A DNA stretch of 64,000 nucleotides from positions 1,138-65,137 of the IMG/VR virus record IMGVR_UViG_3300043179_000079; one strand, given 5' to 3'. The translations under genes and the position numbers were made by a program. The stretch comes from a virus. Numbering within the stretch: position 1 is the first letter of the stretch; each line of letters opens with the position of its first letter. This document shows positions 1 through 64,000 of the stretch, piece after piece. The notes beneath the pieces were generated by a model that was not told where the DNA came from, ran no database searches, and worked only from the letters and a program-made list of their open reading frames with translations.

Positions 1-2
1 TC

Positions 3-167
3 CGCGTCAACGCCTACGAGGTGGTGTCGCGGGCGGTGGAGGAGGGGGTGGCCTACGGCTACAACCGGGCCCACAAGCACACCGCCCAGCCGACCGAGGA
101 GCATCTCCGGGAGCAGGTCGAGGCGGCTGTCATGAACGCCCTGTGCGAGGTCCTGGACTTCGGGTAG
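3..167 (+). CDS. hypothetical phage protein, 5'-partial
   Basis: Frame open from window edge (RVNAYEVVSRAVEEGVAYGYNRAHKH...LDFG*); GC3-rich codons. Confidence 0.75.
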   Translation, partial: RVNAYEVVSRAVEEGVAYGYNRAHKHTAQPTEEHLREQVEAAVMNALCEVLDFG

Positions 168-189
168 CGCGCGTGATAGAGGAGGACTC

Positions 190-678
190 ATGGACAAGCT
201 ACAGACGGTCGAGAGGGAGCTGCGGCGCGGCGTCGAGGCCGCCCTGGAGCGCGGGGGCTGCTACCTGCGCACCAACCAGGACAGGGTGAGGGAGCACCAG
301 AGGCGGAGGGACGCCGGGGAGAACTTCTTTTCGGTCTTCGGAGACCAATCCTACTTCGGGGGGTGCGGCGGCCGGTGCCTGCTGTCGGCGTACCTCACCG
401 GGATCCTGAAGGAGCGGGCTCGCCTGCTGGATGGCGTCGTCCAGGATGAGGCGGCCAAGAGGCTCGGCGTGACCCTGGCCCAGGCCGTGGCGCTGGAGTA
501 CGGGTACGAGGGGGCGGACTGCATGGCCAACACGGGCGCCATCAGGTCCGACGGGCAGGAGCCCTCCGTCTACGCACCGAACGGCCCCATCCCCCAGGAA
601 CAGATCCTCCCCGAGCTGCTCCCCTACGTCGAGCTGGGGCGCCGCCTCCGAGCCGACTACTACGACGCGGCGTCGTGA
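190..678 (+). CDS. hypothetical protein (paralog of 14910..15275)
   Basis: GGAGGA SD; shares F.G.GG.CLL, EAA..LG.T...A..LE..Y and Y.LGRRLR.DY with 14910..15275. Confidence 0.8.
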   Translation: MDKLQTVERELRRGVEAALERGGCYLRTNQDRVREHQRRRDAGENFFSVFGDQSYFGGCGGRCLLSAYLTGILKERARLLDGVVQDEAAKRLGVTLAQAVALEYGYEGADCMANTGAIRSDGQEPSVYAPNGPIPQEQILPELLPYVELGRRLRADYYDAAS

Positions 679-694
679 GCTTCGAGGCCGTTGA

Positions 695-1108
695 ATGACG
701 GGGATGCGCTTCTGCCAGGGCAAGGGCTGCGACCACCTCGCGGCGCCGGGCAAGAAGACGTGCCGCGAGCACCTGGCGAAGGCCAGGAGCGGGTGGGCTC
801 GACGCGTGGGCGAGCGCGTCGCCATGGGCGCCTGCATCTCGTGCCTGCGCCCCCCGGTCGAGGGCGAGCTGAGGTGCGCCCTCCACAAGTCCAGGAACCG
901 GGTCAAGAGCCTGCGCTGGAACATCTCCCACCCCGAGCACACCGCGGTCAACTGGGAGAAGCAGAAGGTCCTGCGAGACGCGGGCGTGTGCCCTAGCTGC
1001 GCCGAGCACCGTCCCCTGCCGACCGGGTTCAGGAGGTGCGACCCCTGCCGGGCGCGGAGGCGCGCCCGCGAGGCGGGGGGCGCGGCCCCCGGGGCGGACG
1101 GCCCCTGA
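695..1108 (+). CDS. Cys-rich zinc-finger protein
   Basis: Multiple CxxC/CxxH pairs; stop overlaps next ATG (TGATG). Confidence 0.7.
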   Translation: MTGMRFCQGKGCDHLAAPGKKTCREHLAKARSGWARRVGERVAMGACISCLRPPVEGELRCALHKSRNRVKSLRWNISHPEHTAVNWEKQKVLRDAGVCPSCAEHRPLPTGFRRCDPCRARRRAREAGGAAPGADGP

Positions 1109-1457
1109 TGCCGGCGGCCGCGCCGCGCCCGCGGCGCTCCTTCGTCAGGTGGGGGGGCGGCCAGGTCCCCGAGCCCGGACGGGCCGGGCCTCCGCTACCA
1201 CCTGATCGACGGGTCGGGGCCCAGGCCGGCTCGCCTACGCCAACCTGGGGAAGGCCGAGTTCTACCGGAGGCTCCGCGCCCTCGGGGTGGGGCGGATGCC
1301 TCGGCCGGCCTACCGCCGCGGCCGCGTTGCCCTCTTCCTCGGTCCCCCGGGCGGGTCGGTGCCGGTGGTTCGGGGCGTGCGCATGCGCTCGACGTGGCCG
1401 ACGTGGCCGAGCAAGCCGAACGGGGCTTGCGAGAGGGCCCCAGAGAGGGTAGGGTAG
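1108..1457 (+). pseudogene. probable frameshifted hypothetical gene
   Basis: Coding-like segments (GLRYHLIDG; LAYANLGKAEFYRRLRALG) lie in different frames after ATG 1108. Confidence 0.35.
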
Positions 1458-1461
1458 CTCC

Positions 1462-2493
1462 ATGAGCCAGGAGCGCAGCGTCAGGGTGGTGCGGGTCGGC
1501 CCCGTGCACAGGCACGAGAACGCGGACACTCTGTCTATCACGCTCGTGGAGGGGGGCTACCCGGTGGTCTTCCGCACGGGCGAGTTCAACGAGGGCGACC
1601 TGGCCGCCTACGTCCCGGTGGACAGCGTGGTGCCGGACACCGAGCAGTGGGCCTTCCTCAAGGGCCACCGCCGCATCAGGGCGAAGAAGCTGCGCGGCAC
1701 CTTCAGCATGGGGATGCTGGCGCCCCTGCCCCACCGGGCTGGCCAGGACTGCGCGGAGGAGGCCGAGGCGGCCCACGTGTGCTTCGGGTACGACGAGGGG
1801 CAGGACATCACCGCGGCCATGGGCGTCGTGCCCTACGAGCCCCCCATGAAGTCCATGCTCGTCAACACCTACAACGAGCCCGACCCCGGCTTCCTGCCCC
1901 GGTACACCGACATCGAGGGCCTGCGCCGCTACCAGGACGTCCTGGTGCTGGGCGAGGAGGTGGTCATCACCGAGAAGATCCACGGCGCCAACATGCGCGT
2001 GGCGCAGCGCGACGGCCGGCTCTGGGTGGGGTCTCACAACTGCTTCAAGAAGCCGCCGGTCGAGGGCGGCCCGGTGGACATCTGGTGGCGAACGGCCAGG
2101 GAGATCGGGGTCGAGGGGCGCCTCGACGACGGGTACGCCCTGTACGGGGAGGTCTACGGCCGGGTGCAGGACCTGGGGTACGGGGTCGAGGAGCTGGCCT
2201 TCAGGGGCTTCGACGTCATGGACCTGTCCACGGGCCGGTACTTCGACTACCACGAGCAGACCGTCTGCCTGCAGAACCTGGGCGTGGAGGGCGCCCCCGT
2301 CCTCTACCGCGGGCCCTGGCTGGGCATGGAGGCCCACGCCGCCCTGGCCGAGGGCCCGAGCACGCTCTACCCCGGGCACGTCCGGGAGGGCTTCGTGGTG
2401 CGGCCCGTCAAGGAGCGCTACGACCACCGGGTCGGGAGAGTAATCTTGAAACTGCATGGGCAAAATTTTCTATTGCGAAAAGGGACCGAATGA
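1462..2493 (+). CDS. RNA ligase, Rnl2-like/DRB0094 family, with N-terminal OB-like domain
   Basis: Motif I EKIHGAN, motif III GEVYG, F..FDV, EGFVVRP, terminal LK; N-terminal H.NADTL. Confidence 0.9.
   Translation: MSQERSVRVVRVGPVHRHENADTLSITLVEGGYPVVFRTGEFNEGDLAAYVPVDSVVPDTEQWAFLKGHRRIRAKKLRGTFSMGMLAPLPHRAGQDCAEEAEAAHVCFGYDEGQDITAAMGVVPYEPPMKSMLVNTYNEPDPGFLPRYTDIEGLRRYQDVLVLGEEVVITEKIHGANMRVAQRDGRLWVGSHNCFKKPPVEGGPVDIWWRTAREIGVEGRLDDGYALYGEVYGRVQDLGYGVEELAFRGFDVMDLSTGRYFDYHEQTVCLQNLGVEGAPVLYRGPWLGMEAHAALAEGPSTLYPGHVREGFVVRPVKERYDHRVGRVILKLHGQNFLLRKGTE
2441..2447 (+). promoter_or_regulatory. candidate late-promoter box TAATCTT
   Basis: 8 nt upstream of HNH ATG 2456. Confidence 0.5.
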
Positions 2494-2965
2494 CCTATGG
2501 GAGTGCACTGTCTGCCACGAACAGAAGCCACTCGACGCCTTCTACTTGAACAAGAAGGGCAAGTACAAAGGCCATCGAACTTACGGGTCATGCAAACCCT
2601 GCATCGCCGAGAGGGTAAAGACCAACCCCAACAGACAGTTGTGGGCGAAACGTTACACAGAAACCCATCGAGAGGAGAATCGAGCAAGGAGTCGTGCACG
2701 GAATTTGCGTCTGCGCAATCAGATCCTGGACCACTACGGACGAAGATGTCGTTGCTGTGGAGAGACCGAGGAGGCCTTTCTAGCCCTCGACCACGTCAAC
2801 GGCGGGGGGAACAAGCACAGAAGAGAGATAAAGGGTGGACATTCCTCCGTGTACTACTGGGTCATCACCCACAATTTTCCGAAGGATTTTCAAATCTTGT
2901 GCCACAACTGTAACGTCGCTAAGGGTAATCGAGGCCTGTGTCCTCACCAGGGAAGGGTAGATTAG
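2456..2965 (+). CDS. HNH homing endonuclease
   Basis: N-terminal CxxC zinc fingers; CRCCG...LDHVNGGG...LCHNCN; AT-rich relative to flanks; overlaps ligase 3' end by 38 nt. Confidence 0.85.
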   Translation: MGKIFYCEKGPNDLWECTVCHEQKPLDAFYLNKKGKYKGHRTYGSCKPCIAERVKTNPNRQLWAKRYTETHREENRARSRARNLRLRNQILDHYGRRCRCCGETEEAFLALDHVNGGGNKHRREIKGGHSSVYYWVITHNFPKDFQILCHNCNVAKGNRGLCPHQGRVD

Positions 2966-2969
2966 ACGC

Positions 2970-3146
2970 ATGGCAATAAAGATGATAGTCCTCCTGCCCG
3001 GCGAAGGAGACCACCCCGGAGTAGGGGTCCGGCTACACGACCCGGGGTGGTACCACTACGACGAGACGTGGGGGTACGTGCACGGCCCGTTCGCCACCCC
3101 GGAGGCCGCCGAGGAGGCCTGCCGGCGGTACGCGGAGTCCCTATGA
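2970..3146 (+). CDS. small hypothetical protein (58 aa, not in ORF track)
   Basis: MAIKMIV...GWYHYDETWGYVHGPFATPEAAEEACRRYAESL*; ATGA overlap with next gene. Confidence 0.7.
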   Translation: MAIKMIVLLPGEGDHPGVGVRLHDPGWYHYDETWGYVHGPFATPEAAEEACRRYAESL

Positions 3147-3352
3147 GGGGCGCCGCCGTATTCCTGGCCGCCGTCCTGATGACGCTGATCGTCGGGACCA
3201 TGCTGACCCGCCTGGCCGCCTCGGCCGGCGCGCCCCCGGCGGCTCCCGCCGCGACGGGTGGATGGCAGGAAGCCCCCCACGCCTGCCCGCGCTGCGGCGG
3301 CCCCGCCTACGTCGGATTCGCGTCCACCGAGTGCCAGCGCGGGCGCTCCTAG
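3143..3352 (+). CDS. membrane-anchored zinc-ribbon protein
   Basis: N-terminal hydrophobic helix; CPRCG...C. Confidence 0.6.
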   Translation: MRGAAVFLAAVLMTLIVGTMLTRLAASAGAPPAAPAATGGWQEAPHACPRCGGPAYVGFASTECQRGRS

Positions 3353-3357
3353 CCGCC

Positions 3358-3807
3358 GTGGCCGGCCTGCCCGTCCTCCAGCCCCGCTCCTGCGGCCGCT
3401 GCACCGCCTGCTGCACCGTCATGGAGGTGCGCGAGCTGGGCAAGCCCCCGGGGACGCCCTGCCCCCACCTGGACCGGGAGCGCCCGGGCTGCGGGCGGTA
3501 CGAGACCAGGCCCGCCTCGTGCCGGGCGTACGCCTGCCTATGGCTGGGGGAGACCCAGGGCCTGCTCCGCAACATGGAGCGCCCGGACCAGCTCGGGGTG
3601 ATGTTCAACTCCCCGGGGGGCGACCACCCGCTGCGCGGCTGCGTGTACGCCTACGAGGTCCGGCCCGGGGGCTACGCCGAGGCCGAGCGGGCCATCGAGC
3701 GCCTGGCCCGCGGGGCCGTGGTGGTGCTGCCCCAGCCCGGCGGCCGCCTGGTGTTACGGGGGCCGCCGGAGCTGGTAGAGCGGGCTCGTCGGATCGCGAC
3801 GACCTAA
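3358..3807 (+). CDS. YkgJ-like Cys-cluster (Zn/Fe-chelating) protein
   Basis: CGRCTACC...CPHL...CGRYETRPASCRAYAC; GTG start chosen just after upstream stop. Confidence 0.75.
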   Translation: MAGLPVLQPRSCGRCTACCTVMEVRELGKPPGTPCPHLDRERPGCGRYETRPASCRAYACLWLGETQGLLRNMERPDQLGVMFNSPGGDHPLRGCVYAYEVRPGGYAEAERAIERLARGAVVVLPQPGGRLVLRGPPELVERARRIATT

Positions 3808-3811
3808 GGGG

Positions 3812-3840
3812 TTGCAAGACCGTTTCGTGTTGTGTATAAG
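3812..3840 (+). promoter_or_regulatory. sigma70-type early promoter
   Basis: TTGCAA-N17-TATAAG. Confidence 0.75.
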
Positions 3841-3879
3841 AGAATCTGGCACTTCAACCAACAACAAAAGGAACACGCT

Positions 3880-5037
3880 ATGAGCAAGCCCACTTGGAAA
3901 TTCGTAAAGACCCAACCCGGACACCAGGTCGCCGTCTCCATCTCCATCCGAGAGTACATCCTGCTGGTTCAGCAGGATGTCATCAAGCCATGGGACGCCA
4001 ACCGAGAGGGCGACGGGTTCAACCGAGCGATCGAGGACCTCAAGAACGTCCCGTTCGACGTCCCGTCGATCGCCACGATCATCGCCTCCCAGCAGCCCGA
4101 CGGCACGCTCCTCCTGGCCGACGGGCACCGCCGCACCCAGATGATGCTCGAAAAGTACCGCGAGGCGGACCCCGACCTCACGAAGGTCCTGGACCGAAAC
4201 CTCTCGATCGAGGTCATCGACCCCAGCGACCACGCGCGGGTGTACGCCAACCACTGCCAGTCCAAGCCCCACGTGGACAGCGAGAAGATCCAGAACCCCT
4301 TCCTCGCCCTCGGCGCCGCGGTGCGGCGCCTGACGGAGAAGGCGGGGGTGGAGCTGGACGAGTCCAAGCTCCGGGTGCTCGGCGACCTGCTGGTCGCCAT
4401 GAACCGGAACGAGGGGGAGCCGGTCACGTTCTCGAACTACGTGGCCTCCCACACCCCGGCCAGGGAGTACCTCAACCAGGCGGAGAGCGACGGGGCGGTC
4501 CCGTACGACTCCGAGGACGCGGAACTCCTGGTCGAGGCGCTGCGGTTCTACCAGGCGTACGTGAACGCGGTCCTCGCCCTGGTGCCCCACGACGAGAACG
4601 GGTACCCCCGAACCGACAAGAACTTCCGCCTGTTCCGAAACTCCTCCCACATCTTCAAGGCGGTCATGCTGGACCAGCTCGGTCGGGGGTACCTCAGCAG
4701 CATCAAGCTGAAGACCCTCGCCGAGCGGACCGCCAGCCAGATCATGGCCGTGGTCGCCCTCGCCAGGTCCCTGACGTTCGGCAGCCGCCGGAAGACCAAC
4801 TTCCGGGACCTCTTCCGGCAGATGGGGCTGTGCGCCGGGGACGCCGAGATGGCCTCCAACGCCTGCAACCCGTACGAGGTCTCCTACCGGGACGCCCCTC
4901 CCGCCGCCCAGCTCATCCGCCTCGCGCCGCGCAAGATCACGGCCCGGACGAAGAAGAACAAGCGCGTGGAGCCCGGGGCCGTGAACGTCGGCGCCGCTCT
5001 GGCGACGGCGGCCCGGGAGACGACGGACACGAACTAG
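3880..5037 (+). CDS. ParB/DUF262-like N-terminal domain protein
   Basis: PSI...LLLADGHRRT motif; AAGGAA SD before ATG 3880. Confidence 0.7.
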   Translation: MSKPTWKFVKTQPGHQVAVSISIREYILLVQQDVIKPWDANREGDGFNRAIEDLKNVPFDVPSIATIIASQQPDGTLLLADGHRRTQMMLEKYREADPDLTKVLDRNLSIEVIDPSDHARVYANHCQSKPHVDSEKIQNPFLALGAAVRRLTEKAGVELDESKLRVLGDLLVAMNRNEGEPVTFSNYVASHTPAREYLNQAESDGAVPYDSEDAELLVEALRFYQAYVNAVLALVPHDENGYPRTDKNFRLFRNSSHIFKAVMLDQLGRGYLSSIKLKTLAERTASQIMAVVALARSLTFGSRRKTNFRDLFRQMGLCAGDAEMASNACNPYEVSYRDAPPAAQLIRLAPRKITARTKKNKRVEPGAVNVGAALATAARETTDTN

Positions 5038-5126
5038 GGCGCCGCCGAGAAGAACCAGGCCACCAGGGCGGCCAGCAGGCCGATCCAGAACAGGTGGCCC
5101 CAGGGGAAGCCGTCCCAGGCCCTCAC
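5034..5126 (-). CDS. 30-aa single-TM protein
   Basis: MRAWDGFPWGHLFWIGLLAALVAWFFSAAP*; GTGA overlap with upstream gene. Confidence 0.5.
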   Translation of the reverse strand: MRAWDGFPWGHLFWIGLLAALVAWFFSAAP

Positions 5127-5533
5127 GCGGACGGCCCCTCCCCGCACCGCCCCCGGGGGATGGGCAGGCCCAGGATCCTGGCCCCGCCCTCCCCGTCGGG
5201 CCCCACCCCGACCGCCAGCCAGTCCCGGCACCGCAGGCACTCCGCCATGGCGACGGCGGCCGCGGCGCGTACCCGCCCGCCCCCGTCCGGCCCCAGGCGG
5301 GCCCCCTCCACGGCGTCCCGCATCTCGACCACGTCCGTGGCGTGGCCCTGGGCCCCCCAGGCCGCCCCGGCCGCGGCCACCGCCGCCCGGTAGGGCATGG
5401 AGACGGCCCGCCGGCACGGCTGCCCGCACCGCTCGCAGCCCGGGCACCTCGGCAGGCCGTCCAGGCCCAGCGCCTGCGCGTACGTGGGCCTGAGGTCGAT
5501 GCCGCAGCACGCACAGCGGGTCGCGTCTCCCAC
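5123..5533 (-). CDS. zinc-finger protein
   Basis: CACC, CPGC, CGQPC, CLRC; GTG start 7 nt after CAATCTT box. Confidence 0.65.
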   Translation of the reverse strand: MGDATRCACCGIDLRPTYAQALGLDGLPRCPGCERCGQPCRRAVSMPYRAAVAAAGAAWGAQGHATDVVEMRDAVEGARLGPDGGGRVRAAAAVAMAECLRCRDWLAVGVGPDGEGGARILGLPIPRGRCGEGPSA

Positions 5534-5540
5534 GGGGGAG

Positions 5541-5547
5541 AAGATTG
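5541..5547 (-). promoter_or_regulatory. candidate late-promoter box CAATCTT
   Basis: 7 nt upstream of GTG 5533. Confidence 0.6.
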
Positions 5548-5583
5548 ACCCCCAGGGGCGACGCCCCGCGTCGGAGCCGGCCC

Positions 5584-5613
5584 TTGACACGCCCCGGCCG
5601 GCCGGCGTAGGGT
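5584..5613 (+). promoter_or_regulatory. sigma70-type promoter, leaderless
   Basis: TTGACA-N18-TAGGGT, 6 nt before ATG 5620. Confidence 0.65.
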
Positions 5614-5619
5614 AGGGAC

Positions 5620-5802
5620 ATGAGAGACACCGTCCTGTACGTGGTCAGGGTGGCGGCCGTGCCCTCCGGGGCGGCCGCCGGGTTCTTCGTCGGCGCGCCC
5701 TTCGTCGGCGCGCCCTACGGCGGGGCGGCGGCCCTCCTCGGCATCCTGGTAGGGGGCGGGCTCGCGTTCCTCGGGCTCTGGATCGCGGAGAACCTGGGCT
5801 GA
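5620..5802 (+). CDS. small two-TM membrane protein
   Basis: Gly/Ala/Leu-rich hydrophobic 60 aa. Confidence 0.7.
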   Translation: MRDTVLYVVRVAAVPSGAAAGFFVGAPFVGAPYGGAAALLGILVGGGLAFLGLWIAENLG

Positions 5803-6068
5803 TGGCCTCCCCTCGGCGGATCAGGCTCTTCTCCATGACCGTGGTCGCGGGGGCCGTCGGGCAAACCGCCGACACCCTCCTCATCCTCCAGAACCACCGT
5901 AGCCTCCTGGGGCTCGTCTGGGCCTACCTCAGGCTCCGGCTCGGGCGGGGGCGCGAGGTGGCGCCCGGGGTCACGGCCGGGAACAGCGGCACCGAGGACA
6001 TGTTCCGGGAGGCGGCCGTCGAGGCCAGGCTGGGCCGGGCGTTCAAAGCCGACGGCAAGGCGAACTAG
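5802..6068 (+). CDS. hypothetical protein
   Basis: TGATG coupling; codon bias. Confidence 0.65.
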   Translation: MASPRRIRLFSMTVVAGAVGQTADTLLILQNHRSLLGLVWAYLRLRLGRGREVAPGVTAGNSGTEDMFREAAVEARLGRAFKADGKAN

Positions 6069-6069
6069 G

Positions 6070-6429
6070 ATGCGCCGCGTCCTGTTCCTCGACGACAGCC
6101 GGGAGCGACACGACTTCGTGGACGCCCTCTTCCGCCAGGTGGGCGGGGAGGGGTGCTCGGTTCGCCACTGCTACCGGGCGGCCGACGCCGTCAACGCCCT
6201 GGCGTCGGAGGGGCCGTTCGACTGCGTGTTCCTGGACCACGACCTGGAGCAGGCCGACCCGGACGAGACCGGGATGGCGGTGGCGGCGTACATCGCCGAC
6301 CACCTCCCGCGCGACCGGGCCCCGGGCGAGGTGGTCGTCCACTCCTGGAACCCGACGGGGGCGCTGCGGATGGAGCAGGCCCTCAGGGAGGCGGGGGTGC
6401 CGGTGCGGCGCGTCCCGTTCGGGGGGTAG
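6070..6429 (+). CDS. cyclic-phosphate-processing receiver-like domain protein
   Basis: LFLDD, VFLDHDL, VHSWNP..A.RM motifs. Confidence 0.8.
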   Translation: MRRVLFLDDSRERHDFVDALFRQVGGEGCSVRHCYRAADAVNALASEGPFDCVFLDHDLEQADPDETGMAVAAYIADHLPRDRAPGEVVVHSWNPTGALRMEQALREAGVPVRRVPFGG

Positions 6430-6439
6430 GCAACAGGCC

Positions 6440-6931
6440 GTGGGGGCGATGATTGACTCTATGGAGGCCGACATGAGCATCAGCCAGAAGAGGGCGGACG
6501 AGGTCGAGGAGCTGCTGGAGCACGAGATCCTGAGGTTCGTGCAGGGGGGCGGCACGTTCAACGGGAACGCCCTCCCGATCGGCCCCCGCGTAGGCGCGCC
6601 CTGGAAGGTGAGGTTTGACAGGTGCCAGGCGTGTGCCGTGGGAGCCTACCTAGTGAACCGCGCCGTTCGTCACACGCGGACGGCGTGCGCCGACTTCGCC
6701 AAAGAGGTCGGAGTGTCGAACGACTTCGCCGAGGGGGTCTATTACGGGGCGATACACGACTCCGGGGAGACCGACCCAAGCACGTGCGAGTGCGGGGATC
6801 AGATGGAACCCCACCCGAAGACCTCCGGCCACGAGCCATCCCCAATGACATCGTGCGTTTGCGGGCGCCCCGCGACGGACGAGTACCGCCGCCAGGTGAA
6901 CGAGGCTCTGGACGACTCCAAGGGCGGCTAG
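6440..6931 (+). CDS. hypothetical protein (start uncertain)
   Basis: ORF with codon bias; CQACAVGAYL and Cys-rich C-terminus; weak similarity to 190..678. Confidence 0.65.
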   Translation: MGAMIDSMEADMSISQKRADEVEELLEHEILRFVQGGGTFNGNALPIGPRVGAPWKVRFDRCQACAVGAYLVNRAVRHTRTACADFAKEVGVSNDFAEGVYYGAIHDSGETDPSTCECGDQMEPHPKTSGHEPSPMTSCVCGRPATDEYRRQVNEALDDSKGG

Positions 6932-6932
6932 G

Positions 6933-7214
6933 GTGCACCCCCACGGCGGCTACAAGCGGGTCTGGCCCGAGGACGCCTACCGGCTGTCCAGGTCGGGGGC
7001 CAAGCGCGCCGCAGAGCGGGAGCGGGAGGAGCCGCGACACCGGTCGAGCAAGGACACCAAGAGGTGGTGCCGCGGGGTGGTCGGGCGGGAGCACGAGTGG
7101 GCCGACGCCGAGAGGAGGTACGGGCACCGGGTCGTGCTCTACATCCAGGCCTGCAGGAGGTGCCGCAAGGAGCGCGGCCGGGAGGCGGGCCGGCGGGCCC
7201 GGCGCCCCTCCTGA
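6933..7214 (+). CDS. basic hypothetical protein
   Basis: KDTKRWCRGVVGREH...CRRC. Confidence 0.65.
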   Translation: MHPHGGYKRVWPEDAYRLSRSGAKRAAEREREEPRHRSSKDTKRWCRGVVGREHEWADAERRYGHRVVLYIQACRRCRKERGREAGRRARRPS

Positions 7215-7242
7215 CGCCCCCTTACCCTTACGCTGATTTTCG

Positions 7243-7273
7243 TTGACATCGGAAAGCGCCAGGCGCGCATAGT
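7243..7273 (+). promoter_or_regulatory. sigma70-type early promoter
   Basis: TTTTCG-TTGACA-N19-CATAGT; spacer is long. Confidence 0.55.
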
Positions 7274-7301
7274 CGAGCCACCAACCAACAGGAGGTCCGA
7301 C

Positions 7302-7733
7302 ATGTCCACGCGCAGCGCCATCATCATCCAGACCGAGGACGGCTTCGAGGGGGTCTACTGCCACTCCGACGGCTACCCCGCCGGGGTGGGGAGGACCCTG
7401 CTGGACCACTACCAGGACCGCGACAAGGTCCGGCGCCTGGTGGCCCTGGGCGACCTCTCGTACCTGGAGGAGCGGGTCGAGCCGGACGGCTCCCGCCCCC
7501 ACAGCTTCGACGCGCCGCAGAGCGGGGTCACGGTGGCCTACGGCCGCGACCGGGGCGAGGACGGCGTTAAGACCAAGGGGGGCGCCACCCTCGCGGAGGT
7601 GGAGGACCGGATCGGCCACGACGGCCACGTCTACGTGTACTGCCTAAACGGTCACTGGGACCACAACGGGATACTCCTGGCCCGGGCCGTGGCGGCGGAC
7701 GAGTGGGCCGTGTCGGGCGCAGAGGAGGGCTGA
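7302..7733 (+). CDS. conserved phage hypothetical protein
   Basis: MSTRS.I...YCHSDGYP..VG..L..HY pattern; AGGAGG SD. Confidence 0.85.
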   Translation: MSTRSAIIIQTEDGFEGVYCHSDGYPAGVGRTLLDHYQDRDKVRRLVALGDLSYLEERVEPDGSRPHSFDAPQSGVTVAYGRDRGEDGVKTKGGATLAEVEDRIGHDGHVYVYCLNGHWDHNGILLARAVAADEWAVSGAEEG

Positions 7734-8114
7734 TGCGCTGGTACGTCAAGCTCCGCGTCCCCACATGCCTCCTGGACCGGCTGGCTGGGCGACGACGCCT
7801 CCAGGAGGGAGGCGGGCCTGGTGCCGGCCGCCGACGGGGGGAGGTGCTTCGTCATGAGGAGGGAGGCGGCCCGGCGCCTGCTGTGGCTCCTCCGCCGGCT
7901 GGACAGGGACGGCGCCCTCGGCCCCCGGGAGACGATCAGGTGCCGCCAGGTGCTCCACAACCTGCGCGCCGCCCTCGGGGACCGCGTGCAGGGCAGGAGC
8001 CCCAGGACCGGGGAGGTGTCGGTGGACGTGCAGCGCGGCATGCCGGGAAGGCGCCCGCCAGAGCAAGAAAGAGTTGACGCCCGGGACGTCCTGGGCGTAT
8101 GGTCGTCGCCATGA
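7733..8114 (+). pseudogene. hypothetical gene with +1 frameshift near 7762
   Basis: MRWYVKLRVP joins HASWTGWLGDD...(7821 frame) if one base is removed from CCCCACAT. Confidence 0.5.
8074..8103 (+). promoter_or_regulatory. sigma70-type promoter, leaderless
   Basis: TTGACG-N18-TATGGT, 7 nt before ATG 8111. Confidence 0.6.
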
Positions 8115-8341
8115 CCACCCCCTGCTTCGCCTGCCAGGGCCCGTACCACCCCGCCACGGGGCACGCCTTCTCGGAGGACGTGCTCTACTGCGGGCGGTGC
8201 ATCCGGCACTTCTACAAGTGGGTCCGGGGCCACACCAACCGGAGGTGGGGCGGGCACCTCCTCTACGAGGAGGCCCGCACCAGCGTGAGGGCCGGCGTCT
8301 GGCCGGTCGAGAAGGGCGAGACGAAGGAGGCGACGCCGTGA
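8111..8341 (+). CDS. zinc-binding hypothetical protein
   Basis: CFAC...CGRC. Confidence 0.75.
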   Translation: MTTPCFACQGPYHPATGHAFSEDVLYCGRCIRHFYKWVRGHTNRRWGGHLLYEEARTSVRAGVWPVEKGETKEATP

Positions 8342-8721
8342 CGGACCTCAAGAGGCTGGTGGGCCGCCGAATCTCGGACGTGGTCGAGCACGACGCCCAC
8401 GGCCCGTCCCTGGAGCTGGTCTTCGACGGCGGCGTTAGCCTGCACGTCGGGGAGGAGGACTCGTGCACGGGCCCCCACTACGCCTACAAGGGGACCAGGA
8501 TGTTCGTCGCGGTGGTCGAGGGCGCGGACTGGCTCCCGCCCGAGGCCGCCGCACGCCACCGGGTGGAGCGGGCGGCCGCCTACCTGTGCTGCTCCTCGAA
8601 GCCGTGCCGGAAGCACCTGGAGCAGGCCGAGGAGGTGGCGGCCATCCTGGGAGTGAGGGTCTTGACAAGCGGGGCCGGAGATGGTCCTATGGGCGGGCGT
8701 TCGGACAAGACACCAAAGTGA
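8338..8721 (+). CDS. hypothetical protein
   Basis: AAGGAGG SD; GTGA overlap. Confidence 0.7.
   Translation: MTDLKRLVGRRISDVVEHDAHGPSLELVFDGGVSLHVGEEDSCTGPHYAYKGTRMFVAVVEGADWLPPEAAARHRVERAAAYLCCSSKPCRKHLEQAEEVAAILGVRVLTSGAGDGPMGGRSDKTPK
8662..8690 (+). promoter_or_regulatory. possible sigma70 promoter
   Basis: TTGACA-N17-TCCTAT; weak -10. Confidence 0.4.
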
Positions 8722-8731
8722 AAGGTAAGAA

Positions 8732-9391
8732 ATGACCAAGAAGCAGAAACTCCCCAAGGAAAACGTCGAGCTGCTGCGTAACAGCTACGCCTCGGACCCG
8801 ACGGTTCGGGCCCTCCTGGGCCACTACGCCGGGCTGGCCCTGTGCCGCGAGCGCATCCGCGCCCGGACGGCGGCCACGTTCACCGGCCGCACGACGGAGG
8901 AGGTGATCCAGGCCTTCGTGGCCCTGGGCCGCATGCGCCTCGGGACGTACAGCGGAAGCGCCCGGGCCTTCTACTTCTCCTTCCGCCCCGACCACCTGCT
9001 CAACGTGGCCAGGGGGCGCGCCAGGAGCGCCAGGCTGACCAAGTTCGGCAAGCAGCGAGACCTCGGCGACCTGACGCCCTTCTCCTTCGACGAAGAGCGG
9101 GCTCCGGCCGCGGCGGCGACGCCGGAGCGGCCGGCCCAGCGGGCCCCGACGACCACGCCCTCCGCCGACGACGACCTCAGGGCGGTGGTCATCCAGACGC
9201 ACCGGGCGCACCAGCGCTCGATCGAGAGCAACACGGCCCTCGCCCAGAGGCTGGCCGACGTCCTGCTCCGGCTGGAGGGGCGGGTCGGCGAGATCGAGGG
9301 GCGCCTCGCCCAGAGCATCGGCACCCGCTTCGAGGTCGAGGAGGGGGTACGCCAGGGTAACGGGGTGCATCAAGAGGTCCCGACGCGCTAG
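8732..9391 (+). CDS. hypothetical protein with C-terminal coiled coil
   Basis: 219-aa ORF; AAAGGT SD; codon bias. Confidence 0.8.
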   Translation: MTKKQKLPKENVELLRNSYASDPTVRALLGHYAGLALCRERIRARTAATFTGRTTEEVIQAFVALGRMRLGTYSGSARAFYFSFRPDHLLNVARGRARSARLTKFGKQRDLGDLTPFSFDEERAPAAAATPERPAQRAPTTTPSADDDLRAVVIQTHRAHQRSIESNTALAQRLADVLLRLEGRVGEIEGRLAQSIGTRFEVEEGVRQGNGVHQEVPTR

Positions 9392-9402
9392 GGGCGCGCC
9401 CC

Positions 9403-9454
9403 CGGGCCAGGCGCCAGGCGCCGCAGGCGGGTTCGACTCCCGCCGGCCCGGCCG
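9403..9454 (+). ncRNA. tRNA-like mini-element lacking an anticodon arm
   Basis: Acceptor-like stem CGGGCC/GGCCCG, short GGCG-CCAGG-CGCC hairpin, canonical T-arm GCGGG-TTCGACT-CCCGC; ends GCCG, not NCCA. Confidence 0.45.
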
Positions 9455-9477
9455 AAAGAAAGGAAGGGGGGTGAGTC

Positions 9478-9753
9478 ATGCCGTACGTCAAGCCCGAGGT
9501 CCGCGCCAGGCTGGACGGCGCCGTCGAGGCGCTGGCCCTGGCGCTGTCCAACGAGGGCCTGGACCCCGGGGCCGTCAACTACGCCCTCTCCAGGACGATT
9601 CTCAGGTCGGCGGCCATGGCCGGGGTGCAGTGGAGGTACAGCAGCATCACCATGGTGGTGGGCGTGCTCCAGACCATGGTCCTGGAGTTCTACCGCCGGG
9701 TGGCCGCCCCCTACGAGGACGCCAAGCGGGACGAGAACGGGGACGTGTTCTGA
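9478..9753 (+). CDS. conserved phage hypothetical protein (DUF6899-like)
   Basis: MPY.K...R..LD...G..NY...EFYRRVAAPYED.K..ENGDV pattern. Confidence 0.8.
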   Translation: MPYVKPEVRARLDGAVEALALALSNEGLDPGAVNYALSRTILRSAAMAGVQWRYSSITMVVGVLQTMVLEFYRRVAAPYEDAKRDENGDVF

Positions 9754-10128
9754 TGCCGGGCGTCGTGGTGTGGATGGACGCCCGGGACCTGGACCCGCCC
9801 CACGGGCTCGACATGGGGTCGCGACACGACCGGGAGAAGGTCGAGGCGCTGTGCACGAACTTCAGGTTCGACGGCGGCTTCGACCGCGAATACCCGGCCC
9901 TGGTGGGCTACGTGAGGGACGGGCGCGTCCAGCTCCTGTCGGGCACCCACCGGCACCGGGCCGCCCTCATGGCCGGGGTCCAGCTCCCCGTCACCCTGTG
10001 GCGCGGGAGCGACGTGGAGAGGGCCTTGGGGCGACCTGGAGCGCTGGCGCAGGGTGGTGGAAGACGTCCCCTGCCGGGAGCTGGAGGGGTGGACCAGGGA
10101 GGACCTGGAGGCGAGGGCCGAGGGGTGA
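9753..10128 (+). pseudogene. ParB-like protein with +1 frameshift at 10026-10027
   Basis: LLSGTHRHRAA ParB-like motif; removing one T from GCCTTGG restores WGDLERWRRVVEDV...EG* ending at a GTGA overlap. Confidence 0.6.
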
Positions 10129-10268
10129 GGCTCCTGCTCAAGGTCGCCGTGGTGGGCCTGGCCGTCGTGGCCACCCCCGTGGCGGTGGCGTGCCACGTGC
10201 TCGGCTACGAGGCGGCCAGGGACCGGGTGGTCGAGCTTGTCGAGGGCGCGTCGGAGCTGGTAAGGTAG
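10125..10268 (+). CDS. small membrane protein
   Basis: MRLLLKVAVVGLAVVATPVAV...; GTGA overlap. Confidence 0.6.
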   Translation: MRLLLKVAVVGLAVVATPVAVACHVLGYEAARDRVVELVEGASELVR

Positions 10269-10274
10269 GGGACC

Positions 10275-10679
10275 ATGGGTCTCGACGTATCGCACGACTG
10301 CTGGCACGGGCCGTACTCCCAGTTCATGAGGTGGCGTCAGTGGCTGAACCACTTCGTGATGATCACCCGCGAGAACGCGGATCCGAGGGCGCGTGAGTTC
10401 AGGTTCATGGGGGCCACCAGAGAGGCCTGGGAGGCGGCGTTGAACGGCGGCCAGTACGACGACCAGACCGTCCCGATCAACGTCCTGATGGCGCACTCCG
10501 ACTGCGACGGGTCTATCCCGGCCGCCGTGTGCGGCCCGCTGGCGGACGCGCTGGAAGAGCTGGTAAGGCGGTGCATGCCTCCGCGCGGGACCTACGACGA
10601 GATGAGGCCGCCGACGGAGAGGTTCGCTGCCGGCCTGCGCCGGGCGGCCGCCGCTGGCGAGGACGTTCTTTTTCGTTGA
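10275..10679 (+). CDS. conserved phage hypothetical protein
   Basis: MGLD.SH..W.G.YS.F..WR...HSDCDG pattern. Confidence 0.8.
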   Translation: MGLDVSHDCWHGPYSQFMRWRQWLNHFVMITRENADPRAREFRFMGATREAWEAALNGGQYDDQTVPINVLMAHSDCDGSIPAAVCGPLADALEELVRRCMPPRGTYDEMRPPTERFAAGLRRAAAAGEDVLFR

Positions 10680-10704
10680 CATCATAACCGCCCTGCCTCA
10701 TAAT
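10676..10704 (+). promoter_or_regulatory. sigma70-type promoter, leaderless
   Basis: TTTTTCG-TTGACA-N17-CATAAT, 6 nt before ATG 10711. Confidence 0.8.
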
Positions 10705-10710
10705 GGGGGC

Positions 10711-11451
10711 ATGGCAAAAGATACCATCCAGGAACGAACCGAGACAGCCGAGTACGGGGAGGCCGGGCGGCGGTACCGCCTGACGGCCCGCTACGGGCTC
10801 CGCAAGTTCGAGGGCCAGCCGCCCTATCTCTTCGTGGTGGCGGACCTAGACGAGGCGGACGCCCGCGGAAACTGGCACGAGGCGGGCGGAGGGGCCATGC
10901 ACGGGAAGATCGTGCGAGTCTTCCCCCACCTGGCGCCCCTGGTGCGGTGGCACCTGACTGCCTGGCCGGGCGAGCCCATGCACTACCTGGCCAACGGGCT
11001 CTACTGGTGGGAGATACTCACCGGGGAGAGCCGGTGGGCCGGGCGGCGCCAGCCGGGCGACCCCGACCCCATGGCCGCGTTCAAGAGCACGATCGTGTAC
11101 GGGGCGGTGGCAGGCGACGAGGCCTTCGACCTGACCCCGGCCCGAGGCAGGAGCAAGGAGGTGTCGACGTGGCTGACCGGGCGGCAGGAGGCCCTCCAGG
11201 CGGCCGTCGGGTGGCTGACCCCCAGCCTGAAGCTCCAGCTGACCCCGCTCTACTGGCAGTTCACGTTCGCCGTGCTCGAACGAGGGTTCGGCCTGGCCGT
11301 GGGTCCGTTCGCCGTGACTCTGGAGTTCCGCGGCTTCGTCCTGGAGGGCCGTCTCGGGGCGTTCGATCGTCGAGGGGGCAATTGCCTGCACCTATCTCGG
11401 GACGGCAAGACGTGCCGGATCTGCGGGGCCCGCCCGCCGAGCGGGCCGTGA
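10711..11451 (+). CDS. hypothetical protein (possibly chimeric C-terminus)
   Basis: 246-aa ORF; GGAMH..I...FP.LAPL.RWHL...P.HY.ANG.YW. Confidence 0.75.
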   Translation: MAKDTIQERTETAEYGEAGRRYRLTARYGLRKFEGQPPYLFVVADLDEADARGNWHEAGGGAMHGKIVRVFPHLAPLVRWHLTAWPGEPMHYLANGLYWWEILTGESRWAGRRQPGDPDPMAAFKSTIVYGAVAGDEAFDLTPARGRSKEVSTWLTGRQEALQAAVGWLTPSLKLQLTPLYWQFTFAVLERGFGLAVGPFAVTLEFRGFVLEGRLGAFDRRGGNCLHLSRDGKTCRICGARPPSGP

Positions 11452-11648
11452 CCCACCGCGAGGAACTCCGGAAGCTGGTCATCAGGGCCTGGGAGCGCGA
11501 CCTGCGCACGGGCTCGGGCGACACCCACGACCTCGCCATGACCGTGGCGCGGGCCGCCTACCGGCTCGGGTTCGGACGGGGGCGGGCGGCTGAGGGTCCT
11601 TGGTTCTTTTTCGTTGACACCAAAACCGCCATGCCCCAAGATACAAAC
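11448..11648 (+). other. coding segment that runs in frame through a promoter into 11649..11849
   Basis: GTGA-coupled start MTHREELRK; no stop before ATG 11649. Confidence 0.4.
11614..11642 (+). promoter_or_regulatory. sigma70-type promoter, leaderless
   Basis: TTTTTCG-TTGACA-N17-CAAGAT, 6 nt before ATG 11649. Confidence 0.7.
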
Positions 11649-11849
11649 ATGAGCAACACAAAGCAAGCGACAACCCACAAGAACTCGCAAAAGGCTCAAG
11701 AGGCAGAACAAATGGCCGCTCATTGGCTGCACCTCGGCAACCTAGCTTCAGAACGCGGCGAGGATGAAAAGGCGGAACGCCACTATGCCCGAGCACAGAA
11801 GCACCAAGACGCCATGAACCGCTACCTCGGCAACGGAGACGGGAGCTAA
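11649..11849 (+). CDS. small helical hypothetical protein, lower GC
   Basis: MSNTKQ...HWLHLGNLASERGEDEKAERHYARAQK. Confidence 0.7.
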   Translation: MSNTKQATTHKNSQKAQEAEQMAAHWLHLGNLASERGEDEKAERHYARAQKHQDAMNRYLGNGDGS

Positions 11850-11893
11850 GGCATCATGAACCTCCGCCGCAACCTCGCGGGGCCCTGGCGGCC

Positions 11894-12203
11894 GTGAGGT
11901 CCGTCAGCGTCGCCAGCTACCCGCCCGAGCCGGTCTTCGGCCACATGCGCGCCGGCCTGGCCCGCGTCGCGCTTGGACGGCGAGTCCGTGAGCCTGGCCG
12001 GCTACCGCCTGCGCACCTTCCTGCTCCGCGGCGCGGCGTGCGCCGGCTGCGGGCTGGCCGGGGACCGCTTCCGCAAGGAGCGGGGCCACCCGGGCGAGGA
12101 GAACCCCCACCTCAACCTGTACGCCCGGGCCTTGGCCACTAGCCCCTTACTCCGCCGGAACCGCGCGCATAGCCCATGTCATGGAGTAGACTGCCTCCCT
12201 TGA
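11894..12203 (+). pseudogene. truncated, frameshifted HNH-family gene remnant
   Basis: RL.TF...G..C..CG..G..F..ER....PHLNLYA resembles the N-half of a phage HNH family; frameshift near 11971; no DH..P HNH core follows. Confidence 0.5.
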
Positions 12204-13024
12204 TCTATCTCCATGACCGAGCCAACTACGCCGTCCACCGCCCCGGACCTAAGCGCCTCCCGCCAGTCCATCCACCACTGGTGGCCCCCGGTCGTCCTCC
12301 TCAGATACTCGTCCATGGTCACCTTCAGCCTGCCGGCGCACTGCTCGGCAAACGCACGAACGACGACCTCAAGGGCGCTTCTTTGGTTGTCCAGGGTCTC
12401 CAGCCGGACCTCGGCCTCCGGCTGGTAGGGGCTGTGCGCCATCAGGTACGAGCGCCTCGTAGCCCACCTCTCCGGGCAGCTCTGAAGGATGGCGAAGGCG
12501 GAGCTGAGCCCCAGGCCGTCCACCACGCACGTCACCCGCAGGCCGCGCTCGGCCGCCGCCTCCAGGGCCTTGACCATCTGGTGGGCCAGGACGACGCTGC
12601 CGCCCGGGGAGTCGATCTCCATGACGGCGGTCTTGTGCCCCGCGTCGAGGTGCTCCTTGAGCCACCCCCTGAGGGCCGCGAAGTCGGTCACGTCGATGGG
12701 CCCGACCAGCCTCCACCGGCCCGGGCCGGCGGGGGCCTGGGCCCCCTCCCCGGGCTCCTCGTCCTGGCCGGCGGCCGGGGCGGCGTCGGGGCGGGCGGGC
12801 CTGGGCGCGCAGCTAGACGGGCCGCAGGCCCGGGGGGCCGCCAGCTCCTCCGGGATGGGCATCCGCCACCCCGCCCTGAACCTGCCCGCCACGTGGCCGG
12901 CGTACAGCCCGGCCAGCAGGAGGGCGGCCAGCAGCGCCAGCCTCCTAATCAGGGACCCGCGCCTCGGCTTCATGCTCTCCTCCATGCTCTCCTCCTCCGG
13001 CTCGGTGCGTCTTCGTTTCCCCAT
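12179..13024 (-). CDS. membrane-anchored ClpP-like (S14/S49 fold) protease
   Basis: N-terminal TM; IDSPGGSV, DGL..SSAF (Ser), LMAH (His), WM...EAL..G.VD.V. Confidence 0.8.
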   Translation of the reverse strand: MGKRRRTEPEEESMEESMKPRRGSLIRRLALLAALLLAGLYAGHVAGRFRAGWRMPIPEELAAPRACGPSSCAPRPARPDAAPAAGQDEEPGEGAQAPAGPGRWRLVGPIDVTDFAALRGWLKEHLDAGHKTAVMEIDSPGGSVVLAHQMVKALEAAAERGLRVTCVVDGLGLSSAFAILQSCPERWATRRSYLMAHSPYQPEAEVRLETLDNQRSALEVVVRAFAEQCAGRLKVTMDEYLRRTTGGHQWWMDWREALRSGAVDGVVGSVMEIDQGRQSTP

Positions 13025-13049
13025 CCTACCACCGGCCGGCCACCGGCCG

Positions 13050-13346
13050 CTACTCCCCGGGCCTGACCGGCTCCTCGCCCTCGTAGAGCGGGGGCTCCGG
13101 CGCTGGGGGCGCCCTCCTGGCGGCCATGGCTCCGGCGAACTTGCCGGCGACGTTCCCGCCGCAGAAGACGCCGTACACCCCGAGCAGCAGGAAGCACAGC
13201 TCGGCGAAGGCGGCCTCCGGCACCCAGAAGGCGGCGGTCACGGCCAGCAGCATCACGAAGACCCCGAGCCACAGCTTCCTGGACCGGGCGCCCCCGTCGT
13301 CCAGGATGCGGTGGCTAACGTGGCCGGCGGCGCCTGAGCGACTCAA
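13050..13346 (-). CDS. two-TM holin-like membrane protein (start uncertain)
   Basis: Two hydrophobic helices; charged C-terminal tail. Confidence 0.65.
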   Translation of the reverse strand: MSRSGAAGHVSHRILDDGGARSRKLWLGVFVMLLAVTAAFWVPEAAFAELCFLLLGVYGVFCGGNVAGKFAGAMAARRAPPAPEPPLYEGEEPVRPGE

Positions 13347-13422
13347 GGGCGTCCTCCAGCATGAACCTGGCGATGAGGTAAGTCACCTGGACCGTCTGCC
13401 ACGCCCGCCTGATCAGCTTCAT
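13315..13422 (-). CDS. 35-aa hypothetical protein
   Basis: MKLIRRAWQTVQVTYLIARFMLEDALESLRRRRPR*; fills gap in operon. Confidence 0.45.
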   Translation of the reverse strand: MKLIRRAWQTVQVTYLIARFMLEDALESLRRRRPR

Positions 13423-13424
13423 CC

Positions 13425-13790
13425 CTACCCCCCCACGACCCTGAGCCAGAGCGCCTTCACGGCCTCGGAGACCGCCACCGCCGCGGCGCCTATGCCGAGG
13501 CCGATGGCCGCCTTCCTGCGGCCCCTGCGGCGCTGGGCGGCGGCCTGCTGGGCCTCCTCCACCCTCCCCACCCGCAGGTATAGCCCCTCCTCGGGGTCGG
13601 TGAGGCGGGCCAGCTCCCTGGCCACCGGGGAGATAAGCTCCTCCACCCGGGCCTGCAGCCGGTCGAAGCCCTCGTCCACCCGCCTGCCCAGGCTCTCCGC
13701 CTGGGCCTCCTGGCGCGCCACGGCGGCCGCCAGCTCGGGCAGGTCGGCCTCCAGCCTCTGGAGGCGGCTCTCGTGGGCGTCGTCCGCCAC
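13425..13790 (-). CDS. coiled-coil protein with C-terminal TM (XhlA/holin-like architecture)
   Basis: GTG start overlapping upstream TAG; heptads, then RRRGRRK plus TM. Confidence 0.7.
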   Translation of the reverse strand: MADDAHESRLQRLEADLPELAAAVARQEAQAESLGRRVDEGFDRLQARVEELISPVARELARLTDPEEGLYLRVGRVEEAQQAAAQRRRGRRKAAIGLGIGAAAVAVSEAVKALWLRVVGG

Positions 13791-13936
13791 TAGCCTGGCT
13801 CCCGGGCGGTCGGCCGCAGCAAACCTCTCAGCGCGTCTGTAGGGACCGTCTTGATCCCCCCGGGGCCGGCCGTAACGTTGGCCCCCTCTCCTCGTGCCCC
13901 CTCCGGGGTCGGTTGCTCCGTGGCCTCGCGCCTCAT
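13790..13936 (-). CDS. 48-aa hypothetical protein
   Basis: ATG follows CAATCTT box; TAGTG coupling to next gene. Confidence 0.35.
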   Translation of the reverse strand: MRREATEQPTPEGARGEGANVTAGPGGIKTVPTDALRGLLRPTAREPG

Positions 13937-13953
13937 GTTGAGGTACCGAGGGG

Positions 13954-13960
13954 AAGATTG
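13954..13960 (-). promoter_or_regulatory. candidate late-promoter box CAATCTT
   Basis: Upstream of membrane/ClpP cassette; overlaps the -35 of the divergent Hsp20 promoter. Confidence 0.6.
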
Positions 13961-13986
13961 ACACCGAGGGGGCTGGTGTTTACGAT
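13958..13986 (+). promoter_or_regulatory. sigma70-type promoter, leaderless
   Basis: TTGACA-N17-TACGAT, 6 nt before ATG 13993. Confidence 0.8.
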
Positions 13987-13992
13987 ACCGGC

Positions 13993-14316
13993 ATGGACAG
14001 AACCAAGAGCCCCTTCATGTACGGGAGCATATTCGACGGCCTGCTGCGGGACGACCACTGCCGGTACGAGGACCGGGACGGCGATGCGGTCATCGAGGTC
14101 GAGCTGCCGGGGGTGCCCCGGGCTTCGTGCGCCCTGGCCGTCTCGGACGGGATCCTGACCCTGGCCTACGCGGGCAGGGGCGGGGACCGCCAGATGCGGT
14201 GGGACGTGCGCGGATTCGACCACGAGGGGGCGACCGCCTCCCTGCGAGACGGCCTGCTGACCGTCCGGGTGCCGCGCCTGGGCGGGTCCAAGACGCGCCG
14301 CATCGAGATCGGATGA
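13993..14316 (+). CDS. small heat-shock protein (Hsp20/alpha-crystallin domain)
   Basis: IEVELPGV...DGILTL...ATASLRDGLLTVRVP...RRIEIG. Confidence 0.85.
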   Translation: MDRTKSPFMYGSIFDGLLRDDHCRYEDRDGDAVIEVELPGVPRASCALAVSDGILTLAYAGRGGDRQMRWDVRGFDHEGATASLRDGLLTVRVPRLGGSKTRRIEIG

Positions 14317-14507
14317 CGTACCCGATGCTGAGGAGGGGGGACCGGATCCGCCTCCCGCGGGAGAGCTTCGAGGACCCGGACTCGCTGCCCGAGGGCTGGG
14401 CGGAGGGCTTCCGGCCCATAGCGGAGGTGGCCGTCGTCTCCCGCGGGCTGCTGGCCGTCCGGTTCGAGGACGGCACCCGGGCCAGGGTGCCGGTGCACGC
14501 GGCCTAG
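14313..14507 (+). CDS. small hypothetical protein
   Basis: ATGA overlap; [14 protein letters not shown]... Confidence 0.65.
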
Positions 14508-14854
14508 GCCGCCAGGACGACCGCCACCCCGGCCGCCCTGGCCCGGCGCACCATGTCGGCCGTGCCGCGCCCGCCGGGGAAGGCCACCACCAGGTCGGGC
14601 CGGCCCTCGTCCAGCATGCGCTGGTTCCGGATCGGTCCGGCGGCCCGCCCGTCCCTGCCCCAGTCGGCCGGGAAGGCCGCCTCGGCGACGCCCCGCGACC
14701 TGGCCCAGGAGCCGGCCATCTGGTCCGCCCCCACGGCGGCCCCGTGCACGATCACGTACGGCACCGTGGACCGGGAGTGGCACACGGCGTCCAGGACGCG
14801 CTCCATGGCCGGCTCGTCCGCGTACCGCCTCCCGCCGCACACCAGCACCCTCAT
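14504..14854 (-). CDS. DUF2493/YspA-like SLOG family protein
   Basis: [42 protein letters not shown]. Confidence 0.9.
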
Positions 14855-14873
14855 CCTCCCATGCTAGCACGAC

Positions 14874-14902
14874 TTGACACGCAGGCGCGGCCGGGGCAGA
14901 GT
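14874..14902 (+). promoter_or_regulatory. sigma70-type promoter, leaderless
   Basis: TTGACA-N17-CAGAGT, 7 nt before ATG 14910. Confidence 0.6.
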
Positions 14903-14909
14903 AGCCCCC

Positions 14910-15275
14910 ATGGCGAACATCAAGAGGGTCCGCGAGCTGGTCCATCGGGCCATCGAGCGCGAGGGAGCCTACCCCATCTACGGGAACAACACGTTCGACG
15001 GACGGGGCGGCGCCTGCCTGCTCTGCCTGTGCCTCGTGGGGGACGGCAAGCGCCGCGCAGACGGGGAAAGAGGGGCGAGCGACCCCCTGCAGGGCTACTG
15101 CGTGGAGGCGGCGGCCTCCATCGGGATCACGTACCGCGAGGCCCAGGAGCTGGAGAGCAGGTACGCGGCATGGAGCAAATCGGGGGACGCTCTTCCCGCC
15201 CTCCAGGACATGTACGACCTGGGCCGACGGCTCCGCGGCGACTACCTGCTCACGCAAGAGGAGGACCGACCATGA
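14910..15275 (+). CDS. hypothetical protein (paralog of 190..678)
   Basis: Shared motifs with 190..678. Confidence 0.75.
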   Translation: MANIKRVRELVHRAIEREGAYPIYGNNTFDGRGGACLLCLCLVGDGKRRADGERGASDPLQGYCVEAAASIGITYREAQELESRYAAWSKSGDALPALQDMYDLGRRLRGDYLLTQEEDRP

Positions 15276-15538
15276 GCATCGTCAGGACCGCGGAGGAGGA
15301 GAGGGCCCGGAAGGTGCCGTCCCTGTCGCCGGCCGAGCTGGAGGACGCCAAGCGCCTGGTGGAGCAGCTCCGGGCGCAGGTGGCCAAGAGTCGGGCCAAG
15401 CTGGAGAGGGGGCTGCACCGGCAGGGGCCGCGCCACTACGGCAGGCTGCTGGCCCGGCAGCAGGGGCGGCTGGACGCCATCGGGACGGCCCAGCAGCGCC
15501 TCATGGGGCTGGAGCACGTCATCGCCAGGAACAGCTAG
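15272..15538 (+). CDS. coiled-coil hypothetical protein
   Basis: GAGGAGG SD; ATGA overlap. Confidence 0.7.
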   Translation: MSIVRTAEEERARKVPSLSPAELEDAKRLVEQLRAQVAKSRAKLERGLHRQGPRHYGRLLARQQGRLDAIGTAQQRLMGLEHVIARNS

Positions 15539-15554
15539 GCCGTCGGGCCCGGGA

Positions 15555-15594
15555 TAAAAAAGAGCCGCCCGGGACTCCTGGTCGGGGGCGGCTC
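15555..15594 (-). terminator. rho-independent terminator after tail tube
   Basis: GAGCCGCCC...GGGCGGCTC stem followed by TTTTTTAT on minus strand. Confidence 0.8.
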
Positions 15595-15630
15595 CGTGCG
15601 CCTTAGGGGCGCCAAGTTCTGCTTGGAAGG

Positions 15631-16119
15631 TTACGGGAGGTCGGTGCTGGTCGGGTGCTCCGCGTTCGTCGTGTTTTCGTCGTCGATCAGGATTCCGACG
15701 GCCGTGATCGTGTACTCGGTGAGCTGCCTGGCGCTGAGCGTCGTGCTGTAGCCGGTCGGGCGGATCTTGCGGATCTTCGCGATGCGCCCGTCGCCCCCGC
15801 CGGCCTCAAGCTGGCGGTCGATGACGGCCATCTCCAGGTACTCGTGGGTGAGCAGGTCCACCAGGTTCGGCACCTTGCCGTCCTGGTGCGGCCCGTGCCC
15901 CACCGAGCGCCAGGCGCCCAGGGTGAGCTGGACGGGCTCCATGTGGGTGTAGTCGATCTCCGAGGGCGAGTACCGCCCCAGGATGTAGACCGCCTGCGTG
16001 CCGTACTGCAGGGAGTACGACACGTTGTTGAAGATGCCGATGACGTTCGCCTTGCCCGTGGCGGGATCGACGATGGCGACCTTCGCGCGGGCGCCTGAGA
16101 CTACCTTGGGGGCTGCCAT
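15631..16119 (-). CDS. tail tube protein
   Basis: V.SGARA...IG....VSY....GT..VY.LG...P.EI.Y; directly downstream of sheath. Confidence 0.8.
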   Translation of the reverse strand: MAAPKVVSGARAKVAIVDPATGKANVIGIFNNVSYSLQYGTQAVYILGRYSPSEIDYTHMEPVQLTLGAWRSVGHGPHQDGKVPNLVDLLTHEYLEMAVIDRQLEAGGGDGRIAKIRKIRPTGYSTTLSARQLTEYTITAVGILIDDENTTNAEHPTSTDLP

Positions 16120-16139
16120 GTTGCGTTACCTCTCCGCTC

Positions 16140-18641
16140 TTACGCGCTCTGCTGGACCTGGGTGATCTGGAACGTGATGGGCACGAACGCGATGGCCGTG
16201 GCCAGCTTCACCTCGGCCTGCACGATCATGGTGTTGCCCCGCACCTGGATCTTGGCGTTCCGGAAGCCCTTCGGGGCGTCGTCCGAGGCCGCGATGAGCT
16301 TCAGCCGGCGCAGGTCCTCGAAGATGCCCTCCAGGACCGTGAGGCCGACCGAGGCGCCGACGTCCGCCACCGACTGGCCGACGATCGCCTTCTCCATCCG
16401 GGTGGCCGCCGTGAGGGCGACCGTGTCGGCCCCGTAGACCGCCTGCACGCTGTTGAAGACGAAGTTGTCGTCCTTGCCGTAGGTGGTCTGGTCGGACACC
16501 CACACGAAGCCGCCGCCCTCGTCCTTGCGGACCGGGAGCAGGCCCGAGAGGAGGGCGTCCTCGACCGCGCTGTCGCTGTTGGGGTTGAACGACCCGTCCG
16601 CGTGCACCGCGCCCGAGACGTTGATGCCCTTCCGCATGATGCTGCGGTAGAAGCCCGCCGCCTGCATGGCCGCGGCCTTGACCGCGAACATCCAGGGCCG
16701 CTGCTGGACCACCGTGCCCACCGAGTTCGGCGTGCGGGCGTCCTGGAACGTCATCGAGCAGCGGAAGCTGGCGACGTTGGACGCCGCCTCCTTGTCGCTG
16801 TCGAAGTCGCCCCGGTGCGACAGGAAGGCCTGCCGGTTGCGGCGCTTCTTCAGCGTGGACATCGAGAGCACGTGGCTCTTGACGTTGGCGTTGACGCCGT
16901 CGATGGTGTAGGTCGAGCCCGAGTCCGTCAGGCCGTCCGCGACGTCGTCCGCCGCGTCGTTGCTGAACAGGGGGACGACGAAGTTGAGCCTCACCGCCTC
17001 CAGGGCGACGCAGGCCGCCAGGACGTCGGCGTCGGCCGTGGCCCCGCGGGTGCCGCCCGAGAGGAAGGCCGCGGCGGCCGGCTGCGGGACTCCCGCGGCC
17101 TCCTGGGCCTCGGGGTCGTTGAGCTGCACCAGCACCGACTCCTGGACCCGCTTGAAGAAGCGGTAGGCGTCCTGCTTGATGCCGCCGGTCTTGGCGCCGT
17201 ACGTGGTGCCGATGCCGGTGCCCGCCGTCTCGTCGAGCGAGGTGGCCGGCTGCTGTCCGAGGACCGCGGTCCCGGCGGACGCCGTGAACCCGGTCAGGGT
17301 GCTGAGATAGGCGGCCAGGTCGGCGATCGTGCCGAAGTCGGCCAGGGTGATGGGGTCGGGGCTGGAGCCGGCGCCCCCGACCACCGTGATAGTCATGACG
17401 CCGTCGGCGATGACCACGGTGCCGTCGGTGCCCTCGTATCCGAGGCGCAGGACGACCGGGCCGCCCGCCGTCAGCTCCTCCGTGATCGAGTCGAGCTGGC
17501 GGGAGACCGTCAGCATCGGCACGTACTCCGAGGCGGAGTAGATGACCGTCGGGGCCGCCGCGGTCGAGATCCAGTCCACGGGCTCGTCGGTGAGGGCGTA
17601 GGCGTTGTAGGTGAACCGGCCGGTGGCCGTGGTCAGCTCGTTGACCTCCATGCTCTTGCCGACGCCGTCGTACGGGGTCGGGCTCTCGTCGTTCGTGATC
17701 GTGACCGGGGAGTAAGCCACGAGGTCGGCCGTGGTCGAGGTGATGGCCACCGCGCCCACCGCCACCGGGGCGGTCTTCTCGTTGCCCACCGCGCCGTCGG
17801 CGTCGAGGAGCTTGGTCGCGCTGATGACCGTGCTGGTCGCCGCCGTGACGACGTACGAGCCGGCGTTCTGGCTGGAGCCGCCCTCGATGACCGACCCGGT
17901 CGGGATGTACATCAGGTCGCCGACCGACGGGGTGGTGGTCCACGCCGTGGACTTGGTGACCGTGACGTCGAAGCCGCTCACCACCGCCAGGGCCAGGGTG
18001 CCGGCCACGACCGTGATGATGCCGCGGTTGACGCCGCCGGTGGCCGCGACGCCCGCGAGGGCGCCGACGCCGGCCACGAAGGTGTCGGGCATCTCGTCGG
18101 CCGCGATGCTGTAGAGCAGCGACGAGGAGCCGGTCAGGCGGATGCTGATGTCGGTGGCGACCGTCGGGGGAGCGAAGGTGAAGGGGCCCGAGGTCGGGGG
18201 GTCCTCCTCGGTGACCGCCTCGACGGTGCGCGAGATCAGGTTGCCCGGCTTGCCCGGCATGCGGGCGACCAGGTCCATGGAGTCCCCGCCCCAGTTGGTG
18301 AGGGACGAGGAGGCCGCGGCCGACACGTTGGTCTTGACCAGGACGATGCGCTGGAACGCGCCCTGGATGTCGGGGTCGTTCGCGGCGGCCATCGCCTCGC
18401 GGCACGCGTCAACGAGCGGGCCCGAGCCGTACTTCGCGACGATCTCGGCGAGCTGGTCGGGGCCGAACGCGTTCTCCTGGAGGTCCTCCTCCTTGGTGAA
18501 GTCCGGGCCCTGGTCGGCCTCGCCGATCACGGCGAGGACGCCGACGGTCGAGAGGCCGGCCGAGCTGCGCTCGACCTTGGTCTGGGCGTAGGCGCCCGGG
18601 ATGATCAGGACGCCCGCGTCGGTGGGGAATGAAAGTGCCAT
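16140..18641 (-). CDS. tail sheath protein
   Basis: 833 aa; N-terminal PGAY.......S and IG.A..G; C-terminal sheath-like domain ending I.FVPITF.I. Confidence 0.85.
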   Translation of the reverse strand: MALSFPTDAGVLIIPGAYAQTKVERSSAGLSTVGVLAVIGEADQGPDFTKEEDLQENAFGPDQLAEIVAKYGSGPLVDACREAMAAANDPDIQGAFQRIVLVKTNVSAAASSSLTNWGGDSMDLVARMPGKPGNLISRTVEAVTEEDPPTSGPFTFAPPTVATDISIRLTGSSSLLYSIAADEMPDTFVAGVGALAGVAATGGVNRGIITVVAGTLALAVVSGFDVTVTKSTAWTTTPSVGDLMYIPTGSVIEGGSSQNAGSYVVTAATSTVISATKLLDADGAVGNEKTAPVAVGAVAITSTTADLVAYSPVTITNDESPTPYDGVGKSMEVNELTTATGRFTYNAYALTDEPVDWISTAAAPTVIYSASEYVPMLTVSRQLDSITEELTAGGPVVLRLGYEGTDGTVVIADGVMTITVVGGAGSSPDPITLADFGTIADLAAYLSTLTGFTASAGTAVLGQQPATSLDETAGTGIGTTYGAKTGGIKQDAYRFFKRVQESVLVQLNDPEAQEAAGVPQPAAAAFLSGGTRGATADADVLAACVALEAVRLNFVVPLFSNDAADDVADGLTDSGSTYTIDGVNANVKSHVLSMSTLKKRRNRQAFLSHRGDFDSDKEAASNVASFRCSMTFQDARTPNSVGTVVQQRPWMFAVKAAAMQAAGFYRSIMRKGINVSGAVHADGSFNPNSDSAVEDALLSGLLPVRKDEGGGFVWVSDQTTYGKDDNFVFNSVQAVYGADTVALTAATRMEKAIVGQSVADVGASVGLTVLEGIFEDLRRLKLIAASDDAPKGFRNAKIQVRGNTMIVQAEVKLATAIAFVPITFQITQVQQSA

Positions 18642-18655
18642 CTGTTCTCTCCTCT

Positions 18656-18662
18656 TAGATTG
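18656..18662 (-). promoter_or_regulatory. candidate late-promoter box CAATCTA
   Basis: Immediately upstream of sheath SD (GAGGAG). Confidence 0.6.
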
Positions 18663-18671
18663 CTTCCTGAA

Positions 18672-19865
18672 CTAGCAGGCGCCCGAGTGCTCCGCCTTGC
18701 GACACACCGAGCATCTCTCGAACTTACCCAGCACCCTGTCGCCCAGCTCCTTGCGGGCCAGGTGTCCCCCGTGGGGCATCTTGGTCGGGCTCGAAGCGAT
18801 GGAGCGGAAGTTGCCCAGCTCCTGGTTCACGTGCGCGATCGAGCCCTTGGGGGCGGTCATGCCCGGCAGCTTGGGGCGCTTGGTGTTCATCGCGGTGACC
18901 AGGTGGGTCATGTCCGGGTCCGGCTTGCCCTCGGCCTTGGCGGTCGGTTTCTTCACCTCGGGTGGGATCTTCGTCGTCCCCAGCTCCTTGCGGGGCTCCT
19001 TGTCGAACTCGGTGGCGGGCGCCGGGTCGGCGGCCAGGGAGCCGGTCTTCGGGCGGGGGCCGGCGGCCCTCCATGCCTTCGCCATCTTCTTCGGGCCCCT
19101 GTCCGACGGATGGAGGACCGTGGGCTCCCGCTCCATCAGCTTCGAGACCACGTCGTCCGGCGGGGATGTGTGGGACCAGCCCATGCCGCAGTTCCGGCAG
19201 CGGAAGTGCTCCTTCGACCCGAGGTTGCCCAGCAGCATGCCGGGGCCCGAGCAGGTCGGGCACGAGGGGCCGGCGGCGAGGTCGTCGTCCTCGGACTTCG
19301 AGACCTTGGAGCCGGCGGCCGCCATGCGAAAGTGCTCCGCGTACACGCGCCGGGTCTCGTCATCGTGGTGGTCCCCGAGGTGTCCGTGGTCGCGAGACAT
19401 CGAATAGTGGTTGTTGATCACGTGGTTGGACGGATGTACCGTCACGTGGGCCGGCGACGATCCGGCCATCCTGCGTCGAAACCCGTCCCCGTCGAGCGCG
19501 GCCCGGGCCTTGATCTTGGCGTGCTTGTCGTCCTCGGCCATGGCCATCGGGGTGGCGGCAGGTCCCGTCGGCGTGGACTGCACACCGTAGCCCATGGCGG
19601 CGTTCTTCTTCATCGAGTCCTTGTGGATCTTCCAGGCGGCGGCGAAGGCCTTCTCGGGCTCACCCGGGTACTGCGCCTTCAGCTCGTGCATCCTGGCCTC
19701 GCTGAAGCCGGGGGGCGCCTTCTTCTCCAGCTCGGCCTTGGCCAGCTCCTCGGCGGCCGACAGCTCCCTGAGGTGCGCCTCGTGGTCTTCAAGGGCCTTC
19801 TTCAGGGCGCTCGCAAGACCCTTCCTCACCCCGTCAAAGGACCGCGTAGCTGCTGGCTCACTCAT
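18672..19865 (-). CDS. putative processed head-associated protein with zinc ribbons
   Basis: LAKAE, VSKSE, MAKAW motifs; CPTC...CRNC and CSVC; start MSEPAAT after GGGGGAGA. Confidence 0.7.
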   Translation of the reverse strand: MSEPAATRSFDGVRKGLASALKKALEDHEAHLRELSAAEELAKAELEKKAPPGFSEARMHELKAQYPGEPEKAFAAAWKIHKDSMKKNAAMGYGVQSTPTGPAATPMAMAEDDKHAKIKARAALDGDGFRRRMAGSSPAHVTVHPSNHVINNHYSMSRDHGHLGDHHDDETRRVYAEHFRMAAAGSKVSKSEDDDLAAGPSCPTCSGPGMLLGNLGSKEHFRCRNCGMGWSHTSPPDDVVSKLMEREPTVLHPSDRGPKKMAKAWRAAGPRPKTGSLAADPAPATEFDKEPRKELGTTKIPPEVKKPTAKAEGKPDPDMTHLVTAMNTKRPKLPGMTAPKGSIAHVNQELGNFRSIASSPTKMPHGGHLARKELGDRVLGKFERCSVCRKAEHSGAC

Positions 19866-19894
19866 CCGGATTGGTCTCCCCCGCTTCGGGCATG

Positions 19895-19901
19895 AAGATT
19901 G
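19895..19901 (-). promoter_or_regulatory. candidate late-promoter box CAATCTT
   Basis: 29 nt upstream of ATG 19865. Confidence 0.5.
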
Positions 19902-19971
19902 TCCGAGGGTTGACAACAAATCGGTCGGAAAAACTACACGATGGCGCGACGACCCTTACAAGACCGCGCGA

Positions 19972-19978
19972 CAATCTG
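19972..19978 (+). promoter_or_regulatory. candidate late-promoter box CAATCTG
   Basis: 6 nt before ATG 19985. Confidence 0.5.
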
Positions 19979-19984
19979 GAGGAC

Positions 19985-20728
19985 ATGATCGAACAGTTCC
20001 GCTGCACCCGCTGCCTCCAGACGAAGCCGAGGGCCGACTTTCATGAAAACCCCTCTAGCCGAGCAAGAAGGCCGGTGGTGTACGTTTGCAAGTCATGCCG
20101 CACAACCGTCCGGACCCAGAAAAGGCTGTACAAGTACGGGACCGTCTGCGTTACCTGCAACGAGCCTGGGCCGACGTACGACGACAAGTGCGGTAAATGC
20201 TTGAAGAGATGCGGGTTGAAATACTGTCGCTCCTGCAGGAGAGTCCAAAGCCGCACCGAGTTCTACCCCCACAGGGCCATATGTCTCTCCTGTGAGAAGT
20301 CCCTGGATAGACGCACCGAGACGTACATGGCCATCCTGGAGAAAAAACGAAAAAGGAAGGAAGAGGTCCGTCTTAAGCAGTGCGTCACGTGCAGAAAAAC
20401 CAAGCCGAAGGACGAGTTTTACCGAAGAGACGAGTGCACTACCTGCTCCGACGCGGTGTCTGACGAACAACACAGGGATCGATACCGAGGCTGGATGCTG
20501 CGCAAGCTGTACAACCTATCTCTCGACGACTACGAGCGGATGAAGCAAGAGCAGGGCGGGGTCTGCAAAATATGCAAGGGTTCCAGTTCGACGAAAGCCC
20601 TCGTGGTCGATCACTGCCATCTTTCCGGCAAGGTACGCGGGCTCCTGTGCCATAACTGCAACACAGGCCTGGGCATGTTCCGCGACAACCCCATGACGAT
20701 GAGGTCGGCAGCAGACTATCTGGGTTGA
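19985..20728 (+). CDS. endonuclease VII-type homing endonuclease with N-terminal zinc fingers
   Basis: QGGVCKIC...LVVDHCH.SGKVRGLLCHNCN.GLG.FRD; lower GC. Confidence 0.9.
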   Translation: MIEQFRCTRCLQTKPRADFHENPSSRARRPVVYVCKSCRTTVRTQKRLYKYGTVCVTCNEPGPTYDDKCGKCLKRCGLKYCRSCRRVQSRTEFYPHRAICLSCEKSLDRRTETYMAILEKKRKRKEEVRLKQCVTCRKTKPKDEFYRRDECTTCSDAVSDEQHRDRYRGWMLRKLYNLSLDDYERMKQEQGGVCKICKGSSSTKALVVDHCHLSGKVRGLLCHNCNTGLGMFRDNPMTMRSAADYLG

Positions 20729-20937
20729 GGGCCCAGAGAAGTCAGCGGAAGGCACGGACATCGATCGACGTGGGGCGCCACCCCCCCGCCGCACGCTGGG
20801 CAGATCCAGCCCCTAGCCTCCACCTGGGGACCAAGGGGCGTGAAGGTCACCCACCCCGCCATGTGCCGAGGGCACCGCCCGCACGTCGAGCCCATGCAGG
20901 CCAGGCACGGCCCGATCGGCAGCAGGTCCTGCGACAC
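20716..20937 (-). CDS. small Cys-rich hypothetical protein
   Basis: CLAC, CGRC, GWICPACGGGVAPHVDRCPC. Confidence 0.6.
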   Translation of the reverse strand: MSQDLLPIGPCLACMGSTCGRCPRHMAGWVTFTPLGPQVEARGWICPACGGGVAPHVDRCPCLPLTSLGPQPR

Positions 20938-21002
20938 GATCTCGGCTCCGACCGCCCCCGGCAGGGGGCGGCAGTTCTATCCTCACCGCTCCGTCCATCC
21001 CT

Positions 21003-21818
21003 CTATCCCTTTTTCTGCCGCAGCAGGTCGTGCTCGCCCCTCAGCCCCATCTCCGCCGCCGAGTTCCGCACCGCCCCGAGGGCGACCTCCAGGGGGACCT
21101 GGTGGGCGTGGGGCTGGAACCCCTCGTCCCCCGGCTCGCTGAGCCTGCCCGTAACCGCCCTGTGGACGGCGTCGTGGAGCACCGTGTTATACTCGCGGTT
21201 GAAGTCCTGGTCCGAGGCGTGCACTCCGATCGACGCCAGCAGCTCGCGCTGCTTGTGCGCCGCCAGGTGCTCCCAGTGGACGGCCCGCATGGCCTCCCTC
21301 TGGGTCCTCTGCCGGCCCAGGCCGCCCATGCGCCGGCCCTCCCCGTAGACCTGGTTGACCTCGGGGTAGGTGAGGGCGTGGGCCAGCTCGTGCGTCTTGC
21401 GCCAGGCGTCCGTGTAGGCCCGGTGCCCTAAGTCCCCGCCCGAGCCCTCCTCGGGGTCCCAGATCATGAGGTGCTTGGTGTCGTAGTTCTTGTTGGCCAG
21501 GTCGGCCCGGCCGTGCTTCCCCCCGGCGTAGTAGGCCTGGTAGCCGTGGTGGGCCAGCAGGCGCTCCACCTCCGGCCCCTTGTGCTCCAGGCCGTGGTAG
21601 AACTTGAGGCTCGGCCTCGACCCGGGCTCCACCCGACCGTAGGGGGCCGCGAACCGTCCGTACTCCTTCGAGCTGCCCGCCACCGAGGCCTGCTCGTTGG
21701 TGGCGTGGGCCTTGCCGCCCCCGAACTCGTCCTTGCGCAGGCGCGACAGCGCCGACATCGAGGTGAGCACGCCGGGGCCCAGGTGGCGCTGGTGGCCGGG
21801 TAGGCGTGCGGGTGGCAC
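21003..21818 (-). CDS. zincin-like metallopeptidase domain protein
   Basis: THELAH (21378-21392) plus downstream WEH; LRKDE near N-terminus; start uncertain. Confidence 0.65.
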   Translation of the reverse strand: MPPARLPGHQRHLGPGVLTSMSALSRLRKDEFGGGKAHATNEQASVAGSSKEYGRFAAPYGRVEPGSRPSLKFYHGLEHKGPEVERLLAHHGYQAYYAGGKHGRADLANKNYDTKHLMIWDPEEGSGGDLGHRAYTDAWRKTHELAHALTYPEVNQVYGEGRRMGGLGRQRTQREAMRAVHWEHLAAHKQRELLASIGVHASDQDFNREYNTVLHDAVHRAVTGRLSEPGDEGFQPHAHQVPLEVALGAVRNSAAEMGLRGEHDLLRQKKG

Positions 21819-21819
21819 G

Positions 21820-22188
21820 GCCTACACCCCTTGAGAGACAAGAGACGCCTGGTCGCTGGTGACACAATGCGTCCGGGTTCACCTTCTCCGCCATCGCTCA
21901 TATTGGTCAGGCGCGCCCCCACATATCTCCAGTACGAAATCCAAAATCTCTCCGCCTCGGCGGTCTCGGCAGGAGAGGAGAAGCCTTCCTCCAAAACCTC
22001 CACCTCAGGCTTCGACCCCTGAACCAGCTATTTTTGTAGCTCTTCTTTCTAAGAGAATGTACGGAAAAATGGGCTGAGATCCTCTTCCATCCCTGACACG
22101 ACTTTCCAACGTAACGCATCTCTCACGTCCGTGGATCAATTAGGGCGTAAACGAAGAACTTAGATGATGTTTTTTGCGACAAGAGCAT
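21820..22188 (-). pseudogene. degraded GIY-YIG homing endonuclease
   Basis: MLLSQKTSSKFFVYALIDPRT*EMRYVGKS...(frameshift)...VLEE...AEAERFWI...LTNMSDGGEG; AT-rich. Confidence 0.8.
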
Positions 22189-23134
22189 CGGAAGCCAACC
22201 ACGCTTCGTCTTCGGGGGTAGAATCTGCCGATACAAAAGGCTCACCCGGAACACCAGGTCTAGCCACCCCTACCTGTGTCCCGACCGAGTACAGGCGCCC
22301 GGCCACCGCCTTCGGCCACACGCTCATCGCCGTCCCGGTCAGGTTCAGGTACCGGGCGTAGGCGACGTCGCTCTCCATGAGGTCCAGACGCTGGGCGGGG
22401 GCGCTGGAGACCTGGGAGGCCTGGAAGCCGCGCGCCTCCAGGAGGTCCTGGCGGCGGCGCATCAGGACGAACACCACGAGGCTGTGCAGGTAGGTCAGGT
22501 GGACCACCTCCCCGCCCACGAAGCACCCGATCTGGTAGGTCTCCCGGAACTGGGCCGACTCCAGGGCCGCCTGCCGGGAGGGCCGGGCGCCCCTGATGGT
22601 CGAGCCGCGCAGGTCCGCCACCGTGCCGGCGGCGATGGTGACGGTCTGCCCGTCCACCTCCAGGACCTCGTGCTGCCGCCCCTCTCGGTCAACCAGGACC
22701 ATGCCCGGCACCACCACCAGCGTGACCGAGGCAGGCAGGACGACCGCGCCGGTGGCCGGGTCGTAGGAGTCCGGGTCGAAGGGGCCGGCCAGGGCGGGCC
22801 ACTGGGTGTCGTCCGGCTCCGAGGTGTCGTGGTGGACGTCCCCGAGCGTGTTGGCGATCTCCACCGACTCCATCAGGCCGATGCTGACGCAGGGCAGGAC
22901 GGGGCCGGCGTACAGCGAGGTGGCCATGACCACCTTGATCTCGGTGCGCTGGAACCACTCCTTGGCCCGGTCGATCTCGCGCTGCCCGTAGCTGCCCTTG
23001 GTCAGCTCGTCCTCGCGGAGGCTGGCGAAGGCGTAGTCGAGCAGCCACGGCTCCCGGCGCAGCTCCCGCAGGCCCTCGACCAGGGCGCCGCGCACTACAA
23101 CATCACTCTGGAAGATCCCGGTAGCTTCCGCCAC
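22160..23134 (-). CDS. putative neck/tail-completion protein
   Basis: Position upstream of sheath; 324 aa; function by synteny only. Confidence 0.6.
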   Translation of the reverse strand: MAEATGIFQSDVVVRGALVEGLRELRREPWLLDYAFASLREDELTKGSYGQREIDRAKEWFQRTEIKVVMATSLYAGPVLPCVSIGLMESVEIANTLGDVHHDTSEPDDTQWPALAGPFDPDSYDPATGAVVLPASVTLVVVPGMVLVDREGRQHEVLEVDGQTVTIAAGTVADLRGSTIRGARPSRQAALESAQFRETYQIGCFVGGEVVHLTYLHSLVVFVLMRRRQDLLEARGFQASQVSSAPAQRLDLMESDVAYARYLNLTGTAMSVWPKAVAGRLYSVGTQVGVARPGVPGEPFVSADSTPEDEAWLASDALVAKNII

Positions 23135-23145
23135 TTAAGCCTCGT

Positions 23146-23484
23146 GTGATAAGATTACCCTACATGGTCACGGACCCGGAAGAGGTGGCGGCGGCCGGAC
23201 GCGTCATCCGCAGGTTCGTGGAGGACATGAGCATCCGCCTGCGCTTCGGGATGAAGATGCGGCGGGCCGTCCAGAAGACCATCGCCGCCGGCAAGACGCC
23301 CGAGGGGTACCGGCCGGACTGGACGATCAAGACCGCCCGGAGGATAATCGAGGTGCTGAAGGAGGCCGAGGCCGACTTCAACGCCCGGTACCCGTGGGAC
23401 CAGGTCAGCGTCCTGGACATGCACGACGTGGTGGCCACGGTCAGGGGCATGGTAAACGGAGGAGAGGAAGACGATGATGATTGA
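23146..23484 (+). CDS. hypothetical protein (start 23146 or 23164)
   Basis: Strong GC3 bias. Confidence 0.7.
   Translation: MIRLPYMVTDPEEVAAAGRVIRRFVEDMSIRLRFGMKMRRAVQKTIAAGKTPEGYRPDWTIKTARRIIEVLKEAEADFNARYPWDQVSVLDMHDVVATVRGMVNGGEEDDDD
23151..23157 (-). promoter_or_regulatory. candidate late-promoter box TAATCTT
   Basis: 16 nt upstream of GTG 23134. Confidence 0.5.
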
Positions 23485-23789
23485 CAAGGTCAAGGAAGTT
23501 GCTCAGGGCCGCCGCGTCCTCGGCCTACACGGCCCTCCTGTACTGCAGCGGGCTCGCGTGCGCGGCGCTCGGCTTCTCCTCGGAGTCTAGCCTAGACGCC
23601 TGGCTGGGGGCGATGGCGCTGGCGGCGTGCATGGTGGCCCTGGAGGCCCGGGCGAGGAGGCGCGGCCTGGAGGAAGGCTACCTCCAGGGGGTCCTGGTCC
23701 AGGAGAAGAGGGAGGTACGGGCGCTTAGATCGATGACGAGATCCGCTCCAGCAGGGCGGGGGCGACCTCGCGCTCGAAGGTCTCCATGA
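23481..23789 (+). CDS. two-TM membrane protein
   Basis: TTGA overlap start; two hydrophobic helices; tail overlaps convergent gene. Confidence 0.5.
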   Translation: MTRSRKLLRAAASSAYTALLYCSGLACAALGFSSESSLDAWLGAMALAACMVALEARARRRGLEEGYLQGVLVQEKREVRALRSMTRSAPAGRGRPRARRSP

Positions 23790-24570
23790 CCCAGTCGGCC
23801 ACGTCCTCCAGGATGTGCGCCCCCTCCAGGCCCGGGTGCTCCCAGCGGCCCTGACCGCGGTGCTTCTCCGAGGCCACCCGGAACGTCATGATGTCGCGAC
23901 GCACCCCGGCGCCCGCCTGCCGCTGGTAGACCCCCACCCCCCGCAGGAAGGGGATGCCCCCGCCCCCCGGCCCGCCCCCGCGGGCCTGGCGCTCGTTGGG
24001 GCCCTGCTTTACGTCCCCCACCGGGCCCCAGCCCTGCCCGGGGCCGACCCCGGTCTTGATGGGGCGGTCGTCGATCGAGAACTTGTGCAGCCGGCCGGTC
24101 AGGGCCCGGCCGGCGGCGTCCCGCTCGATCTTGCCGAAGGGGATGCCCCTCCGCTTCATCTCCGACTTGATGGTGTTCACCAGGGAGGCCTGGGCCGGGG
24201 TCACCGTGCTGCCCGCCCCGGGCCCGTGCCGGAAGGGCACGACCAGGTACCGGGTACCGTCCTTGGAGACCCGCGCCTTGGGGCTCTTGAGCAGGTCGTC
24301 CAGCATCGAGTGCGCCGGCAGGCCGTCGTCGATCCAGCGCGCCTTGGCTTCGAGCTGGATGAACCAGGTGCCGTCGTTGACCTGCTGCACCGACAGGCCG
24401 TCGAGGAACATCTGCCGGCGGGTGCGCAGCCTCTGGGCGGCCAGCTCGACCGCCCGGGCGTGGCCCATGGCCGTCAGGTCGCCCGCGGCCTTGCGCATCT
24501 CCCTGTCCGCGACCTGCCCCAGGTTGAGCAGGTCGATCAGGGCGCTCAGGTCCACCGAGGCCGAGAACAC
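23725..24570 (-). CDS. putative neck/tail-completion protein (HK97 gp10-like position)
   Basis: A...L...R..Y/F...L...YL.VPF.H...FR..S...W.HPG pattern of large-myovirus neck genes. Confidence 0.65.
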   Translation of the reverse strand: MFSASVDLSALIDLLNLGQVADREMRKAAGDLTAMGHARAVELAAQRLRTRRQMFLDGLSVQQVNDGTWFIQLEAKARWIDDGLPAHSMLDDLLKSPKARVSKDGTRYLVVPFRHGPGAGSTVTPAQASLVNTIKSEMKRRGIPFGKIERDAAGRALTGRLHKFSIDDRPIKTGVGPGQGWGPVGDVKQGPNERQARGGGPGGGGIPFLRGVGVYQRQAGAGVRRDIMTFRVASEKHRGQGRWEHPGLEGAHILEDVADWVMETFEREVAPALLERISSSI

Positions 24571-24581
24571 GGCGACCCTCC

Positions 24582-25568
24582 TTAGTGGATCGAGGGGTTG
24601 CGGGCGCTGGCGGGGTGCCCGGCCGGGTCCTGCGCCAGGACCATCCCCGAGCGGACGCTCACCCAGGATACGCTGCCGTCCTCGTGCCGGACCTTGACCT
24701 TGCCGTCGTGCTGGGTCCCGACCGGGAGGTTGAGCTTCACGCGACCCGCCTCGGCGCCTCCGATACCCTTCTCCACCGGGGCACCCTCGGCGGCCGGGGC
24801 GGGAGGGGCGGACGGGGGCGGGGCCGCCTCCGTCCTGGGCAGGAGCCTGGCGGCGTCCCGCACGGCGTCCAGCAGCTCGGCCAGGGCCTCGACCACGGCG
24901 GGGGCCCGCTCCTTGAGGGCGGCCAGCTCGCGGGCCCGGCCCTGCATGGCCCTCAGCACGCCGGCCAGGCGCTCGCGGGCCTCGTCGCCCTCCTTAGCGG
25001 CCCTGGCCTTCGAGGCGCCCTCGGTCTCCCCGGAGGCCTGGGCGGCCTCGCGCAGCTCGTCGGCCAGAGAGGCTTGAGCGGGCTTCTGGGTCTGGGGCTC
25101 GACCTCGGCCTTGCCCAGGCCGTCTCCGTACTCCTCGGCCATCTTGGCGCCCTCGGAACGCTCAGCGCTCAGGCTAGCCGCCACCTCGGCCTCTACCTCG
25201 GGGGAGTGCACCACGGCCCGGTCCCCGCCGCGCAGCTTGGCGGCGTACAGGGCCTTGGCGGCCTCGGACAGGCGCGCCCCGACCCCCACCGACACGGTGG
25301 CGCCGGTGGCCTCCTGGTACCTGGCCCGGACGTCCTCCAGCCGGTCTAGGCGGGCGGCGGACACGGTGGCCCGGCCCTCGTCCCCTCCCATCTGCACCAG
25401 GGCCCCTCCGCCCTCGACGCACCAGGACTCGAACACGCGGTTGCCGCGGTCGATGGCCCCGCTAAGGCGGGCCAGCTCCTCGGGCTGGTCGTGCATGGTG
25501 GCCAGCCCCACGAGGCGACCTATCCGGTCGCCATCCCAGGCGATCCACACGCTAGAGTCGAGTTTCAT
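24582..25568 (-). CDS. minimal CRISPR polymerase (mCpol)-like nucleotide cyclase domain plus C-terminal extension
   Basis: WDGDRIG (25527-25535), MGGDEG (25377-25388), TVSVGVG.RLSEA.KAL.AAK..G; followed by GLGKAE. Confidence 0.75.
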   Translation of the reverse strand: MKLDSSVWIAWDGDRIGRLVGLATMHDQPEELARLSGAIDRGNRVFESWCVEGGGALVQMGGDEGRATVSAARLDRLEDVRARYQEATGATVSVGVGARLSEAAKALYAAKLRGGDRAVVHSPEVEAEVAASLSAERSEGAKMAEEYGDGLGKAEVEPQTQKPAQASLADELREAAQASGETEGASKARAAKEGDEARERLAGVLRAMQGRARELAALKERAPAVVEALAELLDAVRDAARLLPRTEAAPPPSAPPAPAAEGAPVEKGIGGAEAGRVKLNLPVGTQHDGKVKVRHEDGSVSWVSVRSGMVLAQDPAGHPASARNPSIH

Positions 25569-26190
25569 AGTAAAATCTCCGATCGCAAGACACACGACCA
25601 CGCTGCACAGAGCGCCGAATTGCGGCCCGATCTACCCCGTAATGCCGGGCAGCAGCTCCCACGGAGTTGAACCGATTGCCCAGGTCGTCACAGACCGCCT
25701 TACCGGGGCGAGAGGCCTCCATGGCCAGACGATGAGCCTGGCTGAGCGGCCTACCGAGCTTGGCTTGCCGAATCTTCTCCTTTGACTCCGGCGACCATAC
25801 CCGATCTCGCGACCACGGAGCCGGGCGTCCAAGAAGCTGCAATGACCTCGCCGCTCGCTGCTCTGGCGTGTACCTGTAACCGGAGGTGCCCCCACCCCCC
25901 TCTGTGGCGTTCGTCAAGCGTCCGCTTCGACCGAGACTCTTGATCCAGGACACCTCCGCCTTGTCCAGCGCCTCACGGCCACCCAAAATCGTCTCAAGGA
26001 CGACCCACCGTGGACGAAGACCCTTGCGTTGTAGACACTGAAGCCATCGGTCACGGTGGGAGTCGTCGTGGATCTTCAAATGCGCCCTTACCCTGGCTTT
26101 GACATCTTGCGTTGTCTGCCCGACATACCTGACCTCGTTGGTCTCAGGATCGATAAGACCGTAAACAAGGCCACAAACTCCGGGCTCCAC
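25552..26190 (-). CDS. GIY-YIG homing endonuclease with NUMOD-like tail
   Basis: VYGLIDP...VRYVGQT...E..WI...LTN.TEGG; WSPESKEKIR; RFNSVGAAARHYG. Confidence 0.9.
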   Translation of the reverse strand: MEPGVCGLVYGLIDPETNEVRYVGQTTQDVKARVRAHLKIHDDSHRDRWLQCLQRKGLRPRWVVLETILGGREALDKAEVSWIKSLGRSGRLTNATEGGGGTSGYRYTPEQRAARSLQLLGRPAPWSRDRVWSPESKEKIRQAKLGRPLSQAHRLAMEASRPGKAVCDDLGNRFNSVGAAARHYGVDRAAIRRSVQRGRVSCDRRFYYETRL

Positions 26191-26196
26191 GGACCC

Positions 26197-26203
26197 AAGA
26201 TTG
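26197..26203 (-). promoter_or_regulatory. candidate late-promoter box CAATCTT
   Basis: 6 nt before GTG 26190. Confidence 0.6.
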
Positions 26204-26265
26204 CCCCCCTTGACGAGGTCGAGGTCGGGAGGCTACCATCTACCCATGACGCACAGGAGCACGAG

Positions 26266-26766
26266 ATGAGCGAGGTGGCCCAGGTGGCGGCGCTGGTGTG
26301 CGCCTTGGCCGGCAAGCCGCCGGAGTGCCGGCTCAAGGGCATCCGCCCGCGGACGGTGGCCGCGCACATCCTCAAGGCGGTCAAGAGGCACCCCTCGGTG
26401 ACCCCCGAGGAGGCGGCGCTCATGCTCCTGCACGAGTCCCGGTTCAACCCCGACGCCAGGGGGGCCGGGGGCGAGCTGGGGATGGCCCAGCTCTACCGAG
26501 GGAAGATCGCGACCCGCGGGTACAACCGCCTCACCGACCGACAGCTCATGAACCCGGAGCTGAACATCCGCCTGGGGGTGCGGCACCTGGCTCTGGTGAA
26601 GGCCGACTGCTCCGGAGCGGGCAAGCCGGTCTCCCGCTGGATCGGGAGGTATTCTGGTGCTCCTTGCGGGAGGACGCGCTACGGCAGGCTGGCGGCCAAG
26701 CAGCTCGGCGATGCGCACAAGATCCTCCGCCGGCACGGGGTCGTGCTCGCCTCGGGTGGGCCGTGA
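26266..26766 (+). CDS. lytic transglycosylase (SLT domain)
   Basis: HESRFNPDA, GELGMAQL, NPELNIRLGVRHL, RYSG; AGGAG SD. Confidence 0.85.
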   Translation: MSEVAQVAALVCALAGKPPECRLKGIRPRTVAAHILKAVKRHPSVTPEEAALMLLHESRFNPDARGAGGELGMAQLYRGKIATRGYNRLTDRQLMNPELNIRLGVRHLALVKADCSGAGKPVSRWIGRYSGAPCGRTRYGRLAAKQLGDAHKILRRHGVVLASGGP

Positions 26767-26951
26767 GGTCCGCTCGGTACGCCGTCTCGGCCCTCGTCGT
26801 GGGGACGTACGCGCTCCTCGTTTCCCCGGCCGTCGGCCCCCGACCGGCCGGCCAGCTAGCAGCCCTGATGGCGGCCCTGGTCGCGCTGGCCTGCGCCCTA
26901 CCCGAGGGTCGAGCGGGCCGCCTCGACCGCCCCGAGGGCGGCCTTCGCTGA
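26763..26951 (+). CDS. small two-TM membrane protein
   Basis: GTGA overlap with SLT gene; two hydrophobic segments. Confidence 0.55.
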   Translation: MRSARYAVSALVVGTYALLVSPAVGPRPAGQLAALMAALVALACALPEGRAGRLDRPEGGLR

Positions 26952-27689
26952 GCTGGCCAGCCGGGCCGAGGAGGCCGCGCTCCTGGCGCGGAAGGCGGCG
27001 TTGGCGGCCTCTACCACGTCGTTCGAGGCCCCCGCCGACCGGTCGTTGACCGGCTCGGCCAGGCCGTCCTCCCTCTGCAGGAGGGAGGCGAGGGGTAGGC
27101 GGCGGTCTCCGTCCAGCCGGAAGTGGTGGGCCGTGCGGGCCCTGCCGGCCTCGCGCACGTGCAGTCGCTCCCCGGCCAGGCGCCTCGCCTCCGACAGGAG
27201 GTGGCTGAGGTCCCACTCCTCGATCCCGTGGTCGCTCCCCACCAGCGCGCCGAAGGCGGCCACGGGCTCGGCCTTGGCCAGGCCGCCGACCCCGCGGTCC
27301 CGCAGGAACTCCAGGGCCACCTCGTCGGCCGAGTGCGGGGCGAAGGCGTAGACGCGGGCCGTCCGGGGCGACCTGGAGGCGGCGGCCACCTCGGGAGGCG
27401 GCTCCCCGTTGGGGTTGTGCCCGAGGGAGCGCATGTAGACCCCGTAGAGCAGGCCGTGCCGGGCGGCGGCGCCTACGTCACCGGCCGCGTGGGCCGCGCG
27501 CATGCCCGCCAGGTGGTGGGCGGCGGCGGCGGAGGACCGGTGGGCCACGTAGTCGGCGTACGCCCGCTCCTCCGCCTCGTGGCGGTCGAGGCCGGCGCCC
27601 AGCTCGTGGACCGCGGACCGGGCCTCCAGCTCGACCTGGTCCTCCGGGCGCACGAGGGCGTGCCGGCCGCGCCACTGGTGCCTAGCCAC
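26898..27689 (-). CDS. putative head-associated two-domain protein
   Basis: GTG start overlapping upstream stop; central GLAKAE motif. Confidence 0.7.
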   Translation of the reverse strand: MARHQWRGRHALVRPEDQVELEARSAVHELGAGLDRHEAEERAYADYVAHRSSAAAAHHLAGMRAAHAAGDVGAAARHGLLYGVYMRSLGHNPNGEPPPEVAAASRSPRTARVYAFAPHSADEVALEFLRDRGVGGLAKAEPVAAFGALVGSDHGIEEWDLSHLLSEARRLAGERLHVREAGRARTAHHFRLDGDRRLPLASLLQREDGLAEPVNDRSAGASNDVVEAANAAFRARSAASSARLASSAKAALGAVEAARSTLG

Positions 27690-28506
27690 GGCGGACCTCC
27701 TCGCAGAAGGTGGCCAGCGCCTCGGCGTCCCAGCCGTCGAACGACACGACGACGGTATCCGGTCCAAAGCCCTTGAAGGACACCGCCTTGGCCACGGCCT
27801 GGAAGCAGGCGCACAGGGCCAGGTCGTCGCCGCTCATCTGGGGGCGCCCGCAGGCGCGGCACGGGGCCTCCAGCTCCGACCTCATGAACTGGGCCTGCCT
27901 GGGGCCCTTGGCGCCCTGGGCCTTGGGGGCCTTCGGGGCGGCCGGGGAGGTTGCCTTGACCCCAGGCTGCTTCTGGGACGGGGTGGGAGGGGTCGGGGCC
28001 TCGGGGGCGCTGGGCTTGTGGGCGGGGCCCGGGGCGGACGCGCCGCCTCCCCCGCCCCCTCGGTTGGCCTTCGCCATGCCGCGGGCCCGGTCCCGGATGT
28101 CCTTGACCGTGGGGACGCGGCGGCGCTCCCAGACGGCCGCCGCCAGGGCGTCGAGCGACTTGCCGAGCCTCAGCAGGGGCTGCCCCACCGCGGGGCGAGA
28201 GCGGCCGGCTGCGTCGCACATGACCAGGAGGGCGGCGGCCAGGCCGGCCTCCCCGGAGCCGGAGGTCTGGACGTCCCCGACCCGTACCGTCCAGCCGCCC
28301 GACTTGACCAGGAGGGCGGCCTCGGGGCGGCCCGGGGCGGGGCCGTCGTACCCTTGTGCGGTCGCCAGGCGGGACCAGGCGAGGGCCGTGCGCGGCGCCA
28401 GGGAGCCCTCCAGGTCCGGGGCCCGCTCGGCGGCCGTCCGGAGGGCGGCGGCGCCGTCCCGGCCCAGCACGTCCTCCATCAGCCTCGCCGTACCCGGATG
28501 CGTCAT
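27682..28506 (-). CDS. putative head-associated protein with C-terminal zinc finger
   Basis: LVKS, LGKS, MAKA, VAKA motifs; CRAC...CAC. Confidence 0.75.
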   Translation of the reverse strand: MTHPGTARLMEDVLGRDGAAALRTAAERAPDLEGSLAPRTALAWSRLATAQGYDGPAPGRPEAALLVKSGGWTVRVGDVQTSGSGEAGLAAALLVMCDAAGRSRPAVGQPLLRLGKSLDALAAAVWERRRVPTVKDIRDRARGMAKANRGGGGGGASAPGPAHKPSAPEAPTPPTPSQKQPGVKATSPAAPKAPKAQGAKGPRQAQFMRSELEAPCRACGRPQMSGDDLALCACFQAVAKAVSFKGFGPDTVVVSFDGWDAEALATFCEEVRRG

Positions 28507-28515
28507 GCTGGTCAG

Positions 28516-28522
28516 AAGATTG
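28516..28522 (-). promoter_or_regulatory. candidate late-promoter box CAATCTT
   Basis: 9 nt before ATG 28506. Confidence 0.6.
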
Positions 28523-28525
28523 CCC

Positions 28526-29344
28526 CTACCGAGGACCGAAGCCGCCGCTCTCCGGCGCCCTCTGCTGGCGCGCGGGGTCGCCGCCGACCGCGTCCGGGTC
28601 CTGCTGGCTGTTCAAGAAAACGTATTCCCTTTGCACGACGCACGCCTGCGGGGCCCGGATCGTCTTCAGGGCCCCGTCCGCCCCCTTGACCCGGATCAGG
28701 CGCAGCTCGTGGAGCATCCGCAGGACGACCCAGTAGGGTCGGTGCAGGTAGCGCACCGAGTAGACTGCGCGGCCGGTGCTGGGCTCTGGCGGGGGCCGCC
28801 TGCCGGTCCACCGGATGCGCCCCCCGGACACCTCGAAGTCGGCCCCCTGGGCGTACCGGGCGCCGGTCCAGTCAACCAGGTCCTGCACCTGGAGGGCCGG
28901 GAAGGACAGGCGATCGACCCCCGCCTCCGAGTGCTTGACCGTCTCCCAGTAGGGGACCATAACCGCCTCGTCCTCCAGGTACATGCGGTCGAAGGCCTGG
29001 AGGAACACGGGCTGGCCGTCGTCGTAAGTCCTGGGCACGGTGAGCTGGGCCGACCCGACGTCCAGCATGCCGACGTCCGAGTCCCGCTTCTGGCGCGGGT
29101 TGCCCACGAACAGGCAGGAGGCGGTCCCGGACCTGGTCAGCAGGTAGCCGCCGCTGCAGCCCTCGTGGTCCTCGTGCGGCCGGCGCGCGTCGTGCTCGTC
29201 CACCAGGCCGACCGGGCAGCGCATCGCCCTCCAGTGGACGAACCTCGCCCCGTGGTCCCCGACCGCCTCGTCGAACGCGTCGGCGTCGAAGTGGACCGAC
29301 CTGGATGGCAGGTCGAGGAAGACCCGCTGTCTCGACTCGGCCAC
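28526..29344 (-). CDS. putative head-closure/neck protein
   Basis: F...F...G....W.A..CP...C.G.G pattern of large-myovirus neck proteins. Confidence 0.7.
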   Translation of the reverse strand: MAESRQRVFLDLPSRSVHFDADAFDEAVGDHGARFVHWRAMRCPVGLVDEHDARRPHEDHEGCSGGYLLTRSGTASCLFVGNPRQKRDSDVGMLDVGSAQLTVPRTYDDGQPVFLQAFDRMYLEDEAVMVPYWETVKHSEAGVDRLSFPALQVQDLVDWTGARYAQGADFEVSGGRIRWTGRRPPPEPSTGRAVYSVRYLHRPYWVVLRMLHELRLIRVKGADGALKTIRAPQACVVQREYVFLNSQQDPDAVGGDPARQQRAPESGGFGPR

Positions 29345-29353
29345 GCCCGGCCC

Positions 29354-29665
29354 CTACCCCGAGAAGCCGCCGGCCCGCCGCAGGAGCGAGGTCAGTTGCT
29401 CGTACCGGGAGACCACCCGCCCGTTCGGGTCGAAGGCGGCGTCCTCGTTCTTGGCCAGCTCGTGGAGCTGGAGGGACGGCTCCTTCTTCCGGGCGATGTG
29501 GCGGCTCACGGCGCGGTGCGGGCCGGAGCCGAGGGGCTCTACCCGGCCGTTGCGCAGCACGACCACCATGCTGAGCCCGCCCGTGGTCTCTATCTCGAAC
29601 ACGGGAGCCCCGCCGAGGTGCCCGATCATCCTCTTCGACGCTATCTGCTCAGCGCTCAGGTCCAT
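29354..29665 (-). CDS. hypothetical late protein
   Basis: T.GGL...LG.G.HRA..RHIA; LAKNE motif. Confidence 0.75.
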   Translation of the reverse strand: MDLSAEQIASKRMIGHLGGAPVFEIETTGGLSMVVVLRNGRVEPLGSGPHRAVSRHIARKKEPSLQLHELAKNEDAAFDPNGRVVSRYEQLTSLLRRAGGFSG

Positions 29666-29672
29666 CGCCCCA

Positions 29673-29679
29673 AAGATTG
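29673..29679 (-). promoter_or_regulatory. candidate late-promoter box CAATCTT
   Basis: 7 nt before ATG 29665. Confidence 0.6.
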
Positions 29680-29684
29680 CATCC

Positions 29685-29712
29685 TTGACACCCCGGGCGT
29701 AGGCGGTATGAT
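29685..29712 (+). promoter_or_regulatory. sigma70-type early promoter
   Basis: TTGACA-N16-TATGAT. Confidence 0.7.
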
Positions 29713-29739
29713 GTCATCGAAAGCAAGGAGGCGAGAAGG

Positions 29740-29943
29740 ATGCCGAAGTTGACGCGAGAGGTAAACGAGAGCAGGGAGTCCAGCGTGTTCCGCCTGCTGG
29801 AGGGGAGGCCCGAGGCCTCCCTGGCGGACCTCAACGACGCCCTCAAGGCCGAGTACGGCCACCGGATGAACACCACGCGCCTGTCCGCCCTCCGGGAGAG
29901 GTTCCGCGCCCGGATCCAGCCCGGCCCGAGGACCCGCCCGTGA
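29740..29943 (+). CDS. small helical, possibly DNA-binding protein
   Basis: AAGGAGG SD; 67 aa. Confidence 0.7.
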   Translation: MPKLTREVNESRESSVFRLLEGRPEASLADLNDALKAEYGHRMNTTRLSALRERFRARIQPGPRTRP

Positions 29944-30779
29944 GGCTCCCCCTTATCCTGCTGTGCGGGAGGGCGGGGTCCGGGAAAGACACGGTCTCCG
30001 GCATCATGGCGTCGGAGTACCGGGCCGCCTCGGTGGCCCAGGCCGACCCCATGAAGAGGTTCTGCCACGACGTCTTCCAGTTCACCGAGGACCAGCTATG
30101 GGGCCCGAGCGAGCTGCGGGACACGCCGGACGACCGCTACGTCCCGGACGGCAACCCCACGCTGTCGCGCCGCATGCACGAGGACGCCCGCTTCAACTTC
30201 GAGGGATGCCACCGGCACTGGCTGGAGGCGATCGGCATCAAGGAGACCCCCGAGGCGGTCCACCAACTGCGGGCGGGGTGGTTCAACGGGTGCATGGACC
30301 TGGCGGGCCGGGGGCTCCTGTCCCCGCGCCTCGCCCTCCAGACCCTGGGCACCGAGTTCGGACGCAGGCAGGACCGGCAGGTGTGGGTCCGCGGCGCCCA
30401 GGAGGCCGCCCTGCTGCTGATCAGGGGCGGGTACAGGTACCACCGGCTCCGCGGGGTCGTGGCCTCCGACGGGCCGTACCCCGACTACGTCACGATCACG
30501 GACGGAAGGTTCCGCAACGAGGTCGTGGGGGTCCTGGAGAGGGGAGGGGAGGCCTGGTCGGTGACCGGACGCGCCCGCGACCTGCCCTCGGGCGGCGGCC
30601 ACCGGTCGGAGAACGAGCTGTCGGACGTGCCCGACCACCTGTACGCCCAGCGCATCGACAACTCCGGCACCTTAGACGACCTGCGCCGGGAGGTGGCCAG
30701 GGCCCTCTCATCCTCCTTCGGCGACCGCCGCCGGACGGAGTTAGACGCCGAGCGCCTCATGCGCCGGGCCGGGGGCTAG
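29940..30779 (+). CDS. deoxynucleoside monophosphate kinase (T4 gp1-like)
   Basis: CGRAGSGKDT, ADPMK, PRLALQTLGTE.GR, ITDGRFRNE, H.SE, IDNSGTLDDL. Confidence 0.9.
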   Translation: MRLPLILLCGRAGSGKDTVSGIMASEYRAASVAQADPMKRFCHDVFQFTEDQLWGPSELRDTPDDRYVPDGNPTLSRRMHEDARFNFEGCHRHWLEAIGIKETPEAVHQLRAGWFNGCMDLAGRGLLSPRLALQTLGTEFGRRQDRQVWVRGAQEAALLLIRGGYRYHRLRGVVASDGPYPDYVTITDGRFRNEVVGVLERGGEAWSVTGRARDLPSGGGHRSENELSDVPDHLYAQRIDNSGTLDDLRREVARALSSSFGDRRRTELDAERLMRRAGG

Positions 30780-30782
30780 CCC

Positions 30783-31028
30783 CTGGCCGAGCAGCAGTAC
30801 GCCCAGTGCACCCTGCGCCGCCCCCTCGGGGAGGGCCGATCCCAGGTCGAGGTCGCCTGGATACCCAGCCGGTTCGCGGTGGCGGGGAGGTGGCTGAAGA
30901 TCCGAACCGAGGAGGGGGAGTGGGTCAACGGGTGGCGCGTCGAGAGCGTCGGGGCGCGGCGGGGGTCGTCCTACCTGGACCTGAAGTCCCGGGACCACCT
31001 GCGCCAGAGGAGGGCCTCGGACGTTTAA
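30783..31028 (+). CDS. conserved phage hypothetical protein, apparent CTG start (not in ORF track)
   Basis: QYAQCTLRR...AWIP.RFA..G..L.I...W.NGW.V..V...RD...QR.ASDV*; same frame as kinase, after its TAG. Confidence 0.7.
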   Translation: MAEQQYAQCTLRRPLGEGRSQVEVAWIPSRFAVAGRWLKIRTEEGEWVNGWRVESVGARRGSSYLDLKSRDHLRQRRASDV

Positions 31029-31342
31029 CGTCCAGGAGTGGGACGTTTACCGCCCGGGAGCAGGATTCTCGGAGCGCGAGGAGCGGGTGCGGCCAACCGG
31101 GCCCTCATTCTGAGGCCCCCCAGGGGGTTGCTTGAGTGCACCGACACCCTGGCCGGGCGCCGCCCCGTCTCGTTCATCCACCTGACCAGGTGATCGCCGG
31201 TCTCCTGGCCGCGGCCCAGGTCGTGGTCCAGGGACGCCTCCTCGACCCGGCCGGTCTGTAGGTGCGCCTTGGCCTCCTCCACCGTCCGGGCGTGGACCCA
31301 GCCCGCGGGGGCCGGTCGGACGTCGTCGAGCCAGAGCTTCAT
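31025..31342 (-). CDS. cyclic-phosphate-processing receiver-like domain protein
   Basis: MKLWLDD.R..P.GW...SLDHDLG...G...VHSSNP.G..RM. Confidence 0.85.
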   Translation of the reverse strand: MKLWLDDVRPAPAGWVHARTVEEAKAHLQTGRVEEASLDHDLGRGQETGDHLVRWMNETGRRPARVSVHSSNPLGGLRMRARLAAPAPRAPRILLPGGKRPTPGR

Positions 31343-31347
31343 CTTCT

Positions 31348-31539
31348 CTAGGAAGATTGACGAACCGACACCGAGTAGTTCTGGGACCGGTTGATGGCCG
31401 CCACGAGGTCCGCGACGCTCTCGGTCGGGTCCCGCAGCACCCACGCCATGTGCTCCTTGACGTACGCCCGCAGCGCGTCGTCCCCGACGAGGGAGACGGA
31501 CCTCCTCGTCCACAGGTTGTCGATGGTGTAGGTGCTCAT
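31348..31539 (-). CDS. stand-alone homolog of the N-terminal domain of the tandem kinase protein
   Basis: Y.I.NL.T.....L..DD.L......W.......S...L......Q shared with start of 31544..33838. Confidence 0.7.
   Translation of the reverse strand: MSTYTIDNLWTRRSVSLVGDDALRAYVKEHMAWVLRDPTESVADLVAAINRSQNYSVSVRQSS
31353..31359 (-). promoter_or_regulatory. candidate late-promoter box CAATCTT
   Basis: 10 nt before ATG 31342. Confidence 0.55.
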
Positions 31540-31543
31540 ACGA

Positions 31544-33838
31544 CTATACTACCCTCGTGCTGGCGTACGGGTCAACGAACTTCTCTTCGGGGTCGGGGAG
31601 GGTGTCCGCCGGCCGGTCCTCCGGCTCGATCGGGGGGTCTACGTGGTCCTTCAGGAAGGAGTCCTCCCTGCCCCAGGAGGCGGCCCTGAGGAGGTGGTCG
31701 TACCTGGCGTTGAAGCCCCGGCGCACGTGCTCCCGCTCCCGCGGGTCCCTTATCATACCCAGCCTCGCCTCGAAGACCCTCTTGACCTCGGGGGCCGCCT
31801 TGGACCACCACGCCATGGTGCGCTTGACGTCTCCCGGGCCTCGCTCCTGGTCTTCCCCGGCCAGGGCGCTGTTCTGGTACTGGTCGTAGAGGCTCGTGTA
31901 CGTCCTCCAGTGTCTGCCTGTGCCGTAGTCGTAGCTCATCGCGTTGTCGATGGCGAGGGGGCGCCCCCTCGCCATCATGAGGTTGCCTGGGTGGCGGTCG
32001 GTGTTCTGGGACAGGAAGTCCATCACCGCGATCCTCCGTAGGTCCTCCCTGGCGGTGGCGGACACCCTGAAGCTCTGCTCGTGGTCGGCCTCCGGGTCCA
32101 GGTGCACGGCCAGCATGGGCACCGGGCCCGCGGATCCCCGGGCGAACACCACCGACACCTTCTGGTGCAGGCGGCCGATGCCGGCGGCGTGGTAGAGGGC
32201 CTGGTTGGTCATCTCGGACCACCCCAGCTTGGGGTGCCTCGTGCCGTACTGCCGGTGGTCCTCGTGGTACGGCTTGAGGAGGAAGGAGTGCTGGGCCCCC
32301 TTCATGACCACCTTAGGGGAGACCCCGGTGACGCCCTCGCTCCGATCCTCCACCGTGTTGTCCGGGTGCGCGAGGGAGGCCCGGAGGTCGTCGAACACGG
32401 CCCGGTGCTGCTTTCGCTCCCACGAGGGCTCGGCGTGGTGGTCGGTGGGAGGGGCCTGGGGGTCGTGCGGGTGCGTCTTCCCGTGCATGGCATCGACCTC
32501 GGGCGCGGGGACGGCCTTGGCCAGACCGACCCCCAGGCCCGTAGCCCACGCCCGGTTCACCGAGAAGTCCGCCAGCTCCGAGGACGCTGCCGCCTGCAGG
32601 GCCGACAGCCGGTCCAGGCTGGGCTGCGGGTCAACCCCGTACCGGGCGAGGGCGAGGGCCAGCCGCGCCCGGTCCACGGACCCCAGCCAGGACCTCAGGG
32701 ACCTCTCCCCGTCCACGGTGGCGCGCGGGAGCCCCGCCAGGCGCTCCCCGGGCGGCAGGCGCGCCCACCCCTCGGGCGCCCACACCCGCAGGTAGTAGGG
32801 GGTGAAGCTGTTGGGGTCGTTCGCCGGGTCGAACCCGCGGCCGGCCAGGGCCGACCCCTGGTCGATGAGCTGGACCGGGCGGTCCTCGGACGAGAGGACG
32901 TTCCGGCTGTGCCGGTCGGTCTGACCCAGGACCCAGTCCGCGGCCGCCAGCATGTGCAGGGTGCCGTCCCCGAGCAGGGGGAGCAGCGCCAGCCGCAGGC
33001 CGGCCTGGTCGTCGCGGAAGCGCCGGTACATGGGGGCGAACCCGGCCGCCTCGGAGAGCCACTCGACGGCGGCGTACTGCCGGCCGTCCACGAGGACCAG
33101 GTCCCCGCGCGGGGCGTAGGCGCCCAGGCCCATCCCGTCCAGAGCGTGCCAGAAGGCGGCCTCGCGCTGGCTCTGGGTGGCGGTCTCGTCACGCGCGCCG
33201 GCCGCCGGGGACTGGCGACCCGAGCCGGGCTTGAGCAGGAGGGCGCGGCCGGTCTCGGGGTCATCCGCCAGGACGGCGCCCGCGGCATGCTTGCCCCCCC
33301 TGAGGGAGACGGGGTGGGTGCGCCCCGCCTTGACGGCCCTGGCGATTGCCCCGGCCGCCTCGCGGGCCTCGGGCGCTCCGGGCGCCACCTGCGCCGACTC
33401 CTTGAGGCCCTCGGCCGAGTCGTCCACCACGGCCTCGCTCTTCCGGACGCCCTCGACCGCGGCCAGGCCGCGCAGGGCCAGCCGGTTCTCCTCGGTCGGC
33501 TCCAGCCCGGCGGCGGACAGGGCCGCCGCCTCGTCGTCGCCCTCGTGCAGGACGGCGTGCGGCCGGTGGCTCGGGTCGTCGTGCAGGCCGCCCTCCCGGA
33601 GGAGGCGCGCCGCCTCCATCAGGGAGTCCACCCCGAGGGACCCCCTCGGGAACTCGGGCTCCTCCTCGTGCCACGCGTCGAACATCTGGTGGTGGGCCAG
33701 GCGCTCCAGCAGGCTCTGCGCCGACGGCGGCGACGGGATGAACGCCCACGGGGCGCGGTCCTGCGCCCAGCGGAACAGGTCATCGTCGGTGGCCAGCTCG
33801 TGGCCCTCCCCGGTGTACAGGTTGGTGATGCGGTACAT
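31544..33838 (-). CDS. tandem HipA/PI3-4K-like kinase polyprotein
   Basis: Kinase 1: LLKP, REAA, DRHSRN, LIDQG; kinase 2: LLKPY, WSE, DRHPGN, AIDNA; linkers VRKSE and LAKAV. Confidence 0.8.
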   Translation of the reverse strand: MYRITNLYTGEGHELATDDDLFRWAQDRAPWAFIPSPPSAQSLLERLAHHQMFDAWHEEEPEFPRGSLGVDSLMEAARLLREGGLHDDPSHRPHAVLHEGDDEAAALSAAGLEPTEENRLALRGLAAVEGVRKSEAVVDDSAEGLKESAQVAPGAPEAREAAGAIARAVKAGRTHPVSLRGGKHAAGAVLADDPETGRALLLKPGSGRQSPAAGARDETATQSQREAAFWHALDGMGLGAYAPRGDLVLVDGRQYAAVEWLSEAAGFAPMYRRFRDDQAGLRLALLPLLGDGTLHMLAAADWVLGQTDRHSRNVLSSEDRPVQLIDQGSALAGRGFDPANDPNSFTPYYLRVWAPEGWARLPPGERLAGLPRATVDGERSLRSWLGSVDRARLALALARYGVDPQPSLDRLSALQAAASSELADFSVNRAWATGLGVGLAKAVPAPEVDAMHGKTHPHDPQAPPTDHHAEPSWERKQHRAVFDDLRASLAHPDNTVEDRSEGVTGVSPKVVMKGAQHSFLLKPYHEDHRQYGTRHPKLGWSEMTNQALYHAAGIGRLHQKVSVVFARGSAGPVPMLAVHLDPEADHEQSFRVSATAREDLRRIAVMDFLSQNTDRHPGNLMMARGRPLAIDNAMSYDYGTGRHWRTYTSLYDQYQNSALAGEDQERGPGDVKRTMAWWSKAAPEVKRVFEARLGMIRDPREREHVRRGFNARYDHLLRAASWGREDSFLKDHVDPPIEPEDRPADTLPDPEEKFVDPYASTRVV

Positions 33839-33841
33839 AGC

Positions 33842-34909
33842 TTAGGGGGCCCCCTTCGAGCGGTACATCGGGACGGACCCGTCGAACAGGTGCTGGCGCC
33901 CCTCGGCCGCCGCGTCCAGGAAGGCCGCCCGGCGGTTGAAGTTCTGGGAGACGTGGTCGCGCAGGCCGGGGTGCCGGATCAGGTCCAGCCTCCTGTCCAT
34001 GGCCGCCTTGACCGCGGGGGACGCGCCACGCCACCACGCCAGGGCAGGGCCGTACGCCGCAGCGCCAGCCTCCTCGCGCACCCGGACGTCGTCCATGCCC
34101 CAGTCAGCAGTGGGGCGCGGGATGGCGGGTACGAGGTTCTCCCAGGCCTGGTCCCGGTGGTAGGACAGCACCCCGTCGTCGCGGTTCATCCTCGCGACGT
34201 GGCGCGGGTGCCACTTGGGCGCCGCGTACTGGAAGGCCAGGGCGTGGTCGATGGCGAGGGGGCGCTGCTCGGGGTCGGGCCCCAGGAGTAGGTTGTCCCC
34301 GTGCCGGTTCGGCATCCCGGTCAGGAAGTCCATCAGGACCATCTTCCTGACGTGGTCGCCCATGGAGGACGGCCCGTCCCCCCTCGGGGAGACGCCCGTC
34401 TGCATGTCGCCCACGGAGGTGTGGCCGGGCGCCATGTGGACCACCACCAGGGGGTGCCGTCCGAACCCGTCGTCGTGGTGCACCACGTGGACGCGCTGGT
34501 GGAGGTCGCCGATGCCCCCGGCGTGGTACAGCGCCTGGCTGGTCATCTCGGACCAGCCCCCGATGGGGTGCCTCCCGTACCCCCGATGCAGGTCGCGCGG
34601 GATCCTCTCGAAGTAGGGCTTCACCAGGAAGCGGTCCCTGGCCCCGGCCTGCGCGGTCGAGGCGACCTCGAACACGGCCTTGTGGGAGCGGACCATGCCC
34701 ATGCCGCCCTGCCGGTGCTGGGGGGCGCCGCGGACGCTCCGGACCGGCCCCGGCCAGGACTGGACGCGCGAGAAGGCCTCCACGAGGTGGCCGTGGGCCG
34801 GCGGGTGGAGCCCCCGCTCCCGCTCGTGGTCCACCAGGGACGGGCCCTCCTTGGCCTGGGCCTCCATGACCCGGCCGACGCCCTCCAGGCGCTTGGCGAG
34901 GCTAGCCAC
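33842..34909 (-). CDS. HipA/PI3-4K-like kinase, probable pseudokinase
   Basis: LVKPY, GWSEMT.QALYHA.GIG.LHQ as in kinase 2; catalytic DRH is NRH (34301-34309). Confidence 0.75.
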   Translation of the reverse strand: MASLAKRLEGVGRVMEAQAKEGPSLVDHERERGLHPPAHGHLVEAFSRVQSWPGPVRSVRGAPQHRQGGMGMVRSHKAVFEVASTAQAGARDRFLVKPYFERIPRDLHRGYGRHPIGGWSEMTSQALYHAGGIGDLHQRVHVVHHDDGFGRHPLVVVHMAPGHTSVGDMQTGVSPRGDGPSSMGDHVRKMVLMDFLTGMPNRHGDNLLLGPDPEQRPLAIDHALAFQYAAPKWHPRHVARMNRDDGVLSYHRDQAWENLVPAIPRPTADWGMDDVRVREEAGAAAYGPALAWWRGASPAVKAAMDRRLDLIRHPGLRDHVSQNFNRRAAFLDAAAEGRQHLFDGSVPMYRSKGAP

Positions 34910-37496
34910 GGCGCCTCATGGGGTGCCTCGGGCCGACCGACGCCTCCTCCGAGGCCCGGGAGGAGTCGGGGGAGTGCTGGGCGGCCTCGCGGACGAGCCG
35001 CACGTGCTCCGGGCCGGCCTCCACGTGCCGCATCAGGGCCCCGACCTGGTGGGTGGGGTGGCGGCCGTCGCGGGTCAGGCGCGCGGCGGCGAGCAGGCGC
35101 AGCGTGTACGGGCTCCGGATGCGCGCCACGGCGGCCTGCGACACGGCCGGGTTGTCGTCCAGCGCGGCCCGCAGCAGGTCTCCCTCGCTCGGGTTGGGTG
35201 AGGCCAGCACCGCCAGCGCCCGCTCGTCGGGGTCGTGGTGGTCGAGGAGGGGGTCGGATTTCTGAAGACTTTTTCCTCCTCCTCTAGCAAATCTTTCCAC
35301 CTGTTCCTCCTCTTCTTCATCCGACAAACGAGGTATATTGTCACGATATCTGCGTTGTTCATGCCATGCGTGACCGATCTCATGTAGAATAGAGACCTCG
35401 ATCTCCCTTCTCATCTCTGGTTCGGTCACGTATCTGGCGTGTTCGGCAAGGGAAGGGGTGTGGAGGACGATATGAGGAGCGGCGTGCGTAAACCTGACGA
35501 AGGTGCTTACCGCGTTGTGGTTTTTTTCTGGCAGTTTGGTTGCGTAATGGATTGTGGGCTCGATCATCCCCAGCTTACGAAAGGTGTTTTTGTGGTCCTT
35601 TAGGACACGTTGCACCATGTCCACCATAGAAGGAGGCGGAGACGGGTCCTTTTGGTAGCCACGCATGACGGGGCGTCTTGCCATCTGGAGCCAGTGTTCT
35701 GGGTCGTATGTAGATTTCTCCAGGCACTCCTGCGACGCGAGGAGGTCGTCCTCGCTCTTCCCCACGGGGGCGGCGCCGACGTCCGCGGGCAGGAGCTGGT
35801 CGGCGTACGCCCGCACGTGGTGGTACGCGCGCTTCATGGCGTCATCGACCAGGCGGGCCCCCTGCTCGTCCCGCTCGTTGGCGGAGTGGTACCTCCGCCT
35901 GGTCTGCGGGTCGTTCACGTAGTTGTGCAGCAGCGCGACGCACTCCTCGTTGAAGGACCGGCCGTCGGGCTGGTAGCCGCGGTGCTCGGCGAACCTCTCG
36001 ACGTGGGACCTGAGGGCCTGAGGCAGAGAGCCGACGAGGCGCTCCGCCAGCCGCCAGCGCGCGGGCAGGCCGTGCCGGACCTCGACCTCCCGCATGGCGA
36101 GGTGGAAGTCCTCGTGCAGGGCCGTCGCCGCGGCCGAGTTGTGGTGCTGCGCGTCGTACGGCCTGGCCTCCCCGGCGAGCGCGAAGGCCGCCCTGGACCC
36201 CGGGACGCTGCTGGCGGTCCCCATGAGGCCCGGCCTGCTGCCGCTCTGGACGTCCACGGCGTCGCTGGCGCTCCTGGCCCGGACCGCGGACGCCCGGTCG
36301 GCGTTGTAGGCGTCCAGGTGGCGGGCGTGCGCCGCCCCTATCAGCCTCATCCGCAGACCGGCCTCCTGGGTGGTGGTCACGAAGGGCGTCTCCCGGCGCG
36401 GCTCGATGCCCAGGCCCTTGAACGCGATCTGGGGCTGGAACTTCTCCAGCGGGACCGACTTGAGGGTGTAGGAGTAGGGCGGATACACGGACCCCTGCTT
36501 CTCGCTGGGCGAGTAGGCTAGACCGTGCTTCCGCGCCAGGGCCTCGTGCACCCTCCTGGCCCCCTCGGTGTGGGTGCCGCCGGTCACCGAGTCCACTCCG
36601 AGCACGTGCTTGGCGTGGACGAGGGCGGCCTCGTACATGGCAGTCCCCAAACCCTTGCCTCGGAACGCCCTGGCGAGAGATGAGTGGATCTCGATCCCGG
36701 GCCGCCTTCCGGGACGCGGCTTCCACACCTCCAGCCTCCCCACCATGTCGCCGCGGTGGCGCAGGCGCACCTCGAAGATGCCGTGGTCGGGGTTGTCGAA
36801 CAGCTCCATGTCGGTATCGCCGCCACGGTGGGTCTCGGGGAGGAGGTGCCCGTAGTCGTAATACCAACTGCCGGCGCCCTTCTGCCTGCCCGTGGGCAGG
36901 TCCGCTATCGCCTTTCCGAGGGGCTGCGTCGATGACGCCCGGCGCACGTACTGGCGCACCACGTTATCCGGCCCCTCGGGGCCGTGCAGGTAGTCCCACA
37001 CCTCGGGGTCGAGCCCCTGGTGGACCGGGTGGAAGGTCCACTCGGCGGCCTCCCGGTCGGGGTCGAGCAGGCCGTGGGCCTGCCCCGAGACCAGGGCGGT
37101 GAACACGTGCAGCGTCTTGCCGTCCGGGGTCGTGCTCGTGCCCGCGGGCGTGACCGACATCGGGCGCAGGCCGGTCTCCTCGAACAGCTCGCGGCGCGCG
37201 GCCTCCTCGGGCAGCTCGCCCTCGTCCGCGTGCCCGCCCGGCAGGGACCAGCGGCCGTTGTCGTGCCGCCTCCCCAGCAGCAGGCGCCCGTGGGCGTCGT
37301 ACGCCATCACGAGGGCCACCTCCCGCGGCCCCTCGGACTTCTTGACGTCTCGGAATCCGGAGAAGTCGTCCCTGGCGACGAACCCGGCCTTCACCTCGTC
37401 GGCGTGGTCGTCGCAAGCCGGGACGTACGCCATGCCCTCGGCGTGGAGCACCTTCTTGGTGGCGTCCCTCTTGCACCTATCGCAGCGCTCGGCCAC
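34902..37496 (-). CDS. multi-effector polyprotein: Zn-finger, NUDIX, GNAT, zincin, zincin, helical repeat
   Basis: Nudix box GHADEGELPEEAARRELFEETGL; GNAT AFRGKGLGTAMY; LHEDFH and LHEIGH; linkers VKKS, LGKA, LEKF, VGKS, LEKS, LQKS. Confidence 0.85.
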   Translation of the reverse strand: MAERCDRCKRDATKKVLHAEGMAYVPACDDHADEVKAGFVARDDFSGFRDVKKSEGPREVALVMAYDAHGRLLLGRRHDNGRWSLPGGHADEGELPEEAARRELFEETGLRPMSVTPAGTSTTPDGKTLHVFTALVSGQAHGLLDPDREAAEWTFHPVHQGLDPEVWDYLHGPEGPDNVVRQYVRRASSTQPLGKAIADLPTGRQKGAGSWYYDYGHLLPETHRGGDTDMELFDNPDHGIFEVRLRHRGDMVGRLEVWKPRPGRRPGIEIHSSLARAFRGKGLGTAMYEAALVHAKHVLGVDSVTGGTHTEGARRVHEALARKHGLAYSPSEKQGSVYPPYSYTLKSVPLEKFQPQIAFKGLGIEPRRETPFVTTTQEAGLRMRLIGAAHARHLDAYNADRASAVRARSASDAVDVQSGSRPGLMGTASSVPGSRAAFALAGEARPYDAQHHNSAAATALHEDFHLAMREVEVRHGLPARWRLAERLVGSLPQALRSHVERFAEHRGYQPDGRSFNEECVALLHNYVNDPQTRRRYHSANERDEQGARLVDDAMKRAYHHVRAYADQLLPADVGAAPVGKSEDDLLASQECLEKSTYDPEHWLQMARRPVMRGYQKDPSPPPSMVDMVQRVLKDHKNTFRKLGMIEPTIHYATKLPEKNHNAVSTFVRFTHAAPHIVLHTPSLAEHARYVTEPEMRREIEVSILHEIGHAWHEQRRYRDNIPRLSDEEEEEQVERFARGGGKSLQKSDPLLDHHDPDERALAVLASPNPSEGDLLRAALDDNPAVSQAAVARIRSPYTLRLLAAARLTRDGRHPTHQVGALMRHVEAGPEHVRLVREAAQHSPDSSRASEEASVGPRHPMRRRG

Positions 37497-37508
37497 ACGT
37501 CGCTCCCG

Positions 37509-38354
37509 CTACACGTTCCCGGCGAAGAGCTTCTGCCCCACCACAGCCTTGATCTTTCCGACCAGCGCGTCCCTCTTCTTCTCCAGGTCGGTGATTCGCT
37601 GCAGGTACACCTGGGGACCCGGGCCCGAGAACGACTCCGACAGCCCGTCGATCCCGATGCTGTGGCCGGTGGTCTGGGCGTAGGTGGCCGCCAGCATGGA
37701 GAGTATGTCGATCGCCGCGATGGTCCCGATCAGGTCGTTGACGACCTTGGGCACCATGCCGTCCGGGAAGCCCGCCATGACCTCGAAGTGCCACCAGCTC
37801 CCGATCCAGTGGCTGGCCCCGAACGCCTGCAGCATGGCCAGTCCGGCCCCCGAGGCGGCCGGGACGACCGCTCCGGACCCGGTGGACCCGATCACGTACG
37901 GCATCAGGTTGATCTGGCCCTTGTAGAGCTGGCCGACGTCGATCCACTCCTTGGGGACCGTGAACACATCCTCCCCGTTTGAAAGTTGGATGGTCAGGCT
38001 CTTGATGGCCCAGATGGGCCGCACCGCCAGGCGGAAGAACCCGTTGGACCTCCACTCCGACTGGTCGAAGGGCTCCTTGGTGTCGTACTGGGTCGGCATG
38101 ATGGTGGCGTGCGTCAACTGCTCCGCCATCGTCACCGCCCGCTCGATGTACTCCTTGAGCAGCTCGTTGGTCATCCTCTCCCGCTTGCCCGTCTCCGGGT
38201 CCGGGACCTGGGAGACCAGGGAGAGGCCGAACAGGTGCAGCGCCCGCAGGTCGTCCGGCTCAAGCAGGGGCTCGGTCCTCAGCCAGGGGCTCTCCTTCCC
38301 CTTGGGGGGCCACGTAGCCGTGGCCAGGAGCTTGGCGGCCTCCAGGTCCGCCAC
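37509..38354 (-). CDS. putative head-tail adaptor/neck protein
   Basis: Position after capsid; S..IDGLS.S.S...Y..RI..L pattern. Confidence 0.7.
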   Translation of the reverse strand: MADLEAAKLLATATWPPKGKESPWLRTEPLLEPDDLRALHLFGLSLVSQVPDPETGKRERMTNELLKEYIERAVTMAEQLTHATIMPTQYDTKEPFDQSEWRSNGFFRLAVRPIWAIKSLTIQLSNGEDVFTVPKEWIDVGQLYKGQINLMPYVIGSTGSGAVVPAASGAGLAMLQAFGASHWIGSWWHFEVMAGFPDGMVPKVVNDLIGTIAAIDILSMLAATYAQTTGHSIGIDGLSESFSGPGPQVYLQRITDLEKKRDALVGKIKAVVGQKLFAGNV

Positions 38355-38355
38355 G

Positions 38356-38757
38356 CTACACCGCCGCCGTCGAGCGCACCTTCATGGCCGCCGGCAGCAC
38401 CGAGCGGAGGGTCCGCGAGGGCTCGACCAGCTTGAGGCGCAGCGTCACGGTCCCCCGGACGGAGTCGCTGGCGGCCACGGTGAACCTCCAGATCGAGGGG
38501 TCGGAGAAGGGCTGCGAGGCCGCCTTGGCGTAGGTCTTGGCGGTTTCCAGGGACTCCACCGTGACCTCCAGCGTCGTGCCCGCCGGGGGGCAGTACCGGC
38601 GCCCGACGGGGCCGTGCCCGCCCTGGGGGTCGGCCGACGCGTCCACGAGCTGCAGGTGCACCGTCTGGGGGTCCCCCTCGTAGGCCTGCACCGAGTCCAC
38701 GTAGCGGTAGCCGTTGACGTCCGCCACGTCGGCGAGGAACCTTGCGGCCAGCAGCAT
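38356..38757 (-). CDS. putative virion structural protein
   Basis: GGAGG SD; late box upstream. Confidence 0.7.
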   Translation of the reverse strand: MLLAARFLADVADVNGYRYVDSVQAYEGDPQTVHLQLVDASADPQGGHGPVGRRYCPPAGTTLEVTVESLETAKTYAKAASQPFSDPSIWRFTVAASDSVRGTVTLRLKLVEPSRTLRSVLPAAMKVRSTAAV

Positions 38758-38780
38758 GCTTCGTCGAGCCTCCGACGCCT

Positions 38781-38787
38781 AAGATTG
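38781..38787 (-). promoter_or_regulatory. candidate late-promoter box CAATCTT
   Basis: Upstream of SD of 38757. Confidence 0.55.
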
Positions 38788-38794
38788 CCCCGCC

Positions 38795-39157
38795 CTAGGC
38801 CTTGCCGGGCCAGCGCACGAGCATCTCGGGGGGCGTCACGGCGTCCGCCTCGACGAAGCCGCGCCGCACCAGGTAGGAGGCCAACGACACCGCCGCCTCC
38901 GCCAGCCCCGGGGCCATCTCCGCGTCTCCGGGCATGTGCCGCGTCAGGTACTCGCCCGGGACAGTCGTCAGGCAGGCCATGGCCTCGTGCAGGTGCTCGG
39001 CGCGGGCGTACGCCCAGGCCAGCCTCACCACCGCGGCGTGGTACTGGCGGGGGGTCATCATGCCCTCCCGCACCATCCTGACCACCTCGGCCAGGGACTC
39101 GTCCACCTGCTCCTTGGACAGGAAGCCTACCCCGGCGACCGCCTGCGGCGCTCCCAC
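38795..39157 (-). CDS. hypothetical protein (start uncertain)
   Basis: Codon bias from about FLSKEQVDE onward. Confidence 0.6.
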   Translation of the reverse strand: MGAPQAVAGVGFLSKEQVDESLAEVVRMVREGMMTPRQYHAAVVRLAWAYARAEHLHEAMACLTTVPGEYLTRHMPGDAEMAPGLAEAAVSLASYLVRRGFVEADAVTPPEMLVRWPGKA

Positions 39158-39330
39158 GCCTCCTCGGCCTCCAGGTCCCGCTCCGCCTCCCCGGCGCCGA
39201 GCGCCTCGCCCACGGCCCGGTCGAAGTGCTCCTGGGGCTCCCCCCGGCTCACCCTCCTGGCCACCTCCTCCAGCAGCCCCCTCACCTCCTGCGGCTTGGC
39301 CCTCTCCAGGAGGCGGCACAGTGCGCACAT
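39127..39330 (-). CDS. small hypothetical protein
   Basis: MCALCRLLE...; GC3 bias. Confidence 0.6.
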   Translation of the reverse strand: MCALCRLLERAKPQEVRGLLEEVARRVSRGEPQEHFDRAVGEALGAGEAERDLEAEEAWERRRRSPG

Positions 39331-39346
39331 TAGACCCCATCATCCC

Positions 39347-39673
39347 CTAAGATTCCGACGACTCGTCGTCGAGGAATATCTCCCGCACCGGCTTCCCTAG
39401 GGCCTCGGCGGCCTGTAGCTCCTGGTCCATGCCCTGGCTGAGGCCCCGGTCCCGGAACGCCCACACCTCGTCGCACGCCTCCAGGAACTTGAAGCCGGCC
39501 GCCATGCCCAGGGCCCGAGACGCCGGCCACGCGTCGTCCAGCACGGTCGGGTAGATCAGGTGGGGGGCGAACGGGGCGTGCCCCTTCTCCAGCACGTAGC
39601 TGCACGCCCTGCGGGCGTAGGCCAGGTTGGCCTCTACGTCCCCCCGGTAAGGCGAACAGACGAAGACCCGCAC
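39347..39673 (-). CDS. DUF4406/nucleoside 2-deoxyribosyltransferase-like protein
   Basis: VFVCSPYRGD...N...AR..C...G.AP.APHL.YP...G...L..CDE.W.F. Confidence 0.8.
   Translation of the reverse strand: MRVFVCSPYRGDVEANLAYARRACSYVLEKGHAPFAPHLIYPTVLDDAWPASRALGMAAGFKFLEACDEVWAFRDRGLSQGMDQELQAAEALGKPVREIFLDDESSES
39349..39355 (-). promoter_or_regulatory. possible late-promoter box GAATCTT
   Basis: Upstream of ATG 39330. Confidence 0.4.
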
Positions 39674-39676
39674 GGC

Positions 39677-39976
39677 CTAGTTCCCCATCCGGCGGACGGC
39701 CTCGTCCCCGCGGTCCTCTTCGGGAAACGGAGGGTCGGCGTCGGCCTGGATCTTGGCGATCGGGTACTGCTTCTGGACCACCCCGACCAGGTCCTCCGCG
39801 GACACGCCGCAGGCGGCGGCGGTGCGGGTGGCGGCCAGGATGAGGGCGGCCACGGCCGCCTTGGGCCGCCCCTTCGTGATCAGCAGGGCGCTGATGCCCA
39901 CCTCGGTGGCCAGGTGGTCCACCTCCGCGATGATCGCGTCCTCTTCCGCTTCCGCCCTCTTGTGGCTTGGGTCCAT
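39677..39976 (-). CDS. hypothetical protein
   Basis: Leaderless sigma70 promoter upstream. Confidence 0.7.
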   Translation of the reverse strand: MDPSHKRAEAEEDAIIAEVDHLATEVGISALLITKGRPKAAVAALILAATRTAAACGVSAEDLVGVVQKQYPIAKIQADADPPFPEEDRGDEAVRRMGN

Positions 39977-39982
39977 GCGTTA

Positions 39983-40012
39983 AATGTAGCACGACCCACG
40001 ACCCGGAGTCAA
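39983..40012 (-). promoter_or_regulatory. sigma70-type promoter, leaderless
   Basis: TTGACT-N18-TACATT, 6 nt before ATG 39976. Confidence 0.7.
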
Positions 40013-40027
40013 GGAGGTCGCTCGGAT

Positions 40028-40064
40028 AAGAAAAAGGCCAGGTGGGCGAGAGCCCCCCGGCCTT
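40028..40064 (-). terminator. rho-independent terminator after major capsid gene
   Basis: AAGGCC-GG-GGGGC...GCCC-ACC-TGGCCTT stem plus TTTT run on minus strand. Confidence 0.7.
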
Positions 40065-40082
40065 AGTCTAGGAAAACCTCAG

Positions 40083-41489
40083 TTATGACGTGAGGTTATC
40101 GCAGATCACGTTCTTCCTGGGCTGCATGATGGCCAGCGTGGCGAACCGGAAGAAGGCCTCCGGGGACGCCAGCTCGGTCACCGCCAGCTTGAGGCGCGTG
40201 AAGGGCGCCAGCTCGCGCATCTCCATGGTGTTCCCCTGGACGAGGAACCCGGTGACGAACCCCGGGATCTTGTTGCCGAGGTCGTGGAAGACCGTGGTCG
40301 CCCCGGTCGAGGAGGCCACCCGGCCGATGTACTTGGCCGAGGCCTCGCTGCCGCCGGCCGCGCTGCGGTACACGTTGTGGTACCGGTGCGTGCCCGAGCC
40401 GTGCGTGATGGTGACGACGACCTCGTCGCCGTCCGCCACGATGGTCTCGGCCACCGCCGCCGACTTGCCCGACTCGCCCTTCTCGTTCGCCGAGGTGACG
40501 TAGTAGGTGTAGACCTCGTCCTTGAGGAACGGGGTCACGATGCCCGCGGTCGTGGTGCTGACCGCCGAGGTCAGCGTCGGGGTGCCCGGGCTGTTGCGGC
40601 GGATCGGGGCGGGGCCCGTCTTGCCGGAGAGGAAGCGGCTCTCCTCCAGCTTGACCGTGCCGCCCGAGACGAACTGGCGGCGGAGGTCCGCGCCGGTCGC
40701 GTCCTGGGGGGTGCCCGCCAGGATGATGCGCTCCTTGTCGAACGCGATCTTGTTGTAGGTCGCGTGGACGAGGGGGTCGATGAGGAGCAGGTCGGCCTTG
40801 CCGAAGTTCATGCGGCTGCGCACCGCGGCGTTCTCGATGATGGTCTGCGTCAGCGTTCCGCCGCCGCTCACGACCACCGAGGTGCCGCTGCCGTACTCGC
40901 CGAACATGAGGTCCTGCGCCTGACGCTGCGCGTCCGACTGCCGGACCTGGAGGTCCACGCCGTGCATGTTCGGGAGCTGCGGGACCGCCAGCGGGTTGCC
41001 GTCGAAGACGCCCCCGTTGGAGAAGTCCGCGAGCCCGCGGAACAGGTCGAACTCGATGTCGCCCGCGATCTTGAGGGCGGCCGAGGCGGCCTCCCGCTCG
41101 TCGCTCTTACGGCCGTCGCTCGTCTCGACCATGGTCGAGGCGATCGTCACCTTGCGGGTGTGGCTGTAGAAGCACATCGGGACGGTCACCCGGACGTAGT
41201 CCGAGATCTCCTCTTCGCCGACGTTGCCTTCGAGCTGGGCCGAGCCACCGAAGATGCCGTACGACAACTGGCGGTTGAACTGCCAGAGCGTAGACTTCGC
41301 GGGGCGCGAGTCCACCATCTTCTGCAGCACCATGTCCTTCTCCTCGAAGGTCACGTTCTGCATGACCGGCGACAGGTCCTCGACCTGCAGCGCGCTGCCC
41401 TGGGTCAGGTTGCCTGGGGCGGTCCCTGCGTAGGTACCGGCCTCCAGCGCCTTCACCAGGTCCTGGATGTTCTTGACGAGGTCGTTCAT
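40083..41489 (-). CDS. major capsid protein (Twort/SPO1-like HK97 fold)
   Basis: 468 aa; G.ALQVEDL...TF...PA.ST...F.R...G....EG; short propeptide ending LVK-A. Confidence 0.9.
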   Translation of the reverse strand: MNDLVKNIQDLVKALEAGTYAGTAPGNLTQGSALQVEDLSPVMQNVTFEEKDMVLQKMVDSRPAKSTLWQFNRQLSYGIFGGSAQLEGNVGEEEISDYVRVTVPMCFYSHTRKVTIASTMVETSDGRKSDEREAASAALKIAGDIEFDLFRGLADFSNGGVFDGNPLAVPQLPNMHGVDLQVRQSDAQRQAQDLMFGEYGSGTSVVVSGGGTLTQTIIENAAVRSRMNFGKADLLLIDPLVHATYNKIAFDKERIILAGTPQDATGADLRRQFVSGGTVKLEESRFLSGKTGPAPIRRNSPGTPTLTSAVSTTTAGIVTPFLKDEVYTYYVTSANEKGESGKSAAVAETIVADGDEVVVTITHGSGTHRYHNVYRSAAGGSEASAKYIGRVASSTGATTVFHDLGNKIPGFVTGFLVQGNTMEMRELAPFTRLKLAVTELASPEAFFRFATLAIMQPRKNVICDNLTS

Positions 41490-41526
41490 CTCTCTGCTCC
41501 TGTCTTTCTTTCTGGTGCTCTGCGCT

Positions 41527-42396
41527 CTACGCCCCCGCGAGGAGGTGCTTGATCTGGGTCAGGTCCGCCTGCTTGAAGCAGTACCGGTTGATGAGGTCGC
41601 GGTCCGACTTGGACAGCTTCGGGTTCTTTGCCGCGTCGCGCAGGCGACGGGTGACCTCCTCCGGGCTCATGTCCTTGGTGGCGTCGGCCTCCGCGGCCGA
41701 CGGGGCGACGTCCGAGAGGGACGTGACCGCCTTGCGGAGCGGGCGCGCGAGCGCCTGCTCGACCGCCTTCACCAGGTGGCCGATGGCCTGCTGGCTGGCG
41801 GCGAGGTCCGCCTGGAGGGCGACCACCTCGGGCGCGGGCGCCGCGGCCGCGGGGGCCGCCTCGCTCTTGCCCATGGCGGGGGCCTCGGGAGGGGGGGCCG
41901 ACTCGGCCGCCGGGGCCTCTGGGGCCGGGGGCGGCATCTTCTCCGCCAGGACGTGCTTGATCGCCTGGTAGTGCGTCAGCAGGTCCGGCATCGAGAGCTT
42001 GCCGTACTCCTCGGCCAGCGCCATCGGGTCAACCGGGTCTCCCGACCCGTCGCCCTCCGCCGCCGGGTCCTGGGAGGGCTCGCCCTCCCCCTCTGCGGGC
42101 GGGGGCGCGCTGCCCTCGGGCGAGCCCGAGGCTGACGCGCTGCCCTCGGCCGGCGGGGAACCCTCGGGGGAGGGCGAGCCCTCCGCGGGGGACCCAGAAG
42201 CCGACGCCGACCCCTCTGCCGGGGGGGCCGAGGCCTCCGGGGCGGGGGGAGCGGTCGCCGACGCGTCGGGCGAGACCTCGGGGGAGGTCGCCTCGCCCGG
42301 GTGGGCCTTGGCCAGAGGGCTCGACTTCAGGAGCGCCGACACCTCGGCGTGCACCTGGTCGAGCATCTCTGCGATCTTGTCCTTCTCGTCAGCCAT
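41527..42396 (-). CDS. scaffolding protein
   Basis: Directly upstream of capsid; acidic, Pro/Ala/Ser low complexity; six K-S/A motifs (LLKS, LAKA, MGKS, LVKA, LRKA, LSKS). Confidence 0.75.
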   Translation of the reverse strand: MADEKDKIAEMLDQVHAEVSALLKSSPLAKAHPGEATSPEVSPDASATAPPAPEASAPPAEGSASASGSPAEGSPSPEGSPPAEGSASASGSPEGSAPPPAEGEGEPSQDPAAEGDGSGDPVDPMALAEEYGKLSMPDLLTHYQAIKHVLAEKMPPPAPEAPAAESAPPPEAPAMGKSEAAPAAAAPAPEVVALQADLAASQQAIGHLVKAVEQALARPLRKAVTSLSDVAPSAAEADATKDMSPEEVTRRLRDAAKNPKLSKSDRDLINRYCFKQADLTQIKHLLAGA

Positions 42397-42411
42397 GTTG
42401 GCTCGCTCCGC

Positions 42412-42861
42412 TTACTGCGCGGCCAGCGGGTGGTAAATGTCGGCGTAGGTCGCCTTCAGGTTGGCGGCGTCGATCGTGGTCTCGTCGGGGCCGGTTCCGA
42501 AGGCCTCCTCGTACCACTCCGTCTGGCAGCCGCAGCTCAGGCACTCGCCCAGGATGTTGGTCAACTGCTGGCGGGACAGGTTGTCGGCGCCCGCCCCTGC
42601 CGAGGGGTTGGCCTCGGTGGCGAGCTGGACCTTGTGCGGGCCGAAGATCGTCGCCGCGTTGCCCAGCGAGTCCTTCGCCAGGGGCCAGTCCTTCGGGACG
42701 ATGCGGATCAGCGCGCTTGCCGAGGCGGAGGCGCCGGTCCCGATCGTGATGATCGGGTCGCCGTCGGTGCCGACGCCCTCGGTGATGGCGAGGGTCAGGC
42801 GCTTCGAGAGCCGGTCGAACAGCTCGCGAGCGATTGCGGAAGCCTTGTGCGTGGTTGCCAT
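42412..42861 (-). CDS. putative head structural/decoration protein
   Basis: AAGGAG SD; located between fibre genes and scaffold. Confidence 0.7.
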   Translation of the reverse strand: MATTHKASAIARELFDRLSKRLTLAITEGVGTDGDPIITIGTGASASASALIRIVPKDWPLAKDSLGNAATIFGPHKVQLATEANPSAGAGADNLSRQQLTNILGECLSCGCQTEWYEEAFGTGPDETTIDAANLKATYADIYHPLAAQ

Positions 42862-42930
42862 CCCTGGATCTCCTTGAATCTTCTCTTGGGTTCTTGGGGC
42901 TTCTCTGCAGGGGCCCCGTTGACAGCTTCA

Positions 42931-42937
42931 GAGATTG
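42931..42937 (-). promoter_or_regulatory. candidate late-promoter box CAATCTC
   Basis: Upstream of the 42861-scaffold-capsid operon. Confidence 0.5.
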
Positions 42938-42963
42938 CCTGCCGCGGCCTAACAAAAGCGCGG

Positions 42964-42970
42964 CAATCTA
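42964..42970 (+). promoter_or_regulatory. candidate late-promoter box CAATCTA
   Basis: 6 nt before GTG 42977. Confidence 0.55.
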
Positions 42971-42976
42971 CCGGGG

Positions 42977-43312
42977 GTGAGCCAGACCGTCCGGTGCGCC
43001 GCCTGCCTGAGGCCCCTCCCCCGGGGCGACTTCCACCGCAACGCCGCCTCGAAGAACGGGGTCACCTCGCGCTGCCGTGGCTGCCGGCGGGAGGAGGACT
43101 ACTTCTCGAAGCGCTACCAGACGCGCTGCGGCCAGTGCGGGAGGAGCCGGCCCCTGGACCGCAACCGGTCGTGCCGGGCGTGCAACGAGGAGGCCGGCCT
43201 GCGCCAGTGCCGGGGGGCCTGCGGCGAGCTGCTGCCGATGTACCTGGAGTTCTACGCCGGCAAGGGCACCTGCAAGCGGTGCGCCAAGGCCGCTAGGCCA
43301 ACGTCGGGGTGA
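42977..43312 (+). CDS. multi-zinc-finger protein, nuclease-less paralog of 19985..20728
   Basis: C..CL...PR.DFH.N..S...C..CR...K.Y.T.C..C...C..C...GL+.CR.C...EFY...C..C.K shared. Confidence 0.75.
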   Translation: MSQTVRCAACLRPLPRGDFHRNAASKNGVTSRCRGCRREEDYFSKRYQTRCGQCGRSRPLDRNRSCRACNEEAGLRQCRGACGELLPMYLEFYAGKGTCKRCAKAARPTSG

Positions 43313-43655
43313 ACACCACCCGGACCATGACGACGTCCGACAGCGGGCCGGGGCCGGCGTAGTCGGACCCGTCCCCGTCCACCTCCTGCGAGGTCCAGAA
43401 GACGGTCTCGTCCAGGGTGTCGTCGTGGGCCCGCATCAGGTAGCTGACCTGGGGGGTCCCCCCGGTTGGCTGCGCCGCGTCGAAGGAGGAGGCCTGTCCG
43501 GCGACGAAGTCGCCGTCCCCCATGGCGTCCAGCTCGGAGGCGCCGGAGACGGTGCCCTGGCCCGCCGTGAAGTCGCCGTCCCCCATGGCGTCCAGCTCGG
43601 AGGCGCCGGAGACGGTGCCCTGGCCCGCCGTGAAGTCGCCGTCTACGTCGGCCAT
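43293..43655 (-). CDS. acidic repeat-containing protein
   Basis: 21-aa repeats DGDFTAGQGTVSGASELDAMG. Confidence 0.7.
   Translation of the reverse strand: MADVDGDFTAGQGTVSGASELDAMGDGDFTAGQGTVSGASELDAMGDGDFVAGQASSFDAAQPTGGTPQVSYLMRAHDDTLDETVFWTSQEVDGDGSDYAGPGPLSDVVMVRVVFTPTLA
43506..43643. repeat. 63-bp perfect tandem repeat, ~2.2 copies
   Basis: Units start at 43506, 43569 and 43632. Confidence 0.9.
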
Positions 43656-44653
43656 TAGGCGAACCTAGGAACGCCGTTGCCGGACGCCCAGGGGAGGATC
43701 AGGTGACCGAACTGGACCCAGCCGAGCGGGCTGCCGGCCGAGTCCTCCATGGTGGCATTGACCGGCCCGGCGGTCGGCCCGAGGTACATGTCGAACATGG
43801 TGCCCCACAGGCCCCGCAGGCTGGCGGTCTCCGACCAGACGCTGATGTCGTCGAAGGCGTACTCCTTCGACAGGTCGTTCTGGGCGAGGAGCTGCTCCCC
43901 GTTCGCCGAGGCGACGTAGCCCAGCGCGGCCATGAAGGCGGTCCCCGCCGTGCTGCCGTGCTTGAAGTTCAGGCTGGCGACGTCGTTCAGGTTGGCGTAG
44001 GTCCCGACCTGGGTGCCGGGCGCGTTGCTGCCGATGAAGAGCACCACCGCCTTCGTCCCCGACCACGCCGACAGGGCGTTCTGTACGCGGTCGAGGATCA
44101 GGATGGTCTGGGCCCCGTTCGAGCCGCAGAAGACGGCCCGCGTGCACTGGCCGTCCGTGGACTGCTGGACGTGCACCTGGACTGGCTGGTCGGCGTCGTT
44201 CCAAGTCCACTGGTAGATGCTCCTTACGACCACCTCGTCCGAGGCCGTGGGGCGGGCGGTCGCGGTGCCGTCGGCCCCCCCGTTGGCCGCCCCGAACCCG
44301 TTGACCGGGGAGTAGATGAAGGAGATATTAAAGGCACTGGAGCTGTTTAGGTCGATACAGACCTCGAACTTGGCCGCGACCCCCGTCTGGCGCAGGACGA
44401 TCCAGGAGTGGTTGCTGCCGGAGGCGGCCCAGACCAGGTCGGTCGATGCTAGCCACTTGTCCGACGCGCCGAACGAGCCGGCGCCCCCCTGTCCGTTGCA
44501 CGAGAACTGGACCGTCCAGGGCAGCGTCCCGAAGCCCGTTAGGGCGCCCTTGACCTGAAACCAGATCTTCTGCGCCCCGTTCAGCGTGGTCGTGCGGGTC
44601 GCGAGGAAGTTCGGGCTGTGCTGCCAGGTCTTTACGTATGCGGGTGCGGGCAT
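43655..44653 (-). CDS. putative virion fibre/appendage protein (paralog 1)
   Basis: Shares KTW, DLVWA..G..HSWIVLRQTG, TARPTA.DEVV, S.DGQCT with the next gene. Confidence 0.7.
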   Translation of the reverse strand: MPAPAYVKTWQHSPNFLATRTTTLNGAQKIWFQVKGALTGFGTLPWTVQFSCNGQGGAGSFGASDKWLASTDLVWAASGSNHSWIVLRQTGVAAKFEVCIDLNSSSAFNISFIYSPVNGFGAANGGADGTATARPTASDEVVVRSIYQWTWNDADQPVQVHVQQSTDGQCTRAVFCGSNGAQTILILDRVQNALSAWSGTKAVVLFIGSNAPGTQVGTYANLNDVASLNFKHGSTAGTAFMAALGYVASANGEQLLAQNDLSKEYAFDDISVWSETASLRGLWGTMFDMYLGPTAGPVNATMEDSAGSPLGWVQFGHLILPWASGNGVPRFA

Positions 44654-44670
44654 TTAATTCTTCTCCGTCC

Positions 44671-45654
44671 TTAGGTCGCCATGGTCGAGGCGCCGTCCCA
44701 CGGGACCCACAGGTCCCCGATGAACGTCCATTCACGGGTCGTGCCGGTCAGGTTGGCCTGCGTCCCCTTGGCGAGGCCCTTGTCACCGAAGTACAGGTCG
44801 AATGGCTCGCCCATCTTGCCGCGCACCGGCGCGGTTGAGGACACGAAGACGATCGGCGCAAAGTTCCTCAGCAGGCTAACGTCGTGCGCCACCTGGCCGG
44901 CCGATCTCTCCCCCACGGAGGAGGTAACCACCATCGGAGTGCCCATGTAAAGTGAGGCCACGGTCCCGTTGATGAGGGCTCTGCCGAGAGCGACATCGTT
45001 CCAGTCCTCGAAGCGGGCCGCGGAGACTGAGGTAGATCCAGAGGCCTTCCATCCGAATACCGACTTGGGCGTACTCCACTGGCTGAGGGGGTTCCTCGGC
45101 TTCCCGAAGAAGGCGAACGTGCCGGCGTTGAGGTTGTTCGTGATGATGATCTTGGTGCACTGGCCGTCGCTGCTGGTCATGACGTGGACGCGACGAGAGC
45201 CCTCTATCGAGTCTCCCCACGGGGCGGTAGTGAGGAGCACTACCTCGTCCGTGGCCGTCGGGCGGGCCGTCGTACTGCCGCCGGCAAAACCGGCGGAGGG
45301 AGACACCGCGACGGTCATGTTGATGCCGCTCCCGGCGCCGGAGGTGAGGTCGAGGCACAGCTCGAAGTTGGTATCGATCCCCGTCTGGCGCAGGACGATC
45401 CAGGAGTGGGCGGTCCCGACGTTGGCCCAGACCAGGTCGGTGTTGGTGTCCCACCGGTCCACGGCGTCCATGCCCGAGGCGACGCTGTCGGACGACCCCC
45501 GCACCGTCCACGGAAGCGTAAAGGAGGGGTCGTCGATCAGTGCGTTCTTCAGCGCGAAGACGGTGTCCCGGTTCGTATTCAGGAGGGTTCCTGTTGCAGG
45601 AACCGAGATGTTCACGTCGAACTCCCAGGTCTTGACTTTTGCGGGCAGGCCCAT
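44671..45654 (-). CDS. putative virion fibre/appendage protein (paralog 2)
   Basis: As above; C-terminal part lower in GC. Confidence 0.7.
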   Translation of the reverse strand: MGLPAKVKTWEFDVNISVPATGTLLNTNRDTVFALKNALIDDPSFTLPWTVRGSSDSVASGMDAVDRWDTNTDLVWANVGTAHSWIVLRQTGIDTNFELCLDLTSGAGSGINMTVAVSPSAGFAGGSTTARPTATDEVVLLTTAPWGDSIEGSRRVHVMTSSDGQCTKIIITNNLNAGTFAFFGKPRNPLSQWSTPKSVFGWKASGSTSVSAARFEDWNDVALGRALINGTVASLYMGTPMVVTSSVGERSAGQVAHDVSLLRNFAPIVFVSSTAPVRGKMGEPFDLYFGDKGLAKGTQANLTGTTREWTFIGDLWVPWDGASTMAT

Positions 45655-45664
45655 GGTTTACCTC

Positions 45665-47056
45665 TTAGGAGATTACGTTCTTGGCAAAGAGCCTGGTCGA
45701 GTAGATCTCGATGGTGTCGTCCGGGTTGGCGGTGGAATCGACGCTGATCCTCAGCTCGTACAGCCGCGACCCGGAGGTCAGGCTGAACTCGACCGTGGTC
45801 TCGGCGGTGGCCGTGCCGGTGACGTTGAACGTGGTGACGTCCGTGCTGTCGGTGACGTTGCGCAGCGTCACGGTGCCGGTCACGGTGCCGTTCCCGGCGG
45901 CGTGGACCACCTTCAGGACGAAGGTCTTGGTGCCCCCGGTCACGGTGAAGTCATCTGGGTTGATGAAGACGCCCCACGTCACCTTGGGGGTGGTGTCGTC
46001 GTGGCTGTCCCGTCCGTCGGACATGACCGACCAGTAGAAGGTATCTCCGGAGAACGGGTTACCGGTGCTGACGGCGACCCAGGTGCCGTCGGCCTTGAGG
46101 AACTTGCCGGCGGCGGCGTCACCCGCAGCCGGGGCGGGCACGAGGCCGCGGACACCCCCGGCGCCCGAGTCGCCCACCATGTTCGAGACGTCGAAGGTGC
46201 GGTCGGCCGAGAGGTCCCCTCCCCCCGTCATGGGGGACGTGGTGTTGATGGCGCGCGTCGAGGGGGGCACGCCCAGGTTCGTGCGGGCCGTCGTCGTGTT
46301 GTTCAGGTCCGACAGGTTGTTCGCCGCCACCAGGGCCCCGACCACCGAGGCGAATCCCGCGAAGACGATGGAGGTCACCCCGATGGTGATGGAGTCGTTC
46401 GTGCAGACGAAGGCCTTGTCGGCGTTGATGGTGCCGCTCTGCACGAAGACGGCCGATGACACCAGCTCTGTCCCAGAGTCGGCGTCGGTCGCCCTGGCGG
46501 GGGCTCCGGACGCCGCCACCACGTAGATGCCGTTCTCGGTGCCGTCCACCTGGTCCTTGACCAGGATGCGGTCCCCGGTGGCCAGCGCGGCCCCGTCCAG
46601 CGTGTCCCCGTCCTCGAAGTCGGTGGCCAGGGTCCCCGCCGCCGTCGTAGCCGCCCTGACCGAGGTCTTCCACTTGAGGCCCGCGACGAGGGCGTCCACG
46701 TAGGCCTTAGAGGGGACGTCCGTGCCGACCAGCACCCCGAGGGTGGCCTGGGCGGTGGCCTGGTCCGGGTCGTCCAGGAGGGTGCGCGCGAAGGCCGTGA
46801 AGTCCGTCAGAGCAGCAGTCCCTACTCCCGTGAAGTAGGGCAGCTTGTTGGCGGCGCTGGACAGGCCCGCAAGGGCCGCAAGCTCGGGGTCCAGCAGGCT
46901 GCTCGGGTCCGCGTAGGCGAGACCGAGGACCGAGCCGGAGTCTACGACAATGACGTACCCGTCGGGCGCGAGGCCGAGGGACAGAACCGCCTGCTCCGTC
47001 CCGTCGTGGGACAGGAGGTCGCCTTTCTGTACCGGTACCGCTCTTAGCTCGGCCAT
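45665..47056 (-). CDS. fibre-like structural protein
   Basis: K.YVD..V.GL.WK.SVRAATTA...GDRILVKDQ....ENGIYV...RATD module typical of phage fibres. Confidence 0.8.
   Translation of the reverse strand: MAELRAVPVQKGDLLSHDGTEQAVLSLGLAPDGYVIVVDSGSVLGLAYADPSSLLDPELAALAGLSSAANKLPYFTGVGTAALTDFTAFARTLLDDPDQATAQATLGVLVGTDVPSKAYVDALVAGLKWKTSVRAATTAAGTLATDFEDGDTLDGAALATGDRILVKDQVDGTENGIYVVAASGAPARATDADSGTELVSSAVFVQSGTINADKAFVCTNDSITIGVTSIVFAGFASVVGALVAANNLSDLNNTTTARTNLGVPPSTRAINTTSPMTGGGDLSADRTFDVSNMVGDSGAGGVRGLVPAPAAGDAAAGKFLKADGTWVAVSTGNPFSGDTFYWSVMSDGRDSHDDTTPKVTWGVFINPDDFTVTGGTKTFVLKVVHAAGNGTVTGTVTLRNVTDSTDVTTFNVTGTATAETTVEFSLTSGSRLYELRISVDSTANPDDTIEIYSTRLFAKNVIS
45669..45675 (-). promoter_or_regulatory. 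possible late-promoter box TAATCTC
   Basis: Immediately upstream of SD of 45654. Confidence 0.45.
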
Positions 47057-47058
47057 GG

Positions 47059-48954
47059 CTACACGCCGCCGTCCGAAATCGCCGACAGAAGCTCCGGGTG
47101 CAGCACCACACGCCCCATGGAGCCGTTCGCCATCACGATCCTGCCTAGACGCTGCTTATGCACCGTACCATCGTAGGTCGGGGCGGAGGTCCTGGCCTGA
47201 CCGGCAGTCGCCTCCGAGAGGTAGGCAATGCCACCCAGTACCGGCGGGCTCGAAAAGTTGACCCACGCGACCTGGCCGACCGGCGCCATGTAGCCGTACC
47301 CGTCGTCGGCGGCGGGGGTCACCATGACCCCCACGACCTTGGCGTTGGCCTCGACGTCGGCCTGCGCCTTCACGACCTCGCCCGTCAGGTACTCGTTGGA
47401 GCGCACCAGGTCACCGACCGTGCACGCGCTGCCGCTCTTGTTCAGGACCTGCACGCACTGCCCGACGTACACCTTGTCGGTGGCGCCGACGTTGTTGCCA
47501 CCGGTATCGACCACGTTGGTGACCTCGAAGGACGCGTGCGTGGTGATGGCGCTGCCGACCATCTCGAACTCGCCGAGGGCTCCGGACACCGTGTTCGGCA
47601 GGACGTTCCCGAGGACGATGGTCGATAGCTGGGTCCCGTTGCTCCCCATGCTGATGCCGTACCCGGTGTTGCCGGTCGTGCCGGTCAGGCCGCTGATGCC
47701 GAGGCGTACCCCGACGCCGGCTATGTTCAGGCAGTTGCCGACCACGTTCTCGAACTGCGCCGAGATGATGTTTCCGTCGGAGTGCCTCCACTCCAGGTGC
47801 GACCCGTCGAACCGCACGGGGCGCTGGGTAGAGCCGGCGGGGGTCCCGAATATGCTGCCGCTCGACCCGGACGATCGGCTGCTCCGGCCGCAGTCGATCA
47901 TGAAGACCTGGGCGCCCCCGTGCCAGGCGCTGCCGCGGCGCCCTATCTGGTAGGCGTAGACCTGCGAGAACTGGCTGGGGGACGACGAGAAGAAGCCGGA
48001 CGCGGAGACCAGCACGCTCACGAGGTTGTTCCACACTCCGCGCGAGTTGGAGCGAAGCCCCGTCCCGGTGATGCGGCTGGCGCCCCCCTCGTCGATGTAG
48101 CTCCTCTCCAGGGAGAGCGTCGAGACCGAGTCGTACATGAGCAGGCCGGCGTTGACGATCGAGCTGGTGATCTCGCAGAACGACAGCGTGACCCCGGCGG
48201 TGGCGGCGGACACCAGGATGGCGTCGGTCGTCGTCTCCACGGCGGCTACGCCGACGATGGCCCAGCGCCCGATGGGCGTGACCTGGCGCGGCGAGGAGAC
48301 CGTGTTCGAGTACAGGATCCGGCGCACGCGGACCGCCGGCTCCTCGATCACGAAGGTGTCTCCGGCCGCCGGGGCGGCGGACAGGTCGTTTCCGAGGGTG
48401 ATCGACGTCCCGGTGTTGGACCAGACGTTGGAGCTCGCGTTCGCGAGGGCGCCGCTGGTGAACCGGAGGCGCTTCTGCAGCACGGCCGGCTCCGCCGGGA
48501 GCGTCCCGGAGGCGATCTCGAAGGTGTTGGCGGTGGGGGCGGGCGCGGCAGCCACCGTGTAGGGGCCCGAGACCGTCTGTCCGGCGCACGTCAGCTTGTC
48601 GGCGGTCGTGTTGGTGAAGTCGGTCGCCCGGACCAAGCCCACGCCGTACCCCACGAGGCCGGTGAGGTCGAGGTCGTCGATCGTGATCCCGTCCGGCTTG
48701 AGGTAGTTCGCCCCGGCGGCGCGCGGCTTGATGCCGATCATCACGATCCGGCCGTTGCCGACCGGTGGGAGGATCTCCCGCAGCCGGGTCAGGGTCTTTA
48801 GGGCCACCGCCCCGGCGGCCGCCAGGCTGACGTCGGAGTACCCGACGTTGGAGTCGTCGCCGGAGTCGTAGTCCACGGCGTAGTAACGCGCAGCGCCTAC
48901 GGCCCAGCTTGCGACCCTGGACAGGGGAGGGGAGGGGACGTACGAGTTGTTCAT
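47059..48954 (-). CDS. fibre/spike-like structural protein
   Basis: 631 aa, Gly/Ser/Thr-rich, beta-solenoid-like middle; late box upstream. Confidence 0.7.
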   Translation of the reverse strand: MNNSYVPSPPLSRVASWAVGAARYYAVDYDSGDDSNVGYSDVSLAAAGAVALKTLTRLREILPPVGNGRIVMIGIKPRAAGANYLKPDGITIDDLDLTGLVGYGVGLVRATDFTNTTADKLTCAGQTVSGPYTVAAAPAPTANTFEIASGTLPAEPAVLQKRLRFTSGALANASSNVWSNTGTSITLGNDLSAAPAAGDTFVIEEPAVRVRRILYSNTVSSPRQVTPIGRWAIVGVAAVETTTDAILVSAATAGVTLSFCEITSSIVNAGLLMYDSVSTLSLERSYIDEGGASRITGTGLRSNSRGVWNNLVSVLVSASGFFSSSPSQFSQVYAYQIGRRGSAWHGGAQVFMIDCGRSSRSSGSSGSIFGTPAGSTQRPVRFDGSHLEWRHSDGNIISAQFENVVGNCLNIAGVGVRLGISGLTGTTGNTGYGISMGSNGTQLSTIVLGNVLPNTVSGALGEFEMVGSAITTHASFEVTNVVDTGGNNVGATDKVYVGQCVQVLNKSGSACTVGDLVRSNEYLTGEVVKAQADVEANAKVVGVMVTPAADDGYGYMAPVGQVAWVNFSSPPVLGGIAYLSEATAGQARTSAPTYDGTVHKQRLGRIVMANGSMGRVVLHPELLSAISDGGV

Positions 48955-48967
48955 CTCCTGCCCGGCT

Positions 48968-48974
48968 AAGATTG
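48968..48974 (-). promoter_or_regulatory. candidate late-promoter box CAATCTT
   Basis: Upstream of AGGAG SD of 48954. Confidence 0.6.
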
Positions 48975-48996
48975 CGCGGGGGCGGGGGGTATGATA

Positions 48997-51900
48997 TTAT
49001 GCCGCGGTCGGGGGGGCTGGCGCCGGGGGTGCCTCGTGGTGCAGGGCGATGGGGCCCTCCCGTCCGGGGACCGCCGAGTGGGCGAGCATCGGGGTCTGCC
49101 CCACCGCGTGGGCGCGCTGCCCGCCCGGGGTCAGCTTCTGCCTCTTGGCCTCGTACAGGGCGCGGTCGGCGTGCTCGGGGGAGTGGCCCAGGCCGATCGA
49201 CATCGACAGCTTGTGGGTCCCCCCGATCGGCGGCAGGGCGTCCATCTTGTCGCGGAGGGCGTGCACGAACCGGAGGGCGTGCTCGTAGGACGGCACGTGC
49301 GCCACGAACTCGTCCCCGCCGTTCCGGTAGAGGTCCTGGAGGTCCGGGTCCCGGAACAGCTTGCCGTGCCCCCGGCCGACCGACTCGTCCATGGCCTCCC
49401 GAGAGGCGCGCCCGAAGGCCTCGATGGCCTGGTCCCCGGCGTCGTGGCCGTGCTGGTTGTTGATGCTGGAGAAGTCGTTTCCGTCCATCGAGATGTAGAC
49501 GCCGGGCCTGCGGCGCGCCCGGAACTCGCTGAAGGCGTACTTGTTCCCGAGGCCGGGGGCCATCTTGTCCTCGTAGATGTGCCGCGTCAAGGCCCGCTCG
49601 ACGTCCGGGTGGACGTGGCCGGCCTGCACCGCCGCGCGGATGTGCTGCAGGGCGGTGTCCGGGCCCATCCTCTCCCCCTCCCCCTTGGACAGGCCGCGCG
49701 CCGGCCTAAGGGTGGCGGCGCCCGTCCGGGCGTTGCGCGCCATCAAGCGGACCAGGCTGGGGGGCACCGGCGACCCGTTCAGGTAGGCCGCGTCCCCGGA
49801 CACCTCCAGGGTGGCGGGGGCGGACATCCCGGCCCGCTGGTACTCGTACACCTCGACGCCGCCCTCGGCGGGCGCCTGGGCGCCCGCCGGTGCCGCCGGC
49901 TGCCGCGGCGCGTCCGCCCGCTCGCCGCCGGCCTCGACCTCGTCGCGCGGGTAGTCGTGGTCGTGCTGGACCCGCAGGTGGGGGCTCGCCTCCAGGCTGT
50001 GCATCATGGCCACCGCCCGCTCGTCCGCCGGCCCCTCGGGCAGGAGGCGCGACAGGACGCCGTGGTAGTCCTCCAGGTGGCGGACCGATCCGTCGTGGAC
50101 CATGTACCTCCCGACCCTGACGGCGCCGCCGTCGTGGAGGGCGTGCACCTCCCTGACGCTCGGCCCGCCGTGGTACAGCGCCTCCCCGGCCCCCTCCGAG
50201 GGCAGGGCCGCCAGGTGTGAGCGCAGCTCGGCCGTCAGGCGCTCCAGCCGGGGGGCCGAGCCGGCCATCATGGCGGTGGCCTGTCTCCCGGCGGTGCGCC
50301 TCTCCGCGTGGTCCAGCAGGCGGGGGGCCAGGAAGGCGTGGTACAGCATGGACGCCGGGACCTCCCCGAAGGCCTCCGCGTACCGGCGGTGCACCAGGGC
50401 GGTGCGCAGCGGCAGGTCCGAGTGGGCCTCCGGGACGGGCTCCCCCTTGGCCATGAAGGGGTCGATCGCCTCCCAGTAGGGGGCGTGGGTGGTCAGCTCG
50501 TTGGCCGCCAGGCCGCCTGGCATGTTGCGGAGGCGCTCGTGCGGGGCGATGGCCATCCAGTGCCGCCAGAAGGCGGGGAAGATGGCGTCCTCCCGGGTCG
50601 CGAAGTGCTTCCCCCATACCGGGTGCTCCACCATGTGCTGCACCGCCGGGTGGTTCTTGGAGTACCACCGGTCGATGGAGTCGAGCAGGTGGGTGTGCCG
50701 CGGGTCCCACAGCAGGTTCTTCACGTACTCGATGGTGTCCGAGTCCCGGCGGATACGGAGGCCGAACAGGTGGCGCAGGAAGTGGGTGTCCGGCACCGTG
50801 ACGTTGCCGCCGCCCATCATGCCCCAGGCGTAGCGCGAGGTCTTGGGGGCCAGGCCGTGCGGGTGGATGCCCTCGTACCGGCCCGGGTCCGGCTTGCCCT
50901 TGCCGGCAGCGACCTTGCGGCGCAGCTCGCTCCGGACGCTCTCGATCTTGTGCCGCATCAGCTCGCCGACCGCCGACCGGGCGTCGGCGCCGTGCCTGTT
51001 GGCCAGCTCGACCATCTGGTCGTGCATCTGGTGGTAGCGCAGGATGTTGACGCCCTTCTCTTTGGCCATGGCGTACCGCTGCAGGACGCCCGCCTGTGTG
51101 TGAGCGCCGGGGTTTGCAATAAAGTGCGACCGAGCGTGCTCGGGGTACTCGTCGGGCCGGTTGAGCTGCTTCCAGTGCTGGATGGCGGGCTCGAAGCCGG
51201 GCTTGCTGGGGTCGTGCCCGGTGTGGGCCATGGCGTCCACCAGCTTGGAGTACATCAGCTCCTGGATCGGGACCGGGGTGTTGGGGCTCAGCTCCGAGAA
51301 CAGGACGCTGTGCATCACGACCTCGGACGGCAGCCTCCTCTGCCTCAGGAGGTCGTGCGTCCGCACCCACCCGTGCATGGCGCGTCCGTGCGCTTCCTCG
51401 ATTTTCGGGTCGGACAGGATCTTCTTGAAGTGCTCGTCGGTGCCGTCGTGCGCCGGCAGGTAGAGGCGGAGGTCGCCCCGGGGCGTCCGCATGACCCCGG
51501 AGGTCTCGTCCACGAACGGGCGGGCCAGCTTGGGGTTCTCCTTGATCGGGGCCCCCTGCACGGTGAGGCCCGCGGGCTTGACCGACACCCCCGGCAGGGT
51601 CTGCTGGCGGGCCGCCTTGGGCTTCGCCTGCTCCCTGGCCGGCTTGGGCAGGGCCATGGGCCGACGAGCCTCCGTCTTCTTCTGGAGGGCGCCCCCCTGG
51701 ACCAGCGAGCCCGGGGACGAGGCCCCGTAGCCGGCCTCCAGGGCCTTGCTCAGCTCGGCGGGAAGCTCGGGGTCGGCCGACACCTCGACCGAGCCGGCCA
51801 GGCGGGAGGCCTCCCGCTTCTCCGTCCGCTTGCCGTCCTCGACCACCCCGCTCAGGCAGGTGCGGTTGGCCGGGCGCACGGTGGCGGCCACGGCCCGGGC

Positions 51901-52314
51901 TACCGTGGAGGTCAGGCGGTGCCCCCTTCGCTCCAGCGTAGACCCCTCGATGCTGTACCGCACCAAGATGGGCTCCTTGTTGGCCTGGCAGTCCCGGATG
52001 ATGGCCGCCAGGGCGCGGGCGCCCTCGTGGCCGCTGTCGTCGAAGAGGCGCGCCACGACGTAGATGTACGGCACCTTGACGCAGGACAGGTAGTACCTCT
52101 GCCGGTCGTTCTCGCAGTCCTCGGGCTTGTAAATCTTCTTGGCCGACACTATCTTGCCGACCACGTCGAGGGGGGTGGAGTCCTGGCCCGATCGATGCTC
52201 GAAGTTCAGGGTGGCCTTGCCCTCCTCCAGGTCCGAGATGTCGCAGCCCTCGACCTCCAGCACCTCGCCCGCCGTGTCGAGGGCCTCTGACGCGGCCACG
52301 CCATCGATGATCAT
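48997..52314 (-). CDS. prohead protease polyprotein: protease, HhH-GPD-like domain, unknown domain, GGDEF
   Basis: N-terminal IIDG.A.SE..D..GE...NFEH...YSIEG; GLAPKT...PDTHFLR; DGNDFSSINN.HGH..GD...GGDEF; linkers LSKA, MAKG, LSKG. Confidence 0.85.
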   Translation of the reverse strand: MIIDGVAASEALDTAGEVLEVEGCDISDLEEGKATLNFEHRSGQDSTPLDVVGKIVSAKKIYKPEDCENDRQRYYLSCVKVPYIYVVARLFDDSGHEGARALAAIIRDCQANKEPILVRYSIEGSTLERRGHRLTSTVARAVAATVRPANRTCLSGVVEDGKRTEKREASRLAGSVEVSADPELPAELSKALEAGYGASSPGSLVQGGALQKKTEARRPMALPKPAREQAKPKAARQQTLPGVSVKPAGLTVQGAPIKENPKLARPFVDETSGVMRTPRGDLRLYLPAHDGTDEHFKKILSDPKIEEAHGRAMHGWVRTHDLLRQRRLPSEVVMHSVLFSELSPNTPVPIQELMYSKLVDAMAHTGHDPSKPGFEPAIQHWKQLNRPDEYPEHARSHFIANPGAHTQAGVLQRYAMAKEKGVNILRYHQMHDQMVELANRHGADARSAVGELMRHKIESVRSELRRKVAAGKGKPDPGRYEGIHPHGLAPKTSRYAWGMMGGGNVTVPDTHFLRHLFGLRIRRDSDTIEYVKNLLWDPRHTHLLDSIDRWYSKNHPAVQHMVEHPVWGKHFATREDAIFPAFWRHWMAIAPHERLRNMPGGLAANELTTHAPYWEAIDPFMAKGEPVPEAHSDLPLRTALVHRRYAEAFGEVPASMLYHAFLAPRLLDHAERRTAGRQATAMMAGSAPRLERLTAELRSHLAALPSEGAGEALYHGGPSVREVHALHDGGAVRVGRYMVHDGSVRHLEDYHGVLSRLLPEGPADERAVAMMHSLEASPHLRVQHDHDYPRDEVEAGGERADAPRQPAAPAGAQAPAEGGVEVYEYQRAGMSAPATLEVSGDAAYLNGSPVPPSLVRLMARNARTGAATLRPARGLSKGEGERMGPDTALQHIRAAVQAGHVHPDVERALTRHIYEDKMAPGLGNKYAFSEFRARRRPGVYISMDGNDFSSINNQHGHDAGDQAIEAFGRASREAMDESVGRGHGKLFRDPDLQDLYRNGGDEFVAHVPSYEHALRFVHALRDKMDALPPIGGTHKLSMSIGLGHSPEHADRALYEAKRQKLTPGGQRAHAVGQTPMLAHSAVPGREGPIALHHEAPPAPAPPTAA

Positions 52315-52323
52315 CGCCCCCCT

Positions 52324-52330
52324 AAGATTG
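52324..52330 (-). promoter_or_regulatory. candidate late-promoter box CAATCTT
   Basis: 9 nt before ATG 52314. Confidence 0.6.
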
Positions 52331-52353
52331 CCCGCCCGCGCTCTTTTTTTCTG

Positions 52354-52382
52354 TTGACAGCAGAACCCGGGAGGCCTATATT
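52354..52382 (+). promoter_or_regulatory. sigma70-type early promoter
   Basis: TTTTTTTCTG-TTGACA-N17-TATATT. Confidence 0.8.
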
Positions 52383-52427
52383 TACCGTGACCGTAACGGA
52401 AAACCCTCAGACACGAAGGAGACCACC

Positions 52428-53570
52428 ATGGACCTCAGCGACATCAAGCCCGGGATGCCCCTCAACCGCGTCCACGCCGAGTACGGCGCCCTGTCCGACG
52501 AGGACAAGCTGCGCATCGGCCTGGAGAAGCTCACCTCCTACATCGACAAGGGCCGGGACAAGGCCGCCCGGGTGGTCCAGGCCATCCTGGACGAGCAGCC
52601 GCGCGACCGCTACGTCCCCGCAGGCCGCCTCGGATTCAAGGTCGTCGAGAGCAACGGCCCCCGCCCGCAGATCCAGGTCCTCGTGGGCGAGGAGGGCGCC
52701 CGCATCCACCGCTACGCCCTAGACCAGGCCGCGGAGCGCGTGGGCATCAACCTCCGCTTCCTCCACGGGCTCGTGGACAAAGGAGAGCCGTGGGCGGCCA
52801 ACCTGGCGGCCCACAACATGAACGTCCTGCTGAACCACCAGCCGGCCAACACCAAGTACCTGGTCCGCCAGGTCGGCGGAGAGGTCCGCGGGGTGCTCTC
52901 CTCGGCCTACAAGCGCATCGACAGCCGCCCGACGGTGGACGCGCTGATCCAGGCGTCCGACTCGGCCGGGGCCAAGGTCGTGGACGGCATCTTCACGCCG
53001 ACCCGCGTCAGCCTCAAGGTGGTCAAGGCCGAGCCGGTCGAGATTTTCCCCGGCGAGTACGCGGTGTTCGGGCTCGACTACTCGAACAGCGACTTCGGCG
53101 ACGGCGCCACCGAGTTCTCGGCCTTCATCCTCCGCCTGATCTGCCTCAACGGGGCGGTCTCGGTCCGCGAGCTGCGCAAGATCCACATCGGCGCCCGCTT
53201 CCAGGGCGACGAGCACGCCAGCGAGCGAACCCTCCGCCTCAACGCGGCGGCCCAGGCCAGCATCGCCCGGGACCAGGTCAGCGCGCTCCTCTCCCCGGCA
53301 GCGACCGAGAACCTCGTGTCGCAGATCCGCAAGGCGAACTCGATCGAGGTCTCCCCGGCCAAGATCAAGGCCTTCCTCAAGACCCGGGTCAACAAGACCG
53401 AGGAGGAGGAGATCGTCAAGAAGTTCGCCAGCGCCGACATCGTCGAGGTGCCCGCCGGGCAGACCAACTGGCGGTTCAGCAACGCCATCTCCTGGCTGGC
53501 CCGCGGCACCGAGGACGGCCGGCGCCGCATGGAGCTGGAGCGCATCGCGGGCGAGGCCGCGGCGGCCTAG
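52428..53570 (+). CDS. DUF932-like protein
   Basis: RGVLS..Y.R.D...NS..G.G....F..RL.CLNG...H.G pattern; AAGGAG SD. Confidence 0.8.
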   Translation: MDLSDIKPGMPLNRVHAEYGALSDEDKLRIGLEKLTSYIDKGRDKAARVVQAILDEQPRDRYVPAGRLGFKVVESNGPRPQIQVLVGEEGARIHRYALDQAAERVGINLRFLHGLVDKGEPWAANLAAHNMNVLLNHQPANTKYLVRQVGGEVRGVLSSAYKRIDSRPTVDALIQASDSAGAKVVDGIFTPTRVSLKVVKAEPVEIFPGEYAVFGLDYSNSDFGDGATEFSAFILRLICLNGAVSVRELRKIHIGARFQGDEHASERTLRLNAAAQASIARDQVSALLSPAATENLVSQIRKANSIEVSPAKIKAFLKTRVNKTEEEEIVKKFASADIVEVPAGQTNWRFSNAISWLARGTEDGRRRMELERIAGEAAAA

Positions 53571-53577
53571 AGGTTCT

Positions 53578-53666
53578 GGGCGAACCGTCTATCCACGCGG
53601 TGGCTAGATGGGTTCTGGCAAGTAGGGGGAGCTGTTTTGCGTCGATCCCGAAAGCCAGAATCGCCC
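53578..53666 (+). ncRNA. candidate structured RNA (three-way junction with loop-E-like motif)
   Basis: GGGCGA/TCGCCC, CCGTCTA.CCAC/GTGG.TAGATGG, TTCTGGC/GCCAGAA enclosing AAGTA/GAAA and tandem GA. Confidence 0.55.
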
Positions 53667-53682
53667 TCTTTCCCCAACCACC

Positions 53683-53719
53683 GGGGCCCGGCTCCCTGAG
53701 GGCCGGGCCCCTCTCTTTT
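53683..53719 (+). terminator. rho-independent terminator
   Basis: GGGGCCCGGC/GCCGGGCCCC stem plus TCTCTTTT. Confidence 0.8.
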
Positions 53720-53758
53720 GACGCACCTCCCACTTTCGTGACGGTCTGGTCTTTTTCG

Positions 53759-53787
53759 TTGACAGCAAAAACCCCCAGCCTCATGCT
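53759..53787 (+). promoter_or_regulatory. sigma70-type promoter, leaderless
   Basis: TTTTTCG-TTGACA-N17-CATGCT, 6 nt before ATG 53794. Confidence 0.75.
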
Positions 53788-53793
53788 AGGAAC

Positions 53794-54831
53794 ATGAAGA
53801 ACACAAACCGCACCGACCCGCATCGCCCCGGAGCCATCGTCCCCGCCGACTACAAGTACGTCCTCTCGTACGCCCTGCCGACCACCTCGGGCGGCTGGCC
53901 CATCCCGGCCCAGGGCATCAACTGCCAGCTCGACCGCCGTATCGTAGACGCCAAGGGCGTCATCATCCAGGAAGGACAGCACGACGCGAACGGTCGCTGC
54001 TGCGTTTTGGGGCTCATACACGTTGCCAAGGCCACCTTCGCCGGCATCGGCGCCACCGGCAAGTGCTCCGTCTGCGGCACCTGCTACAGCTACGGCGACG
54101 TGTGGTACCACACCCCGTCAGCCGAGTACATCCACATCGGCCACACCTGTTCCGACAAGTACGAGATGCTGGCCGACCGCTCCAGGTTCGAGCTGGAACG
54201 GGGCCGCCGGGAAGCGGCCGCGGCCCGTGAGGTCTCCAAGGTCCGCAACCAGGAGGAGCGTCAGGACTTCCTGACCGCCAACCCGGGACTGGAAGAGGAC
54301 CTCAAGGTAGGCCACCACATCGTCCAAGACATCGCCCGCAAGTTCCAGGAGTACCGCTCCCTGAGCCCGGCTCAGGTGGCCCTGGTCCGCAAGATCGCGA
54401 ACGAGGTCCGCAACCCGCCCCCGGCCGAGGCCCACGTCCCCGCGCCCAAGGGTCGCGTGACGGTGCGCGGCAAGGTGGTGTCCACGAAGACCTACGACGG
54501 CCACTTCGGCACCACCCTCAAGATGACGGTCAAGGTGACCACCCCCGGAGGCGTCTGGCTGTGCTGGGGGACGGTCCCTGACGCCCTCCTCGGCGACCGC
54601 CCGGTGAATGGCGCCACGGTAGAGTTCACGGCCACCCTGAAACCAGGCCGCGACGCCCACTTCGCCCTCTTCTCGCGCCCCACCAAGGCGTCGGTGGTGT
54701 CCTACCCCGACCCGGAGTGCACCAGGTGCCGCAACGCCTTCCCGTACGGCGGCGGGAACCAGGTCGTATGCGACCCCTGCATCGGAGCCGAGGTCGCCAG
54801 ACTCACCGCCCGCGTCGAGGCGGCCGTCTAG
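53794..54831 (+). CDS. zinc-finger plus OB-fold-like protein
   Basis: CSVCG...HIGHTC; C-terminal GRVTVRGKVVSTK...TVEFTATL...FSRP.K. Confidence 0.75.
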   Translation: MKNTNRTDPHRPGAIVPADYKYVLSYALPTTSGGWPIPAQGINCQLDRRIVDAKGVIIQEGQHDANGRCCVLGLIHVAKATFAGIGATGKCSVCGTCYSYGDVWYHTPSAEYIHIGHTCSDKYEMLADRSRFELERGRREAAAAREVSKVRNQEERQDFLTANPGLEEDLKVGHHIVQDIARKFQEYRSLSPAQVALVRKIANEVRNPPPAEAHVPAPKGRVTVRGKVVSTKTYDGHFGTTLKMTVKVTTPGGVWLCWGTVPDALLGDRPVNGATVEFTATLKPGRDAHFALFSRPTKASVVSYPDPECTRCRNAFPYGGGNQVVCDPCIGAEVARLTARVEAAV

Positions 54832-55589
54832 CCGCCGCGCTGGCGGGCGTACTCGTCGTGGTCGGGGGCGACGAACCTCACGCCGCCACCGGCCCCGAAC
54901 CCGTACCCGGGCAAGAGGATGGTCTGGGTGCACCTGCAGTTCGGGTGCAGGCCCAGGACGCTCGGCGCCGGCCCCCCGCGCTTGTGGTACCCGCGGTCCA
55001 GCTCCGACAGCTTCCAGACCCGAGGGGTGACGCCGTCCTCCAGCATGTGGAGCCTCTTGCACTCCTCGCACAGGTAGCCGTCCCGGACCACCACGAAGTA
55101 CACGGTAGGGTCCCTGTCCCCCCTGGCGGCCGCGATCTGCCCGACCGCCTCCAGGCTGCCCAGGTTCCTGGCCGCGGTCGCCTCGGTGTTGGCCACCCGC
55201 TCCACGACCGCCGTCAGGCGCGTCAGCACGCCCTCCAGGGCGTCCCTCAGGGCCCCCCGGACCTCGGGGGTCATCACGCCCTTGGCGCCGCGCACGACCC
55301 CGTCCACCACCCGCGTCACGGCCGCCTGGGCGGCCTCCTGGTGGGAGTCCATGTAGCCGGCGGCCACCCGCCGGATGACCTCGGCCGCCGACGCCCTGGG
55401 GACCGCCCCTCCCTCCCGCACGGCGCCCTCGTAGAGCCCGGGTATGGTGAACCGCCGGTCCACCGTGACGTACAGGCGCTTGTCGCCCCTCGGGGCCGCC
55501 ACGAGGCCCATCCGGATCTTGGCCCTGCCGAAGAGGCGGCCGACCGCCGCCCGGGCGGCGGCCGCGAGCCTGTCCGCCGCGTCGGCCAC
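54828..55589 (-). CDS. MuF-like head morphogenesis protein
   Basis: RVANTE...CEEC...LHPNCRC. Confidence 0.8.
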   Translation of the reverse strand: MADAADRLAAAARAAVGRLFGRAKIRMGLVAAPRGDKRLYVTVDRRFTIPGLYEGAVREGGAVPRASAAEVIRRVAAGYMDSHQEAAQAAVTRVVDGVVRGAKGVMTPEVRGALRDALEGVLTRLTAVVERVANTEATAARNLGSLEAVGQIAAARGDRDPTVYFVVVRDGYLCEECKRLHMLEDGVTPRVWKLSELDRGYHKRGGPAPSVLGLHPNCRCTQTILLPGYGFGAGGGVRFVAPDHDEYARQRGG

Positions 55590-57769
55590 TATCCCCTCTC
55601 GGGCAGGATGTCGTCGGCCTGGGCCAGGATCTCGCCCACGGCCTCGTGGGCGTCGGCCTCCAGGGACCTCGCGACCCCGTCCACCAGGCGCTTGTGGTTC
55701 TCCAGCAGGATGCGCTTGCCGGGGGGCAGGTGCCGCTCGCCCTTGCTCAGGGAGTCGGCCGCCTCCTGGAGGGAGCGCTCCAGATCCGCCTTGGGGGGGT
55801 TACCGGTGCTGTCCTCGGCCTGGGCCGTCTTCTGCTTCTCGGTGGGCTCGTGCTGGGGCTGCTGGACGTCGGCGTTGCCGGCGGCCTCCGGGTTCTCCTC
55901 GCCCCCGGTCGAGCCCTCGGAGCCTCCCCCGCCTCCACCACCGCCGCCTCCCGGCGGCTGGCCCCGGGCGACCTGCATCTGGGCCAGCTTGGCCTGCTGG
56001 ATCATCTGCTGCTGCTGGAACCACATGGGGTCGCGGCGGTACTGGAGGTTGGGGTCCTGGGACGCGCCCTTGCGTCCGAAGAACTTCTCCAGGATCTCGC
56101 CCACCGTCAGGTAGGGGTCGAGGACCTGCTTCTGGAAGGCTGGGTTGAGCGGGAACTCGCCTCCCCACTCCTTGCCGTACGGCTTCTTCTCCACCTTGGA
56201 GAGGAGCTGGTCCATCGTCATGTGCAGCGGCATGTCCTGCTGCAGGCGGACGGACTCCTTCTCCTCGGTCTCGGCCTCCAGGCCGATCATCCGGAAGCGG
56301 ACCTTGTCGTGGATCTCTGGGGCGATGAGCGGCATGATGACCGCGTTCACGAAGTCCTCGAACTTGGCCAGCATCGGCCGGATCCCGAGATCCCGGGCGG
56401 CCTCCAGCTTGTACTCGTTGCTGGACTCGCTGAGCGCCTGGTTGTTGGTGCCGCGGCTGAGGTAGGTCCACCCCGGCAGCTCGTCCGGGCTCATCTGGAA
56501 CGCCGACAGGATGGTCCTGGCGTTCATGTCGGTGAGGTACTGGAACTCCATGTCCCGGCTGGAGGTGTCGATGGCCTGCCAGCTCAGCTCGTCACCCGGG
56601 CCGATGCCGAAGACCGGCATCCTCCAGGCGTTCGAGCTGTTGTTTATGGACGCGTTGAACTGCTGCCGGATGGTCTTGATCACGTCGTCGTCCACGTCGT
56701 CCGACTTGATGACGAGCATGCCGCGGCTGGCCCGGCCGTTCTGGAAGTAGAGCCGGTTGTGGTTGGTGATGTTGAGGTGCGTCGTGACCGCCGCGATGGC
56801 GTTGTCGAGCGGCGTGACCGGGTACCCGTCCCACTCCACGTCGGGGACCGGGTAGAAGTTGTGGACCACGCACTCCTGGGCGGTGAACGCCTGCACGGGG
56901 CGCTGCTCGATGACCTGTATCCAGGCGTACTCGTCCTTCTGGAAGCGATCGACGTCGATGCCCTTGCCGTCGAAGCTGCCGGTCTTGAGCTGCTGCAGCA
57001 GGTGCTTGGCCTGCTGGCGAACGACGTCGGCGCCCTTCCGCTGGGGAACCGAGAAGAAGACGGTGCCGGCGTCGATGGGGCGGAACCCGACGAACTTCTT
57101 GCCCGACATCGCGGAGGGGTCGCTCTTCCACACCAGCTCGGTGGCGATCCTGCCGACCCCCGAGGCCGAGTAGGTGCTCATCTCCAGGTACTGGGCAAAG
57201 GTCATGCGCTCGTTCATGGGGAAGGCGTCCTCGTCCCCGCACGACCACAGGCGCTTGACGGCCTGGTCGATCTGCTTGTCGAGCTGGGCCTTGCCCTCGT
57301 CGTCGAGGCGGTCCACCACCCCGACCGTCGGCTCCAGGACGTACCCCATCCCGAACCGGTCGAACCGCGGGCGGCCGAAGTTGCTGACCTGGTGGCAGCG
57401 GGCCCGGATGATGGCCGCGACCAGGTCGTCCTGGACCGCTATCCGCTTGGCGACGTGCTCCGGCACCCCCCGCAGCTTCGGGCGGTACACAGACTGGTAC
57501 TGGTGAGACGAGTTCGGGTCGGTCTCGAAGGCGAGGCGCTCGACCTCGTTGCGGTTCAGGAGGCGCTTGACCGACTTCTCCAGGGCGTCCAGGCCTGGGC
57601 GGTTGGAGGTGCGAGGCTCCGGCTTGGGCGCGGCCTGCTCCTGGTCCACGTCGAAGGAGTACCTGACGCGGCGCCTCCCCCTCTGGGCGACTAGCTGCCG
57701 CTCCTTCTTCTCCAGAGCCTCAGCCACCGAGTGCTTGGCCCTGTTGGTAGGCCTCTGTGTCTCAGCCAT
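55589..57769 (-). CDS. portal protein
   Basis: PIDAGTV, N..YF.NG.A.RGML, W..PV, DMEF, I..AFQMSPDE.; LEKS near N-terminus and LSKG near C-terminus. Confidence 0.9.
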   Translation of the reverse strand: MAETQRPTNRAKHSVAEALEKKERQLVAQRGRRRVRYSFDVDQEQAAPKPEPRTSNRPGLDALEKSVKRLLNRNEVERLAFETDPNSSHQYQSVYRPKLRGVPEHVAKRIAVQDDLVAAIIRARCHQVSNFGRPRFDRFGMGYVLEPTVGVVDRLDDEGKAQLDKQIDQAVKRLWSCGDEDAFPMNERMTFAQYLEMSTYSASGVGRIATELVWKSDPSAMSGKKFVGFRPIDAGTVFFSVPQRKGADVVRQQAKHLLQQLKTGSFDGKGIDVDRFQKDEYAWIQVIEQRPVQAFTAQECVVHNFYPVPDVEWDGYPVTPLDNAIAAVTTHLNITNHNRLYFQNGRASRGMLVIKSDDVDDDVIKTIRQQFNASINNSSNAWRMPVFGIGPGDELSWQAIDTSSRDMEFQYLTDMNARTILSAFQMSPDELPGWTYLSRGTNNQALSESSNEYKLEAARDLGIRPMLAKFEDFVNAVIMPLIAPEIHDKVRFRMIGLEAETEEKESVRLQQDMPLHMTMDQLLSKVEKKPYGKEWGGEFPLNPAFQKQVLDPYLTVGEILEKFFGRKGASQDPNLQYRRDPMWFQQQQMIQQAKLAQMQVARGQPPGGGGGGGGGGSEGSTGGEENPEAAGNADVQQPQHEPTEKQKTAQAEDSTGNPPKADLERSLQEAADSLSKGERHLPPGKRILLENHKRLVDGVARSLEADAHEAVGEILAQADDILPERG

Positions 57770-57779
57770 CCGCCGCCCC

Positions 57780-58757
57780 CTACGCCGCGGCGATCACGAG
57801 GACCTTGGCGATGGACTGCGACCTGTTGAGCAGGGCCAGCCTCCACACGGTCCCCTTCTTGAACGCCCACCCCACCTTGTCCGGGTCCCCCGCCTCGAAG
57901 GGCTCGATCCGGTTGTTCTCCCCGGTGTCCCCGTTGAGCTTGACCGCCACCTCCTGGTCGGCCTCCGCGTAGTACCAGGCCTTGGCGCCGCTGTAGACCT
58001 CCAGGCCCCCGACCCCCGGCACCGCGGTCTCGTCCGCCAGGGGCAGGGTGCTCTGGATGTCGAGCCACCGCGGGGCCGCGGAGAGGACGCGGTAGCTCCT
58101 CCGAGCCGAGGTGACGAACCCGGCCAGTATCTCCAGCTTGTCCCCCTCCTGGACGCGGTCCGAGGAGAAGGCCAGGATCTCGTTCATGCTCGCGACCGCC
58201 ACCACCTCCGAGACCCCGGAGAAGGAGACGCCCGACGGGCGGGCGAGGACCATGGAGGTCGGGGTCGAGGCGAGCGCCGTCCAGTACCCCTCGTTCTCGG
58301 TCGAGAACGGGGACGCCGGGTCGCCGGTGGTCGGGCCGGGGATGAGGACGGTGTCGCCCACCTGCACGTCCGAGTAGGTCGGCCCGACCCCGGTCACGGT
58401 CACGGTGGAGTTGGCGTTGACCGTCAGGGTCAGGGTAGCGCTAGAGGCGTCGAAGCTCCGGTCCACCCTGAAGGCAGGCAGCGTCCCGGCCCCGGTCCAC
58501 TCGATCCGGTAGCGGTCGGCCGCCAGGGGCGACAAAGACAGGGACAGCTCGGTGGTACCGTCGAACCCGGTGGTGCGAGTACCGTCGAACCAGACCGCCT
58601 CCTCCCCAGGGGCCAGCTTCACGATCTCGGACCTGGGCGTCTCCGTGACCAGCCCCCGCATGGCCCGGGACCAGTCCACGACCCGGAGCTGCGGGTTCGA
58701 GCTGGAGACCTGGTCGTCGTAGGCGAGGACGTGGGTGGACAGCGTCAGGAGGGACAT
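57780..58757 (-). CDS. putative virion structural protein
   Basis: GGAGG SD; between terminase and portal. Confidence 0.75.
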   Translation of the reverse strand: MSLLTLSTHVLAYDDQVSSSNPQLRVVDWSRAMRGLVTETPRSEIVKLAPGEEAVWFDGTRTTGFDGTTELSLSLSPLAADRYRIEWTGAGTLPAFRVDRSFDASSATLTLTVNANSTVTVTGVGPTYSDVQVGDTVLIPGPTTGDPASPFSTENEGYWTALASTPTSMVLARPSGVSFSGVSEVVAVASMNEILAFSSDRVQEGDKLEILAGFVTSARRSYRVLSAAPRWLDIQSTLPLADETAVPGVGGLEVYSGAKAWYYAEADQEVAVKLNGDTGENNRIEPFEAGDPDKVGWAFKKGTVWRLALLNRSQSIAKVLVIAAA

Positions 58758-58767
58758 GTCGTCCTCC

Positions 58768-58774
58768 AAGATTG
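58768..58774 (-). promoter_or_regulatory. candidate late-promoter box CAATCTT
   Basis: Abuts GGAGG SD of 58757. Confidence 0.6.
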
Positions 58775-58788
58775 CCTGCCCTTCCGTC

Positions 58789-60726
58789 TCAGATTGACCA
58801 CTTCAACCGACCCTTTCCCCCGCCGGGCGAGCCACCGGATCCTCCGGGTGTCCCCCCCTCGGTCATGCCGTCGATGACGTCCCTCATCCACTTCTGCTGC
58901 CCGCCCTGGGCCTGCGACCGAGGAGCCTCGGGGCTCGGCGCCTGGGCCTCCTGACCGGTGGTCACGCCGCCCCTCCGGTGGGGGAAGACGTTCATCACCG
59001 CGTATCGCAAAGCGTCAGGAAGGTCGTCGTTGTCGTCGTCCGGGTCGTCCGTGGGCTTGCCCGCGGCGTCCAGCTTCCAACTGTACTCCTTGAGGTGCTG
59101 GAGGAGCAGGTCGATCTCCGGGTCCTGGTCGTCCTCGCGCACGAACAGCAGCTCGGGGTCCCCGGACATGGGCGACAGCTTCCCCCGCACGATGCCGATG
59201 CCCTGGTTGACCGTCCCGGGGCCCTTTTTCCAATCACGCATAGCCCATCCGTGCTTCTTGAACCAGGCGACGGTCCCCGGGTAGGCGGTGTCCCCGTAGA
59301 CCACCGGGTTGAGAGCCTTGAGGGGGGCGCACAGGCTCAGTTGCTGGGCGGGGTCCAGCTCGGCCGCGGCCGGGGCCCTGGTGACGAAGAACTTGAGGCC
59401 GAACCGGAAGCCGACCACGAAGGCGAAGAAGTGCTCGTACCCGTAGTCCTGGCCGCCGAACCACCGGACCTCGTGGGTCCTCAGCGCATCCACCAAGGCG
59501 GCCTTGTTGGGCACGGGCCCCGACGGCGGGTCGGCCCCGGCCACCATGCGGTAGGCCTGGGCCGGGCTTATTACGTGGCGGTCCTCCATCAGGGACCCGT
59601 AGATCAGGCCTACGCTGGACGGCTTGAGGCACACGAGCTGCGATATCGCGGTGTCCAGCTCGTTGGTCCTGAACTTCAGGGCCGTGTCCGAGACGGGCTT
59701 CAGGAAGGCGGCGGTGCTGGTCTGGCACGTGGCCAGCCTCCCCTTGCAGGCGGCGAATATCTTGCAGTTCTGGAGACACCCCGTGAAGCCCTCGTCCCGG
59801 ACGTAGCTCTCCCGGGCCTTCTCGTCCATGGCGTTGTAGGTCGCCTCGTCCACCGCGCGCAGCGTGCGGTCGGACCGGTATATGGGCAGCCTAGGGAGGT
59901 CCGGGCGGTGCCGCTCCGGGGGGCACCGCTGCGTGGTGCTCATGATGTTCCAGTGCTTGACCAGGAGCCCGGTCTCGGACGCCCGGTCGATGGCCTTCTG
60001 GACCGGCCCGATGGCGGTCTTGCGGGTCGAGGTGATGACCGTGAGCGGCAGCACGTAGGCTCCCCCCGGCCTCCGGATGGGGGTCGGGATGTTCTTGGAC
60101 TCCGCCACGATGCGGGGGTCGCGCACCAGGTCGAACTCGTCGAGGCACATCAGGCCGGCGTGCTTCCCGTTGACCGACGACATGGTGGCCACGACCACCT
60201 CGGCCTTGTTGACCACCGCCTCGTACCGGCCCTGGTCCGGGGCCTCCCGGTGCTCCGCCCTGGTCAGGTACAGCCCGCCGGGCTCCCGGAAGTAGACCAC
60301 CTCGGTCTTGCGCACGCTGTCGCCCTCTACGAACCCCTGGAGGTCTGGCTTGAGGAAGAACCCCTTCAGGTAGTTCTGCGCGTCAACGCTCTGCTCCTCG
60401 ATGGAGGCCAGGTGGACCACGTTGGTGTTGACGTGGAGAAGCGCCAGGACCTCGGTGATGGCCATGGCGAGGGTCTTGCCCCCGAAACGGTTGGCGTAGT
60501 ACAGCCGCTCCGCCGGCAGCTCCTCCTGGTTGGCCGGCGGGTGCATGAAGTGGCTGTAGATGTCCCAGATCATCTGCAGAGGCGTGCAGTTGGAGCGGTC
60601 GTCCACGACCACGTCCGGGAGGTCCACGTCGAGGAAGACGAAGATCCAGTCGTGGAGAGCCTGCTTGTCCACGCAGGGCGCGAACAGCAGCCTGCGCCGG
60701 ACCTCCTGCTCCGGGGTGAGGGGCAA
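58789..60726 (-). CDS. terL: terminase large subunit
   Basis: ANRFGGKT Walker A, CLDEFD Walker B, ITSTRK motif III, GQDYG and DDLPDALRY nuclease motifs. Confidence 0.9.
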   Translation of the reverse strand: MPLTPEQEVRRRLLFAPCVDKQALHDWIFVFLDVDLPDVVVDDRSNCTPLQMIWDIYSHFMHPPANQEELPAERLYYANRFGGKTLAMAITEVLALLHVNTNVVHLASIEEQSVDAQNYLKGFFLKPDLQGFVEGDSVRKTEVVYFREPGGLYLTRAEHREAPDQGRYEAVVNKAEVVVATMSSVNGKHAGLMCLDEFDLVRDPRIVAESKNIPTPIRRPGGAYVLPLTVITSTRKTAIGPVQKAIDRASETGLLVKHWNIMSTTQRCPPERHRPDLPRLPIYRSDRTLRAVDEATYNAMDEKARESYVRDEGFTGCLQNCKIFAACKGRLATCQTSTAAFLKPVSDTALKFRTNELDTAISQLVCLKPSSVGLIYGSLMEDRHVISPAQAYRMVAGADPPSGPVPNKAALVDALRTHEVRWFGGQDYGYEHFFAFVVGFRFGLKFFVTRAPAAAELDPAQQLSLCAPLKALNPVVYGDTAYPGTVAWFKKHGWAMRDWKKGPGTVNQGIGIVRGKLSPMSGDPELLFVREDDQDPEIDLLLQHLKEYSWKLDAAGKPTDDPDDDNDDLPDALRYAVMNVFPHRRGGVTTGQEAQAPSPEAPRSQAQGGQQKWMRDVIDGMTEGGTPGGSGGSPGGGKGRLKWSI

Positions 60727-60732
60727 GGTCCC

Positions 60733-61353
60733 CTACCCGCCTCGCTTCTTCTGCGCCAGAGAAGCAAGCCACTCCTTGGCCATCTCCCCTGTAAGCGTCT
60801 GCTGCGGCGACCCCTCCTGGGCGGGAGCGCCCACCACCTCGTGCCGGTGGAGGACCTCTCCCTTGACCTTCATCTTCTGGTCCTGCCCGGTCAGCTTCTG
60901 CAGCAGCTCGACCACGTCCTTGTACTGCCGCAGGCTGGTGATGGCCAGGTCCCCCAGGTCGTCCTCGTTCCCGGTCTGCATGTACCGCAGCAGGCGGTCC
61001 CGGTTGAGGCGGTGGGCGGCCGCTAGCTGGAGCGCCACGAACTCGCAGGCCTCAAGGGAGATGCGCGTGGCGCCCGGGTTGGCCTCCCCGAGCAGCCGGT
61101 CGTCGTGCTCGTTCTTTCGGTGGTCCCACCCGTTGGCCACCCGGGCGTGCACGATCTGCCCCATGCTGAAGCCGGGGTTGAGGCGCCGGATCTCGGCGCA
61201 CGTGCATCCGCGCAGGAACAGCTCGTACAGCTTGTCGGCCGTGTCCGGCGAGATGGGGGGCCCTCCGGAGTTCTGGAAGTAGGCCAGGGCGTGCCTCTCC
61301 GCCTCCGTCAGGGCGGTGAGGGGGGTCCGCACGACGGCCAGGTCTCTAGCCAT
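60733..61353 (-). CDS. putative terminase small subunit
   Basis: N-terminal HTH-like region, W..R; directly upstream of terL. Confidence 0.6.
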   Translation of the reverse strand: MARDLAVVRTPLTALTEAERHALAYFQNSGGPPISPDTADKLYELFLRGCTCAEIRRLNPGFSMGQIVHARVANGWDHRKNEHDDRLLGEANPGATRISLEACEFVALQLAAAHRLNRDRLLRYMQTGNEDDLGDLAITSLRQYKDVVELLQKLTGQDQKMKVKGEVLHRHEVVGAPAQEGSPQQTLTGEMAKEWLASLAQKKRGG

Positions 61354-61699
61354 CCCCGGCAGCCTCCTCCGGCACGGCCAGCGGCCTGGCGTTGACGACG
61401 ACCTCGACCGTCCAGTCGGGCCCGAGGAGCCACTCGACCGACCGCCGCAGGGCCGCCAGCCGGTCGGTCTTAACGGTCTTCCCCATGCCCGCCTTGCCCA
61501 GGAACCCGTAGGTGACCGTCTTCTGGTCCATCCGCACCTTGACCTCGAAGGAGGAGGCCTTGGGCACCGCTATCGCGCCCCACGCCCGAAGCTGGAAGTT
61601 CTGCGCGTCGTGCAGCGCCCCGGTCCTCTTGGTGATGTCGCGCATCATCATGAGCTGGGTGGCCATGTCGAGTGCGTCTACCACGTCGCCGCCCCCCAT
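61346..61699 (-). CDS. hypothetical protein
   Basis: GC3 bias in this frame from about M at 61699. Confidence 0.65.
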   Translation of the reverse strand: MGGGDVVDALDMATQLMMMRDITKRTGALHDAQNFQLRAWGAIAVPKASSFEVKVRMDQKTVTYGFLGKAGMGKTVKTDRLAALRRSVEWLLGPDWTVEVVVNARPLAVPEEAAGDG

Positions 61700-62673
61700 A
61701 TCCGCTCGTCCGCCATCCTCTCCAGGACCGCCGTGGGGGTCCCGCCCTTGGCGGTGAAGGACTGCAGGTACCCGGAGAATGCCTGGCGTACCCCCTCCGA
61801 CTCCCGGGCCCGGGCGGCGGGCGGGTCGGTCCGGAAGGGGCGCACCCGGGCGCCCGGGCACGCGGCCCGCACCTCCTCGACCCGGGCGGGCAGGGAAGCG
61901 GAGGTCCCGTACACGTCCACCCGCACGTCGATCAGCGGGCCGGCCTCCGGCAGGGCCGCGGGGGCCCCGGGGCGGTCCTCCAGGTGGACTATCTTGCGGC
62001 AGCAACGCGAGGTGTCCTCCCCGCACACCTTCGAGAACCTCCCGTCCTCGCCGTGGTCCACCGCCCACACGTGGCGGTCCTTGTTGGCGTCCGAGGCCGA
62101 GCGCCACCTGGGCGCCCCGACGTACCAGACCTTGCCGAACTCCTGCGGGTCGTGTACGTGGCCGCTGATGACCCGCTCCTGGGGGACGTCCGCCTGGTCC
62201 ACCCCCTCCTCCCCGGCGTAGAACCCGTTCTCGTAGCGCGACCCGTCGAAGAGCTGGTGGCACACAACGACCGGGCTCCCGGACGCGCAGCAGGCCGCCA
62301 CGAAGTCCTCCTTGCGCGCCATGTACGGCAGGTGCAGCACGCCCCCCAGCTCAAGGGGCGCGTCCACCACGGTCACTCCCAGGTCTCGGTAGGCCACGAG
62401 GATGTGGTGCCGGCCGTCCTGCGAGGCGTCGTGGTTCCCCTTGAGGACCACCACCTCCAGGTCGTCGGCCACCAGCCGCGACAGCTCCTCGCGCCACATC
62501 GAGACCACCTCAAGACGCACCACGGCGTGGGTGTGGTGCAGGTCGCCAAGGATGGTCACCCGGTCCGCGGCCACCTCCCGCGCAAAGGAGCGAACCCGGC
62601 CCATGAGGGCCCGGCAGTCGTCCACCTCCCCCGCGGTAGCGTGCGGATCGCCTACATAGACCACCCTAGCCAT
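61678..62673 (-). CDS. Mre11/SbcD-like metallophosphoesterase
   Basis: GDPH, GDLHH, GNHD, CHQ, SGHVH, Y.G.P. Confidence 0.9.
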   Translation of the reverse strand: MARVVYVGDPHATAGEVDDCRALMGRVRSFAREVAADRVTILGDLHHTHAVVRLEVVSMWREELSRLVADDLEVVVLKGNHDASQDGRHHILVAYRDLGVTVVDAPLELGGVLHLPYMARKEDFVAACCASGSPVVVCHQLFDGSRYENGFYAGEEGVDQADVPQERVISGHVHDPQEFGKVWYVGAPRWRSASDANKDRHVWAVDHGEDGRFSKVCGEDTSRCCRKIVHLEDRPGAPAALPEAGPLIDVRVDVYGTSASLPARVEEVRAACPGARVRPFRTDPPAARARESEGVRQAFSGYLQSFTAKGGTPTAVLERMADERIWGAATW

Positions 62674-62980
62674 CGGCGGCCCCCTCGTCCCTCTCGACGA
62701 CCAGAACGCGCTCCTCGGGCACGAGGATGAACCTCCTGCCGCGCACCTCGAAGACGTCCTTAGCCCAGGAGGACAGGCGGTCCTCCCCCCTCAGGTACAC
62801 GACGTCCCCGGGGGCGTACCCGGACCCGTCGCGGCCTCGGTACCCGAACACCACCTCGGAGCAGGCCAGCTCCCACTTCTGCTTGATGGTGACGACCCCG
62901 CCGCTCTCCTTCATTTCGACGGAGGTGCGATCGAAGGGCGCGCAGGCCACCTTCCCGTTGACGCACAGAAACGACCTCAC
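62666..62980 (-). CDS. GroES-like co-chaperonin (tentative)
   Basis: ~104 aa; VV.G......GDVVY...W......G..FILVPEE.VL.V. Confidence 0.5.
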   Translation of the reverse strand: MRSFLCVNGKVACAPFDRTSVEMKESGGVVTIKQKWELACSEVVFGYRGRDGSGYAPGDVVYLRGEDRLSSWAKDVFEVRGRRFILVPEERVLVVERDEGAADG

Positions 62981-63999
62981 GAGATCACCTCCCCGGCCTC
63001 CAGGGCCCCTTTCAGAGCCAAGAACTTCCTCTCCACGCATGATAGCACACGGGCAGAGCGTCTCATAAAGGCGGACTCCTCGGACCGCTCCGCAGAGCGA
63101 TCGGGGCCGGACTCCTCCGGAGAGGCCACCCTGGAGGCGGCGCGACGCACCCCGGCCGGACCTATGTCGGTGCTGACGCACGAGGCCGCCGACATCAGGC
63201 CGGCCAGCTCGGAGGGGGAGGTCTTGAAGGCGCCCTCGGCCTCCTGGTTGACCCGATCGGACAGGGCGTCGAAGTCCACCCCGTCCATGCCGGAGACCGT
63301 CTTGCCGACCGCCTTGTTGGCCCGGTAAACCTTGCGCTTGTCGGCCGGGTAGAAGTGAACCAGGGTCTCGCTGTATTGCTCTATGAGGTTGCCAACCATG
63401 CGGCCTATGGCGACCGCCCGGAACACCCTCCCGAAGGGCGGCACGAACTTGTCCACCGCGGCCAGGAGGCCCTCGCTGGAGATCTGCACCAGGTCCAGGA
63501 AGGACAGGTGCGACCGCGGGGTCCGCGACCAGAAGATGCGCGCCCGGTTGAGCGCCAGCGGCAGCAGGAGGAGGACCATCTCCTTGCGCAGGCGCTCGAT
63601 CTCCTCGGCCCTCCTCCGCAGCCCCCCGCTCCACCCCCCGAGAGAGACCACGAACCTCACGAAGCGGTAGTTGGTCCGGAACCTCGTCAGGGCCGCCGAG
63701 TCCCCCACCTTGAGGGCCTGGCTGATCTGCGAGGCGAACACCGCCTGGCGCTCCCGGAAGTACGGGCGCGCCGACAGGATCGACCCCTGGCTGACGTGCT
63801 TGAGGAACCGGCGGTAGGTCTTCGGGCCCCGGTGGTGCCTGGCGACCATGGCGCGGAACTCGTCCTCCAGCCTGATCAGGCGATCCACCTGGGCGCGCTG
63901 GTAGGCCAGGAACGCCACGGCGTCCCGGACCGGCGGCGCCCCTATCTCCTGGAGCTTGCGCTCCATCTGCCCGATCAGGGCCCTGAGCTGCTCTCCCCC
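62977..63999 (-). CDS. phage sigma70-family sigma factor, 5'-partial
   Basis: Region 2 DLVQISSEGLLAAVDKF...FRAVA; ends shortly after a region 4.1-like L...ER..L.LKG; frame open to window edge. Confidence 0.85.
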   Translation of the reverse strand, partial: GGEQLRALIGQMERKLQEIGAPPVRDAVAFLAYQRAQVDRLIRLEDEFRAMVARHHRGPKTYRRFLKHVSQGSILSARPYFRERQAVFASQISQALKVGDSAALTRFRTNYRFVRFVVSLGGWSGGLRRRAEEIERLRKEMVLLLLPLALNRARIFWSRTPRSHLSFLDLVQISSEGLLAAVDKFVPPFGRVFRAVAIGRMVGNLIEQYSETLVHFYPADKRKVYRANKAVGKTVSGMDGVDFDALSDRVNQEAEGAFKTSPSELAGLMSAASCVSTDIGPAGVRRAASRVASPEESGPDRSAERSEESAFMRRSARVLSCVERKFLALKGALEAGEVIS

Positions 64000-64000
64000 C

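Follow-up and report, generated by a model that had tools for sequence, protein, structure and literature searches.

The window, by which we mean the whole 64,000-nucleotide stretch of DNA analysed here (positions 1,138 to 65,137 of IMG/VR virus record IMGVR_UViG_3300043179_000079), is best explained as the late region of an Mx1-like myophage with a head module of the Herelleviridae (SPO1/Twort) type. Its source phage is an uncultivated relative of Myxococcus phage Mx1. Head genes in the window were found in the order TerL, hypothetical, portal, MuF-like, (insert), protease, (insert), g42412, scaffold, and capsid, collinear with those of Mx1, and synteny between the window and Mx1 was observed from the head genes to the sheath. 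Mx1 grows on Myxococcus xanthus, and from Mx1 we infer a host of a myxobacterium-type, high-GC Gram-negative lineage. The features of the window that bear on the analysis are the following.

18672-19919, minus strand: Lys-rich protein with a Cys motif (g18672; start codon uncertain), adjoining the sheath gene, with 5 motif sites, 2 of them with an acidic P2'
24582-25601, minus strand: mCpol-domain protein (339 aa; Pfam mCpol, E = 3.9e-11)
26898-27767, minus strand: conserved neck-region protein (g26898), with GGLAK↓AE at K165 and, at the same position in Mx1, GELAK↓AL (the arrow marks the putative cut)
31544-33838, minus strand: double kinase-like protein (764 aa) with a Pfam PI3_PI4_kinase catalytic loop
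33842-34909, minus strand: kinase-like paralog whose catalytic loop has NRH (355 aa), without a motif site
34902-37496, minus strand: NUDIX/GNAT polyvalent protein (864 aa; Pfam NUDIX and GNAT)
35259-35717, minus strand: low-GC cassette within the NUDIX/GNAT gene (codons 594-746, HEIGH domain; GC3 of 0.54 versus 0.96 elsewhere)
38782-38788, minus strand: promoter-like heptamer GCAATCT, upstream of a run of closely spaced genes (g38356, g37509, and those for the NUDIX protein, the kinase paralog, and the kinase)
40083-41489, minus strand: major capsid protein (468 aa; PHROG 752; 56% identity to the Mx1 capsid protein)
41527-42396, minus strand: putative scaffold protein (289 aa, Ala/Pro/Ser/Glu-rich), so assigned from its place between the protease and capsid genes and its composition
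48997-52314, minus strand: protease polyprotein (1105 aa), comprising the protease domain, a capsid N-arm copy, a conserved domain, and a GGDEF domain
49135-49527, minus strand: GGDEF nucleotide-cyclase domain of the polyprotein (aa ~930-1060; Pfam GGDEF, E = 1.4e-8, with PDB GGDEF matches)
51640-51756, minus strand: copy of the capsid N-terminal arm including the cut site (ELSK↓ALEAG...GALQ), directly behind the protease domain (BLAST of capsid against protease proteins)
51829-52314, minus strand: prohead (assemblin-like) serine protease domain (aa 1-162), assigned by AF2 fold, alignment, and language-model neighbours
54828-55589, minus strand: MuF-like minor head protein (253 aa; weak Pfam Phage_Mu_F match, E = 3.7e-4)
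55589-57769, minus strand: portal protein (726 aa; Pfam Phage_portal and PHROG portal families)

GCAATCT was also present ahead of the sheath gene, the protease gene, and further late genes. The window holds 10 copies, with about 3 in all expected from base composition, and 7 of the 10 lie 6 to 77 nt upstream of called minus-strand gene starts. The close spacing of the enzyme genes behind this late-promoter-like motif counts in favor of the packaging of their products that we propose below.

An earlier note on this DNA had read the motif [LVM]xK[SAG] as a prohead-protease site that recurs in head proteins and enzymes alike, and all the sites it cited were present at the codons it gave. Because whole-protein shuffles could inflate enrichment in low-complexity linkers, 20-residue local shuffles and the reversed motif were used as controls in their place. 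The motif was indeed more frequent in head-module proteins than expected by chance, with no enrichment in the rest of the genome: 39 sites were observed in the head-module proteins of the window, whereas local shuffles gave 17.2 and the reversed motif gave 21; when Asp or Glu was required at P2', the corresponding counts were 16, 2.2, and 1. Occurrence was approximately 2-fold above expectation for the motif itself and approximately 7-fold with the acidic residue, in head/neck-module proteins only. The head modules of Mx1, G1, G2, and G3 displayed the same enrichment, and the remainder of those genomes displayed none; specificity for head-module proteins held in all five related genomes (39 to 70% GC). 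An unbiased survey of the residues around all Lys gave P3 Leu (P = 3e-8), P1' Ser (P = 1e-8), and P2' Glu (P = 2e-7) as head-specific positions, and motif sites were located in disorder-prone sequence (P ~0.002). Sites with an acidic P2' were absent from proteins of the tail or the virion exterior encoded in the same late region (the sheath, the neck proteins, and most of the inserted fibre- or decoration-like genes).

In the major capsid protein, the motif occurs as DLVK↓A at codon 41451-41453, where the maturation cut is predicted to fall between K13 and A14. This Lys is matched in the alignment by K24 of 5lii_P, a capsid protein of a Staphylococcus phage, and 9row_B (439 aa), a chain deposited for a Staphylococcus Herelleviridae capsid, begins with the S25-aligned residue, directly after a Lys. 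We take the Herelleviridae capsid protein to be cut after Lys, as these two deposited PDB chain sequences indicate, and in that alignment the proposed coincidence of the capsid motif with the maturation site of homologous capsids held. Homology of the capsid protein was found to SPO1 gp6.1 (PDB 9vel, E = 2e-16), the sequence of which reads ALNK↓ALEAG, and to 5lii (E = 1e-13). The scaffold protein contains 6 motif sites versus 0.86 expected, and its site KLSK↓SDRDLI is kept in Mx1. Sites in the portal protein were K65 (ALEK↓S), K215, K355, and K676 (SLSK↓G), the last of which comes after a Gly-rich tail and is likewise kept in Mx1. The portal gene (55589-57769) lies outside the range covered by the earlier note.

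The N terminus of the protease polyprotein adopts, according to an AF2 model, a fold shared with T4 gp21 and with the capsid proteases of herpesviruses. The model covers aa 1 to 190, was built on a shallow alignment (8 sequences), and had a pLDDT of 69. Usable Z scores were obtained by VIA re-alignment, Foldseek alone being weak (E-values of at least 0.02); the model matched T4 gp21 (5jbl_B) with a Z of 8.8 (rmsd, 3.3 A over 122 residues) and approximately 30 herpesvirus protease entries with a Z of 4.4 to 6.7, compared to at most 4.5 for unrelated MCE/Mla domains. In an alignment of 8 relatives, the candidate catalytic residues His40 and Ser121 (SIEG) were invariant; the language-model neighbours of the domain were S77/S78/S80 clusters; and its gene lies between the portal gene and the scaffold and capsid genes, the Mx1 counterpart being annotated 'putative prohead protease'. 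No Pfam or PHROG protease match was obtained for the protease region, and the Pfam S77/S78 models PF04586 and PF03420 gave no match anywhere in the contig even at E = 10, which, like the shallowness of the AF2 model, counts against the reading favored below. In a tblastn search of 50,697 phage records with the protease domain, Mx1 was the sole match.

An HMM of the capsid N-arm matched the copy behind the protease domain in the protease polyproteins of 8 relatives (E = 2e-13 to 8e-6), and in Mx1 the sequence after the site in the copy covaries with that of the capsid protein. Among the proteins of interest, the HMM matched the protease polyprotein alone, and no targeting peptide or leader shared among the enzyme proteins was found. 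That the motif is a docking or modification signal (e.g., for scaffold or portal binding, or for modification of the Lys) instead of a cleavage site is hardly plausible: the presence of this copy suggests that binding also matters, but the motif aligns with the start of a deposited Herelleviridae capsid chain, and its placement at domain ends, described below, fits cutting better. Three sites were found in the protease polyprotein itself, K190 (51745), K623 (50446), and K877 (49684). The GGDEF domain lies downstream of the last of these (GLSK↓GE, codon 49684-49686), and its counterpart in Mx1 is a separate 'nucleotide cyclase' gene. K623 lies inside a conserved block, which counts against the reading favored below.

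We then turned to the enzymes. Of the domain assignments made earlier, NUDIX, GNAT, the PI3/PI4-kinase-like loop, mCpol, and GGDEF were recovered by Pfam, whereas 'zincin' was based on two HExxH motifs only (HEDFH at 461 and HEIGH at 705), which lie in predicted helical and alpha/beta segments without a family match. In the NUDIX/GNAT protein, sites at K53, K195, K580, K594, and K746 (37338, 36912, 35757, 35715, and 35259) delimit a leader, the NUDIX domain, the GNAT domain together with a helical domain that contains HEDFH, a spacer, the cassette with HEIGH, and a helical part at the C terminus. In an AF2 model of this protein, built on a shallow alignment (the homology search gave three relatives), all five sites were in or beside low-pLDDT segments between confident domains; low-pLDDT placement of sites (4 of 5) did not differ significantly from that of other Lys residues (11 of 23; P = 0.33), and the comparison shows only that no site is inside a confident domain. 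In the relatives of the NUDIX protein, the domain order was shuffled and sites were located at the joints, and in four proteins the GNAT module always opened with ...K↓(A/M)IADLPxG. The NUDIX joint of Mx1 reads PIRK↓DE, which is outside the strict motif and counts against the main reading. Maximum-likelihood change-points in GC3 were found at codons 594 and 746, which encode the P1 Lys of CLEK↓S and that of SLQK↓S and form the edges of the low-GC cassette.

Sites in the double kinase-like protein were K133 (33440; kept in Mx1), K441 (32516; at the joint of the kinase-like halves), and K513. The mCpol protein carries GLGK↓AE at K164 (25110-25112), just past the mCpol domain (aa 20-130), and a second site at K278; its ortholog in G3, onto which a GNAT domain is fused, carries PIGK↓SE at K162. 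The MuF-like protein of the window has no motif site, and its G3 ortholog is fused to an extension of approximately 1200 aa with PLEK↓AE (K258) exactly at the joint. Domain order and fusions vary among Mx1, L008, G3, and P0002 to P0004. In L008, the counterpart of the kinase paralog is fused behind PIMK↓SELSK↓A, with K627 and K632 exactly where the kinase-paralog gene starts in the window, and window K441 of the kinase, K258 of the G3 MuF protein, and K53 of the window NUDIX protein also lie at joints. Sites of the NUDIX/GNAT, kinase, mCpol, and GGDEF proteins thus lie in inter-domain linkers, in agreement with the domain boundaries named in the earlier note, and these are also places where relatives split or fuse genes. 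A site was found within 15 aa in 7 of 24 raw joints (3.0 expected), a test diluted by truncated open reading frames at locus ends and over-long start calls, and in 7 of 11 joints after curation to remove artefacts. Joints without a site, e.g., residues ~698 to 735 of the window polyprotein and those of several relatives, count against the main reading.

It could be argued that the motif is a protease site only in the capsid, scaffold, portal, and protease proteins and that in the enzymes it arises incidentally, from the composition of linkers or from their copying among genes of the module, the enzymes being ordinary late proteins of the cytoplasm, uncut and unpackaged. The largest per-protein signals were indeed those of scaffold, portal, and protease, Lys residues generally favor low-pLDDT segments, and the search of the enzymes for a targeting peptide was negative. 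However, enzyme-only sets were also 5- to 12-fold enriched over local shuffles (7 versus 0.6, 6 versus 1.2, and 8 versus 1.4 sites), with the reversed motif rare there; enzyme sites match fusion and fission joints and, to the codon, the edges of the cassette; and sites persist between genomes of 39 to 70% GC while their positions turn over. We consider this explanation unlikely.

That zincin-like (HExxH, MPTase-type) domains of the polyproteins themselves, or a protease of the host, cut them in place of the prohead protease is very unlikely. Two HExxH motifs are present in the NUDIX protein of the window and one in that of Mx1, and autoprocessing by MPTase domains has been modelled (PMC5512222), but HExxH is absent from most motif-bearing polyproteins, among them the kinases, mCpol proteins, and protease polyproteins and 6 of 6 in G3, and the same motif is found on capsid, scaffold, and portal proteins. 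In addition, G1 and G2, in which searches with window proteins gave no NUDIX polyprotein, still displayed head-module enrichment.

The reading that we favor, with a probability of roughly 60%, is that the LxK↓(S/A)E sites and the protease together would allow the enzymes to be co-assembled in the prohead, separated there, and released from the capsid with the DNA. In this scheme, the prohead serine protease would be the N-terminal ~160 residues of the 1105-aa polyprotein and would most likely cut behind the Lys in Leu/Val/Met-x-Lys↓Ser/Ala/Gly-(Glu/Asp). The NUDIX/GNAT/HExxH, kinase-like, and mCpol proteins and the C-terminal part of the polyprotein, with its GGDEF domain, would enter the prohead as precursors; the activated protease would split them into single-domain enzymes, and the freed enzymes would exit the capsid together with the DNA. 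That the prohead protease cuts the enzyme proteins apart within the phage head is probable from the sequence data: cutting by this protease is well supported by inference from the sites in linkers, at splits and fusions, and at the cassette edges, from the alignment of the capsid site, and from the protease fold. Prohead proteases act inside the assembled prohead, and since the enzyme proteins carry selected sites, they should be prohead residents. An in-head place is not obvious for the mCpol protein, g26898, and g18672, which are encoded among neck and tail genes, and this counts against the favored reading. Only the precedent of Alt and the internal proteins of T4, and of the ejection proteins of phiKZ and SPN3US, suggests ejection and early action of the enzymes. 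Literature searches retrieved neither a genome paper nor a virion proteome of Mx1. In an old observation, host cells rounded up directly upon Mx1 adsorption (PMC6070905), which hints at a virion-borne activity, although other causes are possible.

Packaged and cut polyproteins might also have a role within the head, be it as filler of the core or scaffold or in the handling of DNA, or might be degraded and expelled like scaffold, without being delivered as effectors. Multiple cuts in a scaffold serve its removal, the propeptides of SPN3US are cut several times and then cleared (PMC10052503), and the K-rich g18672 product could be a DNA-binding internal protein. We nevertheless give this a slim chance, since the catalytic signatures are intact (Nudix box, GGDEF, mCpol GGDE, and two DRHxxN loops), which argues for enzymes in need of a workplace, and their substrates (nucleotides and proteins) are in the cell and not in the capsid; fast turnover of domain content, moreover, is as expected of conflict effectors.

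Going beyond delivery, we tentatively raise the possibility, at well below even odds, that the cut motif serves plug-and-play cargo in two ways, as its biochemical separator and as its evolutionary joint, with new enzyme cassettes recombining in frame at the site Lys codon and the N-arm copy acting as a loading tag. One example would be the HEIGH cassette, in which the shifts in composition coincide with two P1 Lys codons, and any domain flanked by L-x-K↓S-E and tethered to the N-arm tag would become a virion-delivered effector. Were this so, it would provide a rule to read and build phage payloads. If cuts and packaging are real, the DNA of Mx1-like phages would arrive together with ready-made enzymes, comprising an acetyltransferase, a NUDIX hydrolase, proteins resembling kinases, and the mCpol and GGDEF domains, both of cyclase type; this payload would plausibly be aimed at host nucleotide signalling and protein regulation. 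Such a payload would be readable from sequence by a simple site rule, so that 'polyvalent proteins', so far a concept of domain architecture, would become a processing scheme open to prediction. The way in which effector modules are newly inserted would also become apparent, and nature would have supplied a design rule by which foreign proteins could be loaded into capsids.

Among known systems, the Herelleviridae (SPO1, Twort/K/phi812, and A511) share with the window a homologous capsid protein, the position of the cut (K↓S or K↓A, then xxxG), which in the window is predicted, the gene order, and a capsid N-arm copy behind the protease, present also in a Twortvirinae prohead protease (in Mammaliicoccus phage PMS2, SINK↓AFETG...GALRREAL). 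In the PMS2 region examined, capsid and sheath are separated by approximately six small genes, none of them for an enzyme, and the protease is 269 aa, whereas in the window the protease has a ~900-aa extension including GGDEF, and motif-bearing NUDIX/GNAT, kinase-like, and mCpol polyproteins are interleaved with neck genes. The HK97 capsid protein is likewise cut after Lys (K103↓S104), and Duda, Oh, and Hendrix reportedly found in 2013 that the HK97 gp4 protease is brought into the prohead by a segment outside its catalytic domain; in the window, the segment behind the protease is the capsid N-arm copy, with a putative targeting role, followed by large cargo domains.

Motif-directed processing of internal and ejected head proteins is established in T4 and phiKZ, and T4 IPI-III and Alt are processed by the prohead protease gp21. 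T4 and phiKZ/SPN3US (gp175/gp245) share with the window, as proposed here, a mode in which one protease acts at a short motif on capsid, portal, and scaffold or core proteins and on proteins that are later ejected. P1 is Glu in those phages and Lys in the window, and their cuts mostly strip N-terminal propeptides or leaders from single proteins, whereas the window sites lie between enzyme domains. The leader of T4 capsid-targeting cargo (IPs and Alt) ends in hydrophobic-x-Glu, and no such leader was recognised in the window; the likeness is one of mode and not of membership. Such processing is also established in SPN3US, where the prohead-protease motif A-X-E has 14 sites in nine substrates (PMC10052503).

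For polyvalent virion proteins of phages and conjugative elements, delivery along with the DNA and cleavage into individual units have been proposed, with autoprocessing by MPTase domains and with assemblin-like peptidases reported only at C termini (Iyer et al. 2017, PMC5512222). The window proteins share with them the combination of unrelated enzyme domains (kinase, GNAT, GGDEF, NUDIX-associated, and putatively metallopeptidase-like) in one late protein, a mosaic architecture that varies between relatives, and a link to the MuF and portal genes. At least two domains were found in the products of 34902-37496 (NUDIX and GNAT), 48997-52314 (protease and GGDEF), and 31544-33838 (two kinase-like), all of which are encoded among late or virion genes and are mosaic between relatives. 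The window differs in that the assemblin-like protease is N-terminal, most polyproteins lack HExxH, and the joints are marked by an explicit motif common to capsid and scaffold. The earlier interpretation stood as regards the head-module signal, the capsid-site match, the saturation of the scaffold, and the enzyme domain joints, and had overstated the novelty, given what is known of SPN3US processing and of the cutting of polyvalent units. The searchable literature yielded no description of an Mx1-like, Herelleviridae-type head module in which a prohead-protease motif of the Lys type punctuates proteins between their domains; the general concept is already known, and what is new here is the Lys-type motif serving as domain punctuation.

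The capsid proteins of the window and of Myxococcus phage Mx1 (OR576727.2, 169.6 kb) were 56% identical; that of the window also resembled, more distantly, Herelleviridae capsid proteins. Of the 67.7-kb IMG/VR virus record (approximately 41% complete, 70% GC), the window takes in 64 kb, and BLAST of all called proteins showed it to be collinear with Mx1 1-42 kb, on the minus strand from a helicase-like gene, situated just past the high end of the window, to the tail sheath (16140). Pfam confirmed the NUDIX, GNAT, PI3/PI4-kinase-type catalytic loop, mCpol, GGDEF and portal-family assignments.

Late genes of the window in Mx1-collinear order.
58789-60726 (-) TerL, first in the order, followed by a hypothetical protein gene and the portal
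55589-57769 (-) portal (Pfam)
54828-55589 (-) MuF-like protein, between portal and protease polyprotein
48997-52314 (-) protease polyprotein, 1105 aa, after the MuF-like gene
43293-48954 (-) five inserted genes, absent from Mx1 (631, 463, 327, 332 and 120 aa), between protease and g42412
g42412 (-), between inserted genes and scaffold
41527-42396 (-) scaffold, between g42412 and capsid gene
40083-41489 (-) capsid protein, followed by small genes and the NUDIX/GNAT gene
34902-37496 (-) NUDIX/GNAT protein (Pfam)
33842-34909 and 31544-33838 (-) two kinase-like genes (catalytic loop in Pfam)
24582-25601 (-) mCpol-domain protein (Pfam), among neck genes
16140-18641 (-) sheath, end of the order

The 463-aa inserted protein matched head-decoration and tail-fibre PHROGs. 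A DUF7768 / nucleoside 2-deoxyribosyltransferase-like gene (39347-39673, minus strand) follows the capsid gene approximately 400 nt downstream, with one small gene between; in its place Mx1 has a thymidylate synthase gene and one for a dNMP kinase. Unusual pyrimidines in Mx1 DNA, described in an old report (PMC6070905), may have a bearing on this gene.

The earlier note had proposed that a prohead-protease motif, [LVM]xK[SAG], punctuates enzyme polyproteins that are cut in the head and injected with the DNA. Every site it listed was found at its codon, including those in the portal; the portal gene itself falls outside the interval that the note had assigned to the system. In the capsid protein, the site DLVK13/ALEAG (predicted cuts, after the P1 Lys, are written as a slash) aligned to VVK24/SFQTG of the Staphylococcus Herelleviridae capsid protein, which has two deposited chains, the full-length 5lii_P (463 aa) and the shorter 9row_B (439 aa), the latter beginning at the residue that corresponds to Ser25, immediately past the Lys; SPO1 gp6.1 reads ALNK/ALEAG at the aligned position. 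Going by these deposited chain sequences, the motif most likely coincides with the Herelleviridae capsid cut position.

The N-terminal approximately 160 residues of the 1105-aa polyprotein had an assemblin-type protease fold in the predicted model, matching T4 gp21 (Z 8.8, rmsd 3.3 Å, 122 residues) and approximately thirty herpesvirus protease entries (Z 4.4-6.7), and His40 and Ser121 were invariant in eight relatives. Since curated HMMs (S77 and S78) gave no match to this region, we file the domain as protease-like by fold and context and not as an S77/S78 member. Immediately after it lies a copy of the capsid N-arm, 25 to 30 residues long and including the site (ELSK190/ALEAGYG...GALQ). An HMM of the capsid N-terminus matched the protease polyprotein in eight relatives (E 2e-13 to 8e-6) and no other protein, and changes in the copy track those in the capsid protein (KAMEAGNF in both in Mx1). 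The prohead protease of the Twortvirinae Mammaliicoccus phage PMS2 has the same N-arm copy (SINK/AFETGHTTSPETQTGAGALRREAL vs QALK/AFTTGYATTPDTQVDAAALRREAL in its capsid protein), so the feature is ancestral to the head type and is here extended by approximately 900 residues of extra domains; these observations cover window 51640-51756 (minus strand) and locus L030 18057-18866, with eight Mx1-like relatives and PMS2. The copy may be the signal that carries the protease, and anything fused behind it, into the prohead. The scaffold had six sites (vs 0.86 expected), and the portal had conserved sites near both ends, the C-terminal one after a Gly-rich tail. Judged from these sequences, the prohead protease very probably cuts its classical substrates at this motif.

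The motif was in clear excess in late minus-strand proteins (45 vs 20 expected; 17 vs 2.4 for the form with an acidic P2', [LVM]xK[SAG][DE]); the corresponding counts in the other proteins of the contig were 12 vs 8.7 and 4 vs 1.0. Because the sites lie in Ala/Gly/Ser/Glu-rich linkers, for which whole-protein shuffles are possibly too lenient, we shuffled inside 20-residue blocks and, as a control of matched composition, counted the reversed motif. Outside the head module, no excess of the acidic-P2' form was found in Mx1 or the related records G2, G3 and G1.

Acidic-P2' motif counts (observed / reversed motif / local shuffle).
Head module, window: 16 / 1 / 2.2
Head module, Mx1: 15 / 3 / 3.2
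Head module, G2 (complete, 47% GC): 16 / 0 / 2.3
Head module, G3 (51% GC): 20 / 6 / 3.3
Head module, G1 (complete, 39% GC): 22 / 7 / 4.3
Rest of genome, Mx1: 13 / 19 / 12.4
Rest of genome, G2: 8 / 26 / 12.2
Rest of genome, G3: 5 / 4 / 6.5
Rest of genome, G1: 8 / 7 / 7.8

The positions of the motif were recovered by an unbiased comparison of the residues around all 2002 head-module Lys and 6317 Lys elsewhere: Leu at P3 (P = 3e-8), Ser at P1' (P = 1e-8) and Glu at P2' (P = 2e-7). The core motif is therefore L-x-K/S-E, with variants V, M or I at P3 and A or G at P1'. Enrichment of the acidic-P2' form in enzyme-only sets (7 vs 0.6 in the window, 6 vs 1.2 in Mx1 and 8 vs 1.4 in G3) indicated that the signal does not come from structural proteins alone. 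In Mx1, which grows on M. xanthus, the corresponding proteins are WNM70333 (NUDIX), WNM70334 (kinase), WNM70340 (mCpol homolog), WNM70322 (protease) and WNM70324 (cyclase), and its predicted cuts include ELRK/AMEAG in the capsid protein, ALKK/GEF in the kinase and ELKK/SDRD in the scaffold. In the same late region, neither the sheath nor the neck proteins had this form, and of the five inserted decoration/fibre-like genes four lacked it, as expected for proteins that are never inside the prohead; the five inserted genes together had one acidic-P2' site only, which fits external virion proteins. Two such sites (P = 0.004) were present in a divergent gene beside the protease, off the late strand (52428-53570, plus strand; PHROG 1362, function unknown), and one in a gene (26056-26766, plus strand) amid the minus-strand neck genes; its product has an SLT lytic transglycosylase domain and may be a virion-associated wall-degrading enzyme.

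Sites were also located at joints between enzyme domains. In the related locus L008, the NUDIX domain and the kinase paralog form one 1010-aa protein, with PIMK627/SELSK632/A at the exact start of the window's separate 355-aa gene, and the 764-aa kinase of the window is itself fused, with GLAK441/A inside the joint (residues approximately 434-486). The MuF-like protein, 253 aa in the window, runs on for 1200 residues past PLEK258/AE in its G3 ortholog, and the window NUDIX domain begins 4 residues past K53/S, where the relatives' protein starts. A site was present within 15 residues of 7 of the 24 automatically called joints (3.0 expected), and at 7 of 11 after truncated ORFs and start-codon artefacts were dropped. 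The sequence ...K/[AM]IADLPxG opens the GNAT unit of the window and of G3 and does so three times in the related record P0002; Mx1 has a looser version (K/MALASIPAG). The unit would be a mobile module bearing its own site. In G3 (L023-L029), the MuF-like protein reaches 1442 aa as a polyvalent protein, bearing 8 motif sites (53683-58011), and the mCpol protein (852 aa; 23671-26229) includes a fused GNAT module, indicating that the cargo set is reshuffled between close relatives.

Site placement in the NUDIX protein was read from its AlphaFold model, in which K53 closed a low-confidence leader immediately ahead of the NUDIX domain (pLDDT approximately 95), K195 was in the pLDDT dip separating NUDIX from GNAT, K580 and K594 were both in low-confidence segment 571-618, and K746 was in low-confidence segment 735-753. 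None of the five sites fell in a confident domain, but this placement was statistically undistinctive compared with other Lys. Disorder-promoting residues were more frequent around sites (0.62-0.66 vs 0.54, P ~0.002). Joints without a site exist, one Mx1 joint reads K/DE, and K623 of the polyprotein is inside a conserved block; the site rule is thus neither complete nor strict. Cutting by an own peptidase is unlikely as a general cause, since most motif-bearing polyproteins are without HExxH. The enzyme proteins are, on this pattern, probably cut at the motif.

Codons 594-746 of the NUDIX-protein gene (35259-35717, minus strand, 153 codons), which code for a HEIGH (zincin-like) domain, had a GC3 of 0.54 vs 0.96 in the remaining gene. 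The maximum-likelihood change-points, codons 594 and 746, are the P1 Lys codons of CLEK/S and SLQK/S, and no homolog of this cassette was found in Mx1, G2, G3 or nine MCP-centred loci. This bears out a separate earlier note on the cassette, which appears to have been inserted precisely at the site codons.

The argument that the enzymes are packaged is indirect: prohead proteases are known to work within assembled proheads, and selection for their sites would place the enzymes there too. We consider head packaging and delivery of the enzyme proteins slightly favored. The enzyme genes are on the late strand, tightly packed (gaps of 3-12 nt or overlaps) and behind a promoter-like motif, GCAATCT, also found ahead of the sheath, protease and other late genes, which is consistent with late, structural-type expression but is not proof of packaging. 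GCAATCT, a candidate late promoter element as a separate earlier note had suggested, occurs 10 times in the window, where base composition would predict roughly 3 copies; the occurrences include the following.

18663, 29680, 38788, 42938, 48975, 52331 and 58775 (all -) GCAATCT, 6-77 nt upstream of late gene starts (sheath, g29354, g38356, g42412, g47059, protease and g57780)

The mCpol protein, g26898 and g18672 bear the motif amid neck genes and have no obvious route into the head. M. xanthus cells turn spherical after Mx1 adsorption (PMC6070905, section 4.1, a review); this could reflect a virion-delivered activity, tail-caused wall damage being an alternative explanation. For site identity, enzyme cutting, and packaging with delivery taken together, we estimate a probability of roughly 0.6. 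The earlier interpretation is supported in part: the case for cleavage-site identity is strong, by inference from the alignment, fold, N-arm copy and scaffold and portal sites, and payload delivery is a prediction.

Motif-directed processing by prohead proteases acts on head proteins of phiKZ and, at hydrophobic-x-Glu, on the internal proteins and Alt of T4. One prohead protease of SPN3US similarly processes capsid, portal and ejected head proteins, at 14 A-X-E sites in nine substrates (PMC10052503). Polyvalent proteins, as defined by Iyer et al. (2017; PMC5512222), carry kinase, GNAT, GGDEF and peptidase domains, and assemblin-like peptidases were noted at their C-termini; the same authors proposed that such proteins are delivered with the DNA and processed into units, for the most part by MPTase domains. 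The present case would work like these systems, but it has Lys at P1 and a head of the Herelleviridae type; its sites are predicted inter-domain separators and not propeptide cuts; the protease is N-terminal, followed by the capsid N-arm copy and then the cargo; and a cassette appears inserted exactly at site codons. A literature search on Mx1-like phages found no paper describing Lys-motif domain punctuation. Motif-directed head-protein processing and polyvalent-protein unit processing are already known, whereas the proposed Lys-motif punctuation in the Mx1-like head module would be a new form.

Follow-up and report, generated by a model that had tools for sequence, protein, structure and literature searches.

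We found that a protein encoded among the late structural genes of a large uncultured phage almost certainly carries a true minimal CRISPR polymerase (mCpol) domain. The source is a contractile-tailed, Mx1-like virus related to Myxococcus phage Mx1, and the window is the whole stretch of 64,000 nucleotides that was analysed, from a contig that is 41% complete. The residues present in the active site indicate that the domain is probably catalytically active. In the explanation that we prefer, to which we give a probability of about 45%, this is a three-part late protein and a paired cyclase whose product would act against host immunity.

Panoptes systems rely on mCpol/OptS for the constitutive synthesis of cyclic dinucleotides, 2',3'-c-di-AMP or related ones. 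These keep a membrane effector inactive for as long as they are not depleted by phage sponges (PMC12657218, PMC12657230), in line with the first-pass annotation of this DNA. The effector is S-2TMbeta in type I Panoptes and CARF-TM in type II (PMC12657218, PMC12657230, PMC13577387). Both types occur in Myxococcota (Supplementary Table 3, PMC12657218).

Gene layout and protein architecture

The gene is a stop-free open reading frame (protein P0001). A Shine-Dalgarno sequence, GGAG, lies 9 nt 5' of the ATG at 25568, and the homologues, of which at least 39 full-length ones were collected, share the same start. The GC3 of the gene is 0.91. The slippery heptamer CCCAAAG is absent from it, and its three modules share one frame (Table 1).

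Table 1 Features of the mCpol-bearing gene, its product and its surroundings
Feature	Position	Strand	Basis or remarks
Whole gene, 328 aa + stop, modular late protein	24582..25568	-	ORF, translation, GC3, SD, homologues
mCpol palm domain, aa 6-120	25209..25553	-	Pfam PF18182, AF2, Foldseek, PDB profile match
Catalytic D12	25533-25535	-	Within D12-G13-D14, 25527-25535
Catalytic D63	25380-25382	-	Within G61-G62-D63-E64 (GGDE), 25377-25388
T.SVGVG..LSEA..AL..AK motif	aa 91-111	-	Translation
GLGKAE motif	aa 150-155	-	Translation
Two linker helices, aa 123-151 (AF2: 123-134, 139-151)	25116..25202	-	Near-invariant K..EY at end
Boundary motif 1, L151-G-K-A154 ([LIVM]-x-K-[SAG]); candidate processing site	25107..25118	-	
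Helical stalk, aa 168-242; predicted dimerisation element	24843..25067	-	AF2 helices 168-209, 212-221, 223-242
Boundary motif 2, V265-E-K-G268, in disordered Pro/Ala linker aa 243-276	24765..24776	-	pLDDT <50
Small beta domain at C-terminus, aa 277-328; candidate anchor	24585..24740	-	AF2 strands 290-321, pLDDT 74-85
p281, downstream syntenic neighbour; possibly neck/tail-completion-like	23725..24570	-	phrog_16819 E 7e-18; always directly after mCpol gene
GIY-YIG homing-endonuclease-like gene, upstream insert	25552..26190	-	Pfam GIY-YIG E 0.002; overlaps mCpol start by 17 nt
CAATCTT late-type motif, head of transcription unit	26197-26203		
p272, upstream syntenic neighbour, virion structural protein family	28526..29344	-	phrog_1004 E 6e-12; conserved synteny

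Residues K142, Y147 and K153 of the linker region are conserved in at least 90% of the homologues, and the stalk segment is conserved in all of them. The C-terminal beta domain has the consensus LPVG..GKVKV.H.DG..W..VRSG.V...P.S.RNP, with P282, G284, K292, G298, W302, G308, S321, R323 and P325 conserved among homologues. The C-terminal half (aa 165-328) has no Pfam match, no recognisable fold relatives and no usable Atlas look-alike, and the protein was assigned to no PHROGs family. HMMs built from the stalk and from the C-terminal domain match only the orthologue at each locus; paralogues were found neither in the rest of the window nor at other places in the loci. Thus these two parts are not a shared targeting tag.

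Identity of the palm domain

The Pfam mCpol model (PF18182) matches the protein well beyond chance, with 43.9 bits against a cut-off of 26.4 (E 3.6e-11), over profile positions 2-112 of 114, and it also matches all homologues scanned (sets of 39 and 62). The AF2 model has pLDDT 94-98 over aa 11-130. Its top six Foldseek matches are OptS/mCpol chains (9pd0, 9mnr, 9nwn; TM 0.82-0.87, rmsd 1.5-1.9 A), solved structures with the minimal palm (ferredoxin-like) fold. In a PDB profile match (E 1e-7), D12 and D63 are aligned with Asp6 and Asp57, the catalytic residues of KpOptS (PMC12657218). The first-pass annotation had described an mCpol-like palm with DGD, GGDE and T.SVGVG..LSEA motifs followed by GLGKAE, and had named the HMM search and structure prediction as checks; the motifs are where it placed them, and both checks agree with it. 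It was also right that HD and other Cas10 domains are missing: the Pfam scan of the protein gave no HD, zinc-ribbon, second palm or D4 domain, and beyond the palm the AF2 model contains helices and the small beta domain, nothing else.

Two related identities were considered and rejected. GGDEF (PF00990) and Cas10 palm 2 (PF22335) belong to the same palm superfamily and have the same GGDE hairpin and metal-binding Asp after strand 1; the window protein differs from them in the absence of an HD domain and of an I-site. A GGDEF diguanylate cyclase is not supported, since PF00990 has no match in the protein (GGDEF_GdpP reaches just 12.3 bits, and the motif reads GGDEG) and GGDEF structures rank below mCpol in Foldseek (TM by target ~0.5). 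Cas10 is rejected because there is a single palm, Cas10 palm 2 scores 19.3 bits, under its Pfam cut-off of 27, and no cas genes are found among the window proteins scanned; Cas10 structures also rank below mCpol (TM by target ~0.15).

The closest known system is Panoptes OptS (KpOptS 9mnr and 9pd0; mCpol 9nwn), which has the same minimal palm fold end to end at 25% identity, the same two catalytic aspartates, and the palm pairing that is predicted for the window protein. The window protein has no sensor or regulatory domain, as in OptS, and thus its mCpol is probably constitutive. There are also differences. OptS stands alone with about 115-140 aa; in the window protein, of 328 aa, the palm is followed by a helical stalk and a C-terminal beta domain. 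The canonical GGDE hairpin is kept in the window protein but nearly lost in KpOptS and VnOptS. Finally, the window gene is located in a phage late structural operon with no effector gene, and not in a bacterial defence island. For these reasons (a fusion on a viral contig, no adjacent effector) we do not regard it as a Panoptes OptS-OptE system.

Pairing and boundary motifs

GGDEF domains are activated by pairing via coiled-coil stalks. The homodimer model of the window protein has an ipSAE of 0.65, compared with 0.39 for the best control; at least 39% of contacts agree between runs, and the partner pLDDT is at least 71. Among proteins of solved structure, 20 of 30 pairs and one of 23 single chains reached the mark. 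The predicted interface includes residues 20-39, 58-66 (with a 62:62 contact), 99-104 and 190-244. Solved OptS dimers exist, and the palm-palm part of the dimer may come from the memory of the model.

Boundary motif 1 is found at the same alignment position in 34 of 39 homologues, and boundary motif 2 lies just ahead of the C-terminal domain in 27 of 39. The pattern [LIVM]-x-K-[SAG] occurs 50 times in late-block proteins against 24.5+-4.8 in shuffles; this enrichment is only about two-fold, and a weaker one is seen in non-late proteins too (18 against 10.7). We infer that the protein may be cleaved at its boundary motifs. The candidate prohead protease is a protein of 1105 aa whose N-terminal 200 aa and middle 505 aa match no Pfam, PDB sequence or protease family.

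Genomic context

Megablast of the locus against GenBank phages gave no match; tblastn alone found Mx1. On the map, the major head protein gene (40083-41489, phrog_752) is on one side of the mCpol gene and the tail sheath gene (16140-18641) on the other. It is a syntenic core gene of Mx1 and 23 IMG/VR relatives, and the order p272 (virion structural) - mCpol - p281 - p324 - sheath - tube is found in Mx1, in the 23 IMG/VR loci and in a distant compact clade. The GIY-YIG-like gene is missing from this site in most relatives.

The best VIA match of p281 is 9mu2_P, the neck tail completion protein gp51 of 80alpha/SaPI1, with Z 9.6 (next 6.9), a weak value for a helical protein. We consider it too weak to name p281 as a tail completion protein. 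Neither p281 nor p272 has a PDB sequence match, and the p281 model has no Foldseek match. The placement of the mCpol gene in a "neck module", as initially suggested, is borne out by position and goes no further than position.

Conservation and repeated loss of the active site

An exhaustive search yielded 383 representatives of 50%-identity clusters at E<=1e-30. Catalytic residues are intact in 68 of 90 members; both are gone in 14, and D12 is gone in five. Among 31 diverse intact members D12, G13, D14, G61, G62, D63, K111 and G114 are invariant, while the mean column identity is 56%. Such invariance of active-site residues points to selection for catalysis and is hard to explain otherwise. 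A word-based search with the mCpol domain profile alone found fragments of the phage family only and no cellular mCpol; the phage mCpol appears to be a deep, separate subfamily.

The losers of catalytic residues include Mx1 and its near relative L024. The Mx1 orthologue (WNM70340.1, 468 aa, annotated as "hypothetical protein") is the sole member from a cultured phage, and it has already been entered as "mCpol+?" in Supplementary Table 3 of the 2025 Nature paper on Panoptes (PMC12657218). It is syntenic and has the same three modules. However, both catalytic aspartates of its palm have been replaced (D12 by S, GGDE by LGAV) and the palm scores below the Pfam cut-off, whereas the window copy is intact. 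Mx1 escapes the CBASS and type III-B island of M. xanthus (PMC11506125), and since its copy is dead, this escape is not due to mCpol catalysis.

In total, catalytic residues were lost independently at least four times, yet the gene, the fold and synteny were retained. Therefore the protein also has a non-catalytic role, probably a structural one. One may go further and suppose that it is chiefly a structural or assembly protein of the head-to-tail region, with the palm as a pairing or ligand-binding module and catalysis as a dispensable relic or add-on with no immune role. We consider this unlikely, although several facts speak for it: the three-module plan persists in every lineage despite the losses; dead copies still have the fold-defining SVGVG..LSEA..AL..GG elements; the palm supplies much of the predicted dimer interface; and the gene always sits with a virion structural protein gene on one side and sheath-proximal genes on the other. 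It has difficulty with the three quarters of members in which all catalytic and nucleotide-binding residues are invariant at divergence to ~30% identity, and the rest of the protein has no recognised known structural fold.

A second cyclase and host physiology

A GGDEF domain is also present in the window and in all five complete relatives, and GGDEF proteins are known in phages from annotation. The mCpol could be an active cyclase that, alongside the phage GGDEF, reprograms host second-messenger physiology (motility, exopolysaccharide, development, osmotic homeostasis) and not immunity. This agrees with a proposal of Iyer, Burroughs, Anand, de Souza and Aravind (2017) on the polyvalent proteins of phages and conjugative elements: GGDEF domains in these proteins would disturb host nucleotide signalling after delivery, a general interference with it (PMC5512222); mCpol is not mentioned in that paper. 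We nevertheless find a purely physiological role improbable. The domain is mCpol-like rather than GGDEF-like, and the characterised mCpol products, 2',3'-c-di-AMP, 3',2'-cGAMP and cA3, are immune signals and not housekeeping messengers (PMC12657218, PMC13577387). Moreover, expression from a late structural operon would be late for reprogramming unless the protein is delivered by the particle.

Search for effectors and sponges

No CARF, SAVED, Cap15-type receptor or PADLOC effector is adjacent to the gene, whose neighbours are of the structural or homing-endonuclease type, and PADLOC gave no match in nine neighbours. An ORF at 23481-23789 with two possible transmembrane segments (2-TM) is unconserved, and relatives contain no homologue of it. 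Searches of five genomes (the window contig, Mx1 and three complete relatives) for SAVED (PF18145) and for the receptor domain of Cap15 (PF18153) found neither; control genomes were silent too, so that there is no positive control and these negatives are weak. The statement of the first-pass annotation that there is no adjacent CARF/2TM effector, and that the gene is not a self-contained defence system, holds for the window and for five related genomes.

It is conceivable that the gene belongs to a phage-borne exclusion module whose signal controls an effector, so far unrecognised, that is encoded at another place in the phage genome and acts against competing phages. Cellular mCpol genes are almost always effector-coupled (PMC12657218), and the contig is far from complete; still, given the results above and the fusion of the gene to structural-type modules in a late operon, not in an accessory island, we regard such a module as highly improbable.

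Acb2-type sponges (PF13876) were not found in the five genomes, with control genomes silent too. A phage that used such a sponge would need an anti-Panoptes supply.

Hardly to be expected, finally, is a non-signalling palm nucleotidyltransferase (Thg1-like or priming-like) that works on the ends of DNA or RNA while the phage DNA is packaged or ejected: GGDEF, Cas10 and Thg1 palms do have a single common origin (PMC12657218) and the gene adjoins genes of the neck region, the place at which the DNA end is retained, but the nearest relatives by sequence and structure are cyclases and no nucleic-acid-binding module is recognised.

Proposed function

The preferred explanation, a paired counter-immune cyclase, combines three parts. 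The N-terminal mCpol palm, whose active site is intact, would be the enzyme. The helical stalk, together with the palm, is predicted to pair two copies so that the GGDE hairpins are face to face. The small C-terminal beta domain, judging by synteny, may anchor the protein to the particle or the assembly machinery. Physical association with the virion or procapsid is a tentative proposal, a little short of an even chance. The conserved motifs at the module flanks point to a possible release of the modules by a phage protease.

By analogy with stand-alone mCpol in Panoptes, the paired palms, once in the host cytoplasm, would constitutively convert NTPs into a cyclic di- or oligonucleotide, and this product may tamper with nucleotide-based host immunity. 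In the most economical version it would keep Panoptes-type effectors silenced or compete at CBASS or type III receptors. We hold counter-defence by signal supply or decoy to be rather doubtful on present evidence. The most specific scenario, in which an active mCpol dimer packed in the particle is injected with the DNA, released by the protease, and makes either a Panoptes-silencing nucleotide or a receptor-blocking analogue, has poor odds.

Virion delivery and resupply of the signal or decoys, as had been put forward from the sequence, seem more plausible given the late structural context, the boundary motifs, the polyvalent-type inserts and the occurrence of Panoptes in Myxococcota. In homologues GNAT, ART-PolyVal, ParB_N, NUDIX and DUF5661 are inserted between the stalk and the C-terminal domain. 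Unrelated enzymatic domains (the first four) are thus strung with the cyclase across the phage family, as in polyvalent proteins; the window copy, in contrast, has one enzymatic domain, and it has no MuF or portal fusion to show packaging. The delivery and counter-defence reading is tempered by the repeated loss of catalytic residues with the gene kept, including in Mx1. In the most specific scenario, lineages on hosts without Panoptes-type guards, possibly Mx1 among them, would have let the active site decay and kept the structural carrier.

Conclusions

Work on mCpol has so far been confined to its role as the bacterial half of Panoptes, a guard system by which the sponges and phosphodiesterases of a phage are made to act against it. 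Here a large conserved phage family has an intact mCpol with no effector, in a particle-building operon, and in all complete genomes examined it is accompanied by a second cyclase (GGDEF). This suggests that phages may synthesise immune-type nucleotides themselves. Active and dead forms within one family provide a natural comparison set, in which Mx1, the sole cultured relative, is the wrong model for enzymatic function. If the reading is true, the family would be a ready source of new cyclic-nucleotide chemistries. A viral counter-guard would permit sponges, nucleases or host shut-off without alarm, and if its product matches or antagonises host guard signals, a virus would for the first time be seen to answer inhibitory (inverse) signalling.

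Identity of the mCpol domain

P0001, encoded on the (-) strand of the window, is a genuine phage copy of an immune-type cyclase, intact and set in an architecture that is both unusual and conserved. It almost certainly carries a true mCpol domain (a minimal Cas10/GGDEF-type palm cyclase). Residues 9-119 match the Pfam family PF18182 with 43.9 bits (E 3.6e-11; curated cut-off 26.4 bits), covering 111 of the 114 profile positions, and the Cas10 palm 2 and GGDEF-type Pfam models stay below their respective cut-offs. A profile of 39 homologues aligned end to end with solved mCpol chains in the PDB (9nwn and 9mnr/9pd0, E about 1e-7). The AlphaFold2 model obtained from the alignment of these homologues has pLDDT 94-98 over residues 11-130. 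In a Foldseek comparison with the PDB, the six best matches of this model are OptS/mCpol chains of Panoptes, a guard system whose synthase is OptS (TM 0.82-0.87 by target, rmsd 1.5-1.9 Å, about 25% identity), followed by GGDEF cyclases and Cas10 (Csm1). Thus the HMM search and the structure prediction, both suggested as checks in the first-pass annotation, came out in favour of the mCpol-like cyclase it had proposed. A Pfam scan of P0001 found no HD, zinc-ribbon or second palm domain, in agreement with the absence of HD and other Cas10 domains that it had also noted.

Asp6 and Asp57 of KpOptS, a solved OptS, are catalytic according to mutagenesis (PMC12657218), and D12 and D63 of P0001 align with them. 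The GGDE hairpin is nearly lost in the Panoptes enzymes, whereas the phage protein keeps it in canonical form. The domain is likely to be catalytically active.

The GC3 of the ORF (0.91) is as expected of genuine genes in the window (70% G+C). GGAG lies 9 nt ahead of the ATG at 25568 and homologues start at the same residue, so the gene boundaries assigned initially hold. The four motifs reported with them are also in place (see the table).

Features of P0001, its gene neighbourhood and related loci
Feature	Position	Strand	Remarks
P0001 ORF	24582-25568	-	328 aa
DGD	25527-25535	-	residues 12-14
GGDE	25377-25388	-	residues 61-64
T.SVGVG..LSEA..AL..AK			residues 91-111
Two linker helices			residues 123-151, AlphaFold2 model
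GLGKAE			residues 150-155
L151-G-K-A154			boundary motif just after linker helices
Stalk (long helical segment)			residues 168-242, AlphaFold2 model
Disordered Pro/Ala stretch			between stalk and beta domain, contains V265-E-K-G268
Small beta domain			residues 277-328, pLDDT 74-85, signature strongly conserved in homologues
Portal	55589-57769	-	
1105-aa protein ending in GGDEF domain	48997-52314	-	PF00990, 35.1 bits, aa 934-1060 (~49135-49515)
ELSKALEAG			1105-aa protein, aa 186-194
Major head protein	40083-41489	-	
DLVKALEAG			major head protein, aa 9-17
NUDIX-GNAT protein	34902-37496	-	864 aa, NUDIX 75 bits
PI3/PI4-kinase-like pair, adjacent	31544-33838, 33842-34909	-	catalytic-loop matches
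p103, then p272, p274, p289		-	p272: phrog_1004, virion structural protein
mCpol protein, then p281, p324, p271, p415		-	p281: phrog_16819
SLT transglycosylase	26056-26766	+	interrupts late block
GIY-YIG	25552-26190	-	interrupts late block
Endonuclease VII	19871-20728	+	interrupts late block
Tail sheath	16140-18641	-	tube-like gene beside it
CAATCTT copies (others exist)	26197-26203, 28516-28522, 29673-29679, 31353-31359, 38781-38787, 48968-48974, 52324-52330, 58768-58774	-	
Catalytically dead orthologues	L001:11998-13404 (Mx1, WNM70340.1), L024:5147-6988		both aspartates gone; fold motifs, stalk and C-terminal domain kept
C-terminal domain as separate ORF	L016:11968-12234, L022:2972-3247		distant relatives

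Predicted pairing and possible processing

Modelled as a homodimer, residues 1-245 passed the controls, with an ipSAE of 0.65 against 0.39 for the best control; its runs share at least 39% of contacts, and the partner pLDDT is at least 71. Of 30 proteins solved as pairs, 20 reached the mark, as did one of 23 solved as single chains; these counts are only rough here because a custom alignment was used. The predicted interface includes the palm (residues 20-39, 58-66 with a 62:62 contact, and 99-104) and the stalk (190-244), so that the two GGDE hairpins would face each other, as a cyclase would need. Since OptS dimers have already been solved, the model may reproduce a known arrangement in the palm-palm part instead of predicting it; the predicted contribution of the stalk is new.

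The motif [LIVM]-x-K-[SAG] follows the palm-plus-linker unit in 34 of the 39 homologues and the stalk in 20, and stands just before the C-terminal domain in 27. It occurs 50 times in late-block proteins of the window, against 24.5±4.8 after shuffling (maximum 40 in 1000 residue shuffles), with the strongest enrichment in a scaffold-like protein, p274, p415, and the NUDIX and kinase proteins; the excess in non-late proteins is weaker (18 vs 10.7±3.0). The major head protein and the 1105-aa protein have [LV]-x-K-A-L-E-A-G in common near a plausible propeptide boundary, and this may be a common processing site. The pattern of boundary motifs fits the action of a putative head protease. A protease domain was not found, and the N-terminal 200 residues of the 1105-aa protein match no protease family.

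Genomic context

The source of the window is a viral IMG/VR contig of 67.7 kb (estimated 41% complete) that shares synteny with Myxococcus phage Mx1 (169.6 kb), the only cultured relative. The late block runs on the (-) strand from the portal down to the sheath and a tube-like gene. It is interrupted by Endo VII, GIY-YIG homing-endonuclease-like, SLT and dNMP kinase genes, some on the opposite strand. Mx1 and 23 IMG/VR loci, many of them on contigs of 165-176 kb, share the order p272 ... mCpol - p281 - p324 - sheath - tube; even a distant, compact clade without the NUDIX and kinase genes has it. This conservation indicates that the mCpol gene belongs to the core of the head-to-tail part of the late operon rather than to an accessory island. 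Its assignment to the neck module stands by position; the single structural hint is the best match of the p281 model, to gp51, the tail completion protein in the neck of 80alpha/SaPI1 (Z 9.6, rmsd 3.8 Å, 101/109 residues; next match Z 6.9), which is weak for a helical protein.

CAATCTT on the (-) strand lies mostly directly upstream of late-block gene starts, and the degenerate BAATCTK has 20 matches in the window against 10.2±3.4 in shuffles. This distribution is consistent with a candidate phage-specific late promoter. As one copy precedes the GIY-YIG ORF, which has 17 nt in common with the start of the mCpol gene, these two genes are probably co-transcribed.

In relatives, GIY-YIG-like genes are found at varying sites near the mCpol gene. 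The SLT gene as annotated begins within GIY-YIG, with an overlap of 135 nt, and its true start is probably further downstream. In Mx1, a 1479-aa "NUDIX hydrolase" takes the place of the NUDIX-GNAT protein, pieces of which resemble inserts of mCpol homologues in other phages. One protein of the kinase-like pair exceeds the cut-off with 31.3 bits and the other reaches a weak 16.5 bits; the Mx1 counterpart is annotated as "kinase".

None of the PADLOC models matched in nine neighbours of the mCpol gene, and P0001 itself touches solely the mCpol end of a CARF-HEPN-mCpol model. Searches run without a positive control found no Cap15/S-2TMbeta receptor domain, SAVED or Acb2 sponge in the window contig, Mx1 and three complete relatives. 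Hence P0001 does not belong to a self-contained Panoptes-like system; the first-pass annotation had likewise held that it is not a self-contained defence system. A 102-aa ORF with two hydrophobic helices between p324 and p281 (23481-23789, + strand) has borderline codon bias (GC3 0.82) and no counterpart in 24 related loci, and is unlikely to be a gene of the system. A GGDEF domain besides the mCpol protein is present in the window and in all five complete relatives examined, and by domain assignment these phages consistently encode two putative palm-type cyclases in the late region.

Family and loss of the active site

A word-based search returned 39 relatives of full length; every one is metagenomic and contains PF18182. 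Run exhaustively with the domain profile, HMMER gave 1327 cluster representatives at E<=1e-3, of which 383 reach E<=1e-30; the best 150 matches are nearly all 300-1300 aa long and have the domain at their very N-terminal end. An uncultured Caudovirales phage supplies one full-length relative in BFVD, which also contains several phage GGDEF proteins. The stalk and the C-terminal domain are common to 62 long representatives, with variable inserts between them: GNAT (11), DUF5661 (7), ParB_N (2), ART-PolyVal (1) and NUDIX (1). In two distant relatives the C-terminal domain is a separate small ORF directly after the mCpol ORF; the window has no such split, and no -1 frameshift is present in its gene. 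Members with inserted GNAT, ART-PolyVal, ParB_N or NUDIX domains resemble the polyvalent proteins of Iyer et al., in which unrelated enzymes are strung in one polypeptide proposed to enter with the invading DNA; the published domain list includes GGDEF, not mCpol (PMC5512222).

We aligned to the domain model 90 non-identical members, collected through protein searches and from loci. D12 and D63 are kept in 68 of them, both are lost in 14, D12 alone in five, and three are truncated. A FastTree phylogeny requires two to three origins for the dead copies and two for the D12 losses. The larger dead clade holds the Mx1 protein (D12 to S, GGDE to LGAV) together with its relative L024. Dead copies retain the fold-defining SVGVG..LSEA..AL..GG, the stalk, the C-terminal domain and synteny. 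Retention of the gene after catalytic loss implies a further role that does not need the chemistry, most simply a structural or assembly one. Among 31 intact members the catalytic columns are invariant at a mean column identity of 56%, which indicates that the chemistry is under selection in most lineages, the window's included.

Possible function

The mCpol fold with an intact active site, the three-module plan, the late synteny and the repeated loss of catalysis with the gene kept are the observed base for an account of function. We slightly prefer counter-defence by signal supply or decoy, at a probability of about 0.3. The main rival, a chiefly structural protein with dispensable chemistry, is tentative to a similar, somewhat lower degree: the dead copies speak for it and the invariant catalytic columns against it. 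Reprogramming of host physiology jointly with the GGDEF protein, which the constant presence of a second cyclase would suit, is unlikely. A phage-borne exclusion system, whose effector would have escaped our searches, and a non-signalling nucleotidyltransferase, at odds with the best fold matches, are both very improbable.

Under counter-defence, P0001 would pair through palm and stalk, as predicted, and make a cyclic di- or oligonucleotide constitutively in the host cytoplasm. The C-terminal module would tie the protein to the particle or procapsid, with possible release at K-[SAG] sites; an association with the virion has slightly less than even odds. The product would act on nucleotide-based immunity of the host, for instance keeping Panoptes effectors silenced or competing at CBASS/type III receptors.

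A keyword search of the main texts of the Panoptes papers returned no discussion of viral mCpol. WNM70340.1 of Mx1 is listed as "mCpol+?" in Supplementary Table 3 (PMC12657218), so the existence of a phage mCpol protein has already been catalogued once; such a copy is not unique to the window. Mx1 escapes an M. xanthus island of CBASS plus type III-B (PMC11506125). As its copy is dead, this escape cannot be credited to mCpol catalysis, and the only cultured member is a poor model for enzymatic function. According to Supplementary Table 3, Archangium and Corallococcus have mCpol with S-2TMbeta, while Nannocystis and Sorangium have it with divergent CARF-TM (PMC12657218). Panoptes is thus present in Myxococcota, and such guards are indeed in use in the likely hosts of this phage group.

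Follow-up and report, generated by a model that had tools for sequence, protein, structure and literature searches.

Two adjacent minus-strand genes of an uncultured relative of Myxococcus phage Mx1 encode three atypical kinase domains that resemble type II PI4-kinases (PI4KII). They lie in the window, meaning the whole stretch of 64,000 nt that was analyzed. The gene at 31544-33838 encodes P0001, which is 764 aa long and carries two kinase domains, D1 and D2. The next gene, at 33842-34909, encodes P0002, a paralog of D2 that reads NRH in the catalytic loop and, judged from its residues, is probably a nucleotide-binding pseudokinase. We see about an even chance that these kinases form part of a polyvalent-protein block of the virion module, with D1 and D2 active and P0002 a pseudokinase, and that they would be packaged, cleaved, and injected. 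The features are as follows, with the type of evidence in brackets.

33842..34909, minus strand: P0002, 355 aa, D2-type PI4KII-like kinase domain, predicted pseudokinase (translation, paralogy, AF2 model)
34301..34309, minus strand: NRH, N201-R202-H203, Asn in place of the catalytic-loop Asp (codon AAC; comparison of 35 D2-type domains)
34688..34699, minus strand: GMVR insertion, residues 71-74 of P0002, in the Gly-rich loop that precedes the conserved Lys77 (hmmalign)
34889..34900, minus strand: LAK-R, residues 4-7 of P0002, counterpart of the h-x-K-[A/S] boundary motif (alignment)
33644..33838, minus strand: Nmod, N-terminal module, residues 1-65 of P0001 (local profile search)
33440..33643, minus strand: helical pre-domain, residues 66-133 of P0001, conserved with the D1 family (AF2 model)
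33434-33448, minus strand: putative processing site VRK-SE, residues 131-135 of P0001 (conservation)
32525..33439, minus strand: D1 kinase domain, residues 134-438 of P0001 (AF2 model, conservation)
32513..32524, minus strand: LAKA junction between D1 and D2, residues 439-442 of P0001 (family position)
31544..32515, minus strand: D2 kinase domain, residues 442-764 of P0001 (Pfam PF00454, invariant columns)
31348..31539, minus strand: 63-aa ORF, stand-alone Nmod copy directly downstream of P0001 (local profile, BLASTP)
34902..37496, minus strand: upstream polyvalent protein, NUDIX + GNAT + zincin-like (Pfam)
38781..38787, minus strand: CAATCTT box (precedes the tightly packed gene run from 38757 to 31539 that includes the kinases)

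Both ORFs (GC3 0.96-0.97) are located where the sequence-only reading had placed them, and the two kinase-like domains it saw in 31544..33838 are present. Their DRH sites occupy residues 308-310 in D1 (nt 32917-32909) and 614-616 in D2 (nt 31999-31991), with LAKA between the domains at residues 439-442 (nt 32524-32513). In P0002, NRH is formed by residues 201-203 (nt 34309-34301), and the Asn codon is AAC. Paralogy of P0002 with D2, likewise proposed before, is seen in BLASTP (37% identity, 256 columns, E 2e-34) and in the stretch GWSEMT.QALYHA.GIG.LHQ common to both. Three units do exist, but the P0002 gene is transcribed first and its domain is the "third" by count only.

The start of P0002 is most likely the GTG at 34909, giving 355 aa as opposed to the 286-aa product on record, because the GC3 of its first 69 codons is near 100%, the homolog P0005 aligns with it from the Met through the LAK motif, and an independent gene call on a Logan assembly also yields 355 aa. 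From this start, P0002 shares 8 nt with the stop end of the upstream NUDIX polyvalent gene, an arrangement that we read as translational coupling. A programmed frameshift from the NUDIX gene into P0002 was considered and set aside (8-nt frame overlap; TGA in the frame of P0002, 9 nt upstream; no slippery signal or other evidence).

The catalytic K/E/D/N/D columns are invariant in 100 D1 and 17 D2 sequences, and both domains of P0001 have all of them, namely K203, E226, D308RHSRN313, and D326 in D1 and K522, E542, D614RHPGN619, and D631 in D2. D1 and D2 are alike only around the catalytic loop (E 0.002); the D2 profile matches the catalytic regions of the D1 family down to E 1e-12. For PF00454, with its curated cut-off of 27.1 bits, P0001 scores 31.3 bits at residues 598-634 in the D2 region, the D1 ortholog of Mx1 34.4 bits, and D2 homologs 27.7-40.6 bits. 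Taken alone, P0002 (16.5 bits) and D1 of P0001 (11.6 bits) fall below the cut-off; hence, their membership in PF00454 rests on homology.

The AF2 model of D1 (pLDDT 92.6, pTM 0.92) has PI4KIIbeta (8a5x) as its best structural match, with Z 19.6 and an rmsd of 3.1 Å over 255 residues. It is followed by CtkA (Z 14.9) and HipT/HipA (Z 11-13), with Fam20 among the next. The model of P0002 is of moderate confidence (pTM 0.77, pLDDT 67.8, 17 sequences; pLDDT <50 at residues 60-74), and its best match is again PI4KII (Z 17.1, rmsd 3.6 Å over 248 residues). The group after PI4KII follows at Z 12-15, compared with 19.6 for D1 and 17.1 for P0002. For the AF2 models, the Foldseek probability is 1.00, and VIA Z is 17-20 to PI4KII and 10-12 to PI3K, mTOR, and ATM. 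The two-lobed fold of D2 in P0001 is inferred from its 37% identity to P0002. Structure prediction, the check that the sequence-only reading had proposed, thus returns a kinase fold for D1 and P0002 with a type II PI4-kinase as best match. A fold of the PI3/4K-HipA kind holds for all three units, by PF00454 scores above cut-off (P0001 and orthologs of both types) and Z 17-20 to PI4KII. D1, D2, and P0002 are type-II-PI4K-like atypical kinase domains.

Known families approach these units to different degrees. The type II PI4-kinases (PI4KIIalpha/beta; 4pla, 4hnd, 4wtv, 8a5x) have in common with them the β3 Lys, the DRHxxN loop, the Mg-binding Asp, and the PF00454 region, but their identity to the phage units is only 12-15%, and their context is eukaryotic. 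They also carry a palmitoylated CCPCC membrane anchor, which is absent from P0001 and P0002, as neither protein contains a Cys residue. Because this Cys-rich insert is absent, we regard the phage proteins as resembling PI4KII in their modeled fold and do not file them as members of the PI4KII family. HipA/HipT and CtkA of Helicobacter pylori belong to the same atypical kinase superfamily (Z 11-15) and have a D-x-H-x-x-N catalytic loop; the structural similarity of HipA/HipT is lower than that of PI4KII. HipA comes with an antitoxin partner (HipB/HipS) and a HipA N-terminal domain, both absent here, and HipA_C scores 14-22 bits in the phage kinases against a cut-off of 30.5. Searched by sequence, PDB chains gave chance-level matches only, PHROGs held no family for P0001 or P0002, and the sole NCBIfam match, SCO1664, was weak and far below threshold. 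The literature yielded nothing on this family among phage PI4K-like kinases or phage pseudokinases.

P0002 retains a kinase fold and lacks one canonical catalytic residue. K97, E121, N206, and D221 are kept (N201RHGDN206), and the catalytic-loop Asp alone is missing. Among 35 D2-type domains compared, 34 have this Asp and P0002 alone has Asn, so the Asp-to-Asn change of the earlier reading is real and unique, within an otherwise intact catalytic motif. A sequencing error, the objection that reading had raised against itself, is weakened: the P0002 protein is identical in three assemblies, including a Logan assembly of SRR12687952, and the Asn is therefore not an assembly slip, although the assemblies may stem from the same or related samples. 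In an hmmalign alignment of 32 D2-type domains, the GMVR insertion in the Gly-rich loop also occurs only in P0002. With the Asp lost, the Gly-rich loop extended, and the Lys, Glu, Asn, and Asp kept, P0002 is probably a nucleotide-binding pseudokinase. It would bind nucleotide and transfer phosphate poorly or not at all, like the HRN/HGN pseudokinases.

In HipA, the Asp of this loop is D309, the catalytic base, and its mutation inactivates the enzyme. An Asp-to-Asn change lowers phosphotransfer and need not abolish it, and the natural HRN/HGN kinases HER3 and JAK2 JH2 retain low activity. P0002 may accordingly be an enzyme after all, with weak or altered activity (for example slow autophosphorylation, ATP hydrolysis, or another chemistry), given that all its other catalytic and metal-binding residues are kept. 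We consider this unlikely, since all 34 other D2 domains and 100 D1 domains carry the Asp and the Gly-rich loop is altered too.

In most relatives, the D2 domain is part of the NUDIX chain, and here it is a separate gene with an overlapping GTG. Hence, P0002 could also be a redundant copy that is being lost, which split from the NUDIX polyprotein and, functionless, had its Asp mutated neutrally. Only a single genotype is at hand (a tblastn search with P0002 gave no match in 50,697 phage records, and no close ortholog was found), and at 72% GC an ORF and its high GC3 outlast inactivation. Yet P0002 keeps nine of the 10 family-invariant residues without frameshifts or stops, and the tree gives it a shorter branch (0.87) than the intact paralog (1.51), which is unlike a fast-decaying copy. 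A stand-alone D2 gene with the same N-terminal LAK motif, P0005, exists elsewhere. Decay is improbable on these grounds.

The Asp-to-Asn changes of HER3 (HRN) and JAK2 JH2 (HGN) come with retained ATP ligands and an active paralog alongside, as in P0002. These proteins belong to a different kinase family and are eukaryotic; they are known to pair allosterically with their active paralogs. The sequence-only reading had likewise proposed that the catalytically dead partner acts as regulator, decoy, or self-protection; for such a role toward the second kinase, the present data give no support. A complex prediction of D2 (442-764) with P0002 (75-355), using alignments, scored 0.01, which speaks neither for nor against an interaction. 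Overall, no support for a pseudokinase-kinase pairing was found.

D1 and D2 constitute a large, unannotated set of kinase families, of which this trio is a local variant. The D1 family comprises 865 cluster representatives at 50% identity (E<=0.001). D1 is almost always located at the extreme C terminus of polyvalent proteins, within 15 residues of the end (<=15) in 144/148. In relatives, D1 or D2 is fused to NUDIX, PBECR5, ART-PolyVal, GNAT, and ParB_N in chains of up to 2445 aa, and D2 domains share a chain with NUDIX (L006-L012; P0077, P0144, P0150, and P0162). Arrays of two to six kinase domains are common, and some relatives carry 3-6 of them in a single chain. P0001 itself combines two kinase domains with an N-terminal module, which places it among the polyvalent proteins beside its multidomain relatives. 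This module, Nmod, has no Pfam match; in a local profile search, about 60 proteins carry it at residues 1-~65, and stand-alone D1 and D2 genes always have it from residue 1. The 63-aa ORF at 31348..31539 matches its profile (iE 3.8e-14) and the N terminus of P0001 (BLASTP, E 6e-05). In BFVD, weaker matches were found to kinase-like domains that other phages carry in fusion with portal, MuF, and ART proteins.

Mx1 was the sole phage match of P0001, and the locus had no megablast match among plasmids. Profile and single-sequence searches for more stand-alone D2 proteins returned the same few, with two added by a longer search. A scan of 185,579 species genomes with a single peptide pattern gave just one locus, which lies in a Saccharibacteria MAG bin, and because it is the only one, the scan is suggestive of D1/D2 kinases not being prophage or host genes.

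Polyvalent proteins have been described as strings of effector domains beside head genes, predicted to be injected with the DNA, with kinases as one domain class (PMC5512222); the position beside head genes is the same here. The polyvalent kinase family of that study is of the Ser/Thr/Tyr type and no longer has its C-terminal subdomain; it is found for the most part in (pro)phages of Verrucomicrobia-Chlamydia and Bacteroidetes, and PI3K and HipA are not mentioned (PMC5512222). In contrast, the units described here are PI4KII-like, have a complete helical C-lobe, and come from virulent phages of the Mx1-like type.

The kinase locus is flanked by terminase, portal, capsid, and sheath genes, with the kinases between capsid and sheath. 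The gene order capsid, w38356, w37509, NUDIX protein with D2 domains, D1 gene, w29354, and w28526 is kept in Mx1 and eight other contigs (41-59% GC); in Mx1-like phages, the NUDIX polyvalent protein has 1-3 D2 domains and the D1 gene follows. CAATCTT occurs in 11 boxes, all on the minus strand, versus 1.1 expected, and is a candidate late-type promoter box ahead of the kinase run. After the box at 38781..38787, no further one precedes 31359, and the gene run 38757-31539 shows no terminator-like site on the minus strand. A late-type box inside the virion module, the syntenic block, and the fusions to hallmark polyvalent domains make injection of the kinases plausible.

The same promoter box and the position among late genes would also suit late intracellular enzymes that are not virion cargo and act on assembly proteins, the host envelope or lysis, or nucleotide pools. 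A dNMP kinase gene and a cREC gene adjoin the kinases, so not every gene of the region need be structural. We rate this alternative as rather doubtful, as all relatives keep the block in synteny within the head-to-neck part of their structural module, the fused hallmark domains are predicted to be injected (PMC5512222), and the boundary motifs common to the capsid N terminus suggest processing by a head protease.

These motifs recur at conserved positions. In 100 D1-family members, K133 is conserved in 93%, residue 134 is A/S in 72%, and E135 is present in 75%, followed by a variable linker; in the P0001 model, the helices of the pre-domain (pLDDT >90) likewise give way to a linker of lower confidence. 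For D2, an h-x-K-[ASGT] motif precedes the β3 Lys by 75-97 residues in ~22/27 domains, both internal and N-terminal. It is LAKA in P0001, 81 residues ahead, and LAK-R in P0002, 91 residues ahead and thus inside the family range, where it aligns with LAK-A of P0005, LNK-A of P0006, and LYK-A of P0008. D1-type proteins normally end at a LAKA-type junction, and D2 cassettes normally begin with it. Near the capsid N terminus, LVK-ALEAG is kept in six phages. The h-x-K motif is enriched in the proteins of the window (49 versus 21.5 +/- 4.7 in shuffles), and h-x-K[ASG] was defined after looking at the data. Counted per Lys, it does not differ significantly between late and early genes of the window (14% versus 10%, p 0.38); the case for cleavage is therefore one of positional conservation only. 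Alternatively, the motif could serve to cap the domain structurally.

In T4, Alt and IPI-III are packaged in the head, have an N-terminal targeting peptide cut by the prohead protease at a short motif, and are then injected. They have no sequence relation to the phage units here, and the last residue of the motif is Glu in T4 but Lys in the putative motif described here. By the preferred reading of packaging and injection, the kinase proteins would be made late and loaded into the head. Cleavage after the Lys of h-x-K-[A/S] (VRK-SE, 133/134; LAK-A, 441/442) would release separate kinase units that enter the host with the DNA, and D1 and D2, as active phosphotransferases, would phosphorylate host targets early in infection. 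The T7 gp0.7 kinase, which the sequence-only reading had invoked, can reprogram host proteins and holds only as a functional analogy; it is an early gene product, not packaged, and unrelated in sequence.

In each of the three units, the variable region that follows the Mg-binding Asp is different, which suggests that their substrates differ as well. For kinases of the PI4KII-like, Fam20-like, and APH-like types, the phosphate acceptors are hydroxyls on inositol lipids, sugars, and antibiotics. The substrates may thus be small molecules, lipids, or nucleotide-derived signals, meaning that host metabolites or immune second messengers are modified alongside NUDIX and cREC. The nearest fold is that of a lipid kinase, Fam20 sugar/protein kinases are also close, the NUDIX linkage is constant, and the cREC gene is adjacent. 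However, the fold does not set the substrate, and CtkA, a secreted effector kinase, and HipA, which are also close, are protein kinases. A myxobacterial phosphoinositide was set aside as general target: the related phages span 41-72% GC, which makes such a host-specific lipid unlikely. Overall, small-molecule substrates are a possibility that we hold tentatively. Very unlikely, in our estimate, is a virion-delivered toolkit against nucleotide-based immunity, in which the active domains, working together with NUDIX and cREC, would add phosphate to the sugar hydroxyls of host immune second messengers or of their precursors, and the Asn copy would act as ligand sponge or host-target trap. If true, both the anti-defense chemistry and this use of a pseudokinase would be new.

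To our knowledge, phage-delivered kinases have barely been studied beyond T7 gp0.7, and P0002 would be an early example of a phage pseudokinase. With D1 and D2, two related, unannotated PI4KII-like families are defined, which are constant parts of virion-module polyvalent proteins in a whole clade of virulent phages and have conserved boundary motifs resembling protease sites as well as a common N-terminal module. The Asn-bearing P0002 and D2 offer a natural wild-type-versus-dead comparison inside one phage, and Mx1, growing on Myxococcus xanthus, is a cultured member of the clade that makes the predictions on packaging, cleavage, and substrates testable.

The kinases are encoded by two adjacent genes on the minus strand, both of which are genuine coding frames (GC3 0.96-0.97):

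31544-33838, minus strand: P0001, 764 aa, with LLLKPG...TDRHSRN...LIDQG (domain D1, residues 134-438), then LAKA, then FLLKPY...TDRHPGN...AIDNA (domain D2, residues 442-764)
33842-34909, minus strand: P0002, 355 aa, a single D2-type domain with FLVKPY...PNRHGDN...AIDHA

P0002 resembles the second half of P0001 with 37% identity (E 2e-34). The motif positions given by the sequence-only reading hold, each of them being the low end of a DRH or NRH codon triplet, and the replacement of DRH by NRH in the neighboring gene is likewise present, the Asn being encoded by AAC.

The recorded product of the NRH gene begins with an internal ATG and is only 286 aa long (33842-34702, minus strand). The 355-aa form, which starts with a GTG at 34909, is better supported, since the 69 codons ahead of the recorded start show almost pure GC3, the homolog P0005 aligns to P0002 from its start with the LAK motif included, and a separate gene call on the Logan assembly also yields 355 aa.

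The earlier label "HipA/PI3-4K-like" is borne out by profile matches and by structure prediction. The catalytic-loop region of P0001 scores above the cut-off of Pfam PF00454 (PI3_PI4_kinase), as do the D1 ortholog of Myxococcus phage Mx1 and most D2 homologs. The AlphaFold2 model of D1 is very confident (pLDDT 92.6, pTM 0.92; 100-sequence alignment), and that of P0002, built from an alignment of only 17 sequences, is moderate (pLDDT 67.8, pTM 0.77); both adopt a kinase fold. With Foldseek and VIA-align, type II PI4-kinases are the top match of both models (D1, Z 19.6 with an rmsd of 3.1 Å over 255 residues; P0002, Z 17.1), followed by CtkA, Fam20, and HipA/HipT as a second tier (Z 12-15) and by PI3K, mTOR, and ATM (Z 10-12). 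Because of this ranking, the label can be sharpened, at the level of the models, to "type-II-PI4K-like". However, with an identity of just 12-15%, P0001 and P0002 stand outside that eukaryotic family, and they lack its palmitoylated anchor, as neither protein contains any cysteine.

In the D1 family, Lys, Glu, the Asp of DRH, Asn, and the Mg-binding Asp are invariant among 100 sequences, and all are kept in P0001. The equivalent residues of D2-type domains are invariant except at the DRH Asp, which 34 of 35 domains have; P0002 alone has Asn instead. P0002 is also the only one among 32 domains with an insertion, GMVR, in the Gly-rich loop. The Asn and GMVR are two independent changes to the phosphotransfer machinery. 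An assembly error behind the Asn is unlikely because the protein is identical in three assemblies, one of them an independent Logan assembly of SRR12687952. Decay of the gene would be another explanation; yet P0002 retains the nucleotide and metal ligands, and its tree branch does not exceed the length of the one leading to the intact paralog. This pattern, known from one genotype only, speaks more for a functional pseudokinase than for gene decay. D1 and D2 are predicted to be active, and P0002 would bind ATP yet transfer little phosphate, a defect that an N201D change should lift. For such a pseudokinase, substrate trapping or nucleotide binding is as plausible as an allosteric role. Variation peaks in the stretch that follows the Mg-binding Asp, of which P0002 has the longest version (residues 230-282, modeled with low confidence); D1, D2, and P0002 probably recognize different substrates. 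The single-residue pseudokinase is a feature particular to this phage. The metagenomic protein P0155 (1687 aa) carries six kinase-like units in one chain, of which five are D2-type and one is D1-type. Its first unit is without the Lys, the loop His/Asn, and the Mg-binding Asp and is thus an independent degenerate copy.

The window has a GC content of roughly 70% and derives from a 67.7-kb IMG/VR virus contig with an estimated completeness of about 41%. Its minus strand carries the genes for terminase, portal, major head protein, tail sheath, and other virion proteins. The sole cultured relative found is Mx1, in which a "kinase" gene comes after a "NUDIX hydrolase" gene (protein WNM70333), as it does here; functional data are absent from its published genome note. 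Gene order is kept in seven IMG/VR contigs, one MAG contig, and Mx1, and runs from the capsid over two small conserved genes, a NUDIX polyvalent protein, and a gene combining an N-terminal module, a helical region, and D1 to two virion-module genes. One to three D2 domains form part of the polyvalent protein in the seven IMG/VR contigs. GC contents of 41-59% among the syntenic contigs indicate that the clade has diverse hosts. Since only one locus turned up when 185,579 species genomes were scanned with a pattern, the kinase family seems confined to virulent phages. The Mx1 kinase (WNM70334, 7299-9158) has a GNAT-like N-terminal part with LQK↓A and VMK↓SE sites (arrows mark putative cleavage positions) instead of the N-terminal module, which implies that modules are shuffled among these genes.

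Compared with its relatives, the window has one D2 copy (P0002) in a gene of its own, whose start overlaps the NUDIX gene's end, and a second D2 attached via LAKA behind D1 in the same gene. Further features around the kinase genes are:

33644-33838, minus strand: N-terminal module of P0001, unannotated, M-x-I/V-x-V-x-N-h-Y/W ... F-P-W-L ... Q-x-Y
31348-31539, minus strand: 63-aa ORF directly after the kinase gene, a stand-alone N-terminal module (profile iE 3.8e-14)
31353-31359, minus strand: CAATCTT box inside the 3' end of the 63-aa ORF
31025-31345, minus strand: gene for a cREC_REC domain (cyclic-phosphate processing receiver; PF20274, 93.9 bits) that has a CAATCTT box of its own
29740-30779, plus strand: dNMP kinase gene and a small ORF, in opposite orientation within the late minus-strand module

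The cREC gene lies directly downstream of the 63-aa ORF, and neither these two nor the dNMP kinase gene occur at the corresponding position in relatives. Mx1 has a dNMP kinase homolog upstream of its NUDIX block; hence, the segment 29740-30779 was rearranged or inserted. The N-terminal module always starts at residue 1, spans residues 1 to ∼65 in about 60 related proteins, and heads stand-alone D1 and D2 genes. An L-x-K↓[A/S/T] site comes after it in low-GC members. The module is possibly a head-targeting or pro-peptide domain.

A search of the full library with P0001 returned 865 cluster representatives at E<=0.001, nearly all via D1. In 144 of 148 proteins, no more than 15 residues separate the end of D1 from the C terminus; half of these proteins are longer than 749 aa (maximum 2445 aa). 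They bear NUDIX, PBECR5, ART-PolyVal, GNAT, and ParB_N-like domains, the hallmarks of polyvalent proteins (Iyer et al. 2017, PMC5512222). D2-type domains are rarer and arranged in arrays: P0077 and P0144 each have three behind NUDIX, and P0155 comprises up to six kinase-like units. The kinase genes of the window belong to a known kind, the kinase-bearing polyvalent phage proteins. However, the kinase family described by Iyer et al. differs from D1 and D2, which therefore form a further kinase class in such proteins. In BFVD, the D1 model also matches, more weakly, kinase-like domains within portal, ADP-ribosyltransferase, and MuF (head morphogenesis) fusions of other phages (A0A6J5S481, A0A6B9L6W7, A0A6J5RTG7, and A0A6J5N2Y3).

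Domain boundaries repeatedly show a hydrophobic residue, any residue, and Lys followed by Ala or Ser (h-x-K↓[A/S]), often then Glu. K133, which precedes the variable linker ahead of D1, is 93% conserved among 100 family members, and the motif lies 75-97 residues ahead of the β3 Lys in about 22 of 27 D2 domains, be they internal or gene-starting. Proteins of the window contain the motif more often than their shuffled versions do; per Lys, late genes show no significant excess over early genes. The capsid protein contains LVK↓ALEAG, a motif of the same kind, 12-20 residues from the N terminus in six phages (here 41433-41462, minus strand; L006, L007, L009, L010, and L012). A CAATCTT box, of which the minus strand holds 11 compared with 1.1 expected, precedes a series of closely spaced genes (38757 to 31539). 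In T4, the prohead protease trims head-packaged proteins, which are then injected; the packaging and processing suggested here would resemble this system. The sequence-only reading of injected kinases with a catalytically dead partner is partly supported. Because of the conserved boundary motif, the likeness to T4, the kinase fusions in BFVD, and the CAATCTT-box context, the balance tilts toward kinase proteins that would be packaged into the head and ejected.
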